A stretch of DNA of 60,176 nt from an uncultured virus (IMG/VR IMGVR_UViG_3300029258_002658). Its lineage: Duplodnaviria; Heunggongvirae; Uroviricota; Caudoviricetes. How positions within the stretch are numbered: the stretch's first letter is position 1; each line of letters starts with the position of its first letter. The translations under genes were made by a program, and so were the position numbers. Below are positions 1 to 60,176 of this stretch, one piece after another. The notes below the pieces were generated by a model. That model did not search any database. It was not told the origin of the DNA and worked only from the letters and a program-made list of their open reading frames with translations. Where the stretch lies: the IMG/VR virus record IMGVR_UViG_3300029258_002658; one strand, written 5' to 3'.

Positions 1-2
1 AT

Positions 3-161
3 TGGAACAACGGTAGCCGAACACCGAGTCCGTCCTCGGTACGGGCGCTCCAGGCTATTCTGTATCTCCTGCGTATGCCTCCCACTCCTTCCCTCCGGCG
101 GAGGGTTGTAGCGCGTGGGTGCAAAGCGGATGTAAACCGGGTATCACCCCCTGGCCACTGA
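3..161 (+). CDS. 3' end of a gene cut by the window edge, possibly XRE-type HTH protein
   Basis: Open frame WNNGSRTPSPSSVRALQAIL... ending TGA at 159-161; WxNGxRxP resembles the end of an XRE recognition helix. Confidence 0.3.
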   Translation, partial: WNNGSRTPSPSSVRALQAILYLLRMPPTPSLRRRVVARGCKADVNRVSPPGH

Positions 162-216
162 TTCGCAGGGACGGTAATCTAGGGCACCAGAACGTCCTTC
201 TACCAGGAGATCTGCG

Positions 217-2532
217 ATGAAGATTTGGACCCACTACATCCCAGGGCGGCACGACCGCAGTACGGCAGCTGCGTTGGCTCGTGAGGTCACGGCGGTCAAG
301 AGCGCCCAGAAGCTGCCGGACTATCCTCATTTCTACGTCCGGGCGGTGGTGTCCGATGCGGGGGGTCCGGACGGGCGGTTCTTGGTGTGGGCCAAGTCGC
401 CTATGACCGACACACAGATCCGGGGGGCGTGGAAGAAGAGCAGTCCCGTGGTAGCTACGCGGACGAAGCTGGCTTCGGTGCCCGCGACGGTCAAAGGCAA
501 CAAGCCCAAGAAGAAGGCGAAGCCGAAGAATAGTGGGGGCTCCAAGCCCAAAGCTAAGCCCAAGCCCAAAACCAGAGCCAAAACCACCGGAGCAGCGAAG
601 CCGAAGACCGCGAAGGAGAAACTTGCGGACCTTTGGGCCGGAGCCGAATGTACCCTCGATGGGGTTCCGGCGAAGATCCAGGGGCGCAAGCAGGGCTTCG
701 CTCATGTCTCGCAGCTGGAGGATCCAGGGGAGTCGGTGGAGTTCTCTTGGGAAGCGGTCAATCGTGTGATGACCGAAGGTGACGAGGCTTTCTCCTCGGG
801 CAAGACGAAGCCGAAGGCTAAGGCTAAAGCCAGGAAGAAGAAGAAGTCCACTGCCAAGAAGACTGCCAGCGCAAAGCCCAGGACGAAGAAGAAGGCGAAG
901 GCGAAGAAGGCCTCGAAGGCTACAGGAACGGTTTCCACCAAGAAGGTGAAGCGCAAGAAGGGCAGACGGCCTGGAGCCACGAAGAAGGGCAAGAAGACGG
1001 TGTCCGGAGGGACGCTCGCCTCCCGCCTCAACTGGCTAGACCGAGCCGAGATCCAGGAAATCCTGGAGCGGTGGGGTTTCGCAGTCTACGACTCGGAGTC
1101 CACTGACGACCTCCGCGAAGCGTTGCAGGAGAACATCGAAGACGGGACCATCCCTGAGGAGGAGATCGATACGGTCAGCGGTCCCATGGGTAAGAAGAAG
1201 AAGGCGAAGTCGAAGAAGGCGAAGGGTAAGAAAACGGTAAGCGGAAAGTCTTTCAAAGAGGGGGATCGAGTAAGGGTGGTGAGTCCAGCGGCGATGATCC
1301 TGAGCGGGATCCCTGAAGGGGCGGAGGGCATCGTACGGGCCATCGCAGGTGCCAGAGGCCGGTCGATCTACCCAGACCCGGCTAAGCGACTCGTTTATGT
1401 GGAATGGGACCAGTACCCCGGCAAGGCTATTGGCCGTGATGAGGTCGAGAAGATCGACAATGGCTCGGTAGGCCGGAGGATACCTCGCGTTAGCGTCGAT
1501 GTATTCGAGGACGGGCAGCCTGTACGTGGATCCAGGGACTTCACCCAGGCCTTCGATACCGTGGGGGCACTGCCTCCTGGGGGATGGAACGAAGGCTGTG
1601 GATACGAGACGCTGGCCGGTTGGCTTCACGCCAGCAACGACCGGTACTATGAGGCGCGTCGGCACATCGCTGATCTCGCTATGGATCGCGCCGAGGAATT
1701 GGCTGCCATCCAATACCCTCTCTCCGCCAAGGCCTCAATCAAGAAGGCTTCGCTTGCTCGTCTCCAACCTTTCATCACCGAGGGCAAGCACCGCATGAAG
1801 CGGACAGGTGAGGACGGGAAAGCGGAAGGGGAATGGTACGCCGTCGTGCGGACCATCCAGCAGAACATCCTCAGCAGTGAGATCGTCAAAGCCGGAGGCC
1901 GTACACCTCAGGAAGCGGACGTGCGGTGCGCTGGTCTCGACTTGGAGGGCGTGTCCCAGGCTCCATGTCCGGCCTACACCCCAGCTACGGCTGCGGGTCC
2001 GGCAGTGATTGCGGAAGTGGATGTGGACGAAGCCTACTCCGTAGGGGATGAAGATGACGTGGTGTACTACTCCGTCGTCCTCGGACCGGATGGGTACTAC
2101 TTGAGCGCGATCATCGACTCTACTACTGGGGCGTTCGTGGACTCCCTCGTCTCGGACGATGGGCCTTATACAACCGAGGAGGATGCCATCGAAGCGGGCC
2201 TCGACCTCGCTTTGGGATGGCTCTCTAGCAACGAAATCTTCGACTACGAGATCGACGCTCGCGTCGTGCAGGCTCTGGGTGCTGAGACGGTGTCCGGGTA
2301 TCGGCGGAAGAAGGGTACGCGCCCGAGGGGCATTGCGAAACGCAAGGGAGCCACGGCGAAGCCCAAACCTCGTACCCGTAGAAGATCTGCCCCTGCGGCT
2401 GTCCACCCCACCTTGCCGTGGGACGAAGACGAGGATGATCCTTTCGAGGTGCCTACACCTCGCCGCCGCCCAACAACGGCGGGACCGAAGGAAGGAAGCA
2501 ACTTCCCTGGTCTTTTCGATGACTTCGAGTAG
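217..2532 (+). CDS. Lys-rich multidomain protein with repeated TVSG linkers
   Basis: 771 aa ORF with AGGAG RBS; Lys/Ala-rich basic tracts alternate with small globular segments (one SH3/KOW-like: FKEGDRVRVV); TVSG occurs four times, plus TAAGP and TTAGP. Confidence 0.8.
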   Translation: MKIWTHYIPGRHDRSTAAALAREVTAVKSAQKLPDYPHFYVRAVVSDAGGPDGRFLVWAKSPMTDTQIRGAWKKSSPVVATRTKLASVPATVKGNKPKKKAKPKNSGGSKPKAKPKPKTRAKTTGAAKPKTAKEKLADLWAGAECTLDGVPAKIQGRKQGFAHVSQLEDPGESVEFSWEAVNRVMTEGDEAFSSGKTKPKAKAKARKKKKSTAKKTASAKPRTKKKAKAKKASKATGTVSTKKVKRKKGRRPGATKKGKKTVSGGTLASRLNWLDRAEIQEILERWGFAVYDSESTDDLREALQENIEDGTIPEEEIDTVSGPMGKKKKAKSKKAKGKKTVSGKSFKEGDRVRVVSPAAMILSGIPEGAEGIVRAIAGARGRSIYPDPAKRLVYVEWDQYPGKAIGRDEVEKIDNGSVGRRIPRVSVDVFEDGQPVRGSRDFTQAFDTVGALPPGGWNEGCGYETLAGWLHASNDRYYEARRHIADLAMDRAEELAAIQYPLSAKASIKKASLARLQPFITEGKHRMKRTGEDGKAEGEWYAVVRTIQQNILSSEIVKAGGRTPQEADVRCAGLDLEGVSQAPCPAYTPATAAGPAVIAEVDVDEAYSVGDEDDVVYYSVVLGPDGYYLSAIIDSTTGAFVDSLVSDDGPYTTEEDAIEAGLDLALGWLSSNEIFDYEIDARVVQALGAETVSGYRRKKGTRPRGIAKRKGATAKPKPRTRRRSAPAAVHPTLPWDEDEDDPFEVPTPRRRPTTAGPKEGSNFPGLFDDFE

Positions 2533-2557
2533 CAGCTGCTGACAGGATTCCCCACAT

Positions 2558-2582
2558 CAAGGTCCGGGTCCTCCGGGCCTTG
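2558..2582 (+). terminator. Hairpin after ORF 217-2532
   Basis: CAAGGTCCGG-GTCCT-CCGGGCCTTG inverted repeat; no strong U tract. Confidence 0.4.
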
Positions 2583-2592
2583 TGCATTTGGT

Positions 2593-2648
2593 GAAGAAAA
2601 AAAAATCCGCATATCCCCGTGTGTGACATCTACGTCACTGGATAGGGT
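2593..2648 (+). promoter_or_regulatory. Promoter-like motif copy with upstream A-tract
   Basis: A-tract followed by TACGTCACTGGATAGGG (2631-2647). Confidence 0.55.
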
Positions 2649-2731
2649 ACCGCGCTCGGAGACGGACCCTCCGACACGAGAATTGTTTTCGGTCCGTACC
2701 CTCTGTACCTGTTTGAGAAGGAGAGAGACCT

Positions 2732-3451
2732 ATGTGGCGGGTCGCACTTTGTGTTGCCGCGAGTGTCGAGGTCAGCCGCGAGAAGAAGATCCCGTTCATC
2801 CGCCTTCGTTTCGTGGACGAGGTGGGGGACGTGCTGTCGTGGGGGTGCTTCGTAAATGAACGCACCTCGACGGGGGACAAGTACTTCTCCGGTGGCCTCC
2901 ATCTCCTCGTCGCCATCATCAAGAGCCCGATGGCTGTGTACAACTACCTCACGGCTCGGAAGGCAGGCGACGAAAGCTGGCGCAAGCTACGGGACGATCT
3001 CTACGTGATCGTCCGCAAGGCTGCTGCCCAGTTCGAGGACGACAAGAAACGCGAGGCGGTGGTGAATGCCATTGAGAAGTACCTCGTGGGCAAGGCTTTC
3101 AACATCTGCTTCGCACCACCGGACGAACCGGGCGGTTTCGGGCAGTTGGTGAGCCCCGACGCAGGGATTGCCTTCCCTCCGAAGGAAATCGGGATGGAAC
3201 CCGAGGAGTGGATGGGCAAGCCTATCAAGGACGCCATCGAGCAGTACGGACAGTCCACCCGTAACGAAGCCATCGGAGACGAGATCATCGGGGATCTGCC
3301 GGATCTCGGGGACCTGTATATCCCCGGTGTGACGGACAAAGAGCCCGCGAAGCCGAAGCCCGCGCCCTCCGAGAAGGCCGAGGCCGCTCCTGCTGAAGGG
3401 GAAGGCCTGGAGGTGTTCGCTGAGGACGGGGACGAGGATCCGCCCTTCTAG
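2732..3451 (+). CDS. Probable single-stranded DNA-binding protein
   Basis: 239 aa; beta-rich N-terminus and acidic tail ending EDGDEDPPF, similar to the SSB C-terminal DDIPF motif; followed by a strong terminator. Confidence 0.45.
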   Translation: MWRVALCVAASVEVSREKKIPFIRLRFVDEVGDVLSWGCFVNERTSTGDKYFSGGLHLLVAIIKSPMAVYNYLTARKAGDESWRKLRDDLYVIVRKAAAQFEDDKKREAVVNAIEKYLVGKAFNICFAPPDEPGGFGQLVSPDAGIAFPPKEIGMEPEEWMGKPIKDAIEQYGQSTRNEAIGDEIIGDLPDLGDLYIPGVTDKEPAKPKPAPSEKAEAAPAEGEGLEVFAEDGDEDPPF

Positions 3452-3483
3452 CTGCCGACCCGCCACCATGTCGGCCAGAGCGG

Positions 3484-3525
3484 GGGAGGCCCGGAGCCAT
3501 TCGGTTCCGGGTCTCCCTTTTTTTT
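3484..3525 (+). terminator. Rho-independent terminator
   Basis: GGGAGGCCCGGAGCC-ATTC-GGTTCCGGGTCTCCC stem followed by T8. Confidence 0.9.
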
Positions 3526-3552
3526 ATGAGGATTTTGCGCTGGAATAGCTAA

Positions 3553-3580
3553 ATGTCCGAGGATACACCACTATACAGAG
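3553..3580 (+). promoter_or_regulatory. Promoter-like motif copy
   Basis: ATGTCCGAGGATACACCACTATACAGAG, nearly identical to 6053-6080. Confidence 0.7.
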
Positions 3581-3624
3581 AGTACCGATCCTGTATCGGT
3601 TGGCCTTACCTGGAGAAAAAGGAC

Positions 3625-3835
3625 ATGGATCATCCGCCCGTAGGTGAGCGTATCTACCTCAAACGCGCCGTAGAGCGATTCCCTCATTTTGTGGCTCCCG
3701 CAGGAGCCCAAGGTCACAGAGTGTAGGGAAGACCATTTCGAGGTCCATTTGGAAGCATTGAACCAGGACGTGATGTGGACCAACGATCAGTTGGCCCTTG
3801 TCACGGATGATGTGGGTGTCATCCCAGCACGGTAG
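3625..3835 (+). pseudogene. Frameshifted small SH3-like gene
   Basis: RBS, then MDHPPVGERIYLKRAVERFPHFVAPAGAQG; continues in the +1 frame as VTECREDHFEVHLEALNQDVMW... to TAG 3833-3835. Confidence 0.55.
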
Positions 3836-3844
3836 GAGCAGTAT

Positions 3845-4831
3845 ATGGGCAGCAAGCAGCAACCAATCCGGTTCCTACACGAACGGTTAGAGGCCGCTTT
3901 CGCTGGACAGTCCGTCGAGCAGCAGCTGGCCGTTCACCACGCGGCTTACGAAACCGAGGATCCGCATCGGGCCGTAAACACGAACCTCGCGATGCTGAAC
4001 ACGTTCATCTCATGCGGAGCGTTTCGCGGGACTCAGGATCTGCCGGTGGCTCGGTATGTCGTGGCCGATGCCCTTTACCAGGCCATGCTTGAAACGGAGC
4101 CTCCACGCGGATTGGACGACTGCGATCTCATGCTACCGGAAGGGGCTATCCTGGTTCGTTGGCCCAACGGTGAGGAGACGTACGCCGCTACCTACCAGCG
4201 GTTCGTTCTATGGACCGTAGAGTACTTCCCGCCAACGGCTGTGGAGAAGTGGTCGCGGATGCCTGTGTGGATGGATATGCAGCGCCCGGACTTGGTTCTC
4301 TGGCACCAGTTCGCCACTGGCACTGGATCCCGGCGCAAGGTGTTCGAGCAGATGGCTCAGCGAGGGCGGAGGCCCTCCCCTCGTGACGACGGTTTCTACT
4401 ACGAATCGTGGTACGGATCGCTCGACGGTGATGCCCCAGCTTTCAGTACCCCGAGCGAGATGGAAGAGGTAGAGGCAAGACGCGCTCTCCTCCAGACGCT
4501 CTTGGTCTACCTCACAACCGGTGAGAAGGTAGACGCGGTCCGTACGGACTTTCAGAAGCCTCCGAAGAAGAAGGGGAAGAAAGAGAGGCCTCCTCGGTGG
4601 CTCAACTATGTCCACCTGGGATCTCGTACTCGGTACCTCTCCCACGAAGAGGTAGCGGAAAGGGAACGCCGCGCAGGCCGTAAACTAGACCACCGTGTCC
4701 GCGTTCGAGGGCACTATCGGAGCCAAGCCCACGGCCCGAAGCACAGCCTCCGCAAGTGGATCTGGATTGCGCCTCACTACCGGGGCACTGACGGTGCGTT
4801 CATCGACCGGGTGATCCGCCTCGACCTCTAG
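3845..4831 (+). CDS. Phage-type hypothetical protein
   Basis: 328 aa with AGGAG RBS; C-terminal VRGHYRSQAHG...RKWIWIAPHYRG motif, recalled from uncharacterised phage proteins. Confidence 0.75.
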   Translation: MGSKQQPIRFLHERLEAAFAGQSVEQQLAVHHAAYETEDPHRAVNTNLAMLNTFISCGAFRGTQDLPVARYVVADALYQAMLETEPPRGLDDCDLMLPEGAILVRWPNGEETYAATYQRFVLWTVEYFPPTAVEKWSRMPVWMDMQRPDLVLWHQFATGTGSRRKVFEQMAQRGRRPSPRDDGFYYESWYGSLDGDAPAFSTPSEMEEVEARRALLQTLLVYLTTGEKVDAVRTDFQKPPKKKGKKERPPRWLNYVHLGSRTRYLSHEEVAERERRAGRKLDHRVRVRGHYRSQAHGPKHSLRKWIWIAPHYRGTDGAFIDRVIRLDL

Positions 4832-5292
4832 GTCAGCCTCTGTTGGAGGAGGTAGAGGTTCACCTGATGGTTGTCCGCAAGGGTCTGGAAGAGGTTCGCT
4901 ACGCCGGGGTTGGGGACCTCCTGCTCGAAAAGGCGAATCGCCTCCCCGAGCCGCTCCTGCAACCTAAGTTCAAGGCCCAGCAGGAAGCGAAGGTAGCTCT
5001 CGACGCCAGCCCCGAACTTGCGTTTGCCGATAGTGGCATTCACGCCCTCTGCTACTTCCCGAGGGGCCAAGGGGTGTTCAGGGTAGATACCCTGCAACCG
5101 TTCCATCACACCATCGATCTCCAGGATTGGGCCGCAGCAGTTGTCTTCACCTTCCCCCAGGTAAAGCCTCTGGAGCAAGGCGTGGTCCCCAGCGAAGTTC
5201 GGGCCATCCGCTTGGATATGGGCGTGGTGGTAAACGAGGTTCAGAGTCCGCAGGATGGCAATGACATCCACAAAGGCCTTACGCTCTTCCAT
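4828..5292 (-). CDS. Dps/ferritin-like helical-bundle protein
   Basis: YHHAHIQADGPNFAGDHALLQRLY...EIDGVMER resembles the Dps HWnv.GpnF..lH.lf..ly...D.iaER pattern; GGAGG RBS before ATG at 5292. Confidence 0.7.
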   Translation of the reverse strand: MEERKAFVDVIAILRTLNLVYHHAHIQADGPNFAGDHALLQRLYLGEGEDNCCGPILEIDGVMERLQGIYPEHPLAPREVAEGVNATIGKRKFGAGVESYLRFLLGLELRLQERLGEAIRLFEQEVPNPGVANLFQTLADNHQVNLYLLQQRLT

Positions 5293-5322
5293 AGTATCCT
5301 CCAGGTCAGGATCCATCTGAGC

Positions 5323-5339
5323 TACACCACTATACGACC
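5323..5339 (+). promoter_or_regulatory. Promoter-like motif copy
   Basis: TACACCACTATACGACC in the divergent intergenic region. Confidence 0.55.
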
Positions 5340-5399
5340 TTCTCGGAAGGACCAGTAGTCTCGGCCCCTCTTGTTTTATCGACTCCACGGTATACACCT

Positions 5400-5597
5400 A
5401 TGGCCTCCGTGAAATCGCCACCCTACGGGAGGCTCTCGAAACCTTCGAAAGTGAGTTGGGGACATCAGATCACCCAAACCAAAGCAGCTTCCATTGACCC
5501 TAGCCTTTTAGGGGAGGCATTCGGAGAAGAGGTGGCCAGAGACTTCAGCGCCCTTCGACGTAACGGTTTCCGGTTCTACTTCATGCCGAACTACTAA
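5400..5597 (+). CDS. Small hypothetical protein
   Basis: 65 aa ORF downstream of a promoter motif. Confidence 0.4.
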   Translation: MASVKSPPYGRLSKPSKVSWGHQITQTKAASIDPSLLGEAFGEEVARDFSALRRNGFRFYFMPNY

Positions 5598-5609
5598 CGG
5601 GAGGGGCGG

Positions 5610-6020
5610 ATGGTTCGCTGGTTCTTGCGACATGCGCGGCTGGAAGGCCTTGCGAAGCTGGTTCGGGATACTCAATTCCAACAGCCGTTTATGCTCCGGC
5701 ACCTGATGGTACGGCTCACAAAAAGCCGGTCCTCTGCAATGATATTCGTTGGGCTCTTCGGTGCTTTATCGGCTTACAACTTGTGGTCCGTGGTGATGTT
5801 TGCAGGATCTGTGTCAGGGGTTGCTCTGAGGCTCCCGGCTTTGATCCTCACCAGTGCAATGCTGGTGTACCACGTTATCGGTTGGAAAGCAGCGGGACGG
5901 CTACGAGACGAGTGTGCGGTCCGGTGGGTGAACGCAGTAGAGCGATACACTGCGTTGTTTTCTAGTGGGGTGATCTCCGAGGAGCAGCTTGCTGTCTGTA
6001 TCAACGGACCAAGATCGTAG
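5610..6020 (+). CDS. Hypothetical membrane protein
   Basis: 136 aa; two hydrophobic segments; GGAGG RBS. Confidence 0.6.
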   Translation: MVRWFLRHARLEGLAKLVRDTQFQQPFMLRHLMVRLTKSRSSAMIFVGLFGALSAYNLWSVVMFAGSVSGVALRLPALILTSAMLVYHVIGWKAAGRLRDECAVRWVNAVERYTALFSSGVISEEQLAVCINGPRS

Positions 6021-6026
6021 GGGCTC

Positions 6027-6080
6027 GAAAGAAAAAGTGCGCGATTGGGCAGATGTCCGAGGATACGTCACTATATAGAG
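6027..6080 (+). promoter_or_regulatory. Promoter-like motif copy with A-tract
   Basis: GAAAGAAAAAG followed by ATGTCCGAGGATACGTCACTATATAGAG. Confidence 0.7.
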
Positions 6081-6130
6081 GGTGCGCCGGGACTTCCTCG
6101 GCGCGAGTCCTCGAACATGGAGCCCTACCC

Positions 6131-6433
6131 ATGAGCGACAACGGAAACGGCGATACGCGGGTGATCGACATCATGCCCGTAGCACTCAAGGACCAGCAGA
6201 ACGCGGCAAGGTCCTTGGCGATCTGTGATGCTATCGACAAAGCCAAGACTCGGTTCTTCGAGGTGCTTACCTTGGAGTGGGAGTCTGTTAGGGCCACTCT
6301 CCAGGCCTCGGAAGATCCCGAGGTACGGGAGACGGCAGAGGCCGCGCAGCGTGTCCTCCTGGAAATGCGGGAGTACCAGGAAGATCTCGTGCGCCTCCTC
6401 TCCGGGCAAGAGACTTCGCACTCGTATGAGTAG
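6131..6433 (+). CDS. Hypothetical helical protein
   Basis: ATG at 6131 after GGAG; lies downstream of a promoter motif. Confidence 0.6.
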   Translation: MSDNGNGDTRVIDIMPVALKDQQNAARSLAICDAIDKAKTRFFEVLTLEWESVRATLQASEDPEVRETAEAAQRVLLEMREYQEDLVRLLSGQETSHSYE

Positions 6434-6469
6434 CTTCCCTGTTCAACTCCTCTACCTGAAGAGTCGCTG

Positions 6470-7051
6470 ATGTCCGTTACTGTACAGTATTTCCGTTCCA
6501 ACGGCGGTCCCGAGGAACTGATGGTGTCGCGGGAGGAAACACCTTTCGATGCCGTTCTCCAGATGGTGGTGTATGAACTGGGGTATGGAGGGACTCCGTC
6601 CATCACGTCGCCTACAGAGATTCAGGTCCGCACCAACGTACTGAACTGCCGTGACCGGTCGGTGTTCCGGGGGACACCTTCCGACCTGAGGCCGCTCATG
6701 GAGGCACTGGTCTACTGGTATCACCCAGAGATCCGGGGCAAGCGCGAAGTCGCCACGGAGGTCGTCGCAGAAGCCGCTAGCCGTTTGGGTTGGAAGACGA
6801 TCCTCCAAGCGAACCTGGGACCGATCATGGTAGGTCGGAGTACCGTCGTAGTTGTGCTGGCGTGTGTTATGGGGCCGGACTGCTTCGACCGAGATCCGGA
6901 GGCTTTGGCAGATATCGTCCAGAGGGGGCTCTGTTCCTCTTCGACAAGGGACTTCGAGGCTGCGCTGTCCCTAGCCTACGAAGAGGAATCCAGCCTGTGG
7001 GACGTGCTGGAGGCCCTAGACCTTGCGAAGGCCCCTCCTGTTGGGGCCTAG
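6470..7051 (+). CDS. Hypothetical protein
   Basis: 193 aa ORF tiling with its neighbours. Confidence 0.6.
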   Translation: MSVTVQYFRSNGGPEELMVSREETPFDAVLQMVVYELGYGGTPSITSPTEIQVRTNVLNCRDRSVFRGTPSDLRPLMEALVYWYHPEIRGKREVATEVVAEAASRLGWKTILQANLGPIMVGRSTVVVVLACVMGPDCFDRDPEALADIVQRGLCSSSTRDFEAALSLAYEEESSLWDVLEALDLAKAPPVGA

Positions 7052-7060
7052 CAGAGCCAG

Positions 7061-7125
7061 AGAAAAAAAAATCTGAGAAAAACGTCGATCCTGTCAGGAG
7101 TCTGCGGATACACCACTATATAGGG
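7061..7125 (+). promoter_or_regulatory. Promoter-like motif copy with A-tracts
   Basis: Two A-tracts followed by GGATACACCACTATATAGGG. Confidence 0.7.
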
Positions 7126-7142
7126 TGAGCCGATTGGCTCGA

Positions 7143-7200
7143 CCTTCGGATGCCTGAGCGCCCCAGCGACTCCGAAGGCCCACAAGGGCGCAACGAGGAG
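7143..7200 (+). ncRNA. Pseudoknotted 5' leader element, copy A
   Basis: Stem CCTTCGGA/TCCGAAGG; inner stem CTG/CAG; loop GCGCCC pairs with GGGCGC (7186-7191); covaries with copy B. Confidence 0.65.
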
Positions 7201-7207
7201 AGATGCG

Positions 7208-7387
7208 ATGGAAACGGCAATGCCGAAGCTGGTGTTGAAGGCCCAGACGGAAACGCACCGCTGCGAAGACTGCGGTGCGGATGGTGCGTCCGACGATTGG
7301 GAATGCTGGGAAGGTACCTTCCTCTGCCTGGAGTGCTACGAAGCCCGTGTGGCTCGCATGAAGCGCGTCCCGCCGGAGTGGCTGTAG
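7208..7387 (+). CDS. Small Zn-finger protein (59 aa, not in the supplied ORF track)
   Basis: GAGGAG RBS; METAMPKLVLKAQTETHRCEDCG...FLCLECYEARVARMKRVPPEWL; two CxxC motifs. Confidence 0.7.
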   Translation: METAMPKLVLKAQTETHRCEDCGADGASDDWECWEGTFLCLECYEARVARMKRVPPEWL

Positions 7388-7455
7388 CTATAAGTCCCTT
7401 ATGGTCTCCGGAGGGCGAAGGTCGGGGACACTGCGTTTTCTACGCAGTTGCGTAA

Positions 7456-7520
7456 GCCTCCGGAGCCTGATGCTCCCCAGTGACCCGGAGGCCGGTTTAG
7501 GGAGCAACGAAAGATGCGGT
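7456..7520 (+). ncRNA. Pseudoknotted 5' leader element, copy B
   Basis: Stem GCCTCCGG/CCGGAGGC; inner stem CTG/CAG; loop TGCTCCC pairs with GGGAGCA (7500-7506). Confidence 0.65.
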
Positions 7521-7928
7521 ATGAGCGACGTTACCCATAACCACCTTGTCGAATCTGAGTGCAACGGCGTCTGCAAAGAGGTGGGCCGTTACACAAGCGG
7601 AGACTGCCAATGGATCGTCTGGCGGTGCGAACACTGCCTCGCAGAGATCCACGCCCCGTCGTTGGCGACCTATCGTCACGATTGGGCCTCGCAGCGTAAG
7701 CCGGAGAATCCCTACCTGATCCTTGGGGCCATCCTCCAGTTGGCTAGCGAAGTGGAGGCCGATGACGATGCTTGTGACGCGGAGAACCGCATCTTCGAAA
7801 TCCTCCATCACAACCTGGGCTGGGATTGGGAGAACGACGAATCCTGGGATCCAGTAGGGGCCAAGATGACCTCGGAAGAGATCGCCAGAGCCGGTGTTTT
7901 GAAGGCCGCACAAATCCTTCTCGGATAA
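7521..7928 (+). CDS. Hypothetical protein with Cys motifs
   Basis: ATG at 7521 directly after leader copy B; CNGVC and CEHC. Confidence 0.6.
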   Translation: MSDVTHNHLVESECNGVCKEVGRYTSGDCQWIVWRCEHCLAEIHAPSLATYRHDWASQRKPENPYLILGAILQLASEVEADDDACDAENRIFEILHHNLGWDWENDESWDPVGAKMTSEEIARAGVLKAAQILLG

Positions 7929-7946
7929 GGATGGAGAGAACCAACT

Positions 7947-8558
7947 ATGCAACCAAACAATGCCTTACATGTAACCCTGCGTTCTGGGGTTCGGTGTGCT
8001 ACCGGTGAGATCGACATTTCCGAGGCGAAGGTAGAAGACCAGCGGTTCCTCACCTGGGAGGCTTTTCAAGCCGCTTACAAGGACTGCGACCTTCTCTACG
8101 CAGAGATCGAAGAGGATCTCGACAGTACGGAGAGGTCCCACAGTCTGCTTAGCGATACCGAATCGCTAGAAGTAGAGGAGATCGGCATCATCGAGAGGCT
8201 GGAGCAACACGAAGACGGCGACACAACTCTTTGCGAGGCCTGTGGCCGTGAGATCGCTCTCGGAGAGATGGTCCGCACACACGTTGCTTGGGGGCCTTGC
8301 ACTGCGACGTTCGGCTCTTGCTGTTGCCCGGTTCTGAAGGCGCAGGCGGTGAGCGCCTGTGCAGGGTGTGGCACAACAACCCGGACGCTGCATCACGCCG
8401 TCCCCTATGATGAGGACGAAGTCTACTGGGTAGAGGTTCCGGGCGATTTTGGGGCCTACTTCTGTAGGTTGTGCCTCGCGAAACGCAACCCGCATACGCC
8501 GCCTCACCCGGATCGGCTGCAATCCTGGCCTGACCAGGAAGCGCATCGGCAACCTTAA
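7947..8558 (+). CDS. Cys-rich Zn-finger hypothetical protein
   Basis: GGAG RBS; CEAC, CAGC, CRLC. Confidence 0.65.
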   Translation: MQPNNALHVTLRSGVRCATGEIDISEAKVEDQRFLTWEAFQAAYKDCDLLYAEIEEDLDSTERSHSLLSDTESLEVEEIGIIERLEQHEDGDTTLCEACGREIALGEMVRTHVAWGPCTATFGSCCCPVLKAQAVSACAGCGTTTRTLHHAVPYDEDEVYWVEVPGDFGAYFCRLCLAKRNPHTPPHPDRLQSWPDQEAHRQP

Positions 8559-8576
8559 TCCTGAAGGGGGAAGACG

Positions 8577-8819
8577 ATGAAAATCGATATCTCTGAACTG
8601 ACCTTCCATGTCCCACCCGAGTGCCAGGGACAGATACAAGTGGTGTCATACGCCTACGCCCCGGACGCGGGGATCGTGGAGCGTGTGGTAGACCGCAGCA
8701 GCCCGTTCGACACGCCATCGTACACGCTGTACGAGGATCCAGACCCGGAAAGCGATTTCGATCCCTGGAACGGATCGCCCCTCCTGGGTGATGAAATCTC
8801 GGATGTAGAGTTTTCCTAG
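8577..8819 (+). CDS. Small acidic hypothetical protein
   Basis: 80 aa ORF with purine-rich RBS. Confidence 0.6.
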   Translation: MKIDISELTFHVPPECQGQIQVVSYAYAPDAGIVERVVDRSSPFDTPSYTLYEDPDPESDFDPWNGSPLLGDEISDVEFS

Positions 8820-8914
8820 GTCTACCCTCCATTAACTACAAGCCCCGCCCGGAGGCTTCTATCTGTTCGTTCGTTTTCCCTAGGGGCCAGCCCCGCAGCC
8901 TGAAAGGCACTATC

Positions 8915-9154
8915 ATGTCCAATTCCACCCTTGTCCGCCGCCGCTGGTACTGGTTCGAGGGCGACGACGCCCCAGGGGCGTCCCACCCGGTCGATATCTT
9001 GGGGACGCCCGATGAGGCGTCCCTGCCGGACGACCTCAACAAAGCCGTGATGGTGATCGACGCCGACACGGTGGTTTCGATTCAATTCGACGGGTGCGGG
9101 GACCAGGTAGACGCCCTGGTCCCCGCGTGGGAGGGGCATGTCCGCATCAAGTAG
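8915..9154 (+). CDS. Small hypothetical protein
   Basis: 79 aa ORF with AAGG RBS. Confidence 0.6.
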   Translation: MSNSTLVRRRWYWFEGDDAPGASHPVDILGTPDEASLPDDLNKAVMVIDADTVVSIQFDGCGDQVDALVPAWEGHVRIK

Positions 9155-9170
9155 TAGTTTCGCACCTGGA

Positions 9171-9192
9171 ATCCCCGCCGCAAGGCGGGGAT
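9171..9192 (+). terminator. GNRA-capped hairpin
   Basis: ATCCCCGCC-GCAA-GGCGGGGAT perfect 9-bp stem; no U tract. Confidence 0.4.
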
Positions 9193-9378
9193 GGGGATTG
9201 GGAAGTGTCCCCCGATGGGGAGGTCAGCCCCGCTGGAAGCGAGTGCGAGGAGTGTGGGCTTCCCCGTGAAAGTACCGAAGAACGTCGATGCGGGTGGGAC
9301 GAGTACGACCAGCCGGTCCTACGGCTGCTCTGTGACGAATGTGTCCGTAAGGCTTAGGCCAGAAGAATAGGAGCAACC

Positions 9379-9756
9379 ATGAAGGTCTTAATGAAACGCA
9401 TGGCCAGTGGAACGTACGTCCACTCCGCTTCGGAGGGACAGTACGAGGTTACACGCAAAGATCGTGACCATTGGTTGGTTAGGCATTACGGTGAAGGGGG
9501 TGCTTCGACTCTCGCAGAGGTTTCGACTCTCGCAGCGGCAAGGACCAAGATTAGCGAGATCCTAGAGGCCGCAGAGGCGGAGCGTGTCGAGTCAGCTGGA
9601 TGGCACCGTTGCCCCGATTGCGGTTGGGTTGGCCGCAAGGGTCAATTACACCGCAACTGGGACGGGTACCCCCGCTCAGAACTGTCGCTGGCTGAGGATT
9701 CGCCACGCCCCAGCGGTGAGTGCCCTAAGTGCGTGGCGTTTACTTACCCCCTGTAA
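9379..9756 (+). CDS. Hypothetical protein with C-terminal Zn ribbon
   Basis: AGGAG RBS; CPDCGW...GECPKC. Confidence 0.65.
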   Translation: MKVLMKRMASGTYVHSASEGQYEVTRKDRDHWLVRHYGEGGASTLAEVSTLAAARTKISEILEAAEAERVESAGWHRCPDCGWVGRKGQLHRNWDGYPRSELSLAEDSPRPSGECPKCVAFTYPL

Positions 9757-9759
9757 ACA

Positions 9760-10194
9760 ATGTCCAGACCTAGGAAGAAACAACCCGAGTTGGATCCGGA
9801 GAAGTGCCTGGATTTCGGGCGTCACTACGGAGAGACCTGGGGCCGGGTGCCTGTGCGGTACCTGCACTGGATGGTCCAAGTGGGGCACACCCAACAGGAC
9901 CGTGCTGCAAAGGAACTGAAGCGCCGAGGGTCGGAGGAAGTGCCCGAACTAGATATCAGCAAACACGCTGTGGATCGGGCTAGCCTGCGACTCCTAAACG
10001 ACTGGCAGCAAACCCGGCGTTGGGACGAAGGCCTCTACTCGTGGCTCCTGCGGAAGGGCCTCGAAGCCCTGGAGAAGGGCGAGAAGGAAGACACCGGGAT
10101 CTACGTCTACGAAGGGGTCCAATGGGTGTTCCAGTCTCTCGACCTTGTGTGGCCTACCTTGAAAACCGTCATCAAGCGCGACAGGGAGGACTGA
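9760..10194 (+). CDS. DUF3820-like domain protein
   Basis: LDFGRHYGETWGRVPVRYLHW fits the FGKhkG..l.dvP..YL.W pattern; second segment ISKHAVDR. Confidence 0.6.
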   Translation: MSRPRKKQPELDPEKCLDFGRHYGETWGRVPVRYLHWMVQVGHTQQDRAAKELKRRGSEEVPELDISKHAVDRASLRLLNDWQQTRRWDEGLYSWLLRKGLEALEKGEKEDTGIYVYEGVQWVFQSLDLVWPTLKTVIKRDRED

Positions 10195-10256
10195 GATGTA
10201 TGTTCAACATACTCGACCCGAGAATCATCAAGGCCTCCCTACCTAGGAGGAAACCC

Positions 10257-10439
10257 ATGCCAGTCGAGTACACAGTCGAGGTTTGGGTCGAAGCTGAATC
10301 CCAGTGGGTGCCAGTTTCCCGGCACCAAACTTTCACACACGCAACACAACGGGCCGCTAGGGGCCGGGGCCATAAGTGTCGGATCAACCGTCTCGGTGGT
10401 GGAACTCCGGTCTATGGGTGGAACTGGAAACTGAACTGA
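10257..10439 (+). CDS. Small hypothetical protein
   Basis: AGGAGG RBS before MPVEYTVEVW. Confidence 0.55.
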   Translation: MPVEYTVEVWVEAESQWVPVSRHQTFTHATQRAARGRGHKCRINRLGGGTPVYGWNWKLN

Positions 10440-10466
10440 CGTGGCCTGGACGAAGGGGGAAAGCAA

Positions 10467-10736
10467 ATGACCACCGAACGATACACACTCTATGGAGCCT
10501 ACGGCGAACAAGAGACGCCGCTATCCCACTACGCCACTCTACGGGAGGCCGGTATCGGCTGGGCCAAGCTATCCTGGCACGAAACGGGAGGGGCGGGGGA
10601 GAATGCTGCTTGGATCCGTGACAACAAAACCGAGGAGGACGTTACGAGCCAAGCCCTTCAGACCGTCGCAGCGCAGGCCGAGAAGGTCGAAAACCTGCCC
10701 CCCTGGGCTCTGAAGCGGTTCGGTTTCGGTGCCTGA
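10467..10736 (+). CDS. Small hypothetical protein
   Basis: 89 aa ORF with RBS. Confidence 0.55.
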   Translation: MTTERYTLYGAYGEQETPLSHYATLREAGIGWAKLSWHETGGAGENAAWIRDNKTEEDVTSQALQTVAAQAEKVENLPPWALKRFGFGA

Positions 10737-10745
10737 TATTTAACG

Positions 10746-10829
10746 GCACGGTGATCTGCTTCATCGTGCTACGCAGCGAGGTGGCTGTCGGATCGGCCCA
10801 ATACCGACAGTCACCTCGTCAATTTGGCC
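10746..10829 (+). ncRNA. Tandem hairpin structured intergenic element
   Basis: 9-bp stem 10746-10769 and 15-bp stem 10777-10818. Confidence 0.45.
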
Positions 10830-10887
10830 TCCTCTTGTTGTGTACACCACAGTAAGGTTTAAGCCCCTTCGTCCTAGAGAGGCAGAT

Positions 10888-13800
10888 ATGCTCCTGAAAC
10901 TGCAATACGTCGATGAGATCCCGCCGAACATAAACGACGACGGCTACCGGTACGCATTCCTCATCGGACCTGGGGACAAGGCGCTTCTGGGCATCAAGTC
11001 CATGGCTCCGCTTTCGTTCTCCAAGGCTCGCGAAGACTCGCTCTCCGCAGGAGGGAGAGCCCAGAAGAAGGACGGCCTCATCATCGAGTTGCCGTTCCGA
11101 CCGGACTACTACGAAGCAAAGGAGCCGTACCCTGGGCAGCTGGAGCGTATGTCGCCAGGGAAATGGTACTGGGTGATGATCGCGGAGTCGTTCAAGAGCC
11201 CATCCCGGTCCCACCAGTTCGAGGGTAAGGGGATCAGAGGGGTGGTAAACCCTGTCTACCGTGCGGTGGGGATCTACCCGATTGTGGGGTCTGCGGACCT
11301 CAAGAAAACCATTGAAAGCGCCCAGCGTCTCCCTGCCATCGAGTTCAAACGCAACCCTGCGTTCTCGGAGAAGGCTACGTCGTTGATTGCTGCGCTTACT
11401 GGTGGGGATCCTTTCGATGAGGAGGAGCAAACGGAGCCCGTATCGTCAGTAGACACCCTGGTACGGATCTGGGGGGCGGTGCTGGGGTACTGCCACTCCT
11501 CTACGTTTTTGAAGCGAGGGGAAGAGTTAGCGACGGAAGGGAGGCTGAATCAGCCTAATCTCCAAGGTATGTATCGGCACTACTGCGAACTCGAAAAGGA
11601 CGAGTACGAGGCCCCGCTCCTTTCCTTGGTAGGCCACCTCTCGGATCCCGAGATGTACGGCTCGTTAGGGGCACTCCTCCCGTACGCAATGATCGCATGG
11701 CCTTACTCGTTCGTTGGGCCTTCTAGCAACCCTGGACTGGTATCCCCTAATACGCCGGGAGAGACCCTCTTCCCGTTCTGGGTCGTAGATCTGCTGGCCC
11801 GTGCGATGTTTCCGACGCCTCACGTTGAGGACCGCGTGTTGGCTGTGGTCCACGAAGCCATCTTGCACCTGGAGGGGCGCAACCACCGGGCCTTCAGTCC
11901 AAAGGGTGAACCAGGGCTTCGGTTCGATACCCAGGGGCCGATCCCTAGTGGATCTACGATGTTTCCCCGTAGCCTGATCTACGAGGCGATCCGGAGGCGG
12001 CACCAGGATCTGGGGGAACAGGGGCAGCAGGGGTCTGAGATGGAGATCTACATGGCGGGCTCAAAGACCCCGAGTCCCTACAAGGCCATATCCGGTTGGT
12101 TGGGTGTTCCGTTGGACCCAATACCACTACGGAACCCAGGGGCACCGGCTAAACAGGGGTATCTGTCTGTAGACCATGCTGTATCGAAACTCTGTGAACG
12201 AGTGGAGAGCGTTGCGGCTTCGACTAGCCCTGAGCCGTGGTACACGCTACAGACACGAGTGAACGCTGCTAAGGAGATCATCGGCCTCCTGCGAACACAG
12301 GAGGATCTGTACGCTCCTGATATCCTCCCTGTGGATCCGCCTGAGGATGATGGGAGTACCCCTGACCGTGTCCTGTCCCCTTCGCAGGGGGCCGCTTCGA
12401 GGATGGTGATTCGATGGAGGATCTCCTGCGTCACTGGTGATCCAGGGTCCGGAAAGAGCCACCTCCTCAAGGAGTTCAAGAGGTTCGCCCTTGAGTTGGA
12501 GCAGGCCGAGCCTACGTGTCTCTTGGTATTAACTCCTACGAACCGGGCGGCATCGCGTGTCGCGAGTCTCCTCGACGCTGATGACGATCTTCTCAACCCC
12601 GTCTTCCTGTTCACCACGTCTGAGCCGAAGAAAGACGAGGATAAACCCCCTCGACTTCCACGTAACTACGCGGTCCTGAACGAAGATGGTCAGGTAGTCG
12701 AAGGAGCCCCGGAAGAGGATGCTCACGAAATGCTGACCTTCACTGTCGGCGTGGGTACCCTCGACTCTTTCTTCCACAAGTTCCACTCTTCCGAAAGGTT
12801 CCGCGAGGCCATCCTCTATCGGAAGGTGCTGGTCGCCATCGATGAGACCTCGATGGTCACCGCTGAGAAGGTGGTTCGCGCCCTGGCATTGTTCCGGGAC
12901 GAAGAGGAAGAGCAGGAGAGGGTCTTCCTAAGCCAGCGAGTGCGCCGAGTGATCTTCCTAGGTGACCCTTCGCAGCTGGAATCAGTCGAACCGGGCAACT
13001 TCTTCTACGATATCTTGCGGACGTTCCCTATCACATACCTGGGAGAGCAGTTCCGTTACGACGGCAGGTTGGCTCATCTGTTTGGATTGGTGCGGTCGGG
13101 CATGACCTTCGCACAGGCGAGGAACGATACATCCCACTTGCTCCTGGAAGCCGCAGGGCTGACGGCTACTACCGGCGAGGATCCTAACCTGCGGGTTTAC
13201 ATGGTAGATGATCTGCCTCTGACGGACATGGCTCCGCCGGGGTTCCGCCGACCAGACGAAAAGGACTATTGGAATCGCTTCCTCCTGCGGACCGAAGAGT
13301 CCATCCGGACCACGATCTTTCGGGAGGTTATGGACTGGTCACGGGTTCATCTGGAGAACGGTGGGTCTTTCCCTCGAAGAGCGGTGCGGGGCTCGGCCAG
13401 GGAGTTCAGCCAAGGGACGCGGGACTACCAGCGGTTCTCGAAGGCCGCTGTCCAGCCCGTACTGCCTTTTCGTATTGTAACCATGGTTAGGACTCCGCAA
13501 TCCGAGTCAGGCCGGACCTTTTACCTCTCCTCCTCCACCCGCGTGAATGGGTGGTTCCACGACGTTCTGCTGGGGAGGCTTGTACCGGACGACCCGAACT
13601 TCGAGCCTGTTCCAGGGATGGAGTTGAACCCTACTCTGAAGCACTTTGGCAGTAAGCGGTACTGGAACCAGGGGGTAGAGAGACCGGACTATAGCGCCGA
13701 CTACGAGCGAGAGTGGCAACGGGGTAGGGAGTATGCGCGAATGTTTCTGTTCAACAACAGGCCTCGCGATATCTGGCTCTCCCCCAACTGGCCTTACCTT

Positions 13801-14391
13801 GTTAAAGGCAACGACTTCCGCCGGTACGGTGTCCTGCGAGGTGAGGTGATCTACTACCGCAGCACCAGCTGGTCCTCGCGTCGAAGGGTACACCTTCACG
13901 AGTTCGAATCGGAGATGGGAGTCCGTTTCGCTATCCCACCGCGTAACGTTACCCCTCGTCACTTGCAGTATGGGTGGGCCGTGAACGTCCATCAGGTCCA
14001 GGGTCTTGAGTATCCCCTGGTCATCGTACTCTGGTTCTCGGGGATCTCTCCCAACTCGATCCGAGCATCTTGGAACGCGATCCGGCCTACACACGGGGTC
14101 ACCGACCCGCTACCGGTAGGCTGGCAACCAGGGTACATCCGGGGTGAAGAGGCTTCCCTCGATGAACGACTAAGCATCCGCGCTCTTTACACCGGAATCA
14201 CTCGAACGATTACTTCTCCCACTCAAGGCGTACGTACAGGGAACACACGGTCCCCACAGCGGATGCAGCCTGGGAGGTGTGTCATCATCGCCGGGAAACA
14301 CGCTCTCCGAAGGTACCTCGGTCTTCAGGTCTTCGAGCGGGTTACTCCGTTCACATCGCTGATGGTCTCAGAACTCGAACGTCTGATGTAA
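10888..14391 (+). CDS. RecD2-like SF1B helicase
   Basis: Walker A TGDPGSGKS; IDETSMV; LGDPSQLESV; YGWAVNVHQVQGLEY; LYTGITR; start placed at ATG 10888 after GAGG. Confidence 0.85.
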   Translation: MLLKLQYVDEIPPNINDDGYRYAFLIGPGDKALLGIKSMAPLSFSKAREDSLSAGGRAQKKDGLIIELPFRPDYYEAKEPYPGQLERMSPGKWYWVMIAESFKSPSRSHQFEGKGIRGVVNPVYRAVGIYPIVGSADLKKTIESAQRLPAIEFKRNPAFSEKATSLIAALTGGDPFDEEEQTEPVSSVDTLVRIWGAVLGYCHSSTFLKRGEELATEGRLNQPNLQGMYRHYCELEKDEYEAPLLSLVGHLSDPEMYGSLGALLPYAMIAWPYSFVGPSSNPGLVSPNTPGETLFPFWVVDLLARAMFPTPHVEDRVLAVVHEAILHLEGRNHRAFSPKGEPGLRFDTQGPIPSGSTMFPRSLIYEAIRRRHQDLGEQGQQGSEMEIYMAGSKTPSPYKAISGWLGVPLDPIPLRNPGAPAKQGYLSVDHAVSKLCERVESVAASTSPEPWYTLQTRVNAAKEIIGLLRTQEDLYAPDILPVDPPEDDGSTPDRVLSPSQGAASRMVIRWRISCVTGDPGSGKSHLLKEFKRFALELEQAEPTCLLVLTPTNRAASRVASLLDADDDLLNPVFLFTTSEPKKDEDKPPRLPRNYAVLNEDGQVVEGAPEEDAHEMLTFTVGVGTLDSFFHKFHSSERFREAILYRKVLVAIDETSMVTAEKVVRALALFRDEEEEQERVFLSQRVRRVIFLGDPSQLESVEPGNFFYDILRTFPITYLGEQFRYDGRLAHLFGLVRSGMTFAQARNDTSHLLLEAAGLTATTGEDPNLRVYMVDDLPLTDMAPPGFRRPDEKDYWNRFLLRTEESIRTTIFREVMDWSRVHLENGGSFPRRAVRGSAREFSQGTRDYQRFSKAAVQPVLPFRIVTMVRTPQSESGRTFYLSSSTRVNGWFHDVLLGRLVPDDPNFEPVPGMELNPTLKHFGSKRYWNQGVERPDYSADYEREWQRGREYARMFLFNNRPRDIWLSPNWPYLVKGNDFRRYGVLRGEVIYYRSTSWSSRRRVHLHEFESEMGVRFAIPPRNVTPRHLQYGWAVNVHQVQGLEYPLVIVLWFSGISPNSIRASWNAIRPTHGVTDPLPVGWQPGYIRGEEASLDERLSIRALYTGITRTITSPTQGVRTGNTRSPQRMQPGRCVIIAGKHALRRYLGLQVFERVTPFTSLMVSELERLM

Positions 14392-15239
14392 TGGGCGATC
14401 CTTTCAACCCTCTCCAATACGCTGCTAAAACCTTCGTCCAGGCGAGGTCTGCTCAGTTTTGGGAGTACTGGAAAGGACGGGGTTTCGGGCCGCAAGAGTT
14501 GGATCTGTATTCCATAGGCTATAGTCCTCGGTGGTCGGTATTAACTTCGTTGCAACGCTTAGTAGATCCGATGGTCCAGTGCCAACTCGTTCGCTCGGAA
14601 GGGGGACGGTTGGTTCCGTACGCACCCCACGCGACTACCTTCCCGGTTTGGGATGCAAAGGGACAGCCTATAGGTTTCGTGTTCCGGTCCTTTGAAACAG
14701 AAGGGAAGAGGTACTACGCGCTGCCTTCCTCCAAACACCGGATCCCGTACGCTCCGGGTAGGGTTTTGACGCCACCGTTCTTGGGTCTCCCTAACGATCT
14801 CACTGCGCGGAGGGTGGTCTTGGTAGAAGGCCCTGTGGACATGCTTCGTGCTAAGCAGGCCGCGCTCCCTCCCACTGTCGCTTCTCTGGGGCAGATCGAT
14901 GAACGCCACTTCTTCGATTTACTTCAAGGTAGGCACCTATACTTGATGACCGACTGGGATATAGGGGGCCTCCGGGTGGCGTACTACCTCACGGCGAAGT
15001 TCCTTAGTTGGAAGAAGCAGACCCGCAACCCCGGCAACCTTACGGTGATCCACTCCCCAGATCATTGGGGCCAAGATCCTGGGGATCTAACTCCAGGCGA
15101 ACTCCGCAAGGTCTTCCACGGATGCCAGTTCACCCCGTTGACCTTCCTAGATGAGGTGGTCCGTAAGGGTCTGGACCCTAGCGATCCGTGGCAACAGAGG
15201 TTGTACCGCACCCAAGTCCTGGGCAAGACCGAACCCTGA
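14391..15239 (+). CDS. DnaG-type primase (TOPRIM core, no Zn-binding domain seen)
   Basis: FPVWDAKGQPIGFVFR; VVLVEGPVDML; LMTDWDIGG; QDPGD; TAATG coupling to the helicase gene. Confidence 0.8.
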   Translation: MGDPFNPLQYAAKTFVQARSAQFWEYWKGRGFGPQELDLYSIGYSPRWSVLTSLQRLVDPMVQCQLVRSEGGRLVPYAPHATTFPVWDAKGQPIGFVFRSFETEGKRYYALPSSKHRIPYAPGRVLTPPFLGLPNDLTARRVVLVEGPVDMLRAKQAALPPTVASLGQIDERHFFDLLQGRHLYLMTDWDIGGLRVAYYLTAKFLSWKKQTRNPGNLTVIHSPDHWGQDPGDLTPGELRKVFHGCQFTPLTFLDEVVRKGLDPSDPWQQRLYRTQVLGKTEP

Positions 15240-15263
15240 AACTGAAAAAGTTTTGCAGTTTTG
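15234..15263. repeat. AT-rich palindrome, copy 1
   Basis: CCCTGAAACTGAAAAAGTTTTGCAGTTTTG overlapping the primase stop codon. Confidence 0.85.
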
Positions 15264-15270
15264 CCCTACG

Positions 15271-15299
15271 AAAAGAGGCCACCGAGGTGGCCCCTTTTG
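15271..15299. terminator. Bidirectional terminator between convergent genes
   Basis: AAAAGAGGCCACC-GA-GGTGGCCCCTTTT. Confidence 0.7.
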
Positions 15300-15327
15300 T
15301 TCCTAGTGCATAGGTGGCAAGCGATTC

Positions 15328-15885
15328 CTACTCGTCGTCGCCCTCGTCGCCCTCTTCGTCTTCCTCGTCGGCACTCTCATCGTCATCATCGTCAGTCCCT
15401 TCGCCGCCATCTTCGCCGTCATCTTCCTCTTCATCGAGGCCCACAAACCCCTCCAACCCATGGGCGTAGGCGAAGATGTTCAGGGCCTCCTCGACAGCGT
15501 TGACCAGGGTGACCTGCCGGATCTCATCCGCCGCCTCCTCTTCGGACTCTGCTTGAGTGCTGCCTAGCCGGTCGTCCAAGGGGATCGACACGAACTCGCC
15601 CCACTTCACTTTCTCCGGGCACCACTGGCTGAGGGTCAGCAGGCCGCTCGGCTCTTCGCGGCTGCCATTCCCCTGGGCCTTGAGAATCAATGGTCCCCTT
15701 CCAAAGGTCCCGGAGTCCAGGTCCAGTTGGTCCTGGCCCGTCACCTCCATACGAATGATCTGGGTGAACGCGAACGGCTCTCCTAGTGCCGTCTCCTCGT
15801 TGTGAGGTGTGTACTCGCTATAGACGACACTCACCTCGGCCACAGGTTGTTCGGGATGCTCACGGTCGTTGTCTTCGGTTCCCAT
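15328..15885 (-). CDS. Acidic hypothetical protein
   Basis: 185 aa; D/E-rich tail; AAAGGTG RBS. Confidence 0.65.
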   Translation of the reverse strand: MGTEDNDREHPEQPVAEVSVVYSEYTPHNEETALGEPFAFTQIIRMEVTGQDQLDLDSGTFGRGPLILKAQGNGSREEPSGLLTLSQWCPEKVKWGEFVSIPLDDRLGSTQAESEEEAADEIRQVTLVNAVEEALNIFAYAHGLEGFVGLDEEEDDGEDGGEGTDDDDDESADEEDEEGDEGDDE

Positions 15886-15917
15886 ATCACCTTTCCTGGT
15901 AGTAGGGCTATCCCTAT

Positions 15918-16670
15918 CTACAGTGATTCTTCGTCACCATCCACCCCTGGGTCCTCTTCCTCGCCCCCGTCTGCTTCTCTAGGCTCGCGGAAGAGGTCTG
16001 GAAGGAGGACTTGCTCCAAGTGGAGATTGTCGCGGGTGAGGGCCTCGCGGTAGGACTCCGGTGCCCCAACAGGAGGGGGTTCTAAAGGGAGTCGGATTCT
16101 GCACTGTCGGACGATGAATGCGAGCGGGTCGTCCAGACCTACCTCGATCCGGATCTCAGATCGGATTCCTTCGGTGATAATCATCATGGTGGTCGCCAAG
16201 GACGCGACGAGGCCGTCACCTGGAGGTGTAGCTCGTCCCATCAGCGACTCGGCAACCAATCCAAGGGGGTCCACGGGGGAGTACCTCTTGGTGATGATCG
16301 TTCCCCACTCCACCTGGGCTAGTGGCCATGGCCAAGTCTTCAGATAGGCTTGGCGTACGGCGTCTACTTCCTGTTCCAACAACGAATCGCGTTCGAGGGA
16401 ATTGGAAGTGATCTCCATGATCCGAAGGGCATCGCCTCCGGCCTCGACAGCGATCCGCAGTGGGGTATCACCACGCCGCTCGACGGTCACGCCGCTGGAG
16501 TGGCTGTATGCCGAGTCGAACTTGATCCCCTCGGAGATCAGGGCCTTCGCGAAGTCGGAAGTCCCTGGTTCGGACTCCTCTGGGGGGATTGTGTTGCGGG
16601 TCTTGCGGAGCATGAACGTGAGGCCGATCCCTGCTTCCAACGTTCGCCCAGTTTCAATCCAGGTCGTCAT
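15918..16670 (-). CDS. Hypothetical protein
   Basis: 250 aa; GGAG RBS; operon-like tiling. Confidence 0.65.
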   Translation of the reverse strand: MTTWIETGRTLEAGIGLTFMLRKTRNTIPPEESEPGTSDFAKALISEGIKFDSAYSHSSGVTVERRGDTPLRIAVEAGGDALRIMEITSNSLERDSLLEQEVDAVRQAYLKTWPWPLAQVEWGTIITKRYSPVDPLGLVAESLMGRATPPGDGLVASLATTMMIITEGIRSEIRIEVGLDDPLAFIVRQCRIRLPLEPPPVGAPESYREALTRDNLHLEQVLLPDLFREPREADGGEEEDPGVDGDEESL

Positions 16671-16682
16671 CAGGGCTCCCCG

Positions 16683-17957
16683 TTACTCGGGTTGAGGTCC
16701 GGTTGCGGTGTCTTCCAAGGGCTGGGCTTCCTCTCCTTTCGCGTGAGCCGCCGCCTTCTGCTGTCGAAGGACATCGATCACAGCCTCAGCCTCAGTGGAG
16801 AGTTCGATGGTCAGCGGCGAGTTGGTCTTAGCTGCGAACTGCTCCGCAGCGGATTCCAGAGCGTCGATCTCGCTGTTGAGCATGTCGATAAAGCGGCTGG
16901 TATTCGCCACTGCTCTGGATGCCCGCTGGTGTAGGGCCGATACCGAGTTGGCATCGATCACGGTCCCGATGGCATCCTCGACCCCGGCGTAGATCGTAGG
17001 TGCGTCGATCTCGGCCTGTAGGTTGGTACGAGCCTGCTCTTCCAGGAAGCCCAGCTGAGTCGTCTGGAAGATGGACGGCTTGTCGAGCATTCGCTGCGCC
17101 GTCTGGCGGCGATACTCTTGAACCGTCGCCCGGATCTCGGTTTGAGGCGGTGCCGTCTCCGGCTCCGCGAGGCGATTGGACAGAACCGTCTTCGGCTGGA
17201 GCGTAGGGTGCAAAGAGGCTCCCCCCTCCTGTTGGGCTACTGAAGATTTTGACTTGGTCCCAACAGGTGCAGGGTGTGTACCGACTACCACCGAAGAAGG
17301 GGTTACGAGCGGATCGGTCTGAAGGAAGCTGCCTTGGTGGTACCGGACAAAGGCGACCACTTCGTCATCCAGGCGGGTGTTCATGGTGCGGTAGGCCCAC
17401 TCCGGTGCCCCCATTACCATGAGATCGAGGTCTTGGATAGCCTGCGCCTTTTCGTTCGGATGCGAGGACCCTTCGCCATAGTCCGTAGCGAGGATCAGGC
17501 GCATGGCCTCGTGAACCACACCGTTGATACCTCCTTCCTGGTGTTTGAAGGGTTCCATAACCTCCATTGGGATCCCATCCATAGCAGGCAAGAAGATAAC
17601 CTTCAGCAGGTCGGCGCTCCGTCGCTCGTTTTCGTCGCTGCCAGGGACGTAGATCGCATCGTGAAAGAGGATCGCGAGGCGGTCCGCAGCCCTCAGCGGA
17701 ATGCCGTAGATGCTCGCTGCCTGGAACATTGCTACGACGTGGAGGTAGTTGTGATAGAACCGCCACTGCTCGGTTAGTAGCGGCCACAGGATGCCGTAGA
17801 TCTGCGAGACAAGGCCCGCAGGGGCACCGATGATGTTCATAGTGACGGTGAAGTACTGGTGGAACAGCATCTTGTAGCCGTCCAGGGTGAGCGGCGGTGC
17901 TGTCCTGGGATCCACCGGCACCAAATACTGTGTGCCGCGTTGCCAGTTTTCTTCCAT
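16683..17957 (-). CDS. HD-superfamily metal-dependent phosphohydrolase with C-terminal coiled region
   Basis: RFYHNYLHV...LAILFHDAIY...ENERRSA...LILAT...DLDL. Confidence 0.75.
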   Translation of the reverse strand: MEENWQRGTQYLVPVDPRTAPPLTLDGYKMLFHQYFTVTMNIIGAPAGLVSQIYGILWPLLTEQWRFYHNYLHVVAMFQAASIYGIPLRAADRLAILFHDAIYVPGSDENERRSADLLKVIFLPAMDGIPMEVMEPFKHQEGGINGVVHEAMRLILATDYGEGSSHPNEKAQAIQDLDLMVMGAPEWAYRTMNTRLDDEVVAFVRYHQGSFLQTDPLVTPSSVVVGTHPAPVGTKSKSSVAQQEGGASLHPTLQPKTVLSNRLAEPETAPPQTEIRATVQEYRRQTAQRMLDKPSIFQTTQLGFLEEQARTNLQAEIDAPTIYAGVEDAIGTVIDANSVSALHQRASRAVANTSRFIDMLNSEIDALESAAEQFAAKTNSPLTIELSTEAEAVIDVLRQQKAAAHAKGEEAQPLEDTATGPQPE

Positions 17958-17996
17958 GGGTTAGATCTCCGATGGGTATGAGTGGACGTTTCGGAC

Positions 17997-18323
17997 CTAC
18001 TGGGCCTCCCCGTTCTGCCAGGGCCGGAAGTCAATGACCCGCAACTCGGGGTTGTCTGGATCCATCAGGGCTTCCTGGACACTGTCGAGGCACACGAGGG
18101 CCGAATCCATGGTCGGGAACGGGATGGCCTCGGGCTGGGGCATTCCGGGCATGTAGTACCCCAGCACGAAGGTACCGTCAGGGTACCCTTTGACATCGAA
18201 GTGGACGGGGAGCATGATCGGTAGCAAGGCATCCTGAACCCCAGGTTGCGTCTGCTCTTCGGGAACGCCAGGACGCGGGGCCTGCATGGGCGGTACTTGC
18301 TTCTCGAAACGGATATACGGCAT
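17997..18323 (-). CDS. Pro-rich hypothetical protein
   Basis: AGGAG RBS before MPYIRFEK. Confidence 0.6.
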   Translation of the reverse strand: MPYIRFEKQVPPMQAPRPGVPEEQTQPGVQDALLPIMLPVHFDVKGYPDGTFVLGYYMPGMPQPEAIPFPTMDSALVCLDSVQEALMDPDNPELRVIDFRPWQNGEAQ

Positions 18324-18353
18324 GGTTCTCTCCTGAGGTACGGGACGGGGGAT

Positions 18354-18369
18354 TTTGTTTAGTGGTGTA
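18354..18369 (-). promoter_or_regulatory. Promoter-like motif copy (minus strand)
   Basis: Reverse complement TACACCACTAAACAAA, upstream of the minus-strand operon. Confidence 0.6.
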
Positions 18370-18484
18370 GTGCAGGTACGGGATCTTGCCATGCCCCTCC
18401 CCCACTGTCACCATTCTTTGGTTAGTGGTATGCTTTGTCGTCGTCTTGGCCCTCTTTGGGTCGTCACAGCACGGAGGTCGTGAC

Positions 18485-18988
18485 ATGAGCGAGAGCAAGC
18501 ATTGGGCGTACTACGTCTTCTGGATCCCGGTCAAGTTCGTTCTGTTGGTAGCGGTCGTCTCGGCGGTCGCTGCTGGTTGCATGGGGCTTACCATGGTCCT
18601 GTGGAATGACATCGGCCCGAAGATGATGGCCGGTGAAAGCCTCGGTCCCATCGGGGCAGCGAAGCTGTTCCTGTTGGCGTGGTTCTTGGTAGCCCTACCG
18701 TCGTACCTCGTCATCAACGCCGGTAGCCGCCGCCTCAACCTCCCGGAACGGATTGCGCGGGTCAAAGACGTGGTCATCGGGAAGAAGAAAACCAACGAGG
18801 ATGGCACCCCAGCGAAGGCGGATCCCAACGTCATCGCTGTCCCGGAACTGAAAATGCCACAGTTGCAGATGCCGAAGACCACTCAACCTCGGTCTTCGAG
18901 TGACAATGGCAATGGGGAGAATACCCCGGCAGCCCCAGCTGAAACCGCCCCGCCGAAGCGGTCTGTGAAAATGCCGCTCGGTAGGTGA
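18485..18988 (+). CDS. Membrane protein (2 TM) with Pro-rich tail
   Basis: GGAGG RBS before MSESKHW; two hydrophobic helices. Confidence 0.7.
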   Translation: MSESKHWAYYVFWIPVKFVLLVAVVSAVAAGCMGLTMVLWNDIGPKMMAGESLGPIGAAKLFLLAWFLVALPSYLVINAGSRRLNLPERIARVKDVVIGKKKTNEDGTPAKADPNVIAVPELKMPQLQMPKTTQPRSSSDNGNGENTPAAPAETAPPKRSVKMPLGR

Positions 18989-19059
18989 CCCCCCTGGTCT
19001 GGTGCAAGCCAAAGCGGGTGTGCTAGGGTTGGCGACACACGCAACCCTCATTTCGGAGG

Positions 19060-19743
19060 ATGACCATGACGTTCGCCTATACCAACCTCAGTAGCCCGCA
19101 GTCGCCAAACCAACTCGGTGTGGTCCAAGGCCATCGGAGTATCCCTCTGGGCTCTCCGGCGCTCAGTTCGCCCGGTGCAGTGCATTCCACCGCTGGGATT
19201 ATGGCGGTCCCGCCGATGTATCCCGCTGCGGACGGCGCGATGATGCCGAACACCTATCCGTCAATGGGGGCGTTGGGGCCTGCCGAATACATGGCAGGGA
19301 CGGGTATCAACCCGTACGCGCCTTATCCTCAGCAGCAGCCACAATTCGCGCCGATGCCTCTTCCGGCTCCAGCCCCCGCGCCGATGCCTCCTCCGAAACC
19401 CATCGTCCCAGCCGCTTTCGACAGGTCCTTCGCGGAGGTGGTTCGAGCCCTTCATCGGACGGAACCTCACTCTCGTGCGCTCCTGGGACTGATCCGGGTC
19501 ACCGCAAAATACCCGGAGATGGCCGAGACCGGTGCTGCCGTTGATGCATGGGCGAATGACGTTTTGGAGGGGCCGATGCCCCTCTCCACCACTATACAGA
19601 GGGCACCCTCCCCGAAGGGTCGGCCCGGTCCCGGACTGAATCCGAAGGGGAGGCCCGCAGGACCGGGAACAGCACAGGGCGTTATCCCGTCTGTGGGTCG
19701 TGGAGGGCACTTCGCCCCACCCTCCTATCAAGGGGAGGGCTAG
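19060..19743 (+). CDS. Pro/Met-rich low-complexity protein
   Basis: 227 aa; GGAGG RBS. Confidence 0.65.
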   Translation: MTMTFAYTNLSSPQSPNQLGVVQGHRSIPLGSPALSSPGAVHSTAGIMAVPPMYPAADGAMMPNTYPSMGALGPAEYMAGTGINPYAPYPQQQPQFAPMPLPAPAPAPMPPPKPIVPAAFDRSFAEVVRALHRTEPHSRALLGLIRVTAKYPEMAETGAAVDAWANDVLEGPMPLSTTIQRAPSPKGRPGPGLNPKGRPAGPGTAQGVIPSVGRGGHFAPPSYQGEG

Positions 19744-19770
19744 CACCCCAAAACAGCGCCGTAAGAGGGA

Positions 19771-22700
19771 GTGAGGTGCGTAAGGATCATGCAGAAGATC
19801 ACCCACCGCACCCGTAAGAACAAGCCCGGAGTCCGTTCCGGGCTAGTTGCGTTTCTGGCTTTCGCGTTGCTCGCCACCACAGGATGCGGGCCTGTGTTAG
19901 GTGTGGCAGTAGCTGGTTGGTTCGGCTGGGAAGCCCTCCAGGATGAGCAGTCCCCTCCGGGGGTGGTTGTGGGGTCGGTGCCTCACGTTGTGGGGATTGT
20001 GGGAGTTCCTGTGTCTGTGATCGATCCGGATGGGGACAGTGTGTCCCTTTCGCTGGAATACGATGCCCAATCAGGGTGGCAAGCAGCTACGGTCACGGGC
20101 AGTTCCTCTTTCAAGGGATCCCCTTCCGGCTCGTCGGCCACCGTTCAATGGGATGCAGCTACAGACCTGGGTACCGGCTACATTGGGGACATCCTTTTGC
20201 GGGTCACGCCTCGGGATAATGACGGCACTGGATCCTCTTCTCTAGGTGGGCCTTTCCCTCACGGCAACGACAGCCCTGTTCTCAGCAACCTATCTTTCGC
20301 CGGGGGTACCGGGGTAGTCCGAGGGGCTGTAGTCGTACGTTTCCGGGTAGCGGATTCGGGGTCCGATCTCATCGACGTTCTTTCTTTCGAGTATAGCGAC
20401 GATGGATTCGCCACGTCTACCGCTATACCGATTCCCAGTGGTACGTCGCAGGACTTCCCAGTGGGAGTCTTCCAAGACCTAGGAAGCACTCCCGGTGGCT
20501 CTGAGATCTCCTTCGTATGGGATAGCGAGATCGCTTTCCCAGACATCGACACAGGCAACGTTCAGATCGCTATCCAAGCACAGGATGCCTTCGGTAGTAA
20601 CTCGAACGTTCTCGTCACCGATCCTCTAGTCATCAACAATGACTGGCGTGTCCTGTCACCCCCTGCGGCTACTATCGCGGGAGTCATACCCGCTATACGA
20701 GTTGAAGGCCTTAACGGACAGTACATCGAGATTGAGTACACGCTGATCGACGCCAACGGAGGCGACACCGCTGACGTAGCGTTCGAGTACCTGGAGGGCG
20801 GTTCATCATGGCTACCATGCTCGGCTCACTCTTCGAGTCCTTCTACTACCGGACTGGCAATGAGTTCCTCCGGTGTAAGTCACACCTTCCGATGGGAACC
20901 GTTTGCCGACTCTACGGTTGGGGGGTCCTCATTGAATCGAGTGCATCTGGACAGCAACGGGGACTCTACTCCCGATCTATGGGCCATCGCGTTCAACCCG
21001 GCCATTTCGATCCGAGTCATTCCCACCGACTCCTCCTCCGTGACCGGTGCGGAAGGGGAGACGACGTTCCCCATAGGTGACGAGCCACCTTCAGTGCAGG
21101 TGGAACCCATCTTGTCGGCACAGACCCATGTGGTCACAGTCTCGGTCACCCTATCGGACATCGCCTCGGATCCCCTAGATCTTCTGGTTGAATACCAGAG
21201 GGACGACCAGCCAGGGACGTGGCATCCTGCGACAGTGCTGTTTTCCCCTGCGTCGGTCGAAGGCCTCACCTCATCCTCCACGGGGATCTATCACGGCATC
21301 CAATGGGACGCGGAGACAGATCTCGCAGGGGCCTCGACGTTTCGAGGTAACGTTATTGTTCGAGTTGCAGGACGAGACGGCCCAGCGGCGACCACCGGCA
21401 CCCTTCAGTCTACTTGGAGCGACACGGGGTGGTTCTATGACCGTCAGAACCAGCTGCCGGTTGCCATTCTTTCCCAACCCTCAGCCGGAACCTACTCAGG
21501 CAGTATCCCCTTAGATCTCACCGCCAGCGATGCAGAGAGCGACCCGTGCCAGTTGACACTGGAGTACTCGACTAATGGAGGAAGTAGTTGGGACCTCGCA
21601 ACGTTGTCCGGCGTCTCCAATCCCTACCTAAACACAAATCCCACCGGCATCTCCTACGTCCGGAACTGGGCCTCCCTGGACGACCTCCCAACCCACGTAG
21701 GGACTGTCTACCTCCGGACACGGGTAACGGACTACGAACCAGGACCATGGGCTCCTCTTGTTTCGGTTCAACTGGACAACAGCAGCATCACCAATACAGC
21801 CCCGGTCCTTCAGATCTCAGGCACCGGAGTCACGGATCTTGGCGGTGGTATTTGGCGAGTAGTGATTGCTCCAGGGGGTACCCTCCCGAGTATCGTCTCG
21901 CTCTTCGCCACTGATACTGACGCGGGAGACAGCCTAACGTTGGCATGTCAGTTCGATGTCGCGTCCAGCATCAGCTACGGTGCGTGGCCTGCTGCTGTAG
22001 GTAGTACCCCAGCAGCGTCCTTCGGAGTGAGTACCGCTTCTGCTGTCGCACCGTCCCCAGTCGCTATCGTTCTTACTCCTAACGGGGCCTTGGTTTCTCC
22101 AGGGCTGGCGGCTTTTCAGGTCACAGTGGACGATGGGGCTGGAGGTGGTGATAGCGGTCTGCTTCAGGTTGTTGTGAACGATTCGCCTCTGTGGGGCATC
22201 CCGACCGGACCAGGGACGATCACAGGCAGTTACCCAACATGGACAGCATCACTGCTTCCCGGTCAGAGTCTGGACTTCTCTGCGACCGTCACCGACGCGA
22301 ATACTGGGGATACACTGGCCGTCCAGGTCTCCCGAATCGGTGGCTCTCTGGAAACTTGGGAAGCTGGGTTCACCCCAGTGTTTCCCGTTACCCAATCAGG
22401 TACTACACCTCAGGTGGTTACGTTCAACGGAGACACCGCACAACTCGATGGCACACTCGTTCTACGCTTCGAGGTAGATGACGGGTATGGAGGCACCGAC
22501 AGCTTCGACCTGACAATCGAGATCGTCCATGACCATCCGGACGACCTGTTCCAAGACACCGATGGTGATGGCATCGACGGTACAGAGGCCCTAGCTGTTT
22601 TCGTTGATGGGAATGGTGGGTTACCTACCAACCCAGGTTCGAAGGCCAACCCTTTGGACACTGTCCAAGCGGGGATCAATTTGGCTGCGACCTTCAGCCC

Positions 22701-23880
22701 TCCTCGGGATGTCTACGTCTCCGCAGGAACCTACCCGGAGAACCTGACCTTGGCCTCCGGGGTCCGAGTGTACGGTGGCTACGACGCAGGCAGTGCATGG
22801 TCTCGTAGCAACTCCAACTTCGTAACGCTCCAAGGCCAACCAACATCCGGTACCTGTGCTGCGGTATACGGAAATGCGTTGTTGGGTCGTCCCGTTATCG
22901 TAGACCGTATCGACGTGATTGGAGCGAATGCTCCCGATACAGGCCAGAACACCTATGGTGTTTTACTAATTGCTTGTCCTGTAGATGTAGTTGCCATCCA
23001 TGAATGTGAAATCACAGGAGGTTCAGGAGGTGTTGGGTCTTCGGGGTCGAATGGAGTTTCCGGTAACCCAGGAGGTGTTGGAGGATCAGGGAGTAATCGT
23101 ATAGGTGGTAGCAATGGATCCGGAGTGTATAGCGGAGGTATAGGAGGCACTGCTCCTGCCATATACACCTATGGATCCAACCCTGGAGGATTAGGAAGTG
23201 GTCCAACGGGAGGGGCTGGTGGTAGTGGTGGGGTTAGCGGATCTATTCATGGAGGAACAGGTGCAGGGGGTGGTATCGGTAATCCAGGGGTAGACGGAAG
23301 TGGGGCGAATGGGTCCGGTTCGGTTGTGGGTGATATCTGGACAGGTAATAGTGGTTCGTCCGGAGGGGTGGGTGCGGGTGGTTCGGGTGGGGGTGGCGGT
23401 GGTAGTGGACTCACTACGTACAGCGGCCCTACATGGTTTGAAGGAGGTGGTGGGGGTGGTGGTGGCGGTGGTGGGGGTGGTGGTTTGGGGGCTTCGGGGG
23501 GAGGTCCGGGAGGCGGTTCCTTCGGTATCTACTTGATCCTCAGTTACATCGAGGTTACAGCGTCCATAGTCTCTTCGGGAAACGGAGGGGCTGGAGGGAG
23601 TGGCGGTGATGGGGGTCTGGGAGGGTCCGGAGGGGCTGGAGGTGCAGGCGCTACCGGAAACGGTGGTGATGGTGGTGATGGAGGTCCAGGTGGCGATGGG
23701 GGGCGCGGCGGGCATGGTGGTGGAGGGTTGGGAGGAGCCTCCTATGCACTCTTCCGAGCCGATACATCTTCGGACGCTGACGATACGGGTACATCCCTAT
23801 TCGTAGGCTCTCCGGGGCCTGGAGGGACTTCCTTGGGTAATGCAGGTGCGGCAGGGCCTTCCGCCACCCGCAACTGGTAA
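19771..23880 (+). CDS. Large surface lipoprotein/adhesin: Ig-like repeats, beta-helix-like domain, Gly-rich tail
   Basis: Basic N-terminus, hydrophobic core and LATTGC lipobox; repeated D.dsD...l.lEYs.dg..W modules; GSKANPLDTVQAGI...VYVSAGTYPE; PGRS-like Gly-rich tail. Confidence 0.8.
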   Translation: MRCVRIMQKITHRTRKNKPGVRSGLVAFLAFALLATTGCGPVLGVAVAGWFGWEALQDEQSPPGVVVGSVPHVVGIVGVPVSVIDPDGDSVSLSLEYDAQSGWQAATVTGSSSFKGSPSGSSATVQWDAATDLGTGYIGDILLRVTPRDNDGTGSSSLGGPFPHGNDSPVLSNLSFAGGTGVVRGAVVVRFRVADSGSDLIDVLSFEYSDDGFATSTAIPIPSGTSQDFPVGVFQDLGSTPGGSEISFVWDSEIAFPDIDTGNVQIAIQAQDAFGSNSNVLVTDPLVINNDWRVLSPPAATIAGVIPAIRVEGLNGQYIEIEYTLIDANGGDTADVAFEYLEGGSSWLPCSAHSSSPSTTGLAMSSSGVSHTFRWEPFADSTVGGSSLNRVHLDSNGDSTPDLWAIAFNPAISIRVIPTDSSSVTGAEGETTFPIGDEPPSVQVEPILSAQTHVVTVSVTLSDIASDPLDLLVEYQRDDQPGTWHPATVLFSPASVEGLTSSSTGIYHGIQWDAETDLAGASTFRGNVIVRVAGRDGPAATTGTLQSTWSDTGWFYDRQNQLPVAILSQPSAGTYSGSIPLDLTASDAESDPCQLTLEYSTNGGSSWDLATLSGVSNPYLNTNPTGISYVRNWASLDDLPTHVGTVYLRTRVTDYEPGPWAPLVSVQLDNSSITNTAPVLQISGTGVTDLGGGIWRVVIAPGGTLPSIVSLFATDTDAGDSLTLACQFDVASSISYGAWPAAVGSTPAASFGVSTASAVAPSPVAIVLTPNGALVSPGLAAFQVTVDDGAGGGDSGLLQVVVNDSPLWGIPTGPGTITGSYPTWTASLLPGQSLDFSATVTDANTGDTLAVQVSRIGGSLETWEAGFTPVFPVTQSGTTPQVVTFNGDTAQLDGTLVLRFEVDDGYGGTDSFDLTIEIVHDHPDDLFQDTDGDGIDGTEALAVFVDGNGGLPTNPGSKANPLDTVQAGINLAATFSPPRDVYVSAGTYPENLTLASGVRVYGGYDAGSAWSRSNSNFVTLQGQPTSGTCAAVYGNALLGRPVIVDRIDVIGANAPDTGQNTYGVLLIACPVDVVAIHECEITGGSGGVGSSGSNGVSGNPGGVGGSGSNRIGGSNGSGVYSGGIGGTAPAIYTYGSNPGGLGSGPTGGAGGSGGVSGSIHGGTGAGGGIGNPGVDGSGANGSGSVVGDIWTGNSGSSGGVGAGGSGGGGGGSGLTTYSGPTWFEGGGGGGGGGGGGGGLGASGGGPGGGSFGIYLILSYIEVTASIVSSGNGGAGGSGGDGGLGGSGGAGGAGATGNGGDGGDGGPGGDGGRGGHGGGGLGGASYALFRADTSSDADDTGTSLFVGSPGPGGTSLGNAGAAGPSATRNW

Positions 23881-23909
23881 CCCGAAACTGAAAAAGTTTT
23901 TCACTTCTA
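23880..23909. repeat. AT-rich palindrome, copy 2
   Basis: CCCGAAACTGAAAAAGTTTTTCACTTCTA directly after the stop codon. Confidence 0.8.
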
Positions 23910-24035
23910 GGAGTCGGATGTCGGCTTGCTAGGCGACCCCTCTAGGCTTCCCCTGCCTAAGAGGGGCGTCTAAGATTACAGGCAACGAGACGTAAGACAC
24001 ACCGCGCTGGGTATCCTCAGCCGAAGGAGATCCTG

Positions 24036-25115
24036 ATGGCCCTTGATAAACTCCCCGACCTTCCTCCTGATCTGGTCGCGCAGACGGAGGCCCCGAAACC
24101 GAAGAAGACGCTTCGCGAGCGTTGGGCGCAGGTGAAAGGCTCAAAGCTGGGCCGAGCCACTGCTGCTGCCAAGAATGCGACCGTGGCGTTTGCTGTGGTA
24201 GCCGGGACGAAGGTCCGCGAGAAGGCTGGCCCTCGGCTCGGCGCTTTGAAGGAACGGGTCGTGGAGGGAGCGTCGAACGCTGCCAAGGCGGTCCGTGCGA
24301 AGTTGTCCTCGCGTAGAGAGTCTTCGCCTGGGTTGGTGGAGACTCTCGACGGTTCATCCACACCTGATAGTCCAGGAGACGAGAACATGGCACTCCAGAA
24401 GTTCAACCCAGGCAGCAAGCCCGCCCCCGAAGGCGGCAAGGTCATGCAACTCCCGGTGGCAAACGCTGATGGCGATGCCCCTGAGGTCGCCACTCCGGAG
24501 CCCGACCAGACAGCGGATGCTCCGGAAGTCCCCGCTGCGGCTGCTGTCGAGATCGACATGCCGAAGATCGAGGCCCCCAAGGTCGAGGCCCCGGCGCTCG
24601 ACATCCCAGCGGTGTCCCCGCCCCAGACCACACCTGCCGACAAGCCGGACTTTTCGACGGGGATGCTCGCCAAGATCGCGGCGGCGCAGGCTGAGGTGAC
24701 CCAGGTGTCGTCGGCCCTCAAAGTCGCCCAGAGCGATATCGAGGCGCTGAAGGGATCGGCCACCAAGGACGAGATCACGGCCCTCAGCGCCCGCATCACC
24801 GCTGCTGAAGGTCGTCTCGACTCCCTCCAGGACAAGGTCGGTGGCATCGTGGTTCCGACCGCCAAGGAGATCACCGAGAACGTCTGGGGCCAGATCAAGC
24901 CCTACATGGACGGCCTCGTGGAGAGCCTCAACGGCGAACTGGCCAAGTTCGGGGAGACCATCCAGACCCTTCAGACGGGTCACTCCCAGAACGCTGGCAG
25001 CATCCAGCAGCTGGCGGGCCACATGTCGCAGATGACCCAGGCTATCAACGCCGTGTCGCAAGCCACGGACTCCCACGCGGACTCGCTCAAGCAGATCCAG
25101 GAGGCGCTCTTCTAG
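24036..25115 (+). CDS. Coiled-coil protein with a second in-frame start at 24387
   Basis: AAGGAG RBS at first ATG and AGGAG before internal MALQKF; heptad-like C-terminal half. Confidence 0.75.
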   Translation: MALDKLPDLPPDLVAQTEAPKPKKTLRERWAQVKGSKLGRATAAAKNATVAFAVVAGTKVREKAGPRLGALKERVVEGASNAAKAVRAKLSSRRESSPGLVETLDGSSTPDSPGDENMALQKFNPGSKPAPEGGKVMQLPVANADGDAPEVATPEPDQTADAPEVPAAAAVEIDMPKIEAPKVEAPALDIPAVSPPQTTPADKPDFSTGMLAKIAAAQAEVTQVSSALKVAQSDIEALKGSATKDEITALSARITAAEGRLDSLQDKVGGIVVPTAKEITENVWGQIKPYMDGLVESLNGELAKFGETIQTLQTGHSQNAGSIQQLAGHMSQMTQAINAVSQATDSHADSLKQIQEALF

Positions 25116-25151
25116 GAGCCCGTTTTCTAGCCCTGAACTAGGGAGGTAACC

Positions 25152-25583
25152 GTGTTTACGAACAGTGCAATACAGGCTCGGACGAGCGGTTGCCTCCCTC
25201 ATCAGGGCAGAGCAGTAGCGGGTCCGCTGACGGCACTTCCACCTGCCGTAGATACGCCTGACCCTCGGGCCAATACCCTGCGTAGGCAGATTGGCCCAAT
25301 GACGTGGGCCTTGATTGGGTTAGTGCCCCGTACGCCTCTTCGGGTACCCGCTCCAGCGGAGTTTCAGGGTGTCCTCGCTTTGTTCACGCCCAGCAGCTTC
25401 CCTCCGGGTCGTACCAGAAACGAAGAAGACAGGACGATCTACCGAGTAGAGTCGGGTTTGCGGGAAATGGCTGCGTTGGCTGGAATCTACCACGGCCAAT
25501 ACCCGATCAATGTCCGGCAGCGAGCAGAAGCTGATTACTTCCGGGCTCTTCGTGAGTTAGCGGCTCTGGTTTGGCCGCTTTAG
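25152..25583 (+). CDS. Hypothetical protein
   Basis: GGAGG RBS with GTG start. Confidence 0.55.
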   Translation: MFTNSAIQARTSGCLPHQGRAVAGPLTALPPAVDTPDPRANTLRRQIGPMTWALIGLVPRTPLRVPAPAEFQGVLALFTPSSFPPGRTRNEEDRTIYRVESGLREMAALAGIYHGQYPINVRQRAEADYFRALRELAALVWPL

Positions 25584-25620
25584 TTTCCTCATCTCCGAAC
25601 TGGCTTTAAGGAGACCTACC

Positions 25621-26553
25621 ATGACCGGACAAGCACAAGCTAACATCCAGTGCAACGCTGGTAGTCAGACGACTGCACCGTGCGCGTCCAACGGTGGTGT
25701 CTGCCCTTACACCCAGCAACAGATCCAGTTCGGGGTGAGCGGTCAGATTCCTGGATTGGCTCCAGGTCAAACCTCAGGCCCTGGTGGGCTAGGGGTCGGG
25801 GCGAGTGTAAACGGCTCCGTGCCGTTTCCGGGGGCAATGACGACGCCCTTGGCCCGACCTCCTGCACGTCCGGTAGACACCTCTACCCGACCCCAGCCCT
25901 CCGGGACCGGAGTCTCCGTATCGGGGAATCTCAACCACCGGCAGCCTTACGGGCAGTCCACGTTGGCTTGGAAGACATGGATGGGGCGTGGTGTCATAGG
26001 CATCATCTCCATTCTCATCTTCGTTGCTCTGACCTACTTTCTGGGGATGGGAGTCTTCGCAGAGAAGATCGACTCCTCGACGGACCTTCGGCTCGATCCT
26101 CGGACGGGACTCCCTATCGTAGATGGGGTAGCCCTAGACGAAGAGCGGCAGATCGTCTACCTCGGACCTCATGCCACGATTACGCAGCGGATGTACGCCG
26201 CCGATCTCCAGGCGCATGAGGGATGGACCCTGATTAACGTTACCGGTTCAGGGGTAAACGCTGAGAGGGAGGATACCGCAGAAGATGGCGATGGTAGTAG
26301 TGGTGGGAGCGGTCCGGTTGGGGGACCGGCTGTAGTTAGGGTGAATGGACCCTGTCCTATATGCCCGTTGACTGCGGAGGAACTTCGAGAGGCCCTGAGA
26401 ACGTTCGACACCATCTACCGGGAGAACGAGTACCATACCGCCTTCGGGTTGATGTCCAACCATCGCAGTCAGTTCCGCCAACTTCGGGACTCTCTGGTAC
26501 GGGCGCTAGCTCTTGCAGAGGGGAAGGAAGCTGCGGACCAGGACGGGGAGTAG
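25621..26553 (+). CDS. Single-pass membrane protein
   Basis: AAGGAG RBS; TM segment VIGIISILIFVALTYFLGMGVF. Confidence 0.7.
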   Translation: MTGQAQANIQCNAGSQTTAPCASNGGVCPYTQQQIQFGVSGQIPGLAPGQTSGPGGLGVGASVNGSVPFPGAMTTPLARPPARPVDTSTRPQPSGTGVSVSGNLNHRQPYGQSTLAWKTWMGRGVIGIISILIFVALTYFLGMGVFAEKIDSSTDLRLDPRTGLPIVDGVALDEERQIVYLGPHATITQRMYAADLQAHEGWTLINVTGSGVNAEREDTAEDGDGSSGGSGPVGGPAVVRVNGPCPICPLTAEELREALRTFDTIYRENEYHTAFGLMSNHRSQFRQLRDSLVRALALAEGKEAADQDGE

Positions 26554-26555
26554 CC

Positions 26556-26978
26556 ATGCGCGGAACCATCATCTTGCTTCTGGTCGTGGTCTTCCTCGTA
26601 GGGTGTTCATCGCCCCGTTCGGGTAGCACTGCTACGGGCTACCACGTCCGATTGACCGAGGAACTATCGGTCCAGATCGACGTTCTTTCTGAGGAACTGG
26701 CAAAACCGAACCCGGATTTCGCTCGGTGTCAAATGCTGATCCAGGAGATCCGTTCCAAGGCGGCGGAGTCTGAAGACCAAGCCCGGATCATCGACGCGAT
26801 CCTGCGGCACCTCAACGCAGTGAATCGACGGACCTTGGACTACCCGCAGTACTCTTCGCCGTCACCTTCGTACGGGCATGGCTATGGGTACGGTTCTCCC
26901 TCTTCTCCCTCGTCCTCTCCGCCTGCGGACGGGTATGGTCAAGGCGGCAGCACCTGGGGTGCCCCGACCGGTTACTAG
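26556..26978 (+). CDS. Lipoprotein
   Basis: MRGTIILLLVVVFLVGC lipobox; helical core; Ser/Pro/Gly-rich tail. Confidence 0.75.
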   Translation: MRGTIILLLVVVFLVGCSSPRSGSTATGYHVRLTEELSVQIDVLSEELAKPNPDFARCQMLIQEIRSKAAESEDQARIIDAILRHLNAVNRRTLDYPQYSSPSPSYGHGYGYGSPSSPSSSPPADGYGQGGSTWGAPTGY

Positions 26979-26988
26979 GAGCAGTAGC

Positions 26989-28035
26989 ATGAGGTGGAAA
27001 TGGCTCCTGATCCCCGTGCTGCTTGGCCTTTGCTCCTTTGCCTTCTTGGGGTGTGGGTTCCTGCAAACCGCTGAGCGTATGGAGTGGGAGGCGCAGGACC
27101 TTAGCCAGCGCGTCCAGCGAATCCAATCGTTGACGGCTCAGTACCCACGCAATACCGCAGCTTTGGCCTCGGCTCGCGAGGAGATTGACGGTCTCGTTTC
27201 GCTTCTAGAGGAACTGGAGTACACCGCCGTCACACCTGAACAGGCTCGCGCCTACCGGGAGATCCGGGAGTTCGCAGAGGAGATCGGTGGCGGCATCGAG
27301 GATATGCTACAGACTCAACGCAACCTCGACACCCAGGTAGCTACTGAGATGGGCGACGTAGTGTCACTTGCGGCTCGCCACTCGGAATCCGCGCAGCAGC
27401 TGAACAGCCAAGTCAGTGGGCTGATGGATATGGTTACCAACGCCATCCCAGGTGCCGCAGCAATAACAGCTGGGATGAGCGCCCTGGACAATCTGAGGGC
27501 TACGGCGGAGCAGCGGATCCCTCCAAGCAACAGTACCCTCGGATTTGTCGGTGACCTTGCTCCCAACTTGATCCCGCTTGCTCCCTTGGTGCCCCTTGCC
27601 TCCAGGAAGGTCCGGAGAGGATTGGCTAACCGCCTTCGCAAGAGCATCCTCGGTACTGATAAGCCCGAGGAGTTTGCCGAGAACATGGAGAAGGCCCGCA
27701 TTAAGAAAGCCAACGAGGCTGCTCTGGGGGCTCAACCTCAGAATCCTTTGACTCTTTGCCCCGGAGGAGTGTCCCCGCAAACACAAGCGGTACACCCTTC
27801 AGGACCCGGTCCAATCCATCAGAACTGGCCCCCCACCGGACAGCATTCCACACCCGGTACGCCCCCTCAGGTCCCTCCACAGACATCTCCGCAGGGACAA
27901 GGTGGGCAGGGTAATCCTTTGCCAGGGGAGAACCTGCCCACCTTTCCTAATGCTCCTCCAGCGGGTGCCACAGGGCCGGGAATGACCGGTCAGTGGACTC
28001 TCCGCGAAATTGAGCCAGTGAGAGAGACGGGCTAG
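26989..28035 (+). CDS. Lipoprotein with coiled coil and Pro/Gln tail
   Basis: AGGAG RBS; MRWKWLLIPVLLGLCSFAFLGC. Confidence 0.7.
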   Translation: MRWKWLLIPVLLGLCSFAFLGCGFLQTAERMEWEAQDLSQRVQRIQSLTAQYPRNTAALASAREEIDGLVSLLEELEYTAVTPEQARAYREIREFAEEIGGGIEDMLQTQRNLDTQVATEMGDVVSLAARHSESAQQLNSQVSGLMDMVTNAIPGAAAITAGMSALDNLRATAEQRIPPSNSTLGFVGDLAPNLIPLAPLVPLASRKVRRGLANRLRKSILGTDKPEEFAENMEKARIKKANEAALGAQPQNPLTLCPGGVSPQTQAVHPSGPGPIHQNWPPTGQHSTPGTPPQVPPQTSPQGQGGQGNPLPGENLPTFPNAPPAGATGPGMTGQWTLREIEPVRETG

Positions 28036-28037
28036 CG

Positions 28038-28931
28038 TTACTTACGCTTCGCCTTCTTCTTCTTCTTCCCCTGCTGCCGTTTCTGGGCCTTCTCCTTGGC
28101 GGTCTTCTTGCCTTGCGGCGGCTTGCCCTGCGGTTCCGGTTCCGGTTCCGGCTCCGGCTCGCCCGCATCCACTTCGTCCATCACATCGTCGTCCAGCGGC
28201 GAACCTGTTGCCTCCCCCTCTTGTTGGACACCTACCTCGGCGGCAGTAGGATCTCCTTCTTCGGGATCCTCGTCGGCTTCCTCCGTACTCGCTTTGGTCC
28301 CAGGGATGTGAGCCTTGGACGCCTTCTTCGAGGGGACGTAGGGCTTCCCTTGTGGCTTGCGCGTAGGCTTCCGCAACGAGCCGCTCCGCTTCACAGGAGG
28401 TTCCCATGGTGCCGCTTCGGGTGGGGCCGTGCTTGGGATCTCCTCTGCTAAGGCTTCTACCTCAGTGTCTTTGTTCGGTAGGGCAGCGAGGCCTTTTGCT
28501 GCCCGGTCTGCCGTGGCACGGGCTTTTTCTTGGGCCTTCCGTTCCTCCAGCGCGTCACGCTGTGCAGCTTGTTTGGAGAGGTATCGCCGGTCGTAGGGAT
28601 CGTGGGGGCGGAGAGTGCTGTCGTTGGGGTCGATGGCCTTCTCGACCACCTTCGCACCCTTCGGTTTGCGGGCAGATCCTCTGCGGTTCGCCGGTTTCAG
28701 GACGGCTCCTCCGGCAGCTTGGACCCGACCGGGCATCTTCCCGCCACCGATGCCCATTGCCGCAGACCCGGATGCCCCTGCGCCTTTGAGAATGGGAGAC
28801 CCCGTCTGAGGGGCAATCTTGCCCCGTAGGCGACGAGCCCTCGTGTCCGACGTGCTGTTCATGTCGATTGGGGAAATCCCGGCGGTGTTCACGTCGGGAT
28901 CCGTTGCGAGACGCTTCTTCTGCTTGCCCAT
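28038..28931 (-). CDS. Disordered basic/acidic protein
   Basis: AGGAGG RBS; EPEPEP repeat; Lys-rich C-terminus. Confidence 0.7.
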   Translation of the reverse strand: MGKQKKRLATDPDVNTAGISPIDMNSTSDTRARRLRGKIAPQTGSPILKGAGASGSAAMGIGGGKMPGRVQAAGGAVLKPANRRGSARKPKGAKVVEKAIDPNDSTLRPHDPYDRRYLSKQAAQRDALEERKAQEKARATADRAAKGLAALPNKDTEVEALAEEIPSTAPPEAAPWEPPVKRSGSLRKPTRKPQGKPYVPSKKASKAHIPGTKASTEEADEDPEEGDPTAAEVGVQQEGEATGSPLDDDVMDEVDAGEPEPEPEPEPQGKPPQGKKTAKEKAQKRQQGKKKKKAKRK

Positions 28932-28971
28932 GCTGTCGCTACCTCCTGCACATGTACCAATACCGGGGAGG

Positions 28972-29766
28972 CTACCTGTTCCTAGCGTTTTCGATTGCCT
29001 TTCGCAGGATAGCCCGGACGACGCGAAAGTCCTCAGTGTACGGGATCAGTTCCTGGGACATGTTACACAGTATAAAAGAAGGGTGATACGCAACCCAAAC
29101 CTTTATTCTGGGGTCGCGGGGATAATCGTAAAGCTGGCTCTTCAGTTCGGTCATCTTAGAAGTCGCTGAAACCTCCAATATGGCCGTGGCTGCGGACTTC
29201 CCCAAACACACGATCAGCCAAGGCTGGATGAGTCCCAGTTGATCGTGGAGGTACGGCATACAGGCTTGGACTTGGGAGTTCAGCGGAGGAGCATCCTCCA
29301 GCGGCAGTTTGTCCGGGTGAAGGCTCCGGCACTTGGTAGTGTTCGAGATGAACACCTGCTCTCGCCTGAGGCCTAGATATTCGATAACGCGGTCGAGTAG
29401 CTGTCCTGACCGACCTACGAAAGGCCTGCCTACAGGGCTGGCTCCACGACTCCAGTCTGGTCGCTCTTCTTCCTTCCCTGGGGACTCTCCGATGAAGGCC
29501 ACGATAGCTTGTGGGTGTCCCTCCCCTGAGACGGCACGGACTCTGCGCCGGATGCGGTTGACACCCAACTCGCAACGTCTGCATTGAACGATCTCACCGA
29601 CCATGCGATTCAGGCTTCGTGCGATCTCTTTCCGGGGCAGTTGACCCGACCGGTCGAAACCAATCAGAGGCACGTCCTGGGTGATGCCGAGCCGCTCGGC
29701 CAAAGCACGGTTGCGTGTGATCGACTCCCATAGCCGGTTGAAGTTGCTAGCGGTTATTTTTTCCAT
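28972..29766 (-). CDS. udg: Uracil-DNA glycosylase, family 4 (4Fe-4S type)
   Basis: CRRCEL; FIGESPG; PFVGRSG; SNTTKC; C.PYL..Q; YHPS. Confidence 0.9.
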   Translation of the reverse strand: MEKITASNFNRLWESITRNRALAERLGITQDVPLIGFDRSGQLPRKEIARSLNRMVGEIVQCRRCELGVNRIRRRVRAVSGEGHPQAIVAFIGESPGKEEERPDWSRGASPVGRPFVGRSGQLLDRVIEYLGLRREQVFISNTTKCRSLHPDKLPLEDAPPLNSQVQACMPYLHDQLGLIQPWLIVCLGKSAATAILEVSATSKMTELKSQLYDYPRDPRIKVWVAYHPSFILCNMSQELIPYTEDFRVVRAILRKAIENARNR

Positions 29767-32627
29767 CGCTTCAGCCTCTTCGCTCCGTTGGTGACGTTGG
29801 TGTCTCGGACGACCCGTTGCATCCCCGTCAGCATCGTTCCCTGAAGGATTTCGGTATGCTCGTCCGCGAGGTGTTCCGGACTCTCGGTGTTCTCCTCATC
29901 GTGGATGAACGACCACAACAAAAGGCCTTCTCTCCACCCGAGGTAGAGCGCCAGCTTCGCCCCGTCAGCAGCTAGGCCTTGGAACTGAGTGTTGTGCCAT
30001 TCGTTCAGCCCACCATCGTGGCCCTTGGCTTCTCCCTTGAACAGAGCGCCCCGAAGTCGCCCTGTTAGGACAAAGCAGTTGTCGTAGTAGGGCTCGTAGG
30101 GTAGTGGAGGGGTAGGGATGAGGTGCTGGACACCATCGCGCAGCCACCTCTTCCACACGGGGTGCATCTCCATGCCCGCTCGATATGCAGCCTCCGCCTC
30201 CTCCCGCGTCATATCTACTCGGTAGTCGGTCTTGGCCAGGACTTGGATTCGGGGAGGTTTCATCCCACCAGCTACCCCGAAGTTGAATGGCTTCGCGCCT
30301 TGCCGCGCTTCTTTGATGGTCTTCTTGCGTTGCTTCGCAGGGATGGACTGCGGAAGCATGGCCTCCATCAAAAGGTAGGTCCATGCGTCCTTGGCAATGT
30401 CTTCTCCGGAATCCTTGGGGTCCACTACATCATCGATCCAATCAAACCGCTTGCGAAGCCGGACCATGATCTCGTCCACCTCACTCTGGGACACGGCTCG
30501 TTTCATGTCTCTAAGGTCCGGGTCCGAGAGGATAGGCATCCACTTCGCCTGCTCCTTCGGGAAACGGATCTTCATGCCCGTGAGGAAGTGGAGGTCGTAC
30601 CCATCGTTGAGGTACTTCGCCATCGAGTGGTCGTTGTACCGGTGGATGTAGATCTCTGCTTGGGTGACCATCTCGATGGCTCCGTAGTCGCTCCCGATCA
30701 GGAGCCACCCCTCCGGCGCTACGAAGCATCCACGGAAGCGACTGTCGCGTTTCACCTGCTGGATATTGGGCTCACCGGCTCCGGTTCGACCTGTGGAGAC
30801 TAGGGGCTTGTAGGCAGGGTAGACACGGCCTCGATTGACCCCGACGAGGTTTAGGCGAACCCGTAGTTCCTTCAGGCTCAGCTTCCCTGCGGCACCTTTG
30901 CCGATGATCTTTCGGAGCCGCAGATACCCAGGGATGTAGGTCTTGACTGCGCCGATCTCTTTGCGCTTCTCAGCTGCCTGGAAATACAAACGCAGAACAG
31001 GATCCGGAAGATCGCTAACATCGTCTACCTTGAAATGGTACAGCCACGCCTTTCGCTTCAACCCCAGATCGTTCAGCAACTCCTCGGGTTGGTTAGGAAG
31101 CACGTACTGCGCGATATACGTCCGGAGGTCGTTCTCCTGGACCTTCCACGTAGTTGGGTTGGCGAAGCGAAATATCGAGCCCTTGCCCGCTTCTGGTGCC
31201 CCTTGGAAGTTGAGCGTACTGCGCTCATCGCCGTCCGGGCCTAGATGCCCATATATGTTGCGGAACATCAAGGCTTTGCGTGGGCCTGCCTTGAAGGTCT
31301 TACCTGGGTTGTCGGCTTCCAGCTTGGCCACCGCCTCTCCGGGGTCGCGGTCTACCCAAGCCACCTCGACGGTGTTCTCCTTGTCGATCCTGTAGATGGA
31401 GTATCCAGGCTGCCCTGCTAGCCGACGATATAGGATCGTCAATTCATCCGACATCGTCTCCAACAGGTCGAAGGTGTAGTCTACGTCCACCTCGACGCCG
31501 TTGAGTCCTACCCAAGCCAAGGCGTACGCCCCGAGGAACTGGATGGTGTGGGTCTGCCAACCGAACTCCAGCCCCGCTTCACGGTACAGTCTGCTGTAGA
31601 CCCGCTCGTCTTTTTGGATCAGAAGCCCCCGCAGTCGGGTCATCTGCTTTTTCGCCTTCCGTGCCACCTCCCAAGTGTGGGGGTTCTCGTACATCTCCCT
31701 CATCACCGCTACCGCAGCTAGACAGTCCGAGGTTACGTAGTCCGCTTGCTGCTCGCTGATTGCTCTGGCGTGGCCTACGAACTCTGCGAAGGTAAACCTC
31801 TCCTCCTTGGTGATATCTGCGCCCACCCATCGTTTTGTCGCCGCTCCCAATGTGTAGGGGCCTGTCCAACCTTTCATCCATGGGAAGAGGACAGCACTGT
31901 CCTTGGTCCAAACCCGACTGTAGACCCCAATATCCCATAGCTGATTGAACAGCATCGCGTCGAGGACGTACCCCTGTGTCATGCGCCGGATCAAGAGATC
32001 ATGGACACGTTCGCGGAAGCCAGGGATGCGGAAATCAAGCGCCGGGATATCGAAGGAGGCGATGTTCCAGCCAGTCCAGATTTGTGTGGGGTAGGTCGCG
32101 TGTTGGTTGAGGAAGAAATCGGGGATCCGTTCGGGTTCGACCAAGAGACGCTCGCCCTTCTCGTTGGCGACACCCATTACAACGATAGGAGGGAACTCCC
32201 CGTCTTCGATAGGCGGAGCCTCCAAGTCGAAGCCTATGTATTTCCCGCCGATAGCCGTATCCCCGTCCCACCACAAGGAAGACGCGCAAGGCTCTGAATC
32301 CCCCGGCTTTACCTTCTCGATCTCATCGAAGAGAGTCGGTCGCTTCCGTGCTGTCCGCTTCCATGGGTCATGGGTCACTCGGTAGTGCCACCCCGTCTTC
32401 TGCTTCAGCTTGAACTCGATGCGGCGACCTAGCCAATGCTCCGTCTCGATCCAACCATCTTGGGAACCCAGGATCTTCAGCTGATGCTCTTCGAGTATCT
32501 GCTGCATGAGATCCGTGGATACTTCGTTGTCGTTTGGGAGAACCCCCGTATGTCGAGACCTTTGGACGATCCCTCGTACCACCCGCCGTAGTTTTTTCCC
32601 GCCCAACAGTGCAGCCATTGCGATCAC
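29754..32627 (-). CDS. polA: Family A DNA polymerase with 3'-5' exonuclease
   Basis: Exo motifs GFDLE, GWNIASFD, YVTSDC; STGRT..PNIQQ; motif A SDYGAIEM; motif B RQGAKPFNFG; motif C FIHDE. Confidence 0.92.
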   Translation of the reverse strand: MIAMAALLGGKKLRRVVRGIVQRSRHTGVLPNDNEVSTDLMQQILEEHQLKILGSQDGWIETEHWLGRRIEFKLKQKTGWHYRVTHDPWKRTARKRPTLFDEIEKVKPGDSEPCASSLWWDGDTAIGGKYIGFDLEAPPIEDGEFPPIVVMGVANEKGERLLVEPERIPDFFLNQHATYPTQIWTGWNIASFDIPALDFRIPGFRERVHDLLIRRMTQGYVLDAMLFNQLWDIGVYSRVWTKDSAVLFPWMKGWTGPYTLGAATKRWVGADITKEERFTFAEFVGHARAISEQQADYVTSDCLAAVAVMREMYENPHTWEVARKAKKQMTRLRGLLIQKDERVYSRLYREAGLEFGWQTHTIQFLGAYALAWVGLNGVEVDVDYTFDLLETMSDELTILYRRLAGQPGYSIYRIDKENTVEVAWVDRDPGEAVAKLEADNPGKTFKAGPRKALMFRNIYGHLGPDGDERSTLNFQGAPEAGKGSIFRFANPTTWKVQENDLRTYIAQYVLPNQPEELLNDLGLKRKAWLYHFKVDDVSDLPDPVLRLYFQAAEKRKEIGAVKTYIPGYLRLRKIIGKGAAGKLSLKELRVRLNLVGVNRGRVYPAYKPLVSTGRTGAGEPNIQQVKRDSRFRGCFVAPEGWLLIGSDYGAIEMVTQAEIYIHRYNDHSMAKYLNDGYDLHFLTGMKIRFPKEQAKWMPILSDPDLRDMKRAVSQSEVDEIMVRLRKRFDWIDDVVDPKDSGEDIAKDAWTYLLMEAMLPQSIPAKQRKKTIKEARQGAKPFNFGVAGGMKPPRIQVLAKTDYRVDMTREEAEAAYRAGMEMHPVWKRWLRDGVQHLIPTPPLPYEPYYDNCFVLTGRLRGALFKGEAKGHDGGLNEWHNTQFQGLAADGAKLALYLGWREGLLLWSFIHDEENTESPEHLADEHTEILQGTMLTGMQRVVRDTNVTNGAKRLKRWKK

Positions 32628-32651
32628 CTAGAAGACCTTCGTGAAGAGACT

Positions 32652-32670
32652 CCTCTTGTTGGTGACGCAG
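32652..32670 (-). promoter_or_regulatory. Promoter-like motif variant upstream of the polymerase
   Basis: Reverse complement CTGCGTCACCAACAAGAGG; near-identical to the 36964-36983 copy. Confidence 0.5.
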
Positions 32671-32672
32671 GA

Positions 32673-33350
32673 TCAAACAGGAGGGGCAGCTATGATTGCT
32701 ACCTTCCCCTCTGGCATGTCTTGGAGGAGGCACCCAACGGCAAAGAGACCTGTAGGCTCCTGGTACTCGTTCCCTGGGGCCTCGTGCTTGACGTACTGCG
32801 TGATACGAGGCAGCAAGAGATCGCTGACGATGTGCCGCACCATTAGGTAGGAGAACCGCGTCCGTGGCTCATCCTGTTCACCACAGTACAGGTACCGGAT
32901 ATCAGAGCGAGCATCGTGTACTTCGACGGCGTGTTGCCCACGAGCGGCTACGAATGCGAGGCGGAAGTCTACGATGGAGTTGAGTGACCCTAGGCCGAAA
33001 GTGGGGCGGTTGTGGCCCAATATGGACAGCATGACCCACCGAACGCGAGGACTCACCTGAGGACGCCGAGTGATCTCAATAGCGTCGGGGTGATTCAGGA
33101 GCAAGCTGTCGGGGTCCGTTTTCCGCCACAACCGTGTACCGATGGCCTTGATGTCCATGAACTGCCGCAGGAGTAGCGACGGGTTCATGTCAGGCCTGGG
33201 AACGCCTTGGGCTGTCCGTCCGGTGGTGTTGCCTGTCCAACAGATGCGGCACCCGGTAGCAATGGATAGTGCCTGCGCGGTAAGGCCCGAGAATCGCGCC
33301 CCTACGCGGTCGATGCGATCCTCCGGTATGACGGCTTCTGCCCCAGACAC
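32673..33350 (-). CDS. Hypothetical protein
   Basis: 225 aa ORF tiling in the minus-strand block. Confidence 0.55.
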   Translation of the reverse strand: MSGAEAVIPEDRIDRVGARFSGLTAQALSIATGCRICWTGNTTGRTAQGVPRPDMNPSLLLRQFMDIKAIGTRLWRKTDPDSLLLNHPDAIEITRRPQVSPRVRWVMLSILGHNRPTFGLGSLNSIVDFRLAFVAARGQHAVEVHDARSDIRYLYCGEQDEPRTRFSYLMVRHIVSDLLLPRITQYVKHEAPGNEYQEPTGLFAVGCLLQDMPEGKVAIIAAPPV

Positions 33351-33356
33351 AGCGTT

Positions 33357-33785
33357 CTACCTTCCGCATCCCCCTTGCGGGTACGTCCAACGTTGGCACT
33401 CCATAGTCATAGGTGGTGCAACGATGGTTGGCCAGCCGAATCCGTAGGGCTGCTGGAGGGAAAGTTGGGGATCGCCCATTACCGCAGTGCCTGAACGCTT
33501 CGCACGGTTCGGGTCCACCAGATACAGGTGGACTGGGATCCCGACGAAGTTGTTCGGGAGGCGGGCGTTGAGACGCGGGTCGTACTCAATGGCCACGACG
33601 AAAATGGACCGCTGGGGATCCCACCACAGTTCCGGGGTGATGGCAGAGTTGTAGTTCCGCAGAAGCCACCGGGCTCGGGCCAAGGCCTGGAGTTCAACGG
33701 GATACGGCTGCCGCATGGGTTGGCAGCTGGCGGTTTGGGGGCAGGGGTATGCGGGTATACGCAGCATCGTAAGCCTCCCGGTCAC
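33357..33785 (-). CDS. Hypothetical protein
   Basis: 142 aa ORF tiling in the minus-strand block. Confidence 0.55.
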   Translation of the reverse strand: MTGRLTMLRIPAYPCPQTASCQPMRQPYPVELQALARARWLLRNYNSAITPELWWDPQRSIFVVAIEYDPRLNARLPNNFVGIPVHLYLVDPNRAKRSGTAVMGDPQLSLQQPYGFGWPTIVAPPMTMECQRWTYPQGGCGR

Positions 33786-33843
33786 GACGTAGATCGGTCA
33801 AGTCCCTGGTATTCTAGCCGAGGGATGCGCTTCCGCCGATACC

Positions 33844-36800
33844 CTAGCCCTCGGGCCAAACCTGAAGGGGTCGTATCTTCATCAGGGAAGGGTCTACCAT
33901 CCACGCACGGGAATCCGTGAGCCCCTTCTTCTCCAACCACTCGCGGATCGCCCGGACGAGGTTCCTTCGGCCCTCCACCGACAAGATCTCGGCTCCCTGG
34001 TAGTAGGCTACGTAAAGCCCATCGATGGCTTGGACGGTGATGTCGTTCTCGCCAATTTCGGTGGAGTAGGCCACAGGGCCGCTGACCGTGTCGTCTCCTT
34101 TAACGGGCTTCCCGGTAGCGATATCGATTTCGCGGCCCTTGAGGAACACCGGGATGCTGCTGGTGTTCATTTCGAGCCACCCGTCGATGACATCGAGTAT
34201 ACCGTCGTAGGTTTTGGCAAACCCTACGATATGTTCCTTCAGATCCCCACCCGTGAACAGTGCTTGGAATCGCCGTTCACGGCTCGTGGTCTCGATGATC
34301 TCGATCTTCCCATCTTCTTCCATCCCATCCGGGAGTGGAGGTGGTGACATACCTACTGCTTGGGGGGTTGACGATAACTGGCCCGTGGAGAGGTTGATCT
34401 CGTAAGCACTCTGGTCGGAATCGAGGTACATGATCTTGGGGACGCCGTCAGGGAAGGGCGTGTTCCGGACCCATACTCGCAACTGGTCAATCAGGTCATC
34501 CCACTCGGGACTATTGGCGGCGAAATGGCCACCGTAGGCCGCTTCGTAGCCATCCTCCGTCTCCTGAACGTACACATCTCCCGTAGGCTCTGGGCCTTCA
34601 GGTCCGGCAGGTTCGCCGCCGCTCACCTGTCGCTCCTTGAGGGGGGTACGCCACTTCCAATGGCAAACCGGGCATTCCCATAGATCCTCGCTATCCCGCA
34701 CCCCTCGGTGGATCCCCCCTCCACACCCTTTCTTGGGACAGGTAGGGGCTTCGATCTGCTCGTCGTACTCCGGTCCAGCGGTGACCTGGGGATTGTGGAT
34801 TGGACGGCGACCGTGCATCCGTACCAAGCTAGGCCCAGCAGCGACCGTTGGTGCTGGGGGGTTCTCGAACAAGCGGAGTATCTCCGCTTCGGGTTGCCCA
34901 CTGACCCGTACCAGCAGAGGCACAAAGGTATCGCCCTGGGTGCGGAAGATATCTTCGGGGGACTGTTGCCTCATCTCCTCCACGCTGATGCCTAGGCCGT
35001 TCGCCACCGCTCGGATCTCAGGCTTTCCTAGTTCAAGCATTTCGATGAGGTAATAGTCCCACGGTGAATCCTCGGACTCTTTGCCCTCAGGCGACTCTTC
35101 GTCGTCGTATGTGTCATCGTATATTTCGCGCCGGAGATCCTCGTAGAAGGCTCGGAGGTTGTTCACCTCCCCCATCCCTCTGCCGGTTGGTACCAGGACG
35201 AGAATATGCTCCCAGCCGTTGTCCATGTAGGCCTGTATGATGGCATCCCCAACCTCGCCGGAAAGGCTCGTGTTTTCCTCGTCTAACGCAAGGGGCACCA
35301 TCACACGACGCGGGATCGCTTTGACCATACGCCGCGCCCGTTTCTCGAAGTGCGGGTGATCCACACCGATGTCCAGGAGTTTCTGCGCTCCGAGTGCGGC
35401 CTTGGTAAGCAGTTCGGTAGCCTCTACATCTTCCTCGAATTGATCCGACGCCCAGTCGATCTCATCGATCTCCATGACCACCAAGTCGTAGTCTTGGGTA
35501 GGCCTTCCCTGGCCACGCAGAGTCGCATTCCCCGTCGTAGCTGCTTGGTAGATGTGTCGTCCAGGGCTCGGGAGGTTGGGGTTCCGGAAGCTGTCGTAGT
35601 CCGGGTACATCGCTGCCAACAGGACCCACACCGGATGGACTTCTTCGAGGTTGGGTATGGAACTACCAGAGATGGCTGGCATGGAGGTCTCCGGGTCTTC
35701 TGGATCTTTCGGGACCGGCAAGGTGAAGGTGATCTGCGGTACCCCTTCATCATCGGAATCGGTGTCGGGCTCGGCGGTCGGCTCCGATGGCGATGGTAAG
35801 GGTTCCTGTTCCTCTTCAGTATCTTCCGGTTCTTGACGGGGAACGCTGGCCGTTCGTTGTGGGGGTTTGATCGGACTCTCCAGCCTCTCCTCGATGGGGA
35901 GGTTCTTGGTCAGTCCTACCAAGGCCCGGTACCGAGCGGCAGCCTCCTTAGGATTCTCCGCATTTATGGGGCGCGGAGCAACGGTAAGGCCCTGGTACCG
36001 ACCGAGGACGTTCCCGGAGACGAGGTTACCTGGGTGGACCCCTACAACCACTCCGGTCTTGCGATTCTCCGTCTCCATCCCAACCACGTAGACTCGGTTC
36101 TTCTGCGGTAAGGCCCCGACATCCCCTCGCGGTTTACGTGTCCCAAACCCCAGCTGTTTCAGGGTGTGGCGCATCCCTTCCCAGCCGTTTTGGAGTAGAC
36201 CGGAGATGGATTCGGGGCTACCCGCAAAAGGGGCCTTGTCGTCCCCTTCGGCGTCCCACTGCTTCGCCAGTCCGTCGATGGCTTCCGCGATATTCGCAAA
36301 GCCTTTCGGTGGTGTGATCGTGAACCCCAACTGGAGGAGGGCGTCAGCCGCGTTCTGTACTCGAACTTGGAAGGGGCTCGCGTTGCCGTACTTCTTAGTC
36401 AGGTGCTTGTTGAGCCACTGCCCTGCTTGGTTGAGCCTCGTAACCTCCGCAGGGGTGATAATGGCATCGTCATACCGAACATTGAAGGGAGCAATCAGCC
36501 CCTTCGAAGTGTGGAACTGCACCTGGATTGCGGAGTCGGTAGTAGGTGCAGAGCGAATATGGCTGAAGACCGGGCCGAAGCCGAGGTAGTAAACACCTGC
36601 GTCCGCAATCTCCTCCGGGAGAACGGGCTTTCCTCGGGACCACCCAATATCCACCAAGCAATCTACGAAAAGGCCCGCCACTACGCTTCCCGTTTGGGGC
36701 TCTGCCTTCTTGCGAAAGTCATGCCCCAGCCCGTGGGCGATGTCTAGCTGTACCGCCCCGTACAGCTTCTCCTGGACCTCGGCCATCTTCTTCAGAAAGG

Positions 36801-36900
36801 CCCCGACGACCGCCTTCAATTCCACCAGCTGCCCACGCGGATCGACGTAGGCTACCGGTGGCTTCTGGGGATCTGGGCGGGATTCGGTTTTCCTCGCCAT
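33844..36900 (-). CDS. Large multidomain protein with V(S/T/A)xGP-type linkers and a Zn ribbon
   Basis: AGGAGG RBS before MARKTE; CPKKGC...CPVC; three similar small C-terminal domains separated by VSGG, AVGM and TVSGP. Confidence 0.8.
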   Translation of the reverse strand: MARKTESRPDPQKPPVAYVDPRGQLVELKAVVGAFLKKMAEVQEKLYGAVQLDIAHGLGHDFRKKAEPQTGSVVAGLFVDCLVDIGWSRGKPVLPEEIADAGVYYLGFGPVFSHIRSAPTTDSAIQVQFHTSKGLIAPFNVRYDDAIITPAEVTRLNQAGQWLNKHLTKKYGNASPFQVRVQNAADALLQLGFTITPPKGFANIAEAIDGLAKQWDAEGDDKAPFAGSPESISGLLQNGWEGMRHTLKQLGFGTRKPRGDVGALPQKNRVYVVGMETENRKTGVVVGVHPGNLVSGNVLGRYQGLTVAPRPINAENPKEAAARYRALVGLTKNLPIEERLESPIKPPQRTASVPRQEPEDTEEEQEPLPSPSEPTAEPDTDSDDEGVPQITFTLPVPKDPEDPETSMPAISGSSIPNLEEVHPVWVLLAAMYPDYDSFRNPNLPSPGRHIYQAATTGNATLRGQGRPTQDYDLVVMEIDEIDWASDQFEEDVEATELLTKAALGAQKLLDIGVDHPHFEKRARRMVKAIPRRVMVPLALDEENTSLSGEVGDAIIQAYMDNGWEHILVLVPTGRGMGEVNNLRAFYEDLRREIYDDTYDDEESPEGKESEDSPWDYYLIEMLELGKPEIRAVANGLGISVEEMRQQSPEDIFRTQGDTFVPLLVRVSGQPEAEILRLFENPPAPTVAAGPSLVRMHGRRPIHNPQVTAGPEYDEQIEAPTCPKKGCGGGIHRGVRDSEDLWECPVCHWKWRTPLKERQVSGGEPAGPEGPEPTGDVYVQETEDGYEAAYGGHFAANSPEWDDLIDQLRVWVRNTPFPDGVPKIMYLDSDQSAYEINLSTGQLSSTPQAVGMSPPPLPDGMEEDGKIEIIETTSRERRFQALFTGGDLKEHIVGFAKTYDGILDVIDGWLEMNTSSIPVFLKGREIDIATGKPVKGDDTVSGPVAYSTEIGENDITVQAIDGLYVAYYQGAEILSVEGRRNLVRAIREWLEKKGLTDSRAWMVDPSLMKIRPLQVWPEG

Positions 36901-36963
36901 ATAACCTCCTGTTGCAACTGCGACTGACGATACCACGGAGCCTCCCCACCGAACAGGGAGGCC

Positions 36964-36983
36964 CCTCTTGTTTAGTGACGCAG
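36964..36983 (-). promoter_or_regulatory. Promoter-like motif variant
   Basis: Reverse complement CTGCGTCACTAAACAAGAGG. Confidence 0.55.
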
Positions 36984-36993
36984 CTGCGAGAGG

Positions 36994-37320
36994 TTATTGG
37001 GGATTCGCGAGGTACTGTTGGTACAGTTGGACGATACGCTGGGCCGGGACACCACCAATCTCGGACCCGACCGGCTGCCCTTGCTTAATGAAGATGAGGG
37101 TAGGTGTGGCGGTGATGCGGTAGGTAGCCGAAATGGGCATCCCTGCGGGGTGCATCGTATCGCAGGCAAGGATCGCAATCTCAGGGTGATTCTCGGCCAC
37201 CCAGTCGATCTGGGACTTCATACCGACGCAGGCCCCGCACTGCTTGTTGTGGAAGTAGACAACCCCGGTCCAGTTGGAAGGTGGGTTGTATCCTGAGGTC
37301 GTGATTTCTTGGACTGGCAT
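36994..37320 (-). CDS. Thioredoxin
   Basis: CGAC active site; YRITATPTLIFIKQG cis-Pro region. Confidence 0.85.
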   Translation of the reverse strand: MPVQEITTSGYNPPSNWTGVVYFHNKQCGACVGMKSQIDWVAENHPEIAILACDTMHPAGMPISATYRITATPTLIFIKQGQPVGSEIGGVPAQRIVQLYQQYLANPQ

Positions 37321-37333
37321 AGGTCGTTGTGGG

Positions 37334-39922
37334 CTATATGAAGTCGATGTGTTGTCCGTAGTGCCTCAACACAGAAGGGTCGAACTCTTCTTCCCCTCCA
37401 CCTGAGTCACCGAAGCCGACTAAGACCTTACCATCTGGCATGATCTGTTGCACGTCTCCCCATACTGTATGCCATGTACTGTCAGTATCGACAACCTGTA
37501 CCCTATCCCCAGGGAAGAACTGCTGCTCCAGGGGTAGCGATTGGCGGAAGGCTCTCTTTTCCTTCGGTGTCACCAATGACCTCTCTCGCTCTTCGATCTC
37601 GCGCATACCGTACCTGCCACGACGGAACTCTAAATCCGGATAGTCCATGTCTAGCCCGAAGAACCGCATCCCGTCTTTGTGTGCCCCTCCTGTGATCTCT
37701 ATCGTAGCGGCGTTGATTGACCGGAACGTACCGAGGAAAGATGGGCTGTAGGCTCCCCACTTTTTCCATACCTTGACAGCGGGGGAGTTGATGTCGGTGC
37801 GCGTGACCTCGTAGACGGTCCCACCCCAAGAACGGCTAACGTACTCTCCTGGCTTTGGGAGTTTCTCCAACCCCTTCGGCGTTCTCTTCTTCCGCTTCGT
37901 CTTCTTCTTCTTCTTGAGCGGGGATTCCTTTGGGGTGACCAGTCGTTTGATGCCGTAGATCTCCTTGGCTCGTTGAACAGCCTTCTTCACCAAGGTGAAC
38001 AGGCGTGGCATCAGCACCATGTTCTTGGTTACGGCGTAGGCGAACTGCACGTCGTGATCCACCCCCGGCAACTCCATGTGAGTCACCTCGTGAACGGCGA
38101 TGGCGCAGATCGTCAGGAGATCATCGTCCCTGTTTAGATGGTACCGGGGGATGATCTTGAAGGTGACGGGATCGTTGAACTCGTTCCGGCTCGTAGCTAC
38201 GGCGTAGGCCGGACTAATGAGGAGCCACTCCCCAGAGACATTCTCATCATGGAACTCCCAAGCCCGGTTCGTATAGAACGACCCTAGCGTTTCGCGTCCA
38301 CGTTCGTCCCAGTCGAAGGTGAACCCCACCCCAACCTTGTGGAGGTTGAGTCCGAGGGCAATGGCTACCCAGCGACAGGCCGCTGCCCATACATGGAGAA
38401 GGACACGCGGGTAGTTCCCCATGTTAGGGGACACCTCGTACTCAGGGGGTACGGGGATCGATTTCCGACCTTGCCGAATCAGGGTGTTTGGGGTCCAAAT
38501 CAGCCCGTTGGCTAAGGTGTTCTCGCCGTATCGCCCTGGCTTCACAGGGATGATTGAGAGGGCTTCTCTAGCCTCGGACTCCTCGACAGTAACATCGATG
38601 GCACGACTCTTATCGAGTGTCTGCTTTAGAGAGTCCGTGGCTCTGGCGACCTCCCTGAAAAGATCAGCAGCTTCTTGGGCTGTAAGTTGGTTTTCAGGCT
38701 CAACGACAGCGGGCGGGATATCCTTATCTTCCCGACCCTCCCCTCGAATGCGATCAAAGATCTGGTCGCCCAAGTCCCGGATGCGCGACTCTGCTTCCTC
38801 GAAGTTCGGGTCCTGGAAGGCATCTAGGTCTTCACCGTGGTAGATGGTGCTAGCGGGCACGGTAGAAGGACGGAGGGCGAACTCGCCTTCAACGGCAAGG
38901 TCTTTGATGAAATCGTTCAGCTTCGAACTGAAGGGGTAGCGGAACCCGTCCCGGTTGTCGGTGAAGAATGCCTTAGCGTTCCCGATGCACTCGATCAGGA
39001 CTTGACCGTCTACCCCGTCCGGTTGATACGGCCCAGGGAACATGTACAGGCCGTTCTGTCGTACCGGGATTTTGCGAGTATCCAGCACGTTCCCCCGGAC
39101 AACAGTGACCCGGACCTGAGCCCCGGTATCCGGATCGTCCCACTGGCGAACCACCTCTCCACCCGTAAGCCCTAACGTGAACGAGAGCCTCTCTTCGTTC
39201 ATGTAGAGGTTCACACCTGGGACGTGCGACATCCCTACGACGGTGTTGGCATAGGCTGTGGAGGTTCGTAGGGCCTCCTCTAGAGGCATCTTCACCCGGA
39301 GCATGGTGCCCGTAGCGCGGTCGTGACCGGGATGGGCTTGTTGTCTGCTCGCGATGGCTTCCTCGATGGACATACGCCCTGTACGTGGTGCGGTATGCCG
39401 AACGCCCTGACCCTGCACCCAAGTCCACTCCACCTCGTAATCATTGACTTGAACGACGGTCCGAATCTCATAGCTGAGCCATGGGAAGAGGATGATCTCC
39501 TTCGCCTTCCCGAACCCACCAGTGGCCCGTACTCCCTTCTTACCGGTGCCTGCTAACGCTAGGAAGTTGGCGAGCAACTGATCCTTCGTCATGCCTACTC
39601 CATCGTCTTCACACCCGACGACGAAGCCATCCTCTGCCCTTCGGAAGATGAGCCATACGTTTGCGGCCTTAGCATCGACCGAGTTCTGGAGAACCTCACG
39701 CCACCAAGCACTCTGCCAATCCTCGTAGGTGGCAAGCGGTGACTGGGCGAACTCCTCCGAGATCCCAATGGTTTGGGTCATGCTTGCGGGGTTCACCTCC
39801 AAGCCTGCCGGTGTCATAGGTAGGTTAGTTTCCCCTCCCAGAGGAGGTTGGCCTACTGTAGGGGCACCGCTAACAGGTCTTCGAGAGGACTCCCAATCGA
39901 TCTCTGGTCGGATGATACGCAT
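37334..39922 (-). CDS. GHKL (HATPase_c) ATPase fused to HExxH metallopeptidase-like and SH3-like domains
   Basis: REVLQNSVDA; EDDGVGM; GGFGKAK; AVHEVTH; FFPGDRVQVV. Confidence 0.8.
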   Translation of the reverse strand: MRIIRPEIDWESSRRPVSGAPTVGQPPLGGETNLPMTPAGLEVNPASMTQTIGISEEFAQSPLATYEDWQSAWWREVLQNSVDAKAANVWLIFRRAEDGFVVGCEDDGVGMTKDQLLANFLALAGTGKKGVRATGGFGKAKEIILFPWLSYEIRTVVQVNDYEVEWTWVQGQGVRHTAPRTGRMSIEEAIASRQQAHPGHDRATGTMLRVKMPLEEALRTSTAYANTVVGMSHVPGVNLYMNEERLSFTLGLTGGEVVRQWDDPDTGAQVRVTVVRGNVLDTRKIPVRQNGLYMFPGPYQPDGVDGQVLIECIGNAKAFFTDNRDGFRYPFSSKLNDFIKDLAVEGEFALRPSTVPASTIYHGEDLDAFQDPNFEEAESRIRDLGDQIFDRIRGEGREDKDIPPAVVEPENQLTAQEAADLFREVARATDSLKQTLDKSRAIDVTVEESEAREALSIIPVKPGRYGENTLANGLIWTPNTLIRQGRKSIPVPPEYEVSPNMGNYPRVLLHVWAAACRWVAIALGLNLHKVGVGFTFDWDERGRETLGSFYTNRAWEFHDENVSGEWLLISPAYAVATSRNEFNDPVTFKIIPRYHLNRDDDLLTICAIAVHEVTHMELPGVDHDVQFAYAVTKNMVLMPRLFTLVKKAVQRAKEIYGIKRLVTPKESPLKKKKKTKRKKRTPKGLEKLPKPGEYVSRSWGGTVYEVTRTDINSPAVKVWKKWGAYSPSFLGTFRSINAATIEITGGAHKDGMRFFGLDMDYPDLEFRRGRYGMREIEERERSLVTPKEKRAFRQSLPLEQQFFPGDRVQVVDTDSTWHTVWGDVQQIMPDGKVLVGFGDSGGGEEEFDPSVLRHYGQHIDFI

Positions 39923-39935
39923 GGCCGTTCCTCTG

Positions 39936-40316
39936 TTAGGCGGTTGCCCCTTGGAGACGCTGCAAGATCTGGGTGTTCAGCTGACGCACGTACCGGATCG
40001 CTTCCGTGCGGATCCTGCCGACCTCACCGGCCATAGCCCCTTGCCGACTCACAACATCAGCTGCGGCACACGCTTCACGGTAGGCCTGCACCAGCTGGTC
40101 GAAGACGGCTCTGCTGGTACTTCGCTGGGAGGCTTCCAGGGCGGTGGATGCCGCTCGCATCAACCCGTACCCTTCGGGGTAGTCTCCTGCTCCGGGATAC
40201 CTCTGCGCTGTGAAGCTACGGGCCGCTGCGTTGATGTACTGACGAGCGACCCAACGGGCGAACCGCTGCCACCCACCGGGCAACAGTCGAGGCATCTCAA
40301 TCGGTGTGCTTGGCAT
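39936..40316 (-). CDS. Helical hypothetical protein
   Basis: GGAG RBS; 126 aa. Confidence 0.6.
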   Translation of the reverse strand: MPSTPIEMPRLLPGGWQRFARWVARQYINAAARSFTAQRYPGAGDYPEGYGLMRAASTALEASQRSTSRAVFDQLVQAYREACAAADVVSRQGAMAGEVGRIRTEAIRYVRQLNTQILQRLQGATA

Positions 40317-40329
40317 CGGTTTTCTCCGT

Positions 40330-43300
40330 TTAACTGGACTTCAGAGCGTTGATGATTTTATCCATCTCCGCTTCGCGCTCCGCGACCGTCCGGAAATAGC
40401 CTTCTCTCACGGCCTGTTGGCCGTATGGTTTTTTATCGCGAGTGTGCCTCAAAGAGAAGACGTAGTAGGTGCCCGGTGCGAGGTCGGACGTGGCGTACAT
40501 CCCCCCGAAGCCCTCCGGAACAGGCTCGAAGGTCTCCCTGGTCAAGGTAAAGAAGAGCCCCTCCTCCCTCCCACGGGCGTCCTTCCGACCCAGCGAGGCA
40601 TACCTTGGCTGCTCCCTCACTACACTGGCACTGTAGGTCCGAATCCCATTGGGCTCGGGTTCCACGGAACGGGCAGGCCCTTCGCCAAGGTAGGAGACCT
40701 CCTTGCTCCCAGCATCCCGGATGTGGACCTTCCAAGTCCCAGCAAGGTGGTAAGTGAGACCGATGCCAAGTCTCTGGACCAGCCGCCCGGCCAACTCATG
40801 CTTCCGGGTTAAGTTGTTATCGATCAGCCATAGCATGGGGATGTTGTGGCGGTTCGCCACAGCTTCCAGCTGCTGACGGGTGAACTCAACATACGCCGGT
40901 CCCTGGTCCATCAAGACCACAGGGCCTTTGCGGATAGCTGTCCGAGCAAGGTCGAGTAGGAATGCCTCCAGATCTTCCAGCGACGGACTCGTCACCTCCT
41001 TAGAGGCCTTGGGCTTTTCAACAGGAGGGGCTGGAGGAGTGGAGGATGGGAACAGCACCTGGGCAACCTCACGCCCTCGGGGAGTGAGCGTCCCTCCGTT
41101 CCCTTCCTTAACGATGAGGCCCTTTCGTTCCAATGCGTTCAGAGTGCGCCCCGGTCGCGCTCCAGCGCAGGGCTTCCCTTCAGCGATAGCCTGTAGGCAC
41201 TCCGTCATCTTCTCCGTTAGCTTGAGGGCCTCAACATCGACGGTAGGTATAGGTGGGGTCGGCGCGGGTACAACAGGCTCCGGCTCCCCCTCCTCTGCCC
41301 CCTCTCGTTTGGGCTCCGGCAGAGGTGGAGGCGTGACTACGGGGGCTGCGGGGGTATCAACTTCCCGCAGCGGTAGATCGAGCCTGCTCAAATCCTCGAA
41401 GGATAGGTTGGACTGAGTCGCCAGCATGGGCGTCGGTTGGATCAGCTGCAATTCGTTCTTGGCTCGTGTGACCACCACATACATCCAGCGCAACGTTTCC
41501 TGGACGGCTTGCTCAAACTTGGGGTCTACCTTGTTCTCGACGATGATGTGGTTCTGGGGAGGATCAGCCAGCATGTAGACCACGCCGAACTGCGATCCCT
41601 GGGAAGCGTGGCCGGTGATGCAGTACCCGTAGTGGGCCATGAGGAGGCTTAGCTGCTCATACGCCAGCATTTCTCGGACAGCGCGTTGCTCCCACGCTAC
41701 CTTGTCTTTCATCCAGTCCTGGCGCGGCTGGAAGCGGCTCGAAAACGAGCCGGTAGGGATAAAGGTGGCAAAGGTGGCTAGGACGTAGTGCATCTTGTCC
41801 CGAGGGGTCATGCTCTTTTCAGGTATTCTCCTTCGGAACGTGCCGTCCGGTTGGCGATTGGGGGTGACAGTTTCACCAGTCCAGCGTGTTATGAGCGCCG
41901 TAGGCCAAGCGTACTTTACACCCCGTCCTTTCAACTGCGATGCGAGCCGCTCAATCCCTTTGCGGTACGAGCGTAGCTTCGAGTTACGTGGGGAGTGGAA
42001 CAGCATCTCCTTCGGGATGTTCACGAAGAAGGTCTCGGCGTTGTCCTTCCCACGGGTCTCTACCGTAGCTTGGAAGCACGGGATGCTGTATCCGTAGTCG
42101 ATCTCGGTGTTAGGAGGGAGTCCGGTAGGTCCGACATCGGAAGGAGTTTCACCCTTGCGGCGAGGTGGTTCCGGCTCTGTGTACACGACGGGGATGTCTA
42201 CGGTGCCGTTGGAAACCTCTTGGACGATCAGGATTTCGTTGTTGGTGATCCGCTTGCCAGGGTCGGTATATGGGTCCGGAACGAAGGATCGTGTGGACTC
42301 CATCACCAGCTGCTCGCCTTCGTGGAGGGTTCCATCGAGAGGAGCGGTCCGGGAGCTAATCGACTTCTGATATCCCAATGCCACACGAATCTTGGCGTTG
42401 AGCGTCTCCCGCGAAGAGTGCTTCCCGGTGATAACGGAAGCGATTTCGGGGTTCCTCTGGAAGTACTCGGCGTACTCCCGAATGGCACTGAGTTCGTCTG
42501 TGAGTGTAACACCACGTCCCGCTTCGGCTCGTTTTGCAGCGTAGTACAGCAATCGCTCAGCGATGCCAACCTCGATGGACCCGCCGCCGGGGCGCGAAAC
42601 CCGTTCCTTCGCTAGTCGGATGGAGTCGAGGGCGTTGTCGCCTGGAGGTAGTTTGATGTGCTGGCGGTAGTCGTACGCAAGGTCCAGGATTGATGCCGAT
42701 TCCGAATCCGTTCGCAGGTTCTGAGCGGCCATGAGGTTCCCGAAGCCGGGGATCTGCTCCTTGAAACCTGCCCCCACAATCTCTGTGAAGATGTCGTTCA
42801 CCCCGATCTCACGCTCCTCCACCGGAGGGAGTTGCCCTGGGTCACCGACCAGTAGGATGGGATGCCCTGCTCCCCACATGAGGTCGTGCATCTGGGTGCG
42901 GGGGACCATGCTGGCCTCGTCAATGACACCCAAGTCGATAGAGGTATCCTCAGAGGTAGGGAGGCCTCCCTCCATAGCCTCTTCTAACTCTTCGTCTTCG
43001 TCTTCGGGTGACTCTACGGTGATGGTGCTGCCCCACGTCGCCATCACCGTAGTCGGGAAGGTGAAGATCCGTGGAATGCCATTGATGTCGAAGCCCCACG
43101 CAGGTTTTGCCCGCTTCTGGCCCTTCAGGATTATGGACTCACTCCGGACCGGAAGGCCTCTTTCTTTGGCGAGGAAAAGCAGGAGTCGCCGGAAGTACCA
43201 GTACATCACCTTGGCAGCGACGTGGGTGTACGCTGTCAACGCGACGTTCCGGACCGTTGGGTGCTTCTCCATCAACCGAATGAGCAGTCCACCGAGGGTG

Positions 43301-43890
43301 AAGGATTTCCCAACACCTGCGGACCCCGCAATCACCATCTGGCGGCGGAAGAGGTTCGGGTACAACCGACTCCACTCCTCATCCTTCTGTGGGCGGTCGC
43401 GGTACGTGATCCCGGTTGCGACTCGGGCAGACGGGAAGGCCTGCTCGATGGCGTCTATGGCTCCCTGTTGTAACGGCGTGAACTCGAACTCAAAGGGGAT
43501 GGGTTCGTCTCGCTCCTGCGGCCCGAACTCGTCGTAGACTGAATTGGCCCATGCACGAACTGGCCCCCGTAGGAGGAGGGTGGGGACGAACGTAGAGCCG
43601 TCCGGCATTGTGAACTGGAGACCTCCGGGAACAGAGCGTACCTTCGCCGGGGATCCTGTAGCCGCGTACGCTAAACGCAGGAAGGCCAATAGTTCGTCGG
43701 TGAGTTGCCCCTGCTGAATAGCCTGCGTAGACCGTGCTGCAAGCATAGCCGCGTAGGGGTGCCGCTGCTCTTCCAGGCCTCGCACTATCGCCTGCATCCG
43801 GGTCTGGACATCCGGAGGGATAGCCTCTTCGCCCACGAAGGCGACCGAATTGCCATCGCGGGACCACCCTGTCTTAGGGATCGCAGTCAT
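40330..43890 (-). CDS. Dda/RecD-like SF1B helicase with C-terminal accessory domains
   Basis: AGSAGVGKSF; IDEASM; LVGDPGQLPPV; YGYCITGHASQGSQF; WMYVVVTRA; wHTH-like segment after a Pro-rich linker. Confidence 0.87.
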   Translation of the reverse strand: MTAIPKTGWSRDGNSVAFVGEEAIPPDVQTRMQAIVRGLEEQRHPYAAMLAARSTQAIQQGQLTDELLAFLRLAYAATGSPAKVRSVPGGLQFTMPDGSTFVPTLLLRGPVRAWANSVYDEFGPQERDEPIPFEFEFTPLQQGAIDAIEQAFPSARVATGITYRDRPQKDEEWSRLYPNLFRRQMVIAGSAGVGKSFTLGGLLIRLMEKHPTVRNVALTAYTHVAAKVMYWYFRRLLLFLAKERGLPVRSESIILKGQKRAKPAWGFDINGIPRIFTFPTTVMATWGSTITVESPEDEDEELEEAMEGGLPTSEDTSIDLGVIDEASMVPRTQMHDLMWGAGHPILLVGDPGQLPPVEEREIGVNDIFTEIVGAGFKEQIPGFGNLMAAQNLRTDSESASILDLAYDYRQHIKLPPGDNALDSIRLAKERVSRPGGGSIEVGIAERLLYYAAKRAEAGRGVTLTDELSAIREYAEYFQRNPEIASVITGKHSSRETLNAKIRVALGYQKSISSRTAPLDGTLHEGEQLVMESTRSFVPDPYTDPGKRITNNEILIVQEVSNGTVDIPVVYTEPEPPRRKGETPSDVGPTGLPPNTEIDYGYSIPCFQATVETRGKDNAETFFVNIPKEMLFHSPRNSKLRSYRKGIERLASQLKGRGVKYAWPTALITRWTGETVTPNRQPDGTFRRRIPEKSMTPRDKMHYVLATFATFIPTGSFSSRFQPRQDWMKDKVAWEQRAVREMLAYEQLSLLMAHYGYCITGHASQGSQFGVVYMLADPPQNHIIVENKVDPKFEQAVQETLRWMYVVVTRAKNELQLIQPTPMLATQSNLSFEDLSRLDLPLREVDTPAAPVVTPPPLPEPKREGAEEGEPEPVVPAPTPPIPTVDVEALKLTEKMTECLQAIAEGKPCAGARPGRTLNALERKGLIVKEGNGGTLTPRGREVAQVLFPSSTPPAPPVEKPKASKEVTSPSLEDLEAFLLDLARTAIRKGPVVLMDQGPAYVEFTRQQLEAVANRHNIPMLWLIDNNLTRKHELAGRLVQRLGIGLTYHLAGTWKVHIRDAGSKEVSYLGEGPARSVEPEPNGIRTYSASVVREQPRYASLGRKDARGREEGLFFTLTRETFEPVPEGFGGMYATSDLAPGTYYVFSLRHTRDKKPYGQQAVREGYFRTVAEREAEMDKIINALKSS

Positions 43891-43941
43891 TTTCTACTCC
43901 AGCTGCGGAGAAAGTTGGTCGTTACGCTTGGATCGTACCCT

Positions 43942-44412
43942 CTAACGGGGCGGTTCGGTAGGGTAAGGTACGGACGAGACCATCTCGCGACCCCTACCGA
44001 GCAACCCTTCCAGCCTGTCCTGTCCCAAGAGGCGTTCCGCAAGCCTCAGTAGAACAGTACCCAGAATCACCGCCGATTCCTGGCTAAGCAGATCCAGGAC
44101 CCCTGTATCCTCGATGGTGGTTCCCCTTTGGAACGGGTTCCGGGGGTAGGCCTTCTGAGTGCCCAGCCCCCACCGCTTGATCCTTACTCGTACAACCCCT
44201 GGCCCCACGAACTCCTCGGCATAGAAGACGGATCCGTATTGCTTGCCGTGGTCCTCTAAGAAAGCCCTGAGGGTCTCGCGTACTAAGGGCAATGCCGCCT
44301 CTTTGGGGTACCCTACCATGTCGCAGTACACTGCTAGGAAAGCCATCACATCGCGCCAGCCGTCGTAGTCGCGGGGCTCGTAGGAGGGTGAAGTGGGATC
44401 GGTTTTAGCCAT
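43942..44412 (-). CDS. Hypothetical protein
   Basis: 156 aa ORF with AGGA RBS. Confidence 0.6.
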   Translation of the reverse strand: MAKTDPTSPSYEPRDYDGWRDVMAFLAVYCDMVGYPKEAALPLVRETLRAFLEDHGKQYGSVFYAEEFVGPGVVRVRIKRWGLGTQKAYPRNPFQRGTTIEDTGVLDLLSQESAVILGTVLLRLAERLLGQDRLEGLLGRGREMVSSVPYPTEPPR

Positions 44413-44492
44413 GTCGGGGTCCTGGGTCTGCCCTCTCTTGAACGCTCCTGCTAAACTCTCAGGGACAGGTCTCCTACAATCCGGAGGATCCC

Positions 44493-45308
44493 ATGCGTCA
44501 CGTCATCATCACAACTGTCCTGCTCCTCCTGTTGGTTCAGGCCGCAACAGCGCAGTCAGAGTCGGTGGACCCTGTGTGGTTCGAGTCCGAGGACACGGCC
44601 CCGTACTACGATAGCGCCAGCGCATACTGGAACCTACATTTCCTACCGGGAAGCTGGCGGTGGGGCTTCGACGTAGAACATGACGAGTACTGGGCGGTGA
44701 GCGATGCAACAAACCTGGAAGGGGCTCACGTCGAGGATCTTTGGTTCAGCTTCTACAGTGGCGTGTGCGTCTGGGAGGGGTTCGAGGTCGTTGCTCGGGC
44801 AGGATCGGCCCGGACACTGATTCGGGAGCCGGGGGAGGGGACCTCGACACGGTACGGATGGGGCTACACCTACGGCACGGATCTTCGTTGGGCTTCGCGA
44901 GTGCCGTTCCTCCCACGATGGCTTCAACCTGAGTTGCTGATCTCCTACCGCGACTGGTTCGGAGGCCGCGAGGACGCTTTCGACGGGGACGAACTCCAGA
45001 ACCGGTTCGCCAGGGCGGATCTTCGCCTGTGGATCGAGCCTATCGGGTCGATCATCCCCTACGAACCGGGGTTTCACCTCAACCTCTATATCGGCGTAGG
45101 ATACCACCACCACTGGGGTGCGCTCCGCGTCTCCGAAGGGAATTGGCTGGAGTACACCTCGGAAGGAAACACCGAAGGCGAGGTATGGGGTGACATCGAC
45201 CTCGTGTGGGGTGGAACAATCAGCTTCGGGCGCTGGTTCGCCCTAACAACAAACTTCCGCTATCCTGGTATCCTCAGTGTGATGGTTTCGTTGGAGATCT
45301 ATCAGTAG
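44493..45308 (+). CDS. Putative outer-membrane beta-barrel protein
   Basis: Sec-type signal peptide (..LLLLVQAATA); alternating aromatic/hydrophobic strands (GWGYTYGTDLRW, LNLYIGVGYH); amphipathic C-terminal strand. Confidence 0.6.
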   Translation: MRHVIITTVLLLLLVQAATAQSESVDPVWFESEDTAPYYDSASAYWNLHFLPGSWRWGFDVEHDEYWAVSDATNLEGAHVEDLWFSFYSGVCVWEGFEVVARAGSARTLIREPGEGTSTRYGWGYTYGTDLRWASRVPFLPRWLQPELLISYRDWFGGREDAFDGDELQNRFARADLRLWIEPIGSIIPYEPGFHLNLYIGVGYHHHWGALRVSEGNWLEYTSEGNTEGEVWGDIDLVWGGTISFGRWFALTTNFRYPGILSVMVSLEIYQ

Positions 45309-45350
45309 GAGGCAACCGTAGCTGGACCTTCTGAGGGAACCTTCGAGATC

Positions 45351-45881
45351 GTGTCCGCTGCGGTAGAGCCTTACCGAGAGCAGGCCGTTGAGAAGGCCGA
45401 GGAGTACGCCGAGGCAATGCCTACCAGATCCAAGGCGAAGAAAAAGAAGAAGGCGAGCAAGAAGAAGACCACCGGGGCCGTGCCTTGGGAGGAAGCCCTC
45501 CAGCGTGTCCAAGCCTCACCTCAGTTCCCTAGTAGTACGGACTGGGATCGATACGCCAAGCAATGGGGAATCCAAGGGAAGTCGTTCACTTGGGGAACCA
45601 TGCGTGTCGCGGATCTCGATGACCTAAACCGGAGTGGTTCCCTCTATCTATCGCAGCACCTGGACGACGCTGAGATCAAAGCGAAGGGTAGGAGTGGGAA
45701 CCTGAACCCGGTGGTTATCACCTACGTTGAAGGTCGGCGGCTTGTGGTCGTGGACGGTACTCATTCCCTGATCGCAGCGGCTAGGCGAGGGGATGAACGA
45801 GTCACCGTTCTGGCTTCCAACGTCGCACGGAAGTTCCTCCAAGATCGGGGTGTAGAGTTCGAGCCCCTTGCAATGCCCTGA
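45351..45881 (+). CDS. ParB/Srx-like domain protein
   Basis: PVVITYVEGRRLVVVDGTHSLIAAARRG resembles ParB-N (PivV....y.iiDGhhR..Aa..lG); Lys-rich N-terminus. Confidence 0.65.
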   Translation: MSAAVEPYREQAVEKAEEYAEAMPTRSKAKKKKKASKKKTTGAVPWEEALQRVQASPQFPSSTDWDRYAKQWGIQGKSFTWGTMRVADLDDLNRSGSLYLSQHLDDAEIKAKGRSGNLNPVVITYVEGRRLVVVDGTHSLIAAARRGDERVTVLASNVARKFLQDRGVEFEPLAMP

Positions 45882-45905
45882 AACTGAAAAACTTTTGCAG
45901 TTTTG
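45876..45905. repeat. AT-rich palindrome, copy 3
   Basis: CCCTGAAACTGAAAAACTTTTGCAGTTTTG overlapping the ParB-like stop codon. Confidence 0.85.
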
Positions 45906-45911
45906 ACAGCT

Positions 45912-48900
45912 ATGCGACCACCTGGATCCCGGCTCCGAGAAGAGGAAAGCTACGTGGCTCCTGATGTATGGGGCCACGTTGGTTCTGGGATCCTATTGGA
46001 GCGTGACGGGGAGGTATTCCTCGGCCTCCGCAGCGAAGAGGTGGCGCATCCTCTTACCTGGGGAGCCCCTGGCGGGCAGGTGCCCTTCGAACTACGCGAC
46101 AGGCTCGAAGACATCCACAAGAGCGCCGTCACCGAGTTCAAGGAGGAGGTTGGATCTCCTCCGCCAGGGAAGTACTCCGGAAGGTATGCTCGTCGTAGGA
46201 CTGAGGTGCATGACTTCTACCTCTTCCTCTACCACACCAAGTTGGACCCAGAGGTGAACCCCTACGCAGCCGGGGCTTGGGAGAACGAGGAGTTCGCGTG
46301 GTTCCCCGTGGATAACCTCCCAGAGGATGTGATTCCAGGGTTGCTTGAGGAGATCCAAGAGTTGCTTCCCCACACTATCGGATCGCCATCGGATACACCC
46401 TACGACTTGGCTGCGGACCCGCAATGGGACGATATTTTCTATGGTGAGCCGTCCGAAGCATCTGTCAAACGCCTTGCGACCTTCCTTCGCAAGAACCCTA
46501 ACCTGACACTTCGTCTTTACCACGGTACAGGGGCTTCGGCCCCTGTGATGGAACAAGGACTCAGGCCGACATCGAAGACGCGACGTAGGTCCCTACAAAG
46601 CCGTGCGGGCTACGTCTCCCTATCCGTCTACCCCGGAATGGCGGAGTCGTTCGGGAAGATGGGGTACCCCGGACAAGAAGTCGCAGTGTATGCGGTAGAC
46701 GTTCCAGTATCCTCCCTTAGCCCCGACGTAGATCAGCTACGTAACCAGCGGCAGTGGGCGGGACGAGATGTGAAGAATACCCTTGTGCAAAGTCTAGCCT
46801 ACGGCCACGGGGCTCAACATCGAGGTTCGATCCCTCCGGAGCAGATTCAACCTGTTTCCTCCACAACCCAAGGTCCCTCCGAAAAACTGCCGGGTGTTCT
46901 CCGGTCCCTCACCAAGGCATACGAGAAGTTCGAGTCCGTACAGGAGAGTGCGTGGCCTGCGTGTTGGAAGGTCTCCGAGGAGATCGTCGCGTGGCTCAGC
47001 AAGAAAGGACTGGCCCCTCTTGTTGTGCAAGGCTGGCTCGACGGGAACGAAGAACACTACCACTACTGGGTTACCGTTGAGATCAACGGGAGGGGCTGGA
47101 TCGTTGATGGTACGCGCAACCAGTTCGAGTTCCTCACCGGAGATGGTCGGCACCTTGCGATCATCCCTGAGGGAGGCCAGTACTGGGAGGAGTACCAGAC
47201 TGAGGTCGCAGGCGAGGTTGGAGGTAGGCGACACGACATCGCCGTCCTAACCCAAGCCCGTGAGATTGCCAACGGCATCGTGCGGTGGTTCAAGGACCAC
47301 GATTGGAAGGAACATCTGAAGCCGGTGCGTCTGGTACCAGGGCCTACGGGGATGGGTTACGCGGTCCAGGTCGCTCAGGGCGTACCGCCGGGGCATGTCC
47401 TTTTTCTGGTCTTGGCTAGAAAGGACGACCCCAAGATCCAGAGCGGGTACGGGACGATGGGTGGCAGTTCTATCATCGTCCTGAAAGTCTTAGACGAGCG
47501 TGAACTGGACAACCCCTACCTCGACTCGTGGATCGGTGGCGGAGGGCGCACCGCCTTGGAACACGAACTGATCCACTTCCTCGACAAGGTACGGGGTGTA
47601 GAAGCCCCTCCATCAGCGAGGTTCATTGACGATCTTCCCGTGACGACTCCGGGTGATGAACCGTGGTCCGAAGAGGAGGGGCGACGACGGTACTTCAACG
47701 ACCCGCAGGAGATGAACGCCTTCTACGGGGAGGTGGCGACCTCCATGGTCAACATGTGGAGGTCGAACCCGTTGATTCGGGAGAAGTTGAGCGATCCCAG
47801 AGAGTTCCGACGTGCCTTCGTGAGCCTCCTATCAGATGAGTTCTGGGAGTCCCTGACGCCGAAGAACCGCCAGCGGATTGAGAAGCGGATATACCAGCTG
47901 CTTACCAACCTGAAGGAAACACCTGTGGAACCAGCGACCACCAGCGGCCCTCAGTGGAAGGCCTTCAACGAACACAATGTCCGTAAGATCGCGGAGTACG
48001 TTCGGAACGGTTGCAGGAAGCGCATGGAGCCGCTGGGGAACTGTAGCTACTACACTAGGGCACTCGTAGACGAACTGCGAAAGGCCGGATTCCCCGCGAA
48101 GCACGTACTCGGCATCGTACGTCTTGACGGCAGCTACACCGACCACTGGGGTGGCAACATCGACTGGGCGAAGGACAACGACAACTGGATCTACCACCAG
48201 TTCGCCATGGTCGGGGATTGGGTTATCGACATCGCCGCTGACCAGATCAACGCCTTGATCGAGGCTCCGATGGAGCGCATCCCACCGGTCTTCATCCGGC
48301 GGTTCTCCGCCTTGGACGACAACCTACCAGGGCGCAACTACCCGAGGTACCAAGGTGAGGTAGACGGGAAGCCCAAAGTGATCGGGGGGCCTCCGGTTAA
48401 GGGCAAGAAGACCCCATCTGTAGGTGACCGGGTTCGCGCTCAAGGGGTGTCGTCCAGCGACCTTGGGGAGTGGCTCGGCGCACCACCCGTCGAAGGGATT
48501 TGGTTGGGGGACAACCGGATCTACAAGAACCGGAAGGTTTACCCAGTCCAAGCATCCACCGTGGTTCTCGTGAAGAAAGGGACGACGAGGGACCGTGCCC
48601 GAGCCAAGGAAGTCCAAGAACGACTCCAAGCGAAACGAGAAGCGTCGGTACAACAACGCAAGGACGAAGAGAAGCAGAACGCTGAGCGGATGCGTCAGGT
48701 ACTGGCTATCCTCACCAACAGCGGCCTGAAACAGAAGGGGGATGCCTTCGAGGTTCGAGGCAAAGCCGCTGTGCAAGAGAAGGGCCGCGTGGCGCTCGAC
48801 GCGCTGATGGCGAAGGGCTACAAACTCACCCGCTACGGCGGTCTGGCGATGAAGGGCTGGCCTACCCTATACGTCCACCGAGAGGAGGCTGCGGATGGCT

Positions 48901-49910
48901 ACCCAAAGCTGCTGCGGTTCACGTTCGCGGGACACGTAGTAGGAGGGGCGGGTACTTCTACTAAGGGTATCGTGGTGGATACCCGTTCGGGGTGGAAGGG
49001 TACGGTGGAGGAACTCGAACTGGTTTTCCTGGAGTACCCTGAGGTCCACATGGTCACGGTAATTGCCTATCCTCCAGGACTCACAGCCGCACAGAAGGAA
49101 AAGCATAGCGGTCTCGCACTAGCGGACTTCACTATCCGAGGTGGTCGTGCGGCAGCTGATCGCTCCGACATCGTCGTCTTCGATGAACACAACCGACGTA
49201 AGGGTGTGATGCGTCGTATCTACGACGAGTTCGAGAGACGGTACGGAGTATCCGTGGATCCCTATAGCGATCCTACAGAAGAGGGCCATGCGTTCCAGAA
49301 GAGCCGTCGCACTGGAACGCCTCCGGTCAAAGGCTTCGCTCCCGACCCTCAGTTAGTGGAAACGCTGAACTACGCCCAGCTGTACCACGGCTCTACCCCC
49401 GAAGATGGGGACTGGCCTGAAGGGCTGGAGTCGTTCGGCGGGCTCTACGTGACCAGCCTCGAATGGCTAGCTAGTACCTACGCCTCGAACATCGGAGGGA
49501 AGGGAGATCTTCACACCATCACCCTCAAACCGGGCGTCCAGTTGGCTCTTGACGAGGATGAGTTTGGCTGGGGCGACATGGTCCGCACTTGGATGTCCAG
49601 CCCAGCGGTAGGTCACTACGGGAAGTTCGTCCTCAGCGACTCCCTACGCACGGCTCTTCGAGCAGCTGGGGCCTTGGGTCAGATCAAGGAGGAGATCCAG
49701 TCCCTCCATCAACAAGTTCAGGGGGGCAGCATCGGACGCCGGGGCGAGGAGTGGCCGCTGTCACGTCTGCGTCCCTACGTTGCAGATTGGGCGACGAGGT
49801 ACACTGGGCCTGCCCTTCACGGCTGGGTAAAAACAGGAGGGGCGTCACGTACCTTGCCCAAGTTGCGAATCCTGAACCAGCAGTTCTCAGCAGAACCACC
49901 GCTGTCCTGA
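45912..49910 (+). CDS. Polyvalent protein: NUDIX, ART-like, transglutaminase-like, zincin, transglutaminase-like, GNAT, ART-like
   Basis: WGAPGG...AVTEFKEEVG; LYHGT...YVSLS; C...HYW...IVD; HELIH...YFNDPQE; GNC...HQF...VID; RRKGVMRRIY; LYHGS...GLYVT. ATG at 45912, exact start uncertain. Confidence 0.85.
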   Translation: MRPPGSRLREEESYVAPDVWGHVGSGILLERDGEVFLGLRSEEVAHPLTWGAPGGQVPFELRDRLEDIHKSAVTEFKEEVGSPPPGKYSGRYARRRTEVHDFYLFLYHTKLDPEVNPYAAGAWENEEFAWFPVDNLPEDVIPGLLEEIQELLPHTIGSPSDTPYDLAADPQWDDIFYGEPSEASVKRLATFLRKNPNLTLRLYHGTGASAPVMEQGLRPTSKTRRRSLQSRAGYVSLSVYPGMAESFGKMGYPGQEVAVYAVDVPVSSLSPDVDQLRNQRQWAGRDVKNTLVQSLAYGHGAQHRGSIPPEQIQPVSSTTQGPSEKLPGVLRSLTKAYEKFESVQESAWPACWKVSEEIVAWLSKKGLAPLVVQGWLDGNEEHYHYWVTVEINGRGWIVDGTRNQFEFLTGDGRHLAIIPEGGQYWEEYQTEVAGEVGGRRHDIAVLTQAREIANGIVRWFKDHDWKEHLKPVRLVPGPTGMGYAVQVAQGVPPGHVLFLVLARKDDPKIQSGYGTMGGSSIIVLKVLDERELDNPYLDSWIGGGGRTALEHELIHFLDKVRGVEAPPSARFIDDLPVTTPGDEPWSEEEGRRRYFNDPQEMNAFYGEVATSMVNMWRSNPLIREKLSDPREFRRAFVSLLSDEFWESLTPKNRQRIEKRIYQLLTNLKETPVEPATTSGPQWKAFNEHNVRKIAEYVRNGCRKRMEPLGNCSYYTRALVDELRKAGFPAKHVLGIVRLDGSYTDHWGGNIDWAKDNDNWIYHQFAMVGDWVIDIAADQINALIEAPMERIPPVFIRRFSALDDNLPGRNYPRYQGEVDGKPKVIGGPPVKGKKTPSVGDRVRAQGVSSSDLGEWLGAPPVEGIWLGDNRIYKNRKVYPVQASTVVLVKKGTTRDRARAKEVQERLQAKREASVQQRKDEEKQNAERMRQVLAILTNSGLKQKGDAFEVRGKAAVQEKGRVALDALMAKGYKLTRYGGLAMKGWPTLYVHREEAADGYPKLLRFTFAGHVVGGAGTSTKGIVVDTRSGWKGTVEELELVFLEYPEVHMVTVIAYPPGLTAAQKEKHSGLALADFTIRGGRAAADRSDIVVFDEHNRRKGVMRRIYDEFERRYGVSVDPYSDPTEEGHAFQKSRRTGTPPVKGFAPDPQLVETLNYAQLYHGSTPEDGDWPEGLESFGGLYVTSLEWLASTYASNIGGKGDLHTITLKPGVQLALDEDEFGWGDMVRTWMSSPAVGHYGKFVLSDSLRTALRAAGALGQIKEEIQSLHQQVQGGSIGRRGEEWPLSRLRPYVADWATRYTGPALHGWVKTGGASRTLPKLRILNQQFSAEPPLS

Positions 49911-49932
49911 CCCCTCTTGTTGGATTCGTCAT

Positions 49933-52821
49933 ATGGCCGATACCCCGAACTACGTTGCCGATCCGACCCTCTGGGAGAGGGCGAAGCGCAAGGTCTACGG
50001 CAAGAGCCGGTCAGTGGACATCTACGCCAACACAAAGATCGCAGACGAGTATGAGCGGTTAGGTGGGCGTTACCGGGGTAGCAAACCCGGTAAGGGTAGA
50101 GGCATCGAGAAGTGGTTCGCTGAACGTTGGGTGAATCTGAAGGATCGCAAGGGAGGTAGCTTCGGACCTTGTGGCCGGAAGACCGCAAAGCCCGAGGACT
50201 ACGCGACGTACCTAGATTTCATCGACACCTATCCCAAGTGCGTCCCGTTAGACAAGGCCTTGGCGATGACGGAGGCCGAGCGCGAGTTCGCTATCCTGAA
50301 CAAGGACGTGGCGCTCCTCCGAGTGAAGTGGCTACCTGGAGATCCTCCTGCGTCGGCATCGACGACACCGCCCAAGGGAAGCGATATCAAGGCCGAAGTC
50401 AGGCGGCTGCGAGAAGAAAGGAAACGTCTGGTGGCTAAGGTGAAGCGTGAAGGTGTGGCATGGCCTCCTCCCAGAACCGCATCCGGGCCATCTACCCCAG
50501 AGCCTCAGCGGATCGACTGGGAAACCTACATGCGGAGTCGCCTACCGGATCCCGGTCTCGAACACGGGGCACTCCGGGCTACTGCCCAGATGTCTCGCCG
50601 TGCCCTTCGTCAGCACCAAGCACGGCAGCGTGAACAGTTCAACGTGTTCTTCCGGGACTACGACAAGGTCCGTGCGGAGTACCTCCAGAAGATCGAGGCG
50701 CGTAAGATCATCGATCCTTCGGGGTCGCATTACCCTTCAGACGAAACCCTCGATGAGAGGATTGCCCGTCTCGAACGCATGATCGAGCAGATGGAGAACG
50801 CTGCGGACTTTTACGAAGGGGAAGGTCTGCACGACAAGGCCAGAGCCAACCGGAACGTTGCGGCCCGACGCCGGAAGGCCGTTGAGAGATGGAAGCGAGA
50901 GCGCGAGTCACAGACACCTGCTGCGAAGGAGGGTGGTATACGTCGGGCGAAGGGAAAGCGACCGAAGGGCCGACCGCGTAGCACCTACGGAACCGTGGGC
51001 TTCCCGAAAGAGGTGATCGAGATCAAGATCCCCGAACGGGACTTCCTCTCAATGGACCCTCGGTCCCGTGAATACCAAGAGAACAAGGCCGCGCAGAAGC
51101 GAGACCTTGTAGACCTTGCTCAGGCCCTGAAGAACTCAGCCTGGACGCCCGGTGCAGAACGGCCCTCCGGGGTCGAGGTGACAACCGGAAAGAAATCACG
51201 CAGTTGGATCATCGCCCCGCTATCGACGGGCGAAGAGGGCTTCCGGGTTGGACGGTGGGATCCTATGGGTCCTTCGGGGCACTCGGACTACAAAGCCCCT
51301 GGCTATGGCCGTGACCAAGATCCAGCGGACAGCGAATCCGTATGGCGGAAGATCGCCCTGGAGGAGTTGTTCTACAGCGGGGAGTACGGTCACGAGGTTG
51401 ATAGCGAAGCCGACGTGATGATCTTCCGGTTCCTTACTCCAAAGCGGAGCCTCGTGGATTGGTGGATCCAGCAACCGCTGGGGCAGTGGGGGATGCAGGT
51501 CGTCCAGGCTCGTGGTGAAGGCAATCGCCTACGCTTCGAGGGTAAGTACGAAGAGGCTGCGGAGTACGAGAAGCAGCACATGCCTCCCGGCCCCGTCCCC
51601 GATCCAACCCCGATCCCCGATACTATCGGGGGAGCGAAGGTAACCCAACGTCGCCCAGGTGATGGAGGGCATCCGGTGTTGTCCTACACCCTCACCTTCG
51701 CAGCTGAGCCTTACGCCAAGCAACGAGGCGTGTCTAAGGTCGCCCGCTCTCCGCGAGGTTTCATGCGAGCCTTCGAGGAGGCTGGCTCTTGGGAGAACCT
51801 CTCCGAGTGGTGGAAGAACCGCCGCAACAACTTCGTAGCGCGGCACATGGCCCAGGTAGAGAAGCGGGACGAGGCCCTCTGGACGAAGAAGGGCGAACCC
51901 TCCCGGCGTCACCTCGCCCTGGCAATGTGGGCTTTCACCCCGGACCCGAAGCGGTTCAAGAAGTGGCTAGACGAAAAACTAGAGGAGCGGGGGAGGTTGC
52001 TCGGTGGGACCGGCATCGATTGGATCGAAGGGTGGAAGGCGGTCTATGACACTGGTGAGTCATTGCAAGATCCGTCTTTCTACTACCCGCTTACTCCAGG
52101 GGCTCGTGTAGATGCTCCTACGGAAGATGGACTGTGGTTTACGACCAAGTTCACCGTGGCTTTGGAGTACGCCTACCAGCACGGTAGTAAGACGTTGCTC
52201 AAGGTGCGAACTGCACGGCGGGCTGCTACACCGGATCCTGATACTAGGGGATCGTACCGAACCGATTTCTTGGAGGTCGTGCAGGTAATGGATGTAGGGC
52301 GAACCACTGGAGGCCCTTCCTCGAACTTGAAGGCTCTCGGAACCACGGTGATAGACGAAGGTGGTGTCCACTTCGAGACCGGTGTACCGATACGCTTCCG
52401 CTTCATCCACAACACCGACTCGTCACCTTTCTTCGGCACGGAGTTCCAACAGCACCTCGAACCCGGCGGCTTCTACCTGCTCCACGATGAGACTGGCACA
52501 GGCCCGTTCGTCCCTGGGTGGCAAGGCGGAACAGCTGAGGTCCAGAGCCCGATTGTTTTGTGGCACAACACCGAGCAAACCATCGGGTACGACGAGCATT
52601 CCTGGAAGGCGCGACTCTTCGACAAGTTCGGATCAGGAAGTCGTGAACCCCGAGGTCAGAAGGCCGCTCGACGCCAGAACGAGAAGCTACGGCAGGCGAT
52701 CCTCGCAGCGGGGTACGATGCCGTGGTTACCGTGCGGCGGAGCGACGAACCCAGTACGTTGGAGATCGTCCTCTTGGATCCAGAGAACCAGATCGTAGAG
52801 GTGGGCGATCCCGTAAAATAG
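49933..52821 (+). CDS. Polyvalent protein with DUF5872-like N-terminus and ART-like C-terminus
   Basis: GGRY...KWFAERW...PCGRK...YPKCVP; GVSKVARS...RRHLAL.MWA domain; GLWFT segment; GYDAVV...EIVLL. Confidence 0.75.
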   Translation: MADTPNYVADPTLWERAKRKVYGKSRSVDIYANTKIADEYERLGGRYRGSKPGKGRGIEKWFAERWVNLKDRKGGSFGPCGRKTAKPEDYATYLDFIDTYPKCVPLDKALAMTEAEREFAILNKDVALLRVKWLPGDPPASASTTPPKGSDIKAEVRRLREERKRLVAKVKREGVAWPPPRTASGPSTPEPQRIDWETYMRSRLPDPGLEHGALRATAQMSRRALRQHQARQREQFNVFFRDYDKVRAEYLQKIEARKIIDPSGSHYPSDETLDERIARLERMIEQMENAADFYEGEGLHDKARANRNVAARRRKAVERWKRERESQTPAAKEGGIRRAKGKRPKGRPRSTYGTVGFPKEVIEIKIPERDFLSMDPRSREYQENKAAQKRDLVDLAQALKNSAWTPGAERPSGVEVTTGKKSRSWIIAPLSTGEEGFRVGRWDPMGPSGHSDYKAPGYGRDQDPADSESVWRKIALEELFYSGEYGHEVDSEADVMIFRFLTPKRSLVDWWIQQPLGQWGMQVVQARGEGNRLRFEGKYEEAAEYEKQHMPPGPVPDPTPIPDTIGGAKVTQRRPGDGGHPVLSYTLTFAAEPYAKQRGVSKVARSPRGFMRAFEEAGSWENLSEWWKNRRNNFVARHMAQVEKRDEALWTKKGEPSRRHLALAMWAFTPDPKRFKKWLDEKLEERGRLLGGTGIDWIEGWKAVYDTGESLQDPSFYYPLTPGARVDAPTEDGLWFTTKFTVALEYAYQHGSKTLLKVRTARRAATPDPDTRGSYRTDFLEVVQVMDVGRTTGGPSSNLKALGTTVIDEGGVHFETGVPIRFRFIHNTDSSPFFGTEFQQHLEPGGFYLLHDETGTGPFVPGWQGGTAEVQSPIVLWHNTEQTIGYDEHSWKARLFDKFGSGSREPRGQKAARRQNEKLRQAILAAGYDAVVTVRRSDEPSTLEIVLLDPENQIVEVGDPVK

Positions 52822-52878
52822 CGTGTCCCTGACGACCGGTGTAACTTCAAGAGAGCCAAAGCGTTGCTATTAAAGCGA

Positions 52879-52951
52879 TGCCGCTGGGAGGGATCGAACC
52901 TCCAACCTAGGGTTTAGAAGACCCTTGCGCTTCCATTTGCGCCACAGCGGC
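52879..52951 (-). tRNA. tRNA-Arg(TCT)
   Basis: GCCGCTG/CAGCGGC acceptor; AGGGT-CTTCTAA-ACCCT anticodon arm; TTCGATC T-loop; no encoded CCA. Confidence 0.92.
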
Positions 52952-52955
52952 GGTA

Positions 52956-53042
52956 CGGAGGGCGGAGGTCACGATCCCCATGCCCGCGAAGGCACGTTCC
53001 GCTTTCGAGACGGACCCGGCTCGCCTGTCCGGTTCACCCTCC
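52956..53042 (-). tRNA. tRNA-Ser(CGA), non-canonical 8/4 cloverleaf
   Basis: 8-bp acceptor GGAGGGTG/CGCCCTCC; D-stem CCGG/CCGG; TCCGT-CTCGAAA-GCGGA; long variable arm; 4-bp T-stem with ATCGTGA loop; G discriminator. Confidence 0.82.
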
Positions 53043-53055
53043 AGCGAATAGCACC

Positions 53056-53070
53056 TACGTCACTGTAATC
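53056..53070 (+). promoter_or_regulatory. Promoter-like motif copy
   Basis: TACGTCACTGTAATC upstream of the 53110 ORF. Confidence 0.45.
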
Positions 53071-53109
53071 TGAGTACCTCTCTAGACCCCTCTGCCTAGG
53101 AGAACACTC

Positions 53110-53757
53110 ATGGTTTCTCACGATGATGACGACCTCTACGATGACGAAGAAGACGAAGAGGAGGAGGATGGGCCTACCCAAGCTGAACTGATCTATGTTC
53201 ACCACGAATTTGTCTGGTATCGAGTAGAAGAGTTCTCTCCAGACTACTGGATTGTCGCAGACCCTGAATGCCCTACCGGCACATACGCGACCCTAGTAGG
53301 CTACTTCTTGGCGAAGGTGTCGCTGCACGATTGGCCCTACGAACATCCAAAGATTGTGAAAGTCGTGGTTCAAGGGAGCTACTGCCCCGCTGAGACCCCC
53401 GACCTCAGGATCTATCTGCTTGAGTGGACTAGAGCAGGCACCTGGAGCGCCCCTCTTATCAAGCAGTCGTTGAGGAAGGAAAGCGGCCCGTCTATTGAGG
53501 AGTATACAAAGGCATTGCAGACCCTCGAACCCGACTGGGAATCTGAGGGAGAAGTCCGGAGGTTTCTAGATGTTGCAGGGGAGGCTCTTCTACAGGGGGC
53601 TGCATATAACTGGATATCGAAGTACGCCCTGATGCTAGGGGCTGACTACGTTGTTCCAGTCGATCTAGCGAGCGGCGATGTGCGGCTCCCTTTCCATGGG
53701 CTTGGAGGCGACGAGGACGATGAAGACGACGAGGGTGGTTCGCCTTCTCTGAACTAA
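53110..53757 (+). CDS. Acidic hypothetical protein
   Basis: AGGAG RBS; 215 aa. Confidence 0.65.
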   Translation: MVSHDDDDLYDDEEDEEEEDGPTQAELIYVHHEFVWYRVEEFSPDYWIVADPECPTGTYATLVGYFLAKVSLHDWPYEHPKIVKVVVQGSYCPAETPDLRIYLLEWTRAGTWSAPLIKQSLRKESGPSIEEYTKALQTLEPDWESEGEVRRFLDVAGEALLQGAAYNWISKYALMLGADYVVPVDLASGDVRLPFHGLGGDEDDEDDEGGSPSLN

Positions 53758-53847
53758 GGGTGGTGTGGGATTCGAACCCACGGGCCGACCTTCCAGCCAA
53801 CCTCCGGCTTTCAAGACCAGTGCGATAAGCCACTCCGCCAACCACCC
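53757..53847 (-). tRNA. tRNA-Ser(TGA)
   Basis: GGGTGGT/ACCACCC acceptor; CTGGT-CTTGAAA-GCCGG; long variable arm; GTGGG-TTCGAAT-CCCAC. Confidence 0.9.
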
Positions 53848-53849
53848 GG

Positions 53850-54158
53850 ATGAACACCCAGATCCTCCAACAACTCGCCCACCTGCGCCGGATGCTCAAG
53901 GTAGGGGAAGCACTGTGGGACAAGACCAGCGCCTGGGTATACCAGTCCACCTGCTCGCTACTCCAGAAAGCGCAGCGGGCCTATTCGCGGCGGTTCATCC
54001 CGAAGGAGTACCGGGCGAAGACAAAACGTAAGCCACTGATCCACTGGTACACCACTGAAGAGGTGCAGGAGATCTGGAACTGGGATGAGGACGTGGTCCT
54101 CGACACCGACAAGACCGATACCAAAGAGATCGACCTCTGTGACCTGGAGGAGCCTTAA
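53850..54158 (+). CDS. Hypothetical protein
   Basis: 102 aa; TAATG coupling to the next ORF. Confidence 0.55.
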   Translation: MNTQILQQLAHLRRMLKVGEALWDKTSAWVYQSTCSLLQKAQRAYSRRFIPKEYRAKTKRKPLIHWYTTEEVQEIWNWDEDVVLDTDKTDTKEIDLCDLEEP

Positions 54159-54352
54159 TGGAACGACTGCAAGCATTCGTCGCGGGTCTCGCCATGTTGG
54201 GGCTGATCGTAGGGATCGTGTTCGTCGCGATCTTCGACGAGCCTGTTCCTGAAGGCACTGTGGTAACGGAAGAACAGTTCTGGTGGACCATGGTCTGTGT
54301 TGGTCTAGCGACCATCGCGTTCTACTGCTTCAAGAAGACCTTCGAGGACTGA
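54158..54352 (+). CDS. Small 2-TM membrane protein
   Basis: GGAGGAG RBS; two hydrophobic helices. Confidence 0.65.
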   Translation: MERLQAFVAGLAMLGLIVGIVFVAIFDEPVPEGTVVTEEQFWWTMVCVGLATIAFYCFKKTFED

Positions 54353-54364
54353 TCGTCTAGCCTC

Positions 54365-54483
54365 ATGCTGATTCGCATAACAACTCAGTGCGCTATGGGC
54401 TGCTCCGATACACCCTCGTGGGCATGATCGGGGCTTTCGTCTACCTCATCTGCCTCGTGGTGACTGTCCCTACGGACCTGTAA
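54365..54483 (+). pseudogene. Chimeric remnant: radical SAM 5' end joined to a membrane-protein 3' end
   Basis: MLIRITTQCAMGCS (compare MLIRITSQCAMGCS at 55177), then in another frame GLLRYTLVGMIGAFVYLICLVVTVPTDL*. Confidence 0.65.
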
Positions 54484-54508
54484 CCATTGTCTTGGAGCCA
54501 ATGGAAGA

Positions 54509-55183
54509 ATGGACGCGCCTGACGATAGCCGATGTATGCAACGCATCCGGGCTCACATGGCCCTGGAAGGTGAACTTGCTACCCATGGGTTGAGTTTCTC
54601 CAACCTCCCGAAGTGGGGGTTCAATCCGAAGGGCCAGTGGTTGCCTCTGGGTGTCTGGTTCTACCCCCTCGTACCTCACTGCGACTTCACCCGAGGGTAT
54701 GCAAGCGAACGCACATTCGCGAACATAGGCAAGCTACCTGAAGGTAGAGTGCTGACGTTGTGGCCAGGACACCCAGCGGACTTCAGTGAAGATGCCTTAG
54801 AGAAGAGCCTCAATGCTATCCAGTCGCACACCTCGATTCCTGTCGTCGTCTCCCGCGAACCACGGGTTGTTACCGAAGGGTACCACCGTCGCTTCAACGT
54901 GTTGTACCGGTTCCTCACGGAGACATTGGCGGTCATGGGGAGACCGAAATCGGCACTCTTCAATCGGCTGCTTCACGTCGCGGGCTATGACGTTGTGGTG
55001 GACTACGGGTGCATGTCCTTGCACGTTGAGCCTTGCCAAGGTGTGCAGACATGGCCCAAGAGCCGGTTGGTCGAGACCATTGAAATCCCTCCTCAGTATC
55101 GACCGGGCAAGTACCTATTCGATGACATGGAAGGTCTCAAAGCGATGTTCCAAAAGGCCAGGGAGTTTGGGGGCTCATGCTGA
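54509..55183 (+). CDS. Hypothetical protein, possibly ART-like fold
   Basis: 224 aa; SFSNLPKWGFNP...PLGVWFYP...GYDVVVDYG...EPCQGV. Confidence 0.6.
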   Translation: MDAPDDSRCMQRIRAHMALEGELATHGLSFSNLPKWGFNPKGQWLPLGVWFYPLVPHCDFTRGYASERTFANIGKLPEGRVLTLWPGHPADFSEDALEKSLNAIQSHTSIPVVVSREPRVVTEGYHRRFNVLYRFLTETLAVMGRPKSALFNRLLHVAGYDVVVDYGCMSLHVEPCQGVQTWPKSRLVETIEIPPQYRPGKYLFDDMEGLKAMFQKAREFGGSC

Positions 55184-55959
55184 TCCGCATCACAAGCCAG
55201 TGCGCTATGGGCTGCTCGCATTGCATGGAGGACGCTACTCCAATAGGTGAACACATGACCTTCGAGACCTTCCAGAAGGCCTTGCAGTTCGACCTTCGCG
55301 TCGAGCAGACCGTCAAGGACATCCCTGGTTGCGACGTGATCCTCCTATCTGGAGGAGAGCCCACGGAACACCCCCAAGTCGTAGAGTTCATCGAAGCCGT
55401 TCGCGCTTCCGGTCGAAGGCCACTCCTACTCACCAACGGGATGTGGCTCGAAGACACTGAGTTGCGTGACCGTATCCTCTCGCCTGAGTTCCCCGACCTC
55501 CTGGTCCAGGTGACCAACGACCCCCGCTTCTACCCTCAACAACCGCCCAAGGTAGAAGACAAGCGGATCACCTACGTGGGTGCGCTTCGGGGATTGATCC
55601 CCCTGGGAAGGTTCGCAGGGAAGACACACCCGGAACTCCCCACCAAGTCTGCCCCCTCTTGTTTTAACCTACGGTCGCTTACACGAGGAACAGGTGACTT
55701 CGACAGGGCCGTCGCCATGCTTCGGGTGAAGGGCCTCACAGGGTTCTCTGGGATGTGTACCCCGAGCGTCTCCCCGGACGGCAGCGTCGTAGCGGGTGAG
55801 TCCCGTCTGTGTCACAAGATCGGTGACGTGAACACACTCTCGGCGGTCCTGACCCTGAACATCCTCAGGATGGGATCGTGCGACAGGTGCGGCTTGGAGA
55901 GTCCTCTTCAGGGTCAGTTCCGGGAGGCCATTTTTGGAAGAAGTGATGCTTCAGCCTGA
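55177..55959 (+). CDS. Radical SAM protein
   Basis: CxxxCxxC (CAMGCSHC); LSGGEPTEHP; LTNG; further C-terminal cysteines. Confidence 0.88.
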   Translation: MLIRITSQCAMGCSHCMEDATPIGEHMTFETFQKALQFDLRVEQTVKDIPGCDVILLSGGEPTEHPQVVEFIEAVRASGRRPLLLTNGMWLEDTELRDRILSPEFPDLLVQVTNDPRFYPQQPPKVEDKRITYVGALRGLIPLGRFAGKTHPELPTKSAPSCFNLRSLTRGTGDFDRAVAMLRVKGLTGFSGMCTPSVSPDGSVVAGESRLCHKIGDVNTLSAVLTLNILRMGSCDRCGLESPLQGQFREAIFGRSDASA

Positions 55960-56149
55960 TCCGGAATGGTTAGCCGGATACCGCAAGATCAAGTGGATGC
56001 TGCGCGTCCTCTTGGTTCTCCTCATCGCGTTCATGGTCACTACTAAGACCTGGGTCATCCTACCAGGGGTGGTGAGCCTGATCGGTAGCATGTTCATATC
56101 CAAAGCCATTGTATCAGTGGCTCTCGTAAGGAGCGACGATGCCAGCTAA
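55946..56149 (+). CDS. Small 2-TM membrane protein
   Basis: Two hydrophobic segments. Confidence 0.5.
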   Translation: MLQPDPEWLAGYRKIKWMLRVLLVLLIAFMVTTKTWVILPGVVSLIGSMFISKAIVSVALVRSDDAS

Positions 56150-56789
56150 GGTCACCATCCTCAACAAGTTCGAGCCTCTTCCTGGTCCAGGCTTCGAGAT
56201 CGACACTACGAGCCGTGCTGATACTTGGACCCGTGGGTTCAGCCCTTTCGTCCTTGGTCCATGCCCTCTCTACCAAGGGCATACGGCACGGATCATGGAG
56301 AACGGGTGGCAGTTCGCGAAGCTGTATGCCGAGTTCGCGAAGCCGGATGGATACCCTGCACCGGAGTATTGGAAGTGGGCGCGAGCAGGGTGGTTGAGCA
56401 AGAGAGCGAACCGCTACCCGATGGGGAAAGGTGCAAAGCCTCTGTGTCACTTCTGGGACGGAGAGTGTCTGAGCTACATCGCGGCCCGTAAGCGGATTTT
56501 CATTCCTCTGTACGTAAGGGCTTTGTTTGGATCCCCTGCGTGGCGGGAACTCCAGAAGATCCGGGTTCGGGAGAAGCAGATCTACCTTCGTGACTTCGAC
56601 GGTTACAACCACGAAGCAGCGGATATGAGCCTCACCGAGGTGATGAACAACCTGAAGCGGACCATGGGCCATGCCTTCGTCATCCTGATGATGTTGCAGG
56701 CCTACGACCAAGGAGCGCATACGAGCGCGGAGATCCTGGAGGCCATCCCCTACGGGGAGGACCCTCCGCCGCCCCGGTCCCTGTTCTGA
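56139..56789 (+). CDS. DUF6939-like conserved hypothetical protein
   Basis: DTTSR...FSPF...ENGWQFAKLY...SYIAARKRIFIPLY...LRDFD...GHA; family assignment from recalled motif pattern only. Confidence 0.55.
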   Translation: MPAKVTILNKFEPLPGPGFEIDTTSRADTWTRGFSPFVLGPCPLYQGHTARIMENGWQFAKLYAEFAKPDGYPAPEYWKWARAGWLSKRANRYPMGKGAKPLCHFWDGECLSYIAARKRIFIPLYVRALFGSPAWRELQKIRVREKQIYLRDFDGYNHEAADMSLTEVMNNLKRTMGHAFVILMMLQAYDQGAHTSAEILEAIPYGEDPPPPRSLF

Positions 56790-56862
56790 TGCTCTCGGAA
56801 GGAGTCGAACCTTCAGTCTCCGGCTCCGGAGGCCGGTGTTTTTCCAGCTAAACTACGAGAGC
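56790..56862 (-). tRNA. tRNA-Arg(CCG)
   Basis: GCTCTCG/CGAGAGC acceptor; CCGGC-CTCCGGA-GCCGG; GAAGG-TTCGACT-CCTTC. Confidence 0.92.
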
Positions 56863-56891
56863 GGGTCAGTTTGGAGGGCCAGATCTTCGGA

Positions 56892-56921
56892 CCCTGAAAC
56901 TGCAAAACTTTTTCACTTTCG
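56892..56921. repeat. AT-rich palindrome, copy 4
   Basis: CCCTGAAACTGCAAAACTTTTTCACTTTCG directly before the GGAGG RBS of the 56933 ORF. Confidence 0.8.
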
Positions 56922-56932
56922 GAGGATCGAGT

Positions 56933-58264
56933 ATGGGCGACGTGCCCCCAAAGACACTGGATGAACTATCTGAGTCCGACCTGTCGCTGGTTAAGTATGC
57001 TTGTGGACTCCGCATGAGAGGAATCCCCGTTGGATCCTTGGAAGATTTCCTAGATGTGTGGGAAGACCATGGTGATTCTCCTCGGCAGAAGATCGCAAAG
57101 GACATCGTAGATCGTTTCGGATCCTACAATGTCTTCTACGGCTTCGTGATGCTGCTGCGGAAGTTCCCGTGGCTTGTCTTGGGAGAAGAGGCTGCTGATG
57201 GATGCTGGTCACAACCTGGGCTAGACGGATGGGATTGGAAGTACGTACAACAGGCGCAAGAGTTCCTCCGGAAGGGTATCTGCATAGATACGATGGAGGA
57301 TTTCCTCGAAGCGCGGGAAGTGCTGAACAAGACCTCCGCTGCCGATACTCTGCACAGGAGATTCGGCTCCTACGCTAACTTCCTATACACGGTACGTTGG
57401 GCGAACGATAGATACCCCTCACCCGTAGCCGGAGCCCTGGGAGGATGTTGCGCTGACCTATCCAACGGTCCTGCTACTGAGGACTTGGACGATGACTTGG
57501 AAGACAACGGTGACGGGGATGGGGAGTGGGATACGGGGGATCCCTTCGGAGGAGCCTCGGAGGACGAAGTCGGAGACCCCGAAGGGGAGGGCGAGGATCC
57601 TAAGTGTGAGGTTTGCGGAAGGCTTAAGTTCAAGTGCGTTCGTAACTGTGATGACTGTGGAAAGGAGATGTGTGAGGCGTACTTGTACTCGTGGCCTGTC
57701 CAGAATGAACATGGACTCTTCTATCGTTACCGGGATCACATATGCAGGACCTGTTTCGACAAGCGGATAGCTAGTCTCCGAGAGCCATCTCCCCTTGATG
57801 ACCCGTGGCCTGAGGTACCAGATATCGCGGTGACTCCGAAAGGAATGGATATGGGTAGTTCGGTAGAAGGCATAGAGTTCCCTTGCCCAGTCAGTCGCTT
57901 CTGTCTATTCGGTGACAACAAGGGTAGGTGCTTGGAGCCCTTACTGGGGCAAGTGAACAACCGCGTGATCGGTCCCTGTACCCAGTTCGTCGCTGACCCT
58001 TACACCTCTGCAATGCTTCCTGGTGGGAGGGAGAAGGTGCGGGGAATCCTGAAGAACTACGGGATCAACGTCCAGCCTGGGAATCGTGACTATACCGCTA
58101 TGGTGCTTTCCCAGATCGTGGGTGTGATCTACCCGGTAGTTCGGAACCTAAACGGTCCTGAGCGGCTTCAGTTTGTAACACGGATTGCGAACCAGCTTAC
58201 CCGATGGAAGGAGGTTGAACTGGAGCAATTCCTCGCCACGTCACTGGAGGACCCGGAAGAGTAG
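56933..58264 (+). CDS. Multidomain hypothetical protein with an internal duplication and Cys-rich regions
   Basis: Two GI..(s/t).EDFL...RFGSY..F repeats; acidic linker; CEVC, CDDC, CRTC. Confidence 0.7.
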   Translation: MGDVPPKTLDELSESDLSLVKYACGLRMRGIPVGSLEDFLDVWEDHGDSPRQKIAKDIVDRFGSYNVFYGFVMLLRKFPWLVLGEEAADGCWSQPGLDGWDWKYVQQAQEFLRKGICIDTMEDFLEAREVLNKTSAADTLHRRFGSYANFLYTVRWANDRYPSPVAGALGGCCADLSNGPATEDLDDDLEDNGDGDGEWDTGDPFGGASEDEVGDPEGEGEDPKCEVCGRLKFKCVRNCDDCGKEMCEAYLYSWPVQNEHGLFYRYRDHICRTCFDKRIASLREPSPLDDPWPEVPDIAVTPKGMDMGSSVEGIEFPCPVSRFCLFGDNKGRCLEPLLGQVNNRVIGPCTQFVADPYTSAMLPGGREKVRGILKNYGINVQPGNRDYTAMVLSQIVGVIYPVVRNLNGPERLQFVTRIANQLTRWKEVELEQFLATSLEDPEE

Positions 58265-58302
58265 GCCGGGGAGGACTCGAACCTCCACCCGCGACTTAGG
58301 AG
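58262..58302 (-). pseudogene. 3' half of tRNA-Arg(CCT)
   Basis: CTCCTAA-GTCGC-GGGT-GGAGG-TTCGAGT-CCTCC-CCGGCCT-A; 5' half not found. Confidence 0.7.
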
Positions 58303-58435
58303 AAGCGCAAGAGCCGTGAAGTCTGGAAGCGAGGCTGTGTCGAGAACTTCCCCCGGCAACTCGGGCCGTATGAACTGCTTCGTCGTACCCTCAACAACGC
58401 GATGGATCGAGGAGTTGGTTCTCAAGGAGTAACCG

Positions 58436-58660
58436 ATGCCTAAGCAACGCCATCCTCTCTCGAAGGATGAACTCGAAGCCTTCATGCAGGACGCCCAGAA
58501 GCGGGTCAAGGTTCACTGCGATGACTACCACCCGCATTACGCCTTGCGAGGCTGTGTCGTCCCGGATGAGAAGACAGGGGGAGACGAACGGGACGTGACG
58601 ATCTGCAAACTGATCGAGTACATCTCATGGCTACGGGAACGAGTACCGGAAGGAAACTGA
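58436..58660 (+). CDS. Small hypothetical protein
   Basis: AAGGAG RBS; 74 aa. Confidence 0.6.
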   Translation: MPKQRHPLSKDELEAFMQDAQKRVKVHCDDYHPHYALRGCVVPDEKTGGDERDVTICKLIEYISWLRERVPEGN

Positions 58661-58661
58661 T

Positions 58662-59063
58662 ATGACTGAAATCCTGCGCCTGATTATTGAGTACGACGTG
58701 GCGAAGGATCAGTTCCACTACGTCGAGTGCGAATTCTCTTGGCAAGGGGTCCACGAGGTGGTTGAGGCCCATATCCGTAACCAGATAGGGACTGGTGCGG
58801 ACGGACGCCCTCCCACCGAGCGCGAGAAGTACAGACTAGCTCTGCAACTGGACGTAGCCGACGATCTCATCAAGGTTGATTCCGACTGCAACAACTGCGG
58901 CTTGCGAGAGGGGATCTTCGCGGAGTTTCTGCGTCAGCTGAACCACCCTTCGGCAGATAAACCTTGCTTGCACCCTGCTCGCCAGGGACGGCACGAGTGG
59001 TACACCACTGGAGAAGGGCATAGCCTGTGTCGGGCCTGCGGAGCCACGAAGGAAGAGCCATGA
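58662..59063 (+). CDS. Hypothetical protein
   Basis: 133 aa; tiles with neighbours; ATGA overlap with next ORF. Confidence 0.6.
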   Translation: MTEILRLIIEYDVAKDQFHYVECEFSWQGVHEVVEAHIRNQIGTGADGRPPTEREKYRLALQLDVADDLIKVDSDCNNCGLREGIFAEFLRQLNHPSADKPCLHPARQGRHEWYTTGEGHSLCRACGATKEEP

Positions 59064-59383
59064 CCACTAAAATACGCCGGGGACGATGGGGGAAGCCGCA
59101 GAACGCCATCCTTGTGAGCGGTGCCTATACTGAGTTCCCGAGGATGGTGACGTTGACGTTGAGGGTCGAAGATGAAGAGGTCCCTCGAACCGTCATCCTC
59201 CTGCCCAAGGACTTGGGCGACCACTTCCCCTCCCGAGCCCAAGCCCATGCAATGGGGATGTCCTACCAAACCTCTGCCAATTCCGCTGTCCACGCTTCAG
59301 CACCCCACCCCTCGAACGACCAGCAGCTTCGGGACTGGTGGGGGAATGCTGGGTATCCCGTTTCTACTCCCAACGAAGACTGA
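59060..59383 (+). CDS. Hypothetical protein
   Basis: Starts at an ATGA overlap. Confidence 0.55.
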   Translation: MTTKIRRGRWGKPQNAILVSGAYTEFPRMVTLTLRVEDEEVPRTVILLPKDLGDHFPSRAQAHAMGMSYQTSANSAVHASAPHPSNDQQLRDWWGNAGYPVSTPNED

Positions 59384-59458
59384 TGCCCGTGGCGGGAGTC
59401 GAACCCGCACATGACCTGGGTTTGAGCCAGGGCCTCTGCCATGTTGGGCCACACGGGC
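59384..59458 (-). tRNA. tRNA-Leu(CAA) with short variable region
   Basis: GCCCGTG/CACGGGC acceptor; CCTGG-CTCAAAC-CCAGG; 6-nt variable loop; GCGGG-TTCGACT-CCCGC. Confidence 0.82.
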
Positions 59459-59476
59459 TAAGCTAAGGAGACTTCT

Positions 59477-59680
59477 ATGGCCGACGATGCTTTGTACCCT
59501 AGCTCCTCCCAGGTACTGAAAGACTTCGAGGCCATGATGGAGAGGCTAAAGCCGTACCTGCCCTCACCATCGGCCCCCGTAGAGCCGAAACCTCAACGGT
59601 GGAGGACCAACCCGAAAACAATCAGGTACGGCGGGATCCTGGCGAATGGATATCACCATCTACTACCGACCTTCCGTTGA
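59477..59680 (+). CDS. Small hypothetical protein
   Basis: AAGGAG RBS; overlaps the next ORF by 35 bp. Confidence 0.45.
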   Translation: MADDALYPSSSQVLKDFEAMMERLKPYLPSPSAPVEPKPQRWRTNPKTIRYGGILANGYHHLLPTFR

Positions 59681-59885
59681 CATGGACCTCGACAAAGCCC
59701 TAGAGGAGGAGGCTAAGAAGTACGGAGCCGAGCGCACTGGAAGCGGCTTCTTCTTCCCCGAGGCGACTCGTGACATCGGCTTCGATAGGTTCAAGACCAC
59801 CGACGATGTCGATTCCTTCCGTGAGGCCGCTCACGATCTGGTCGAAGAGGCCAGAGCGGAGTGGGTGGATCCCCTCTCCTGTTAG
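59646..59885 (+). CDS. Small hypothetical protein
   Basis: 79 aa; abuts tmk. Confidence 0.55.
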   Translation: MDITIYYRPSVDMDLDKALEEEAKKYGAERTGSGFFFPEATRDIGFDRFKTTDDVDSFREAAHDLVEEARAEWVDPLSC

Positions 59886-60176
59886 ATGCCTATCATTGTC
59901 TTTGAAGGACCCGATGGGGTGGGGAAGACCACCCAGTGCCGTCTCCTCCAGGAGCGGCTGGAAGCACTTGGTTGGGAGGTGGTTCCTCTCCGTGAGCCTA
60001 CCCACGGACCGTGGGGACAAAAGATCCGAGAGGCGGCTCGGACCGATACGAGGCCGGATCCCCAAACCGAGGCTGAGTGGTTCATGCACGACCGGCGGGA
60101 GGATGTTGAGCAGAACATCAGGCCTGCTTTGGCAGATGGGAAGGTCGTCATCCTCGACCGCTACTTCTACTCGACT
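59886..60176 (+). CDS. tmk: Thymidylate kinase (partial, runs off the window)
   Basis: MPIIVFEGPDGVGKTTQ...LREPT...DR...IRPALADGKVVILDRYFYS. Confidence 0.93.
   Translation, partial: MPIIVFEGPDGVGKTTQCRLLQERLEALGWEVVPLREPTHGPWGQKIREAARTDTRPDPQTEAEWFMHDRREDVEQNIRPALADGKVVILDRYFYST

What the first reader, a model, noticed from the sequence alone, without database searches (positions are those of the whole stretch)
217..52821. A shared glycine motif marks domain junctions in five large proteins: possible protease-processed polyprotein cargo system
Seen: five large, otherwise unrelated ORFs carry a short motif, roughly (T/V)-(V/T/I/A)-(S/A/G/Q)-G-(P/G), at apparent domain boundaries. ORF217 has TVSG four times (about nt 997, 1171, 1234, 2287) plus TAAGP and TTAGP. 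ORF36900(-) has TVAAGP, VTAGP, QVSGG and TVSGP. ORF39922(-) starts with PVSGAPTVG. ORF45912 reads NUDIX|TIGSP|ART|TTQGP|TGase|VAGEVGG|zincin|TTSGP|TGase|VIGGP|...|VVGGA|GNAT. ORF49933 has TASGP, TVGFP, TIGGA, LLGGT and TTGGP. Codons differ between copies, so conservation is at the peptide level, and I did not notice the motif recurring in the polymerase, UDG or primase. Established: viral maturation cysteine proteases cut at short Gly motifs (adenovirus (M/L/I)xGG|x, poxvirus AG|x, ASFV GG|x). Inference: these proteins are packaged or exported as polyproteins and cut into single effector domains, or the motif is a packaging/sorting tag. No protease is demonstrated.
Basis: partly seen in the sequence, partly recalled or inferred. 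Interest (0 to 1): 0.9.

Follow-up and report, generated by a model that had tools for sequence, protein, structure and literature searches.

The report
Glycine junction motif in phage polyproteins
Four or five giant multi-enzyme proteins of an uncultured phage-like element of about 122 kb carry the same short glycine-ending peptide at the seams between their modules; it is most likely a cut-here signal for a phage protease, but no cutting has been shown.

Summary
The strict pattern [TV][VTIA][SAGQ]G[PG] hits 12 times in four of the five ORFs (4,960 aa in the five; about 0.5 expected) and 0 times in the other 13,970 aa of the window. That statistic alone does not survive a look-elsewhere control: free pattern searches on shuffled linkers score as high.

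Independent evidence supports it:
- A 97%-identical relative of ORF49933 carries two extra modules. New TVSG, TTSG and TTAG sites lie within 6 aa of 3 of the 4 indel edges.
- Termini of stand-alone homologues of the NUDIX, ADP-ribosyltransferase (ART)-fold and zincin domains of ORF45903 fall on the motif sites.
- Thirty-five other large homologous proteins (69,026 aa) have only 3 hits.

ORF45903 and ORF49933 are "polyvalent proteins" in the sense of Iyer et al. 2017. Candidate proteases sit inside ORF45903: two paralogous papain/transglutaminase-like Cys-His-Asp modules and an HExxHxxD zincin.

Cleavage after the Gly is the best reading (about 0.5) but is unproven. Virion packaging is unsupported, because the genes lie among replication genes and the rest of the genome could not be reached. 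ORF37334's instance, VVGGA and TIGSP are doubtful. I class this as a new variant of a known kind.

The parts
217..2532 (+). ORF217, 771 aa. Small modules and Lys/Ala/Pro-rich basic tracts separated by six sites: TVSG|G (nt 997-1011), TVSG|P (1171-1185), TVSG|K (1234-1248), TAAG|P (1987-2001), TVSG|Y (2287-2301) and TTAG|P (2473-2487).
   Evidence: No Pfam, PHROG or NCBIfam family. A 58-aa module (aa 265-322) and a 21-aa Lys-rich peptide (aa 323-343) are each bracketed by TVSG. In variant P0161, TVSGK reads TGGGK.
33844..36936 (-). ORF33844, 1030 aa (probable start M13 at nt 36900). Sites: VAAG|P (nt 34831-34845), VTAG|P (34771-34785), QVSG|G (34615-34629) and TVSG|P (34075-34089). A 52-aa Cys4 zinc-ribbon-like module (nt 34618-34773) is bracketed by two of the sites.
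   Evidence: In the L003/P0171 variant (39 differences) none of the 20 site residues changes, although aa 698-800 carry 10 changes. The first ~700 aa, including a long acidic linker, carry no site.
37334..39922 (-). ORF37334, 862 aa. It has a GHKL-type ATPase (aa 76-130, nt 39533-39697), an HEVTH zincin-like motif (aa 611-615, nt 38078-38092), a Lys-rich linker and C-terminal SH3/KOW-like parts. Its only motif-like peptide is PVSG|A at aa 16-20 (nt 39863-39877).
   Evidence: Pfam HATPase_c_3 27.6 bits. There is no strict-pattern hit. T22M varies, and 3 of 6 cluster variants start at M36. Membership in the motif set is doubtful.
45903..49910 (+). ORF45903, 1335 aa polyvalent protein. Order: NUDIX (nt 45987-46328) - TIGSP (46374-46388) - ART-fold domain (46389-46862) - TTQG|P (46863-46877) - papain/TGase-like module 1 (46875-47201) - EVAG|EVGG|R (47202-47225) - HExxHxxD zincin (47226-47936) - TTSG|P (47937-47951) - papain/TGase-like module 2 (47952-48377) - VIGG|P (48378-48392) - unassigned modules, with VVGG|A (48936-48950, doubtful).
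   Evidence: Pfam NUDIX and Transglut_core. The ART fold rests on an AlphaFold model with pLDDT 94 and Foldseek matches to KptA/Tpt1, pertussis and cholera toxin A and Arr at prob 1.00, E 2e-4 to 1e-2, TM only 0.36-0.43. Zincin invariants are H113, E114, H117 and D120. Homologue termini fall at 159-160, 158-165, 319-325 (mode 320), 435-436 and 673-682. Modules 1 and 2 are paralogues with tails ending VGG/VIGG. A GNAT domain was not confirmed.
49933..52821 (+). ORF49933, 962 aa polyvalent protein. DUF5872 lies at the N-terminus. Sites: TASG|P (nt 50476-50490), STYG|T (50980-50994), TIGG|A (51622-51636), LLGG|T (51997-52011) and TTGG|P (52303-52317).
   Evidence: Relative P0003 (1307 aa, 97% identical in shared columns) has module insertions exactly at STYG|T and LLGG|T, flanked by TVSG, TTSG, TTAG and AVSG. 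One inserted module is Pfam ART-PolyVal at 41.5 bits against a cut-off of 31.2.

Best explanation
ORF45903 and ORF49933 are phage-type polyvalent proteins. ORF217 and ORF33844 are built on the same plan: strings of unrelated modules. Most of their seams carry a lineage-specific peptide: beta-branched or small residue, then beta-branched or small, then small (S/A/G/Q), then Gly, often followed by Pro. I read this as the unprimed-side (P4-P1) recognition sequence of a phage-encoded endopeptidase that cuts after the Gly. Cutting would release single enzymes (NUDIX, ART, zincin, papain-like modules), small zinc-ribbon and other modules, and Lys-rich peptides.

The likeliest enzymes are the two paralogous Cys-His-Asp papain/transglutaminase-like modules of ORF45903. 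Each starts right after TT[QS]G|P and ends in V-x-G-G. The HExxHxxD zincin of ORF45903 and an unseen protease elsewhere in the genome are alternatives.

Shown: the motif, its position at module borders, its restriction to this lineage, and the presence of peptidase-like modules with intact catalytic residues. Inferred: that it is cut, by which enzyme, at which bond, and when.
For: 1. Enrichment. There are 12 strict hits in the five ORFs against 0.5-0.6 expected, and 0 in the other 13,970 aa. Thirty-five other large homologues (69,026 aa) have 3 hits, and the tight form T[VTA][SAGQ]GP scores 8 against 0.

2. Junction position from data not used to define the motif.
- P0003 equals ORF49933 plus two inserted modules. 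The 349 inserted aa hold 3 new core hits against 0.23 expected, each within 6 aa of an indel edge. That covers 3 of 4 edges (P about 3e-6, or about 2e-4 if the two duplicated linkers of insert 1 count as one event).
- Termini of stand-alone homologues coincide with the sites at 4 of 4 borders in ORF45903.
- A 5-aa insertion in 2 variants lies directly after TTSGP.
- The AlphaFold model of the ART-fold domain is confident up to about 3 residues before TTQG and disordered in it.

3. Codons differ between copies, so the constraint is on the peptide.

4. Gly is the only invariant residue, and VAAGP and VIGGP lack Ser/Thr.

5. Peptidase-like modules sit in cis. The literature predicts autoprocessing of polyvalent proteins by embedded peptidases (PMC5512222, section 8 read).

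6. Pro follows the core in 11 of 19 cases in the five ORFs and in 0 of 12 elsewhere.
Against: - No cleavage product, neo-terminus or protease activity is known.
- After correcting for the freedom to choose a pattern, the within-window statistic is not significant. Two of four main hold-out tests are null.
- Pro at P1' is disfavoured by most cysteine proteases (general knowledge). The four P0003 sites have V, T, Q and L instead.
- At least 90%-identical variants show no special conservation. About 5 of 108 site residues change, against 3.6% overall. One site is abolished (VVGGA to VVDTV) and one altered (TVSG to TGGG).
- Many seams lack the motif: the first 700 aa of ORF33844, the Lys-rich linker of ORF37334, and ORF45903 after aa 1016.
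- The papain-like modules could be effectors (deamidase/transglutaminase) rather than proteases. The Atlas leads are Tox-PL-2 and Tox-PLDMTX, with scores of 0.88-0.90.
- The fold model of module 2 is poor (pLDDT 54.6) and has no significant structural match.
- The two linkers flanking insert 1 in P0003 are duplicates of each other, so part of the junction signal could be shared ancestry.
Confidence: 0.5

Rival explanations
1. The motif is an uncleaved junction element. It could be a hinge or cap that insulates neighbouring folds, or a short docking peptide read by a non-proteolytic partner such as a packaging adaptor, chaperone or portal. The proteins would then act as intact multi-enzyme chains.
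For: - According to Iyer et al., N4 virion RNA polymerase, ArdC and TraC1 are delivered as full-length polyvalent proteins (PMC5512222 section 8).
- Gly-Pro is a common turn and linker element, and Pro after the Gly argues against ordinary cysteine-protease cleavage.
- All strong sites lie in low-hydrophobicity linkers.
Against: - A purely structural linker need not keep one peptide across unrelated modules with different codons.
- It would also not be expected to be absent from the linkers of 35 homologous polyvalent proteins and of the window's own multidomain helicases and polymerase.
- A 21-aa Lys-rich peptide and a 52-aa zinc ribbon bracketed on both sides look like units meant to be released.
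Confidence: 0.25
2. There is no function. The pattern would be a by-product of Thr/Ser/Gly/Pro-rich linker composition, of linker segments duplicated and moved together with modules by recombination, and of post-hoc pattern choice.
For: - Free pattern searches on shuffled linkers reach the same score, and some hold-out tests are null.
- The linker G[IL]RRAKGKRP...T[VT]SG is duplicated on both sides of insert 1 in P0003.
- ORF45903 modules 1 and 2, with their V-x-G-G tails, are paralogues.
- Two sites vary among close variants.
Against: - Linker-restricted shuffles give 0.48 expected against 12 observed.
- BLAST finds no similarity between the modules or linkers of the different proteins, apart from one low-complexity basic tract, and codons differ.
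- Outside controls total 99,117 aa, with 6 strict and 0 tight hits.
Confidence: 0.15
3. The motif is a modification or recoding signal instead. It could be a Ser/Thr glycosylation or phosphorylation sequon, a Gln/Lys cross-linking site for the transglutaminase-like modules, or a 2A-like Gly-Pro peptide-bond skip.
For: - Thr and Ser are frequent at positions 1-3.
- Transglutaminase-like modules and Lys-rich tracts are present.
- The Gly-Pro pair recalls the picornavirus 2A NPG|P (recalled).
Against: - No hydroxyl residue is invariant: VAAGP and VIGGP have none. Gln occurs in few sites.
- Eight of 19 core sites and all four P0003 sites lack Pro. The Asn-Pro of 2A is absent, and 2A skipping is not known on bacterial ribosomes (general knowledge).
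Confidence: 0.07

Closest known systems
Polyvalent proteins of phages and conjugative elements (Iyer, Burroughs, Anand, de Souza, Aravind 2017, PMC5512222; abstract, term passages and section 8 read)
   Same: - One polypeptide holds several unrelated enzymes.
- Pfam ART-PolyVal is present in relative P0003.
- The ART-fold domain recurs in 3,000-4,100-aa proteins that carry ART-PolyVal, LPD23, LPD38, RadC and SNF2.
- The zincin has HExxH plus an Asp three residues downstream, as the paper describes for phage-type members.
- The paper predicts autoprocessing.
   Different: - The paper gives no processing-site motif: 'linker' occurs 0 times and 'cleavage' 3 times.
- Here a shared junction peptide links several proteins of one genome.
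- Papain/transglutaminase-like modules are not among the paper's four peptidase superfamilies (section 8).
- The genes lie among replication genes.
Head-maturation proteolysis of packaged and ejected proteins in T4 and in giant phages of the phiKZ/SPN3US type (PMC5694885, PMC7411985, PMC10052503: search listing and abstract starts only; the T4 L/I-x-E and phiKZ S/A/G-x-E motifs are recalled)
   Same: One short motif shared by many proteins of a phage directs cutting by one phage protease, including proteins delivered into the host.
   Different: The known motifs end in Glu, whereas this one ends in Gly. Here no prohead protease, capsid gene or virion evidence is available.
Gly-specific cysteine proteases of large eukaryotic DNA viruses: adenain (M/L/I)xGG|x, ASFV pS273R GG|x on polyproteins pp220/pp62, poxvirus I7 AG|x
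   Same: The sites have a small residue then Gly at P2-P1. Several substrates share them, including basic DNA-condensing core peptides. The TVSG-bracketed Lys-rich peptide of ORF217 recalls adenovirus Mu/pVII.
   Different: Those are clan-CE proteases of eukaryotic viruses, and no such domain was found here. Position 4 is Thr/Val here, not Met/Leu/Ile.
Papain-like leader proteases of positive-strand RNA viruses that cut at their own C-terminus between Gly-Gly or Gly-Ala (for example potyvirus HC-Pro YxVG|G), and C39 double-glycine peptidases (recalled)
   Same: A papain-fold module is followed by a tail ending V-x-G-G. The ORF45903 tails are YQTEVAGEVGG and YQGEVDGKPKVIGG.
   Different: There is no sequence relationship. 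The fold of the modules rests only on a Pfam Transglut_core hit and a low-confidence model. A PCAT1 C39 domain appears only among insignificant Foldseek rows.

Membership tests
Polyvalent proteins (Iyer et al. 2017) | Two or more domains of disparate biochemical activity in one polypeptide | tested here: met
   ORF45903 has NUDIX (Pfam), an ART fold, Transglut_core and an HExxHxxD zincin. P0003 has DUF5872 plus ART-PolyVal.
Polyvalent proteins (Iyer et al. 2017) | Signature domains of the class (ART-PolyVal, LPD domains, MPTase), or homology to proteins that carry them | tested here: met
   ART-PolyVal scores 41.5 bits against a cut-off of 31.2 in P0003. Homologues P0007, P0009, P0010, P0028 and P0035 carry ART-PolyVal, LPD23, LPD38, RadC or SNF2. 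ORF217, ORF33844 and ORF37334 have no such domain.
Polyvalent proteins (Iyer et al. 2017) | Encoded by a phage, plasmid or conjugative element | tested here: inconclusive
   The window has PolA, a family-4 UDG, a DnaG-type primase, two Dda/RecD-like helicases and 4 tRNAs, and weak PHROG hits. The longest contig is 122,176 bp. No capsid, portal, terminase or relaxase is seen in the 60 kb.
Polyvalent proteins (Iyer et al. 2017) | Delivered into the host together with the DNA | not testable with these tools
   This needs virion proteomics. The gene context is a replication cluster.
Protease-processed viral polyprotein | A recurrent short motif located at domain borders | tested here: met
   The caveat applies.
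Protease-processed viral polyprotein | A cognate protease encoded by the element | tested here: inconclusive
   Candidates only: two Cys-His-Asp modules and one zincin in ORF45903, and HEVTH in ORF37334. No stand-alone protease is present in the window. The rest of the genome could not be reached.
Protease-processed viral polyprotein | Demonstrated cleavage products | not testable with these tools
   No proteomic data are available.
Adenain/pS273R/I7-type (clan CE) maturation system | A clan-CE cysteine protease gene | tested here: not met
   No such family appears among the 59 window ORFs in Pfam, PHROGs or NCBIfam. Only the window was searched.

The most novel reading that the evidence does not exclude
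This phage lineage has turned its polyvalent proteins into true self-processing polyproteins. They would be read by an embedded papain-like protease through a private Thr/Val-x-small-Gly junction code. New effector modules could then be plugged in with their linker, as seen between ORF49933 and P0003, and be released automatically. Lys-rich DNA-binding peptides would be cut out of ORF217 much as adenovirus cuts its core peptides. Unchecked notes from this scan report other junction 'dialects' in other phages. Together with them, this would make polyprotein processing with lineage-specific site codes a general strategy of bacterial viruses.
Probability: 0.35. Interest if true: 0.75.

Novelty: new variant of a known kind. 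Interest (0 to 1): 0.6.

Why it matters
Polyvalent proteins are widespread in phages and conjugative elements. In 2017 they were predicted to be cut into separate effectors, but no processing site has been defined. Four literature searches and the source paper gave none.

A short, recognisable junction peptide in a genome that also encodes candidate proteases in the same chains makes the question directly testable. One recombinant protein with point mutants at the Gly and at the catalytic Cys or His would decide it. If the sites are real, they also give exact module borders for many domains of unknown function. They would also show how new anti-host modules are added as cassettes.

Tried and rejected
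- Whole genome. No G000 is held. The metagenome loci have no searchable record. The capsid type and a maturation protease outside the window could therefore not be sought.
- Viral contigs. There is no relative of the PolA.
- ORF45903, near lengths. Only its own cluster was found.
- Module 2 (aa 683-829), shorter lengths. No homologue was found.
- Profile searches of PDB sequences. The ART-fold alignment gave 0 hits and the zincin alignment gave only 2 chance-level hits.
- Pfam on 23 motif-delimited segments at E <= 1. This added only weak leads: Tox-PLDMTX at 0.049 for module 1, IBR at 0.028 for the zinc ribbon, and no GNAT. Pfam on the first inserted module of P0003 gave nothing significant.
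- AlphaFold on module 2 without an alignment. pLDDT was 54.6. Cys sits at a helix N-terminus and His and Asp on strands, which fits a papain-like topology but is unreliable. Foldseek gave no match at E <= 0.001; arylamine N-acyltransferase, SseI and a C39 domain appear only among insignificant rows.
- ESM Atlas. It gave leads only, with scores of 0.88-0.93.
- BLOSUM word-neighbour counting. It was dominated by Trp words and was abandoned.
- DNA-level repeat or recombination site. Rejected because the codons differ.
- Ser/Thr modification sequon. Rejected as the main reading because no hydroxyl residue is invariant.
- Motif near protein termini. The thioredoxin has TTSG at aa 7 and the HD protein has TATGP at aa 417 of 424. 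These are too few, and the pattern too loose, to interpret.
- Complex prediction. Not run, because an enzyme-substrate pair is outside what it tests well.
Full report
What the window is

The window is 60,176 bases at about 59% G+C with dense coding on both strands. Recognisable genes are replication-type:
- family-A DNA polymerase, 29754-32627(-)
- family-4 uracil-DNA glycosylase, 28972-29766(-)
- DnaG-type primase, 14391-15239(+)
- two Dda/RecD-like helicases, 10840-14391(+) and 40330-43890(-)
- HD phosphohydrolase, thioredoxin and a radical-SAM protein
- four tRNA genes

No capsid, portal, terminase, tail or stand-alone protease family was detected in any of the 59 ORFs I called. The nearest phage polymerases are 28-34% identical over 9-24% of the protein.

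The same DNA occurs on metagenome contigs of 110,006, 47,994 and 35,572 bp. The collection's longest contig with ORF49933 is 122,176 bp, so the element is about 122 kb or more. No whole genome is held and the contigs could not be searched.

Is the motif there, and is it more than chance?

All quoted peptides are present at the quoted places, and codons differ between copies.
- The strict pattern [TV][VTIA][SAGQ]G[PG] gives 12 hits in the five ORFs (4,960 aa): 4, 3, 0, 3 and 2 in ORF217, ORF33844, ORF37334, ORF45903 and ORF49933.
- Per-protein shuffles give 0.63, and 0 of 300 reach 12. Shuffles confined to low-hydrophobicity linker residues give 0.48, and 0 of 1000 reach 12.
- The other 54 ORFs (13,970 aa) have 0 hits against 2.4 expected.
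- The tight form T[VTA][SAGQ]GP gives 8 hits against 0.07-0.09 expected.

Against this stands the look-elsewhere problem, because the pattern was chosen after looking. I wrote a pattern optimiser and ran it on real and shuffled linker words.
- It does find the motif family de novo. [MQT]VSG[GPY], T[TVY]SG[GPSY] and T[TVY][AGQS]GP rank 2, 3 and 7, with scores of 10.6, 10.5 and 9.6.
- The best pattern in 50 shuffled proteomes scores 9.65 on average (sd 0.94, max 12.9). With freer classes, shuffles reach 15.5 ± 2.0, the same as the motif-like pattern.
- Within-window enrichment is therefore not proof.
- Hold-out tests are mixed. The pattern defined by ORF217 alone finds 3 sites elsewhere against 0.22 expected (P = 1.4e-3). 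The one defined by ORF33844 finds 5 against 0.49 (P = 1.6e-4). Those defined by ORF45903 or ORF49933 find 0 and 1.

Independent evidence that it marks junctions

(a) The relative P0003. A search with ORF49933 found P0003, a 1307-aa protein from another contig.
- It is 97% identical in shared columns but has two module-sized insertions, at P0003 residues 348-503 and 848-1038.
- One inserted module is Pfam ART-PolyVal. The other has Cys, His and Asp in papain-like order but matches no family.
Each lies within 6 residues of an indel edge.
- That covers 3 of 4 edges (P about 3e-6). The fourth edge has AVSG 16 residues upstream.
- The linkers on the two sides of insert 1 (G[IL]RRAKGKRP...T[VT]SG) are duplicates. 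Counted as one event, the probability is about 2e-4.

(b) Homologue termini in ORF45903. A full HMMER search with residues 1-1200 gave 535 hits at E <= 1e-3, of which the best 150 were listed. I re-aligned the 149 listed proteins other than the query's own cluster. Termini of stand-alone homologues project onto ORF45903 as follows:

| Domain border | Projected position (aa) | Nearest site (aa) |
|---|---|---|
| NUDIX C-terminus | 159-160 | TIGSP 158-162 |
| ART-fold N-terminus | mostly 158-165 | TIGSP 158-162 |
| ART-fold C-terminus | 319-325, mode 320 | TTQGP 321-325 |
| Zincin N-terminus | 435-436 | EVAGEVGG 434-441 |
| Zincin C-terminus | 673-682 | TTSGP 679-683 |

(c) Structure. An AlphaFold model of residues 161-324 with 39 aligned sequences has pLDDT 94. 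It drops below 50 in the last three residues, which lie inside TTQG.

(d) Variants. Two variants carry a 5-aa insertion directly after TTSGP.

(e) Outside controls. Thirty-five other homologues of 700 aa or more (69,026 aa) have 3 strict and 0 tight hits. All 149 homologues (99,117 aa) have 6 and 0. The motif is therefore lineage-specific and not a generic linker property.

(f) Context of the core. In the five ORFs, 16 of 19 core hits lie in linkers and 11 of 19 are followed by Pro. Elsewhere in the window the figures are 3 of 12 and 0 of 12.

Limits of the observation

- ORF37334 has no strict hit. Its PVSGAPTVG lies in an N-terminal stretch that varies (T22M) and that 3 of 6 cluster variants lack because they start at M36.
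- VVGGA reads VVDTV in a variant, and TVSGK reads TGGGK.
- TIGSP aligns with a G-x-P-[ST]-x-P-[YFH]-D-F lead-in that other GC-rich lineages have before the same domain. Examples are STGGP|TDPYDF and GTGGP|DRPFDF. It may therefore belong to the domain.
- Several seams have no motif: the first ~700 aa of ORF33844 with its acidic linker, the Lys-rich linker of ORF37334, and ORF45903 beyond aa 1016.
- Among variants at least 90% identical, the sites are not measurably more conserved than the rest. About 5 of 108 site residues change, against 177 of 4,931 overall. In the L003 variant of ORF33844, 0 of 20 site residues change next to 10 changes in aa 698-800. The power of this comparison is low.

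What the proteins are

ORF45903 has these modules:
- NUDIX (Pfam).
- An ADP-ribosyltransferase-fold domain. The Foldseek matches are KptA/Tpt1, pertussis and cholera toxin A subunits, Arr and TreX, all at probability 1.00 but with TM only 0.36-0.43. No Pfam family covers it.
- Two paralogous Cys-His-Asp modules. The second reaches Pfam Transglut_core at 25.7 bits against a cut-off of 23. Paralogy, shared starts after TT[QS]G|P and shared tails YQxEVxG...V(I)GG come.
- A zincin whose four aligned sequences (ORF45903 and three stand-alone homologues) keep H, E, H and an Asp three residues further on. This is the form Iyer et al. describe for phage-type polyvalent proteins (section 8 read).
- The GNAT label could not be confirmed.

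Giant homologues of the ART-fold domain carry ART-PolyVal, LPD23, LPD38, RadC, SNF2, NUDIX and GNAT. ORF45903 and ORF49933 (with P0003) are therefore polyvalent proteins in the published sense. ORF217 (Lys/Ala/Pro-rich tracts between small modules) and ORF33844 (a zinc ribbon bracketed by two sites) share only the architecture and the motif. BLAST finds no similarity between modules of different proteins.

Most likely mechanism

Peptide-level conservation across unrelated modules, an invariant Gly with small residues before it, variable residues after it, and the bracketing of very small units all fit a protease site read on its unprimed side and cut after Gly. The small units are a 21-aa Lys-rich peptide, a 52-aa zinc ribbon and a 58-aa module. 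Candidate enzymes are in the chains themselves. I put this at about 0.5.

The bond cut, the enzyme and the timing are inferences. Pro after the Gly is unusual for cysteine proteases. It could instead point to the zincin, or to cleavage at another bond of the motif.

Packaging into virions is not supported by anything in the window. ORF33844 and ORF37334 lie in one minus-strand block with the polymerase, UDG, thioredoxin and a helicase.

Rivals and literature

The rivals are:
- an uncleaved hinge or docking motif (0.25)
- composition, duplicated linkers and post-hoc choice (0.15)
- a modification or recoding signal (0.07)

The source paper predicts processing, mainly by zincins, but names no site. 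Four searches found no report of a junction motif in polyvalent proteins. The giant-phage papers on prohead-protease motifs were seen only as listings and abstract starts. The jumbo-phage review was read only in passages around the search terms.

Earlier unchecked notes of this scan describe other junction peptides in other phages' polyvalent proteins, including LSSG and (R/Y/F)AxGG. I did not test them and do not count them as evidence. They suggest the theme is recurrent.

Verdict

The polyprotein reading is plausible and now has named candidate proteases. Cargo packaging remains open. This is a new variant of a known kind, with interest 0.6.

Noticed in passing
window 52879-52951, 53757-53847, 56790-56862, 59384-59458 (all minus strand): Four tRNA genes (Arg-TCT, Ser-TGA, Arg-CCG, Leu-CAA) lie between plus-strand ORFs downstream of the polyvalent genes.
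   Followed up: no
window 19771-23880 (+): A 1369-aa ORF has a lipoprotein-type signal (LLATTG|C), long Ser/Thr/Asp-rich repeat-like regions and a Gly-rich C-terminal tail of about 300 aa. No family matched in Pfam, PHROGs or NCBIfam. It is followed by three ORFs with hydrophobic segments and coiled-coil hits (24036-28035).
   Followed up: no
window 36994-37320 (-) with 29754-32627 (-): A phage-encoded thioredoxin (Pfam 34.9 bits) lies in the same strand block as the family-A polymerase. This recalls the T7 polymerase-thioredoxin processivity pair (recalled). It carries TTSG at residues 7-10.
   Followed up: no
window 217-2532 (+), aa 95-135, 195-260, 324-339, 695-725: Histone-H1-like Lys/Ala/Pro tracts (AKPK occurs 5 times) suggest DNA binding. 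Length changes between variants fall inside these tracts.
   Followed up: partly
proteins P0035, P0039-P0043, P0051, P0075, P0083 (homologues of ORF45903 aa 163-320): In GC-rich relatives the ART-fold domain is preceded by G-x-P-[ST]-x-P-[YFH]-D-F, for example STGGP|TDPYDF and PTAAGT|ADDPFD. This may be a conserved domain lead-in or a looser junction signal in other lineages.
   Followed up: partly
window versus L001 (contig of 110,006 bp): The coordinate offset puts window base 1 at about contig base 62,778, so the window would run about 13 kb past that contig's end. This is consistent with a circular or circularly permuted genome of about 122 kb.
   Followed up: no
window 55177-55959 (+) and 56139-56789 (+): A radical-SAM protein has only far-below-cut-off similarity to MoaA and viperin-type models (28-38 bits). 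A DUF6939 protein lies just below the Pfam cut-off (26.4 against 27).
   Followed up: no
window 14388-14394: The primase start ATG overlaps the stop of the upstream 1183-aa helicase (ATGA), which suggests translational coupling.
   Followed up: no

What the first reader, a model, noticed from the sequence alone, without database searches (positions are those of the whole stretch)
7143..7520. Duplicated pseudoknotted 5' leader RNA with compensatory changes
Seen: two ~60-nt elements precede consecutive genes (ATG 7208 and 7521) and share one architecture: 8-bp stem, WGC/YGAC internal loop, CTG/CAG stem, apical loop pairing with a downstream segment, then CAACGA...AGATGCG and the start codon. Differences are compensatory in the stem (CCTTCGG/CCGAAGG vs CCTCCGG/CCGGAGG) and in the pseudoknot (GCGCCC/GGGCGC vs GCTCCC/GGGAGC). 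The pseudoknot's 3' strand lies next to the ribosome-binding region. Inference: a cis-regulatory RNA (riboswitch, protein-binding translational switch or processing site). I cannot match it to a family I know, and covariation rests on only two copies.
Basis: partly seen in the sequence, partly recalled or inferred. Interest (0 to 1): 0.8.

Follow-up and report, generated by a model that had tools for sequence, protein, structure and literature searches.

The report
Twin pseudoknot leader RNAs in phage
Two neighbouring early genes of an uncultured phage are each preceded by the same small folded RNA, a hairpin whose loop pairs with bases just upstream of the ribosome site; it probably tunes their translation, matches no known RNA family, and has so far been seen in one phage lineage only.

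Summary
Window 7126-7207 and 7441-7520 are two paralogous leaders with one architecture. Each has a small 5' hairpin (P0), one A, an 8-bp stem (P1), a 2x2 internal loop, and a 4-bp stem with a bulged pyrimidine (P2). A 7-8-nt loop pairs with 6-7 bases that lie 7 nt after P1 (the pseudoknot). A conserved tail ends at the start codon 15-16 nt later.

All 24 modelled pairs form in both copies. The changes in P1 and the pseudoknot are compensatory, while the linker and P0 sequences have diverged. A strain variant adds a compensatory U:A to C:G change in P0 of copy 2. It has no substitution in the 50-nt core, although the gene behind it differs at 6%.

Rfam has no match. There is no third copy in the window. 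The only homologues found were near-identical strains.

Copy 1 starts about 3 nt after a phage-specific promoter-like repeat. My best reading, at moderate confidence, is a cis-acting structured leader that controls translation initiation of two early genes. mRNA stabilisation or processing, a riboswitch and a put-like RNA remain open. Evidence rests on two paralogues plus strain variants, and there are no RNA data.

The parts
7100..7125 (+). Phage-specific promoter-like repeat (core GGATACACCACTATATAG, 7106-7123). The transcript is inferred to start near the GGG at 7123-7125.
   Evidence: There are 3 copies in the window (3561, 6061, 7106) against 0.03 expected, and 0 of 100 shuffles reach 3 (D12, 8). 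Each is followed by a hairpin. The start site is inferred by a recalled analogy to T7-type promoters and was not tested.
7126..7141 (+). P0 of copy 1: 6-bp hairpin with tetraloop GAUU, then A7142.
   Evidence: MFE fold and pair check. The hairpin behind the 6061 promoter is homologous and carries a compensatory A:U to C:G change.
7143..7178 (+). Copy 1 P1-P2 hairpin: 8-bp P1, UG/AC internal loop, 4-bp P2 with bulged C7167, 7-nt loop 7157-7163.
7179..7185 (+). Copy 1 linker, 7 nt. The length is conserved with copy 2 but the sequence is not (2 of 7 identical).
7186..7191 (+). Copy 1 pseudoknot 3' strand GGGCGC, pairing with loop bases 7158-7163.
   Evidence: Pair check and duplex energy of -13.2 kcal/mol; compensatory change against copy 2.
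7192..7207 (+). Copy 1 tail AACGA..AGAUGCG, containing the Shine-Dalgarno GGAG (7197-7200). It ends at ATG 7208.
7208..7387 (+). Gene 1: a 59-aa acidic Cys-rich (CxxC...CxxC) protein of no known family. A strain variant carries an insertion of about 79 aa after residue 10.
7441..7454 (+). P0 of copy 2: 5-bp hairpin with tetraloop AGUU, then A7455. It competes with an alternative 7-bp hairpin at 7430-7448.
   Evidence: Fold and pair check. The strain variant changes 7441 T>C and 7454 A>G together, turning U:A into C:G.
7456..7492 (+). Copy 2 P1-P2 hairpin: 8-bp P1, AG/AC internal loop, 4-bp P2 with bulged U7481, 8-nt loop 7470-7477.
7493..7499 (+). Copy 2 linker, 7 nt.
7500..7506 (+). Copy 2 pseudoknot 3' strand GGGAGCA, pairing with 7471-7477 (7 bp). 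It holds the only GGAG-like sequence before gene 2.
7507..7520 (+). Copy 2 tail (ACGAAAGAUGCGGU), ending at ATG 7521. It contains AUG 7514, which opens an 8-codon out-of-frame reading frame.
   Evidence: the variant changes at 7520 are
7521..7928 (+). Gene 2: a 135-aa acidic Cys/His-rich protein of no known family.

Best explanation
The two elements are paralogous copies of a structured 5'-leader RNA. Each is a hairpin-type (loop-to-3'-tail) pseudoknot placed at -22 to -16 from the start codon. It acts in cis on translation initiation of two consecutive early genes of an uncultured phage.

Shown: the fold is conserved by compensatory change, and its distance to the AUG is fixed.

Inferred, step 1: the folded pseudoknot, together with the conserved unpaired bases, forms a specific surface at the 5' edge of the ribosome-binding site. 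Those bases are the G.A/Y.C internal loop, the bulged pyrimidine, GAC, and the AACGA and AGAUGCG tail.

Inferred, step 2: a common trans-acting factor recognises that surface to set or time translation of both genes together. The factor could be a phage or host protein, or the 30S subunit itself.

Each copy pairs its loop only with its own 3' strand, because the two pairings differ at one base pair. The pseudoknot is therefore an intramolecular fold and not a shared site for a trans RNA.
For: 1. One architecture occurs in both copies with all 24 pairs intact. Eight pairs are changed on both sides, against at most 42.6% pairing in slid controls. The pattern is unlikely under random substitution (6373 of 2,000,000).

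2. Constraint is uneven in the way expected of a functional RNA. The P1-P2 hairpin, the pseudoknot strands and the tail are conserved. The 7-nt linker keeps its length but only 2 of 7 bases, and P0 and the coding regions share no sequence.

3. The distance from the pseudoknot's 3' strand to the AUG is 16 nt in copy 1 and 15 nt in copy 2. A strain variant inserts one base before ATG 7521, which makes it 16.

4. Strain variants support selection on the RNA:
- The X11 strain has 0 substitutions and 1 loop insertion in the 50-nt core 7456-7505.
- The same strain has 11 substitutions in the next 180 coding bases, giving 5 non-synonymous and 3 synonymous codons.
- Strain L091 has 5 substitutions in 6945-7062 and none in 7064-7237, apart from three indels that lie outside the fold.

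5. Most genes of the phage carry GGAG 7-9 nt before the ATG. Copy 1 has this directly after the pseudoknot. In copy 2 the only GGAG lies inside the pseudoknot's 3' strand. The fold therefore abuts or overlaps the ribosome-binding determinants.

6. The pseudoknot helices are stable: -13.2 and -12.3 kcal/mol as duplexes.

7. The two leaders behind the other promoter copies (3561, 6061) have only a 5' hairpin before the RBS. The P1-P2-pseudoknot module is thus specific to these two genes and is not a generic feature of the phage's 5' ends.
Against: There is no experimental or RNA-seq evidence.

Only two paralogues and two near-identical strains support the fold, so no statistical covariation test in the R-scape sense is possible.

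Four of the eight double changes lie in P1. They depend on a one-base register shift in an alignment that was fitted to the structure. By plain sequence alignment P1 has one compensatory pair.

In copy 1 the Shine-Dalgarno sequence and the AUG are free in both the folded and unfolded states, so masking does not explain regulation there.

No candidate binding protein was identified. The two downstream proteins are acidic (7 K+R against 12 D+E, and 10 against 24), which does not suggest RNA binding.

A 7-nt linker must span about 14 stacked layers. By my estimate this is possible only if the linker is extended or the internal loop bends. I could not model it.
Confidence: 0.4

Rival explanations
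1. The element is an mRNA 5'-end stabiliser or processing module. The compact P0 + P1-P2 + pseudoknot fold leaves no single-stranded 5' segment, so it protects the message from 5'-end-dependent decay. Copy 2 marks a processing site that gives gene 2 its own protected 5' end.
For: All three promoter-like repeats are followed at once by a hairpin. Copy 1 starts about 3 nt after the inferred transcript start. Copy 2 lies in a 133-nt intercistronic gap and has its own P0-like hairpin, supported by a compensatory strain change. In copy 1 the fold does not mask the RBS.
Against: A stabiliser needs only stems. It does not explain the conserved unpaired bases, the pseudoknot, the conserved tail or the fixed distance to the AUG. 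The stems total 12 bp, shorter than the roughly two helical turns I recall for RNase III sites (recalled, not tested). No RNA ends could be examined.
Confidence: 0.22
2. The element is a small-molecule riboswitch of a new class. The pseudoknot is an aptamer whose ligand-dependent folding gates translation.
For: It is about 50 nt and has a loop-to-3'-tail pseudoknot topology, conserved unpaired nucleotides around the junction, and a position directly before the RBS. In copy 2 the 3' strand contains the only SD-like GGAG.
Against: No Rfam riboswitch model matches, even at E up to 10. The controlled genes are small acidic Cys-rich phage proteins with no metabolic or transport family. The element was found in only one phage lineage. 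In copy 1 the SD lies outside the fold.
Confidence: 0.1
3. The element is a put-like cis-acting RNA that modifies the transcribing RNA polymerase (anti-pausing or antitermination), as putL and putR do in phage HK022.
For: HK022 put RNAs are about 70 nt and made of two stem-loops. There are two similar copies per genome, one just downstream of an early promoter and one about 270 nt downstream of a start site (PMC9378689, passages read). Here P0 plus P1-P2 is two stem-loops of about 53 nt, or 66 nt with the pseudoknot strand. Copy 1 lies just after a promoter-like repeat and copy 2 about 315 nt further on.
Against: Both copies lie in one transcription unit, and each is tied to a start codon at a fixed distance with a conserved tail. 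put has no such loop-to-tail pseudoknot. No sigma-70-like promoter is found in 1-15500 (0 against 4.2 expected), so the polymerase may not be the host enzyme that put acts on. No strong terminator lies on the + strand between 7500 and 15277. I made no direct comparison with put sequences.
Confidence: 0.07
4. The element has no function of its own. It is a duplicated promoter-leader cassette whose similarity is residual and whose compensatory changes arose by chance, or it is a DNA-level palindrome such as a protein operator.
For: There are only two copies in one genome. The region before copy 2 keeps a faint likeness to the promoter repeat (GTC.G.GGA.AC), which suggests a duplicated cassette. 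P1 is a near-palindrome at the DNA level.
Against: The linker, P0 and the flanks have diverged to near-random while the stems stayed intact through paired changes. The strain variants spare the element. The loop-to-3' covariation is not explained by a duplex-DNA operator. A G.U pair in P0 of copy 1 fits only the + strand RNA.
Confidence: 0.1
5. The element is a self-cleaving ribozyme or another catalytic or processing RNA with a hairpin-loop pseudoknot (pistol-like topology).
For: A hairpin loop forms a 6-bp pseudoknot with a downstream strand. I recall this as a feature of pistol ribozymes, which are often phage-associated (recalled, not from a call).
Against: No ribozyme model in Rfam matches at E up to 10. 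The element has no P2/P3-like helices after the pseudoknot strand.
Confidence: 0.04

Closest known systems
Translational operator of T4/RB69 gene 32 (5' pseudoknot recognised by gp32)
   Same: It is a phage mRNA leader with a 5' pseudoknot upstream of the RBS, and it is used for translational control (PMC535899, passages read).
   Different: That operator is a roughly 28-nt pseudoknot followed by more than 40 nt of unstructured RNA with UUAAA/UAAA repeats, on which gp32 spreads cooperatively. Here the fold is about 49 nt (66 with P0). It ends 15-16 nt from the AUG and no A/U repeats follow it. The genes encode small acidic Cys-rich proteins and no SSB, and the element occurs twice.
HK022 putL/putR RNAs
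   Same: There are two sequence-related copies per phage, each about 70 nt with two stem-loops carrying bulges. The first lies just after an early promoter and the second a few hundred nt from a start site (PMC9378689).
   Different: put acts on host RNA polymerase and is not tied to start codons. Here both copies lie in one operon, each at a fixed distance from an AUG and each with a loop-to-tail pseudoknot. The promoters are not sigma-70-like.
Small pseudoknot riboswitches (preQ1-II/III, SAM-II, fluoride, guanidine-III; recalled)
   Same: The size (about 50 nt), the hairpin-loop-to-3'-tail pseudoknot and the position at the RBS are the same.
   Different: No Rfam model matches, the gene context is not metabolic, and the distribution is limited to one phage lineage.
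E. coli L20 operator and other ribosomal-protein leaders
   Same: These are protein-binding leader structures that include a pseudoknot. The L20 mRNA carries two binding sites for one regulator (PMC1888825, abstract seen in the listing).
   Different: Those sites mimic rRNA and regulate the binder's own operon. Here the two sites are paralogous copies before two different genes, and the binder, if there is one, is unknown.
Phage Mu Com-mom leader
   Same: A small zinc-finger phage protein binds an mRNA leader structure and activates translation (PMC6483171, abstract seen in the listing). The genes here also encode small CxxC proteins.
   Different: I recall that Com opens a stem that masks the mom start. 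Here the copy 1 RBS is not masked. The local Cys-rich proteins are acidic and show no tested likeness to Com.

Membership tests
Any Rfam 15 family (riboswitches, ribozymes, leaders, CRISPR repeats and type III antitoxin RNAs included) | A match to the family covariance model at or near its gathering score | tested here: not met
   At gathering thresholds the whole window gives only 4 tRNAs. At E up to 10 on 6900-7800 there are 2 weak hits, both at 6956-7083 and neither overlapping an element.
T4 gene 32-type translational operator | A pseudoknot followed by more than 40 nt of unstructured RNA with UUAAA/UAAA repeats that includes the RBS (PMC535899) | tested here: not met
   Only 15-16 nt lie between the pseudoknot and the AUG, and they hold no UUAAA or UAAA repeat.
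T4 gene 32-type translational operator | It precedes the gene of the single-strand-binding protein that binds it | tested here: not met
   Genes 7208-7387 and 7521-7928 match no Pfam family above its curated cut-off and no PHROGs family. They are small and acidic.
HK022 put RNA | About 70 nt, two stem-loops, two related copies downstream of early promoters | tested here: inconclusive
   Two stem-loops (P0, P1-P2) span 53-66 nt. Copy 1 lies about 3 nt after the inferred start and copy 2 about 315 nt downstream, but both are in the same operon and tied to AUGs.
HK022 put RNA | It acts on the host multisubunit RNA polymerase (beta' zinc-binding domain) to suppress pausing and termination | not testable with these tools
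   The polymerase that reads these promoters is unknown. There are 0 sigma-70-like sites in 1-15500 against 4.2 expected.
Riboswitch (generic) | A ligand-dependent conformational change of a conserved aptamer | not testable with these tools
   This needs in-line probing or binding assays. Sequence alone shows a compact conserved fold next to the RBS.
Type III toxin-antitoxin antitoxin RNA (ToxI-like pseudoknot repeats; recalled) | Tandem head-to-tail repeats of about 36 nt placed before an endoribonuclease toxin gene | tested here: not met
   The two copies are 313 nt apart, each before its own gene, and are not tandem. The neighbouring genes match no family.
RNase III processing site of T7 type (recalled) | An irregular hairpin of about two helical turns in an intercistronic region | tested here: not met
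   P1 plus P2 give 12 bp. The length requirement is recalled from memory and does not come from a call.

The most novel reading that the evidence does not exclude
The fold is a new class of sensing RNA in a phage early operon. It would be either a ligand-binding pseudoknot aptamer (a riboswitch) or a self-contained RNA that reprogrammes the transcribing or translating machinery without a dedicated protein, in the manner of put. It is duplicated with 'orthogonal' pseudoknot pairings, so that two anti-host genes are switched by the same signal.
Probability: 0.12. Interest if true: 0.8.

Novelty: new variant of a known kind. Interest (0 to 1): 0.42.

Why it matters
Structured leaders that control phage early genes are known from only a few model phages: the T4 gene 32 and regA targets, Mu com-mom and HK022 put. 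An unmatched, compact pseudoknot leader used twice in one early operon of an uncultured sediment and seawater phage would add a new RNA family. It would also give a handle on how such phages time their first, mostly unknown, anti-host proteins. Because it is small (about 50-66 nt) and carries natural compensatory variants, probing and reporter assays could test it directly. Its value is limited for now by its narrow distribution and the unknown host.

Tried and rejected
**Searches for a known family**
- Rfam at gathering thresholds and at E up to 10 gave nothing on the elements.

**Searches for homologues**
- Viral contigs with the strict core pattern gave 0 loci.
- Viral contigs with the relaxed core gave 61 loci. 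None has P1 of at least 8 bp together with a pseudoknot of at least 6 bp.
- Viral contigs with a pattern that leaves the pseudoknot sequence free gave 47 loci, none with the fold.
- Viral contigs with the promoter motif gave 2 loci, both AT-rich chance matches.
Two are real: L114, which is window 7051-7474 exactly, and L091, a strain variant. My pattern required one base between GAC and CCG, so it could not match the copy-2 spacing.
The best, L209, has 7 and 6 pairs and reads like coding sequence shared with L258.

**Protein routes to relatives**
- The helicase and gene 2 in viral contigs gave none.
- The 193-aa upstream protein has 1 relative, at 97% identity.
- The helicase has a 99% twin and one 26% hit.
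- PolA by tblastn against phages gave 7 records, at most 34% identity over at most 24% of the query.
- blastn of 6400-8600 against phages gave no match.

**Other attempts**
- The whole genome or contig could not be reached.
- Earlier-findings look-ups returned nothing.
- No RNA holder is listed among the 13 runs, so expression, transcript ends and processing could not be examined.
- The protein atlas gave only unnamed zinc-ribbon-like clusters.

**Ideas considered and dropped**
- L091 first looked like a different gene behind the same leader, a mosaic junction. Searches show that it is the same gene with an internal insertion.
- An upstream segment (7406-7414) can pair with the 5' strand of copy 2's P1 in the MFE fold of 7388-7530. 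The strain change 7407 T>C would break that pairing, so I do not propose it as an anti-structure.
- A conserved upstream ORF starting at the AUG in AGAUGCG: its frame and length differ between the copies and between strains.
- MAFFT misaligned the two copies. I used a model-based alignment instead.
Full report
**What the window is.** The window is a 59% G+C stretch of an uncultured phage-like genome.
- It encodes two SF1 helicases, a primase, a family-A DNA polymerase, a NUDIX/transglutaminase giant protein and four tRNAs. Most ORFs match no family.
- No whole genome is held for it.
- Its polymerase is at most 34% identical, over at most 24% of its length, to any of 50,697 phage records.
- Its proteins have only near-identical twins among 5.8 billion clusters.
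- DNA runs from sediment and seawater hold it, 13 runs in 11 studies.
- The finding lies in a + strand block of small genes (about 3600-10700) upstream of the replication genes.

**Observation check.**
- Copy 1: P1 is 7143-50 with 7171-78. The internal loop is UG opposite AC. P2 is C7153:G7168 plus CUG with CAG, and C7167 is bulged. The loop is 7157-63. The pseudoknot is GCGCCC (7158-63) with GGGCGC (7186-91). The tail is AACGAGGAGAGAUGCG, then ATG 7208.
- Copy 2: P1 is 7456-63 with 7485-92. The internal loop is AG opposite AC. P2 is 7466-69 with 7478-80 and 7482, and U7481 is bulged. The loop is 7470-77. The pseudoknot is 7471-77 with 7500-06 (7 bp). The tail follows, then ATG 7521.
- ViennaRNA predicts the nested part (P1-P2) as the MFE structure in both copies: -32.7 and -33.8 kcal/mol, z -1.9 and -2.2, with 8 and 7 of 200 shuffles folding as well.
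- The pseudoknot helices score -13.2 and -12.3 kcal/mol as duplexes. That is stronger than the weak local hairpins they would replace.

**Anatomy beyond the finding.**
- The element is longer at its 5' side. Each copy is preceded by a small hairpin and exactly one A. In copy 1 this is P0 at 7126-41 (6 bp, loop GAUU). In copy 2 it is 7441-54 (5 bp, loop AGUU).
- Copy 1 sits directly behind a 25-nt repeat, with core GGATACACCACTATATAG at 7106-23. The repeat occurs three times (3561, 6061, 7106), against 0.03 expected by chance.
- The core of that repeat recalls promoters of T7-type polymerases. This is recalled and was not tested, and no polymerase gene was found in the window.
- No sigma-70-like promoter is found in 1-15500, against 4.2 expected. 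I therefore read the repeat as a phage-specific promoter with a start near GGG 7123-25.
- All three repeats are followed at once by a hairpin. The one behind 6061 is homologous to P0 of copy 1, with an A:U to C:G compensatory change.
- P0 thus looks like a generic 5'-end hairpin of this phage's transcripts. The P1-P2-pseudoknot module is found only before genes 7208 and 7521.
- Copy 2 has no intact promoter repeat, only a faint likeness. It lies in a 133-nt intercistronic gap.
- The pseudoknot's 3' strand ends 16 nt (copy 1) and 15 nt (copy 2) before the AUG.

**Is it more than chance?**
- A covariance model built from copy 1 alone finds copy 2 at 43.7 bits (E 4.4e-10). The next hit in the window has E 0.67.
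- A model built from both copies finds no third copy; the next hit has E 0.87.
- A sequence-free descriptor finds only these two loci, plus the mirror image of copy 2 on the minus strand. It requires P1 of at least 7 bp, P2 of at least 3 bp, a loop of 6-10 nt, a linker of 4-10 nt and a pseudoknot of at least 6 bp. Shuffles give 0.13 loci each (30 shuffles). A relaxed version adds only chance-level hits, 7 against 3.1. The descriptor is post hoc.
- On the structural alignment, 48 of 48 cells pair and 8 of 24 pairs are changed on both sides: 3 in P0, 4 in P1 and 1 in the pseudoknot. Partners slid by 1-3 columns pair in at most 42.6% of cells.
- Caveat: this alignment was fitted to the structure, and the four P1 changes depend on a one-base register shift. 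By plain sequence alignment P1 has one compensatory pair, U:A to C:G.
- Counting only that pair and the pseudoknot pair (four substitutions), random placement keeps all pairs in 0.32% of trials.
- Among 179 chance matches to the 15-base core in other collections, none combines a P1 of at least 8 bp with a pseudoknot of at least 6 bp. These matches exclude the two window copies, but include two loci of this same phage that do have the fold: L114, which is the window's own sequence, and the strain L091. A further 120 matches from bacterial genomes also lack the combination.

**Uneven constraint.**
- Between the copies, the hairpin, both pseudoknot strands and the tail motifs AACGA and AGAUGCG are conserved.
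- The linker keeps its length (7 nt) but only 2 of 7 bases.
- P0, the upstream region and the coding regions are unrelated in sequence.
- This pattern argues that the copies are old enough for free positions to have randomised, and that the unpaired conserved bases are also under selection.

**Strain variants.** Contigs of one run (X11) carry a strain about 5% different.
- Around copy 2 it differs at 7407, 7441, 7449 and 7454, by one extra A in the loop (after 7469), and at 7520 (T>C plus one inserted C).
- 7441 T>C and 7454 A>G together turn the outer U:A pair of P0 into C:G.
- The 50-nt core 7456-7505 has no substitution. The next 180 coding bases have 11, giving 5 non-synonymous and 3 synonymous codons.
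- At the coding rate about 3 changes would be expected in the core. The Poisson chance of seeing none is about 0.05 (my arithmetic).
- A second strain record (L091) has 5 substitutions in 6945-7062 and none in 7064-7237. It has three indels, all outside the fold: one in the A run, two bases in the promoter repeat and six bases in codons 3-4.
- These data are few, but all point the same way.

**Known families and homologues.**
- Rfam 15 has no match.
- Pattern scans of viral, metagenome and bacterial-genome collections, and protein-guided searches, found only the window's own sequence and near-identical strains.
- Absence elsewhere is therefore not shown. No RNA data could be examined.

**How it most likely works.**
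- Shown: a conserved fold, intramolecular pseudoknot pairings that differ between the copies, a fixed position at -22 to -16 from two start codons, and direct contact with the ribosome-binding determinants.
- Most genes here carry GGAG 7-9 nt before the ATG. Copy 1 has GGAG five bases after the pseudoknot. Copy 2 has its only GGAG inside the pseudoknot's 3' strand, 16 nt from ATG 7521.
- Because the two pseudoknot pairings differ, a shared trans RNA cannot be the partner of the loop or of the 3' strand.
- Inferred: the folded module is a recognition surface at the 5' edge of the ribosome's footprint. Through it one factor sets translation of both genes together. The factor could be a protein of the phage or the host, or the 30S subunit itself. 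In copy 2 the fold would also hide the SD-like bases.
- I put this reading at about 0.4.
- Points against it: the copy 1 RBS is free in either state, no binder is identified, the local proteins are acidic, and the 7-nt linker is tight for the span it must cover (my estimate, not modelled).

**Rivals.**
- 5'-end stabiliser or processing module, 0.22. It fits P0 and the intercistronic place of copy 2. It does not explain the conserved unpaired bases, the pseudoknot or the spacing to the AUG.
- New riboswitch, 0.10.
- put-like polymerase-modifying RNA, 0.07. The likeness to HK022 putL/putR in size, two stem-loops, two related copies and position after a promoter is real. However, the tie to start codons and the tandem placement in one operon speak against it.
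- No function, or a DNA-level palindrome, 0.10.
- Ribozyme, 0.04.

**Comparison with what is known, and novelty.**
- In working principle the closest systems are phage and bacterial translational operators built on pseudoknots. These include T4 gene 32, the L20 operator with its two sites, and Mu com-mom (listings).
- It is a member of none of them. The defining features of the gene 32 operator were tested and not met, and no Rfam model matches.
- I rate it a new variant of a known kind: an orphan pseudoknotted leader family, duplicated within one early operon.
- Interest is moderate. The fold is well supported for a two-copy element and is easy to test. Its function is inferred, its host is unknown and its distribution is narrow so far.

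Noticed in passing
window 3555-3589, 6055-6089, 7100-7134: Three copies of a 25-35-nt promoter-like repeat (core GGATACRYCACTATAYAG), each followed at once by a hairpin. The hairpins after 6061 and 7106 are homologous, with an A:U to C:G compensatory change. No sigma-70-like promoter is found in 1-15500 (0 against 4.2 expected), and no RNA polymerase gene was seen in the window.
   Followed up: partly
window 15234-15263, 23880-23909, 45876-45905, 56892-56921: Four copies of a second 30-nt repeat (CCCTGAAACTGAAAAAGTTTTGCAGTTTTG, 80-97% alike; D10). They lie at gene boundaries, for example just before 45903 and 56933. This may be a second promoter or operator class.
   Followed up: no
window 7213-7237; L091 1-267 (minus strand): A strain variant carries the same leader and the first codons, then about 79 extra codons inserted after residue 10 of gene 7208 (plus a 6-base deletion at 7213-18), and then rejoins the window at 7236-37. 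The 59-aa protein therefore has a long and a short form in the population.
   Followed up: partly
window 7208-9756: A run of small acidic proteins rich in CxxC pairs (7208, 7521, 7947, 9094, 9379), likely zinc ribbons. None matches a Pfam family above its curated cut-off or any PHROGs family.
   Followed up: partly
window 7500-7540: AUG 7514, inside the conserved AGAUGCG, lies 9 nt after the SD-like GGGAG and opens an 8-codon out-of-frame ORF. In the X11 strain the changes at 7520 shorten it to AUG CGG CCA UGA, whose stop overlaps ATG 7521. Copy 1 has no equivalent, so I did not build on it.
   Followed up: partly
window 182-219: The ribosome-binding region of gene 217 (GGAGAUCUGCGAUG) resembles the tail of copy 1 (GGAGAGAUGCGAUG). 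The model hit has E 0.67 and there is no fold upstream.
   Followed up: partly
window 7430-7454: Two mutually exclusive hairpins share ACGCAG: 7430-36 with 7442-48 (7 bp), and 7441-45 with 7450-54 (5 bp, P0 of copy 2). The strain variant's paired change supports the second.
   Followed up: partly
window 23200-23735: Long imperfect GGT/GGN repeats (a glycine-rich tract) inside the 1369-aa ORF 19771-23880 (D1, D3, D4).
   Followed up: no
window 52879-59458 (minus strand): Four tRNA genes lie on the minus strand among + strand ORFs.
   Followed up: no
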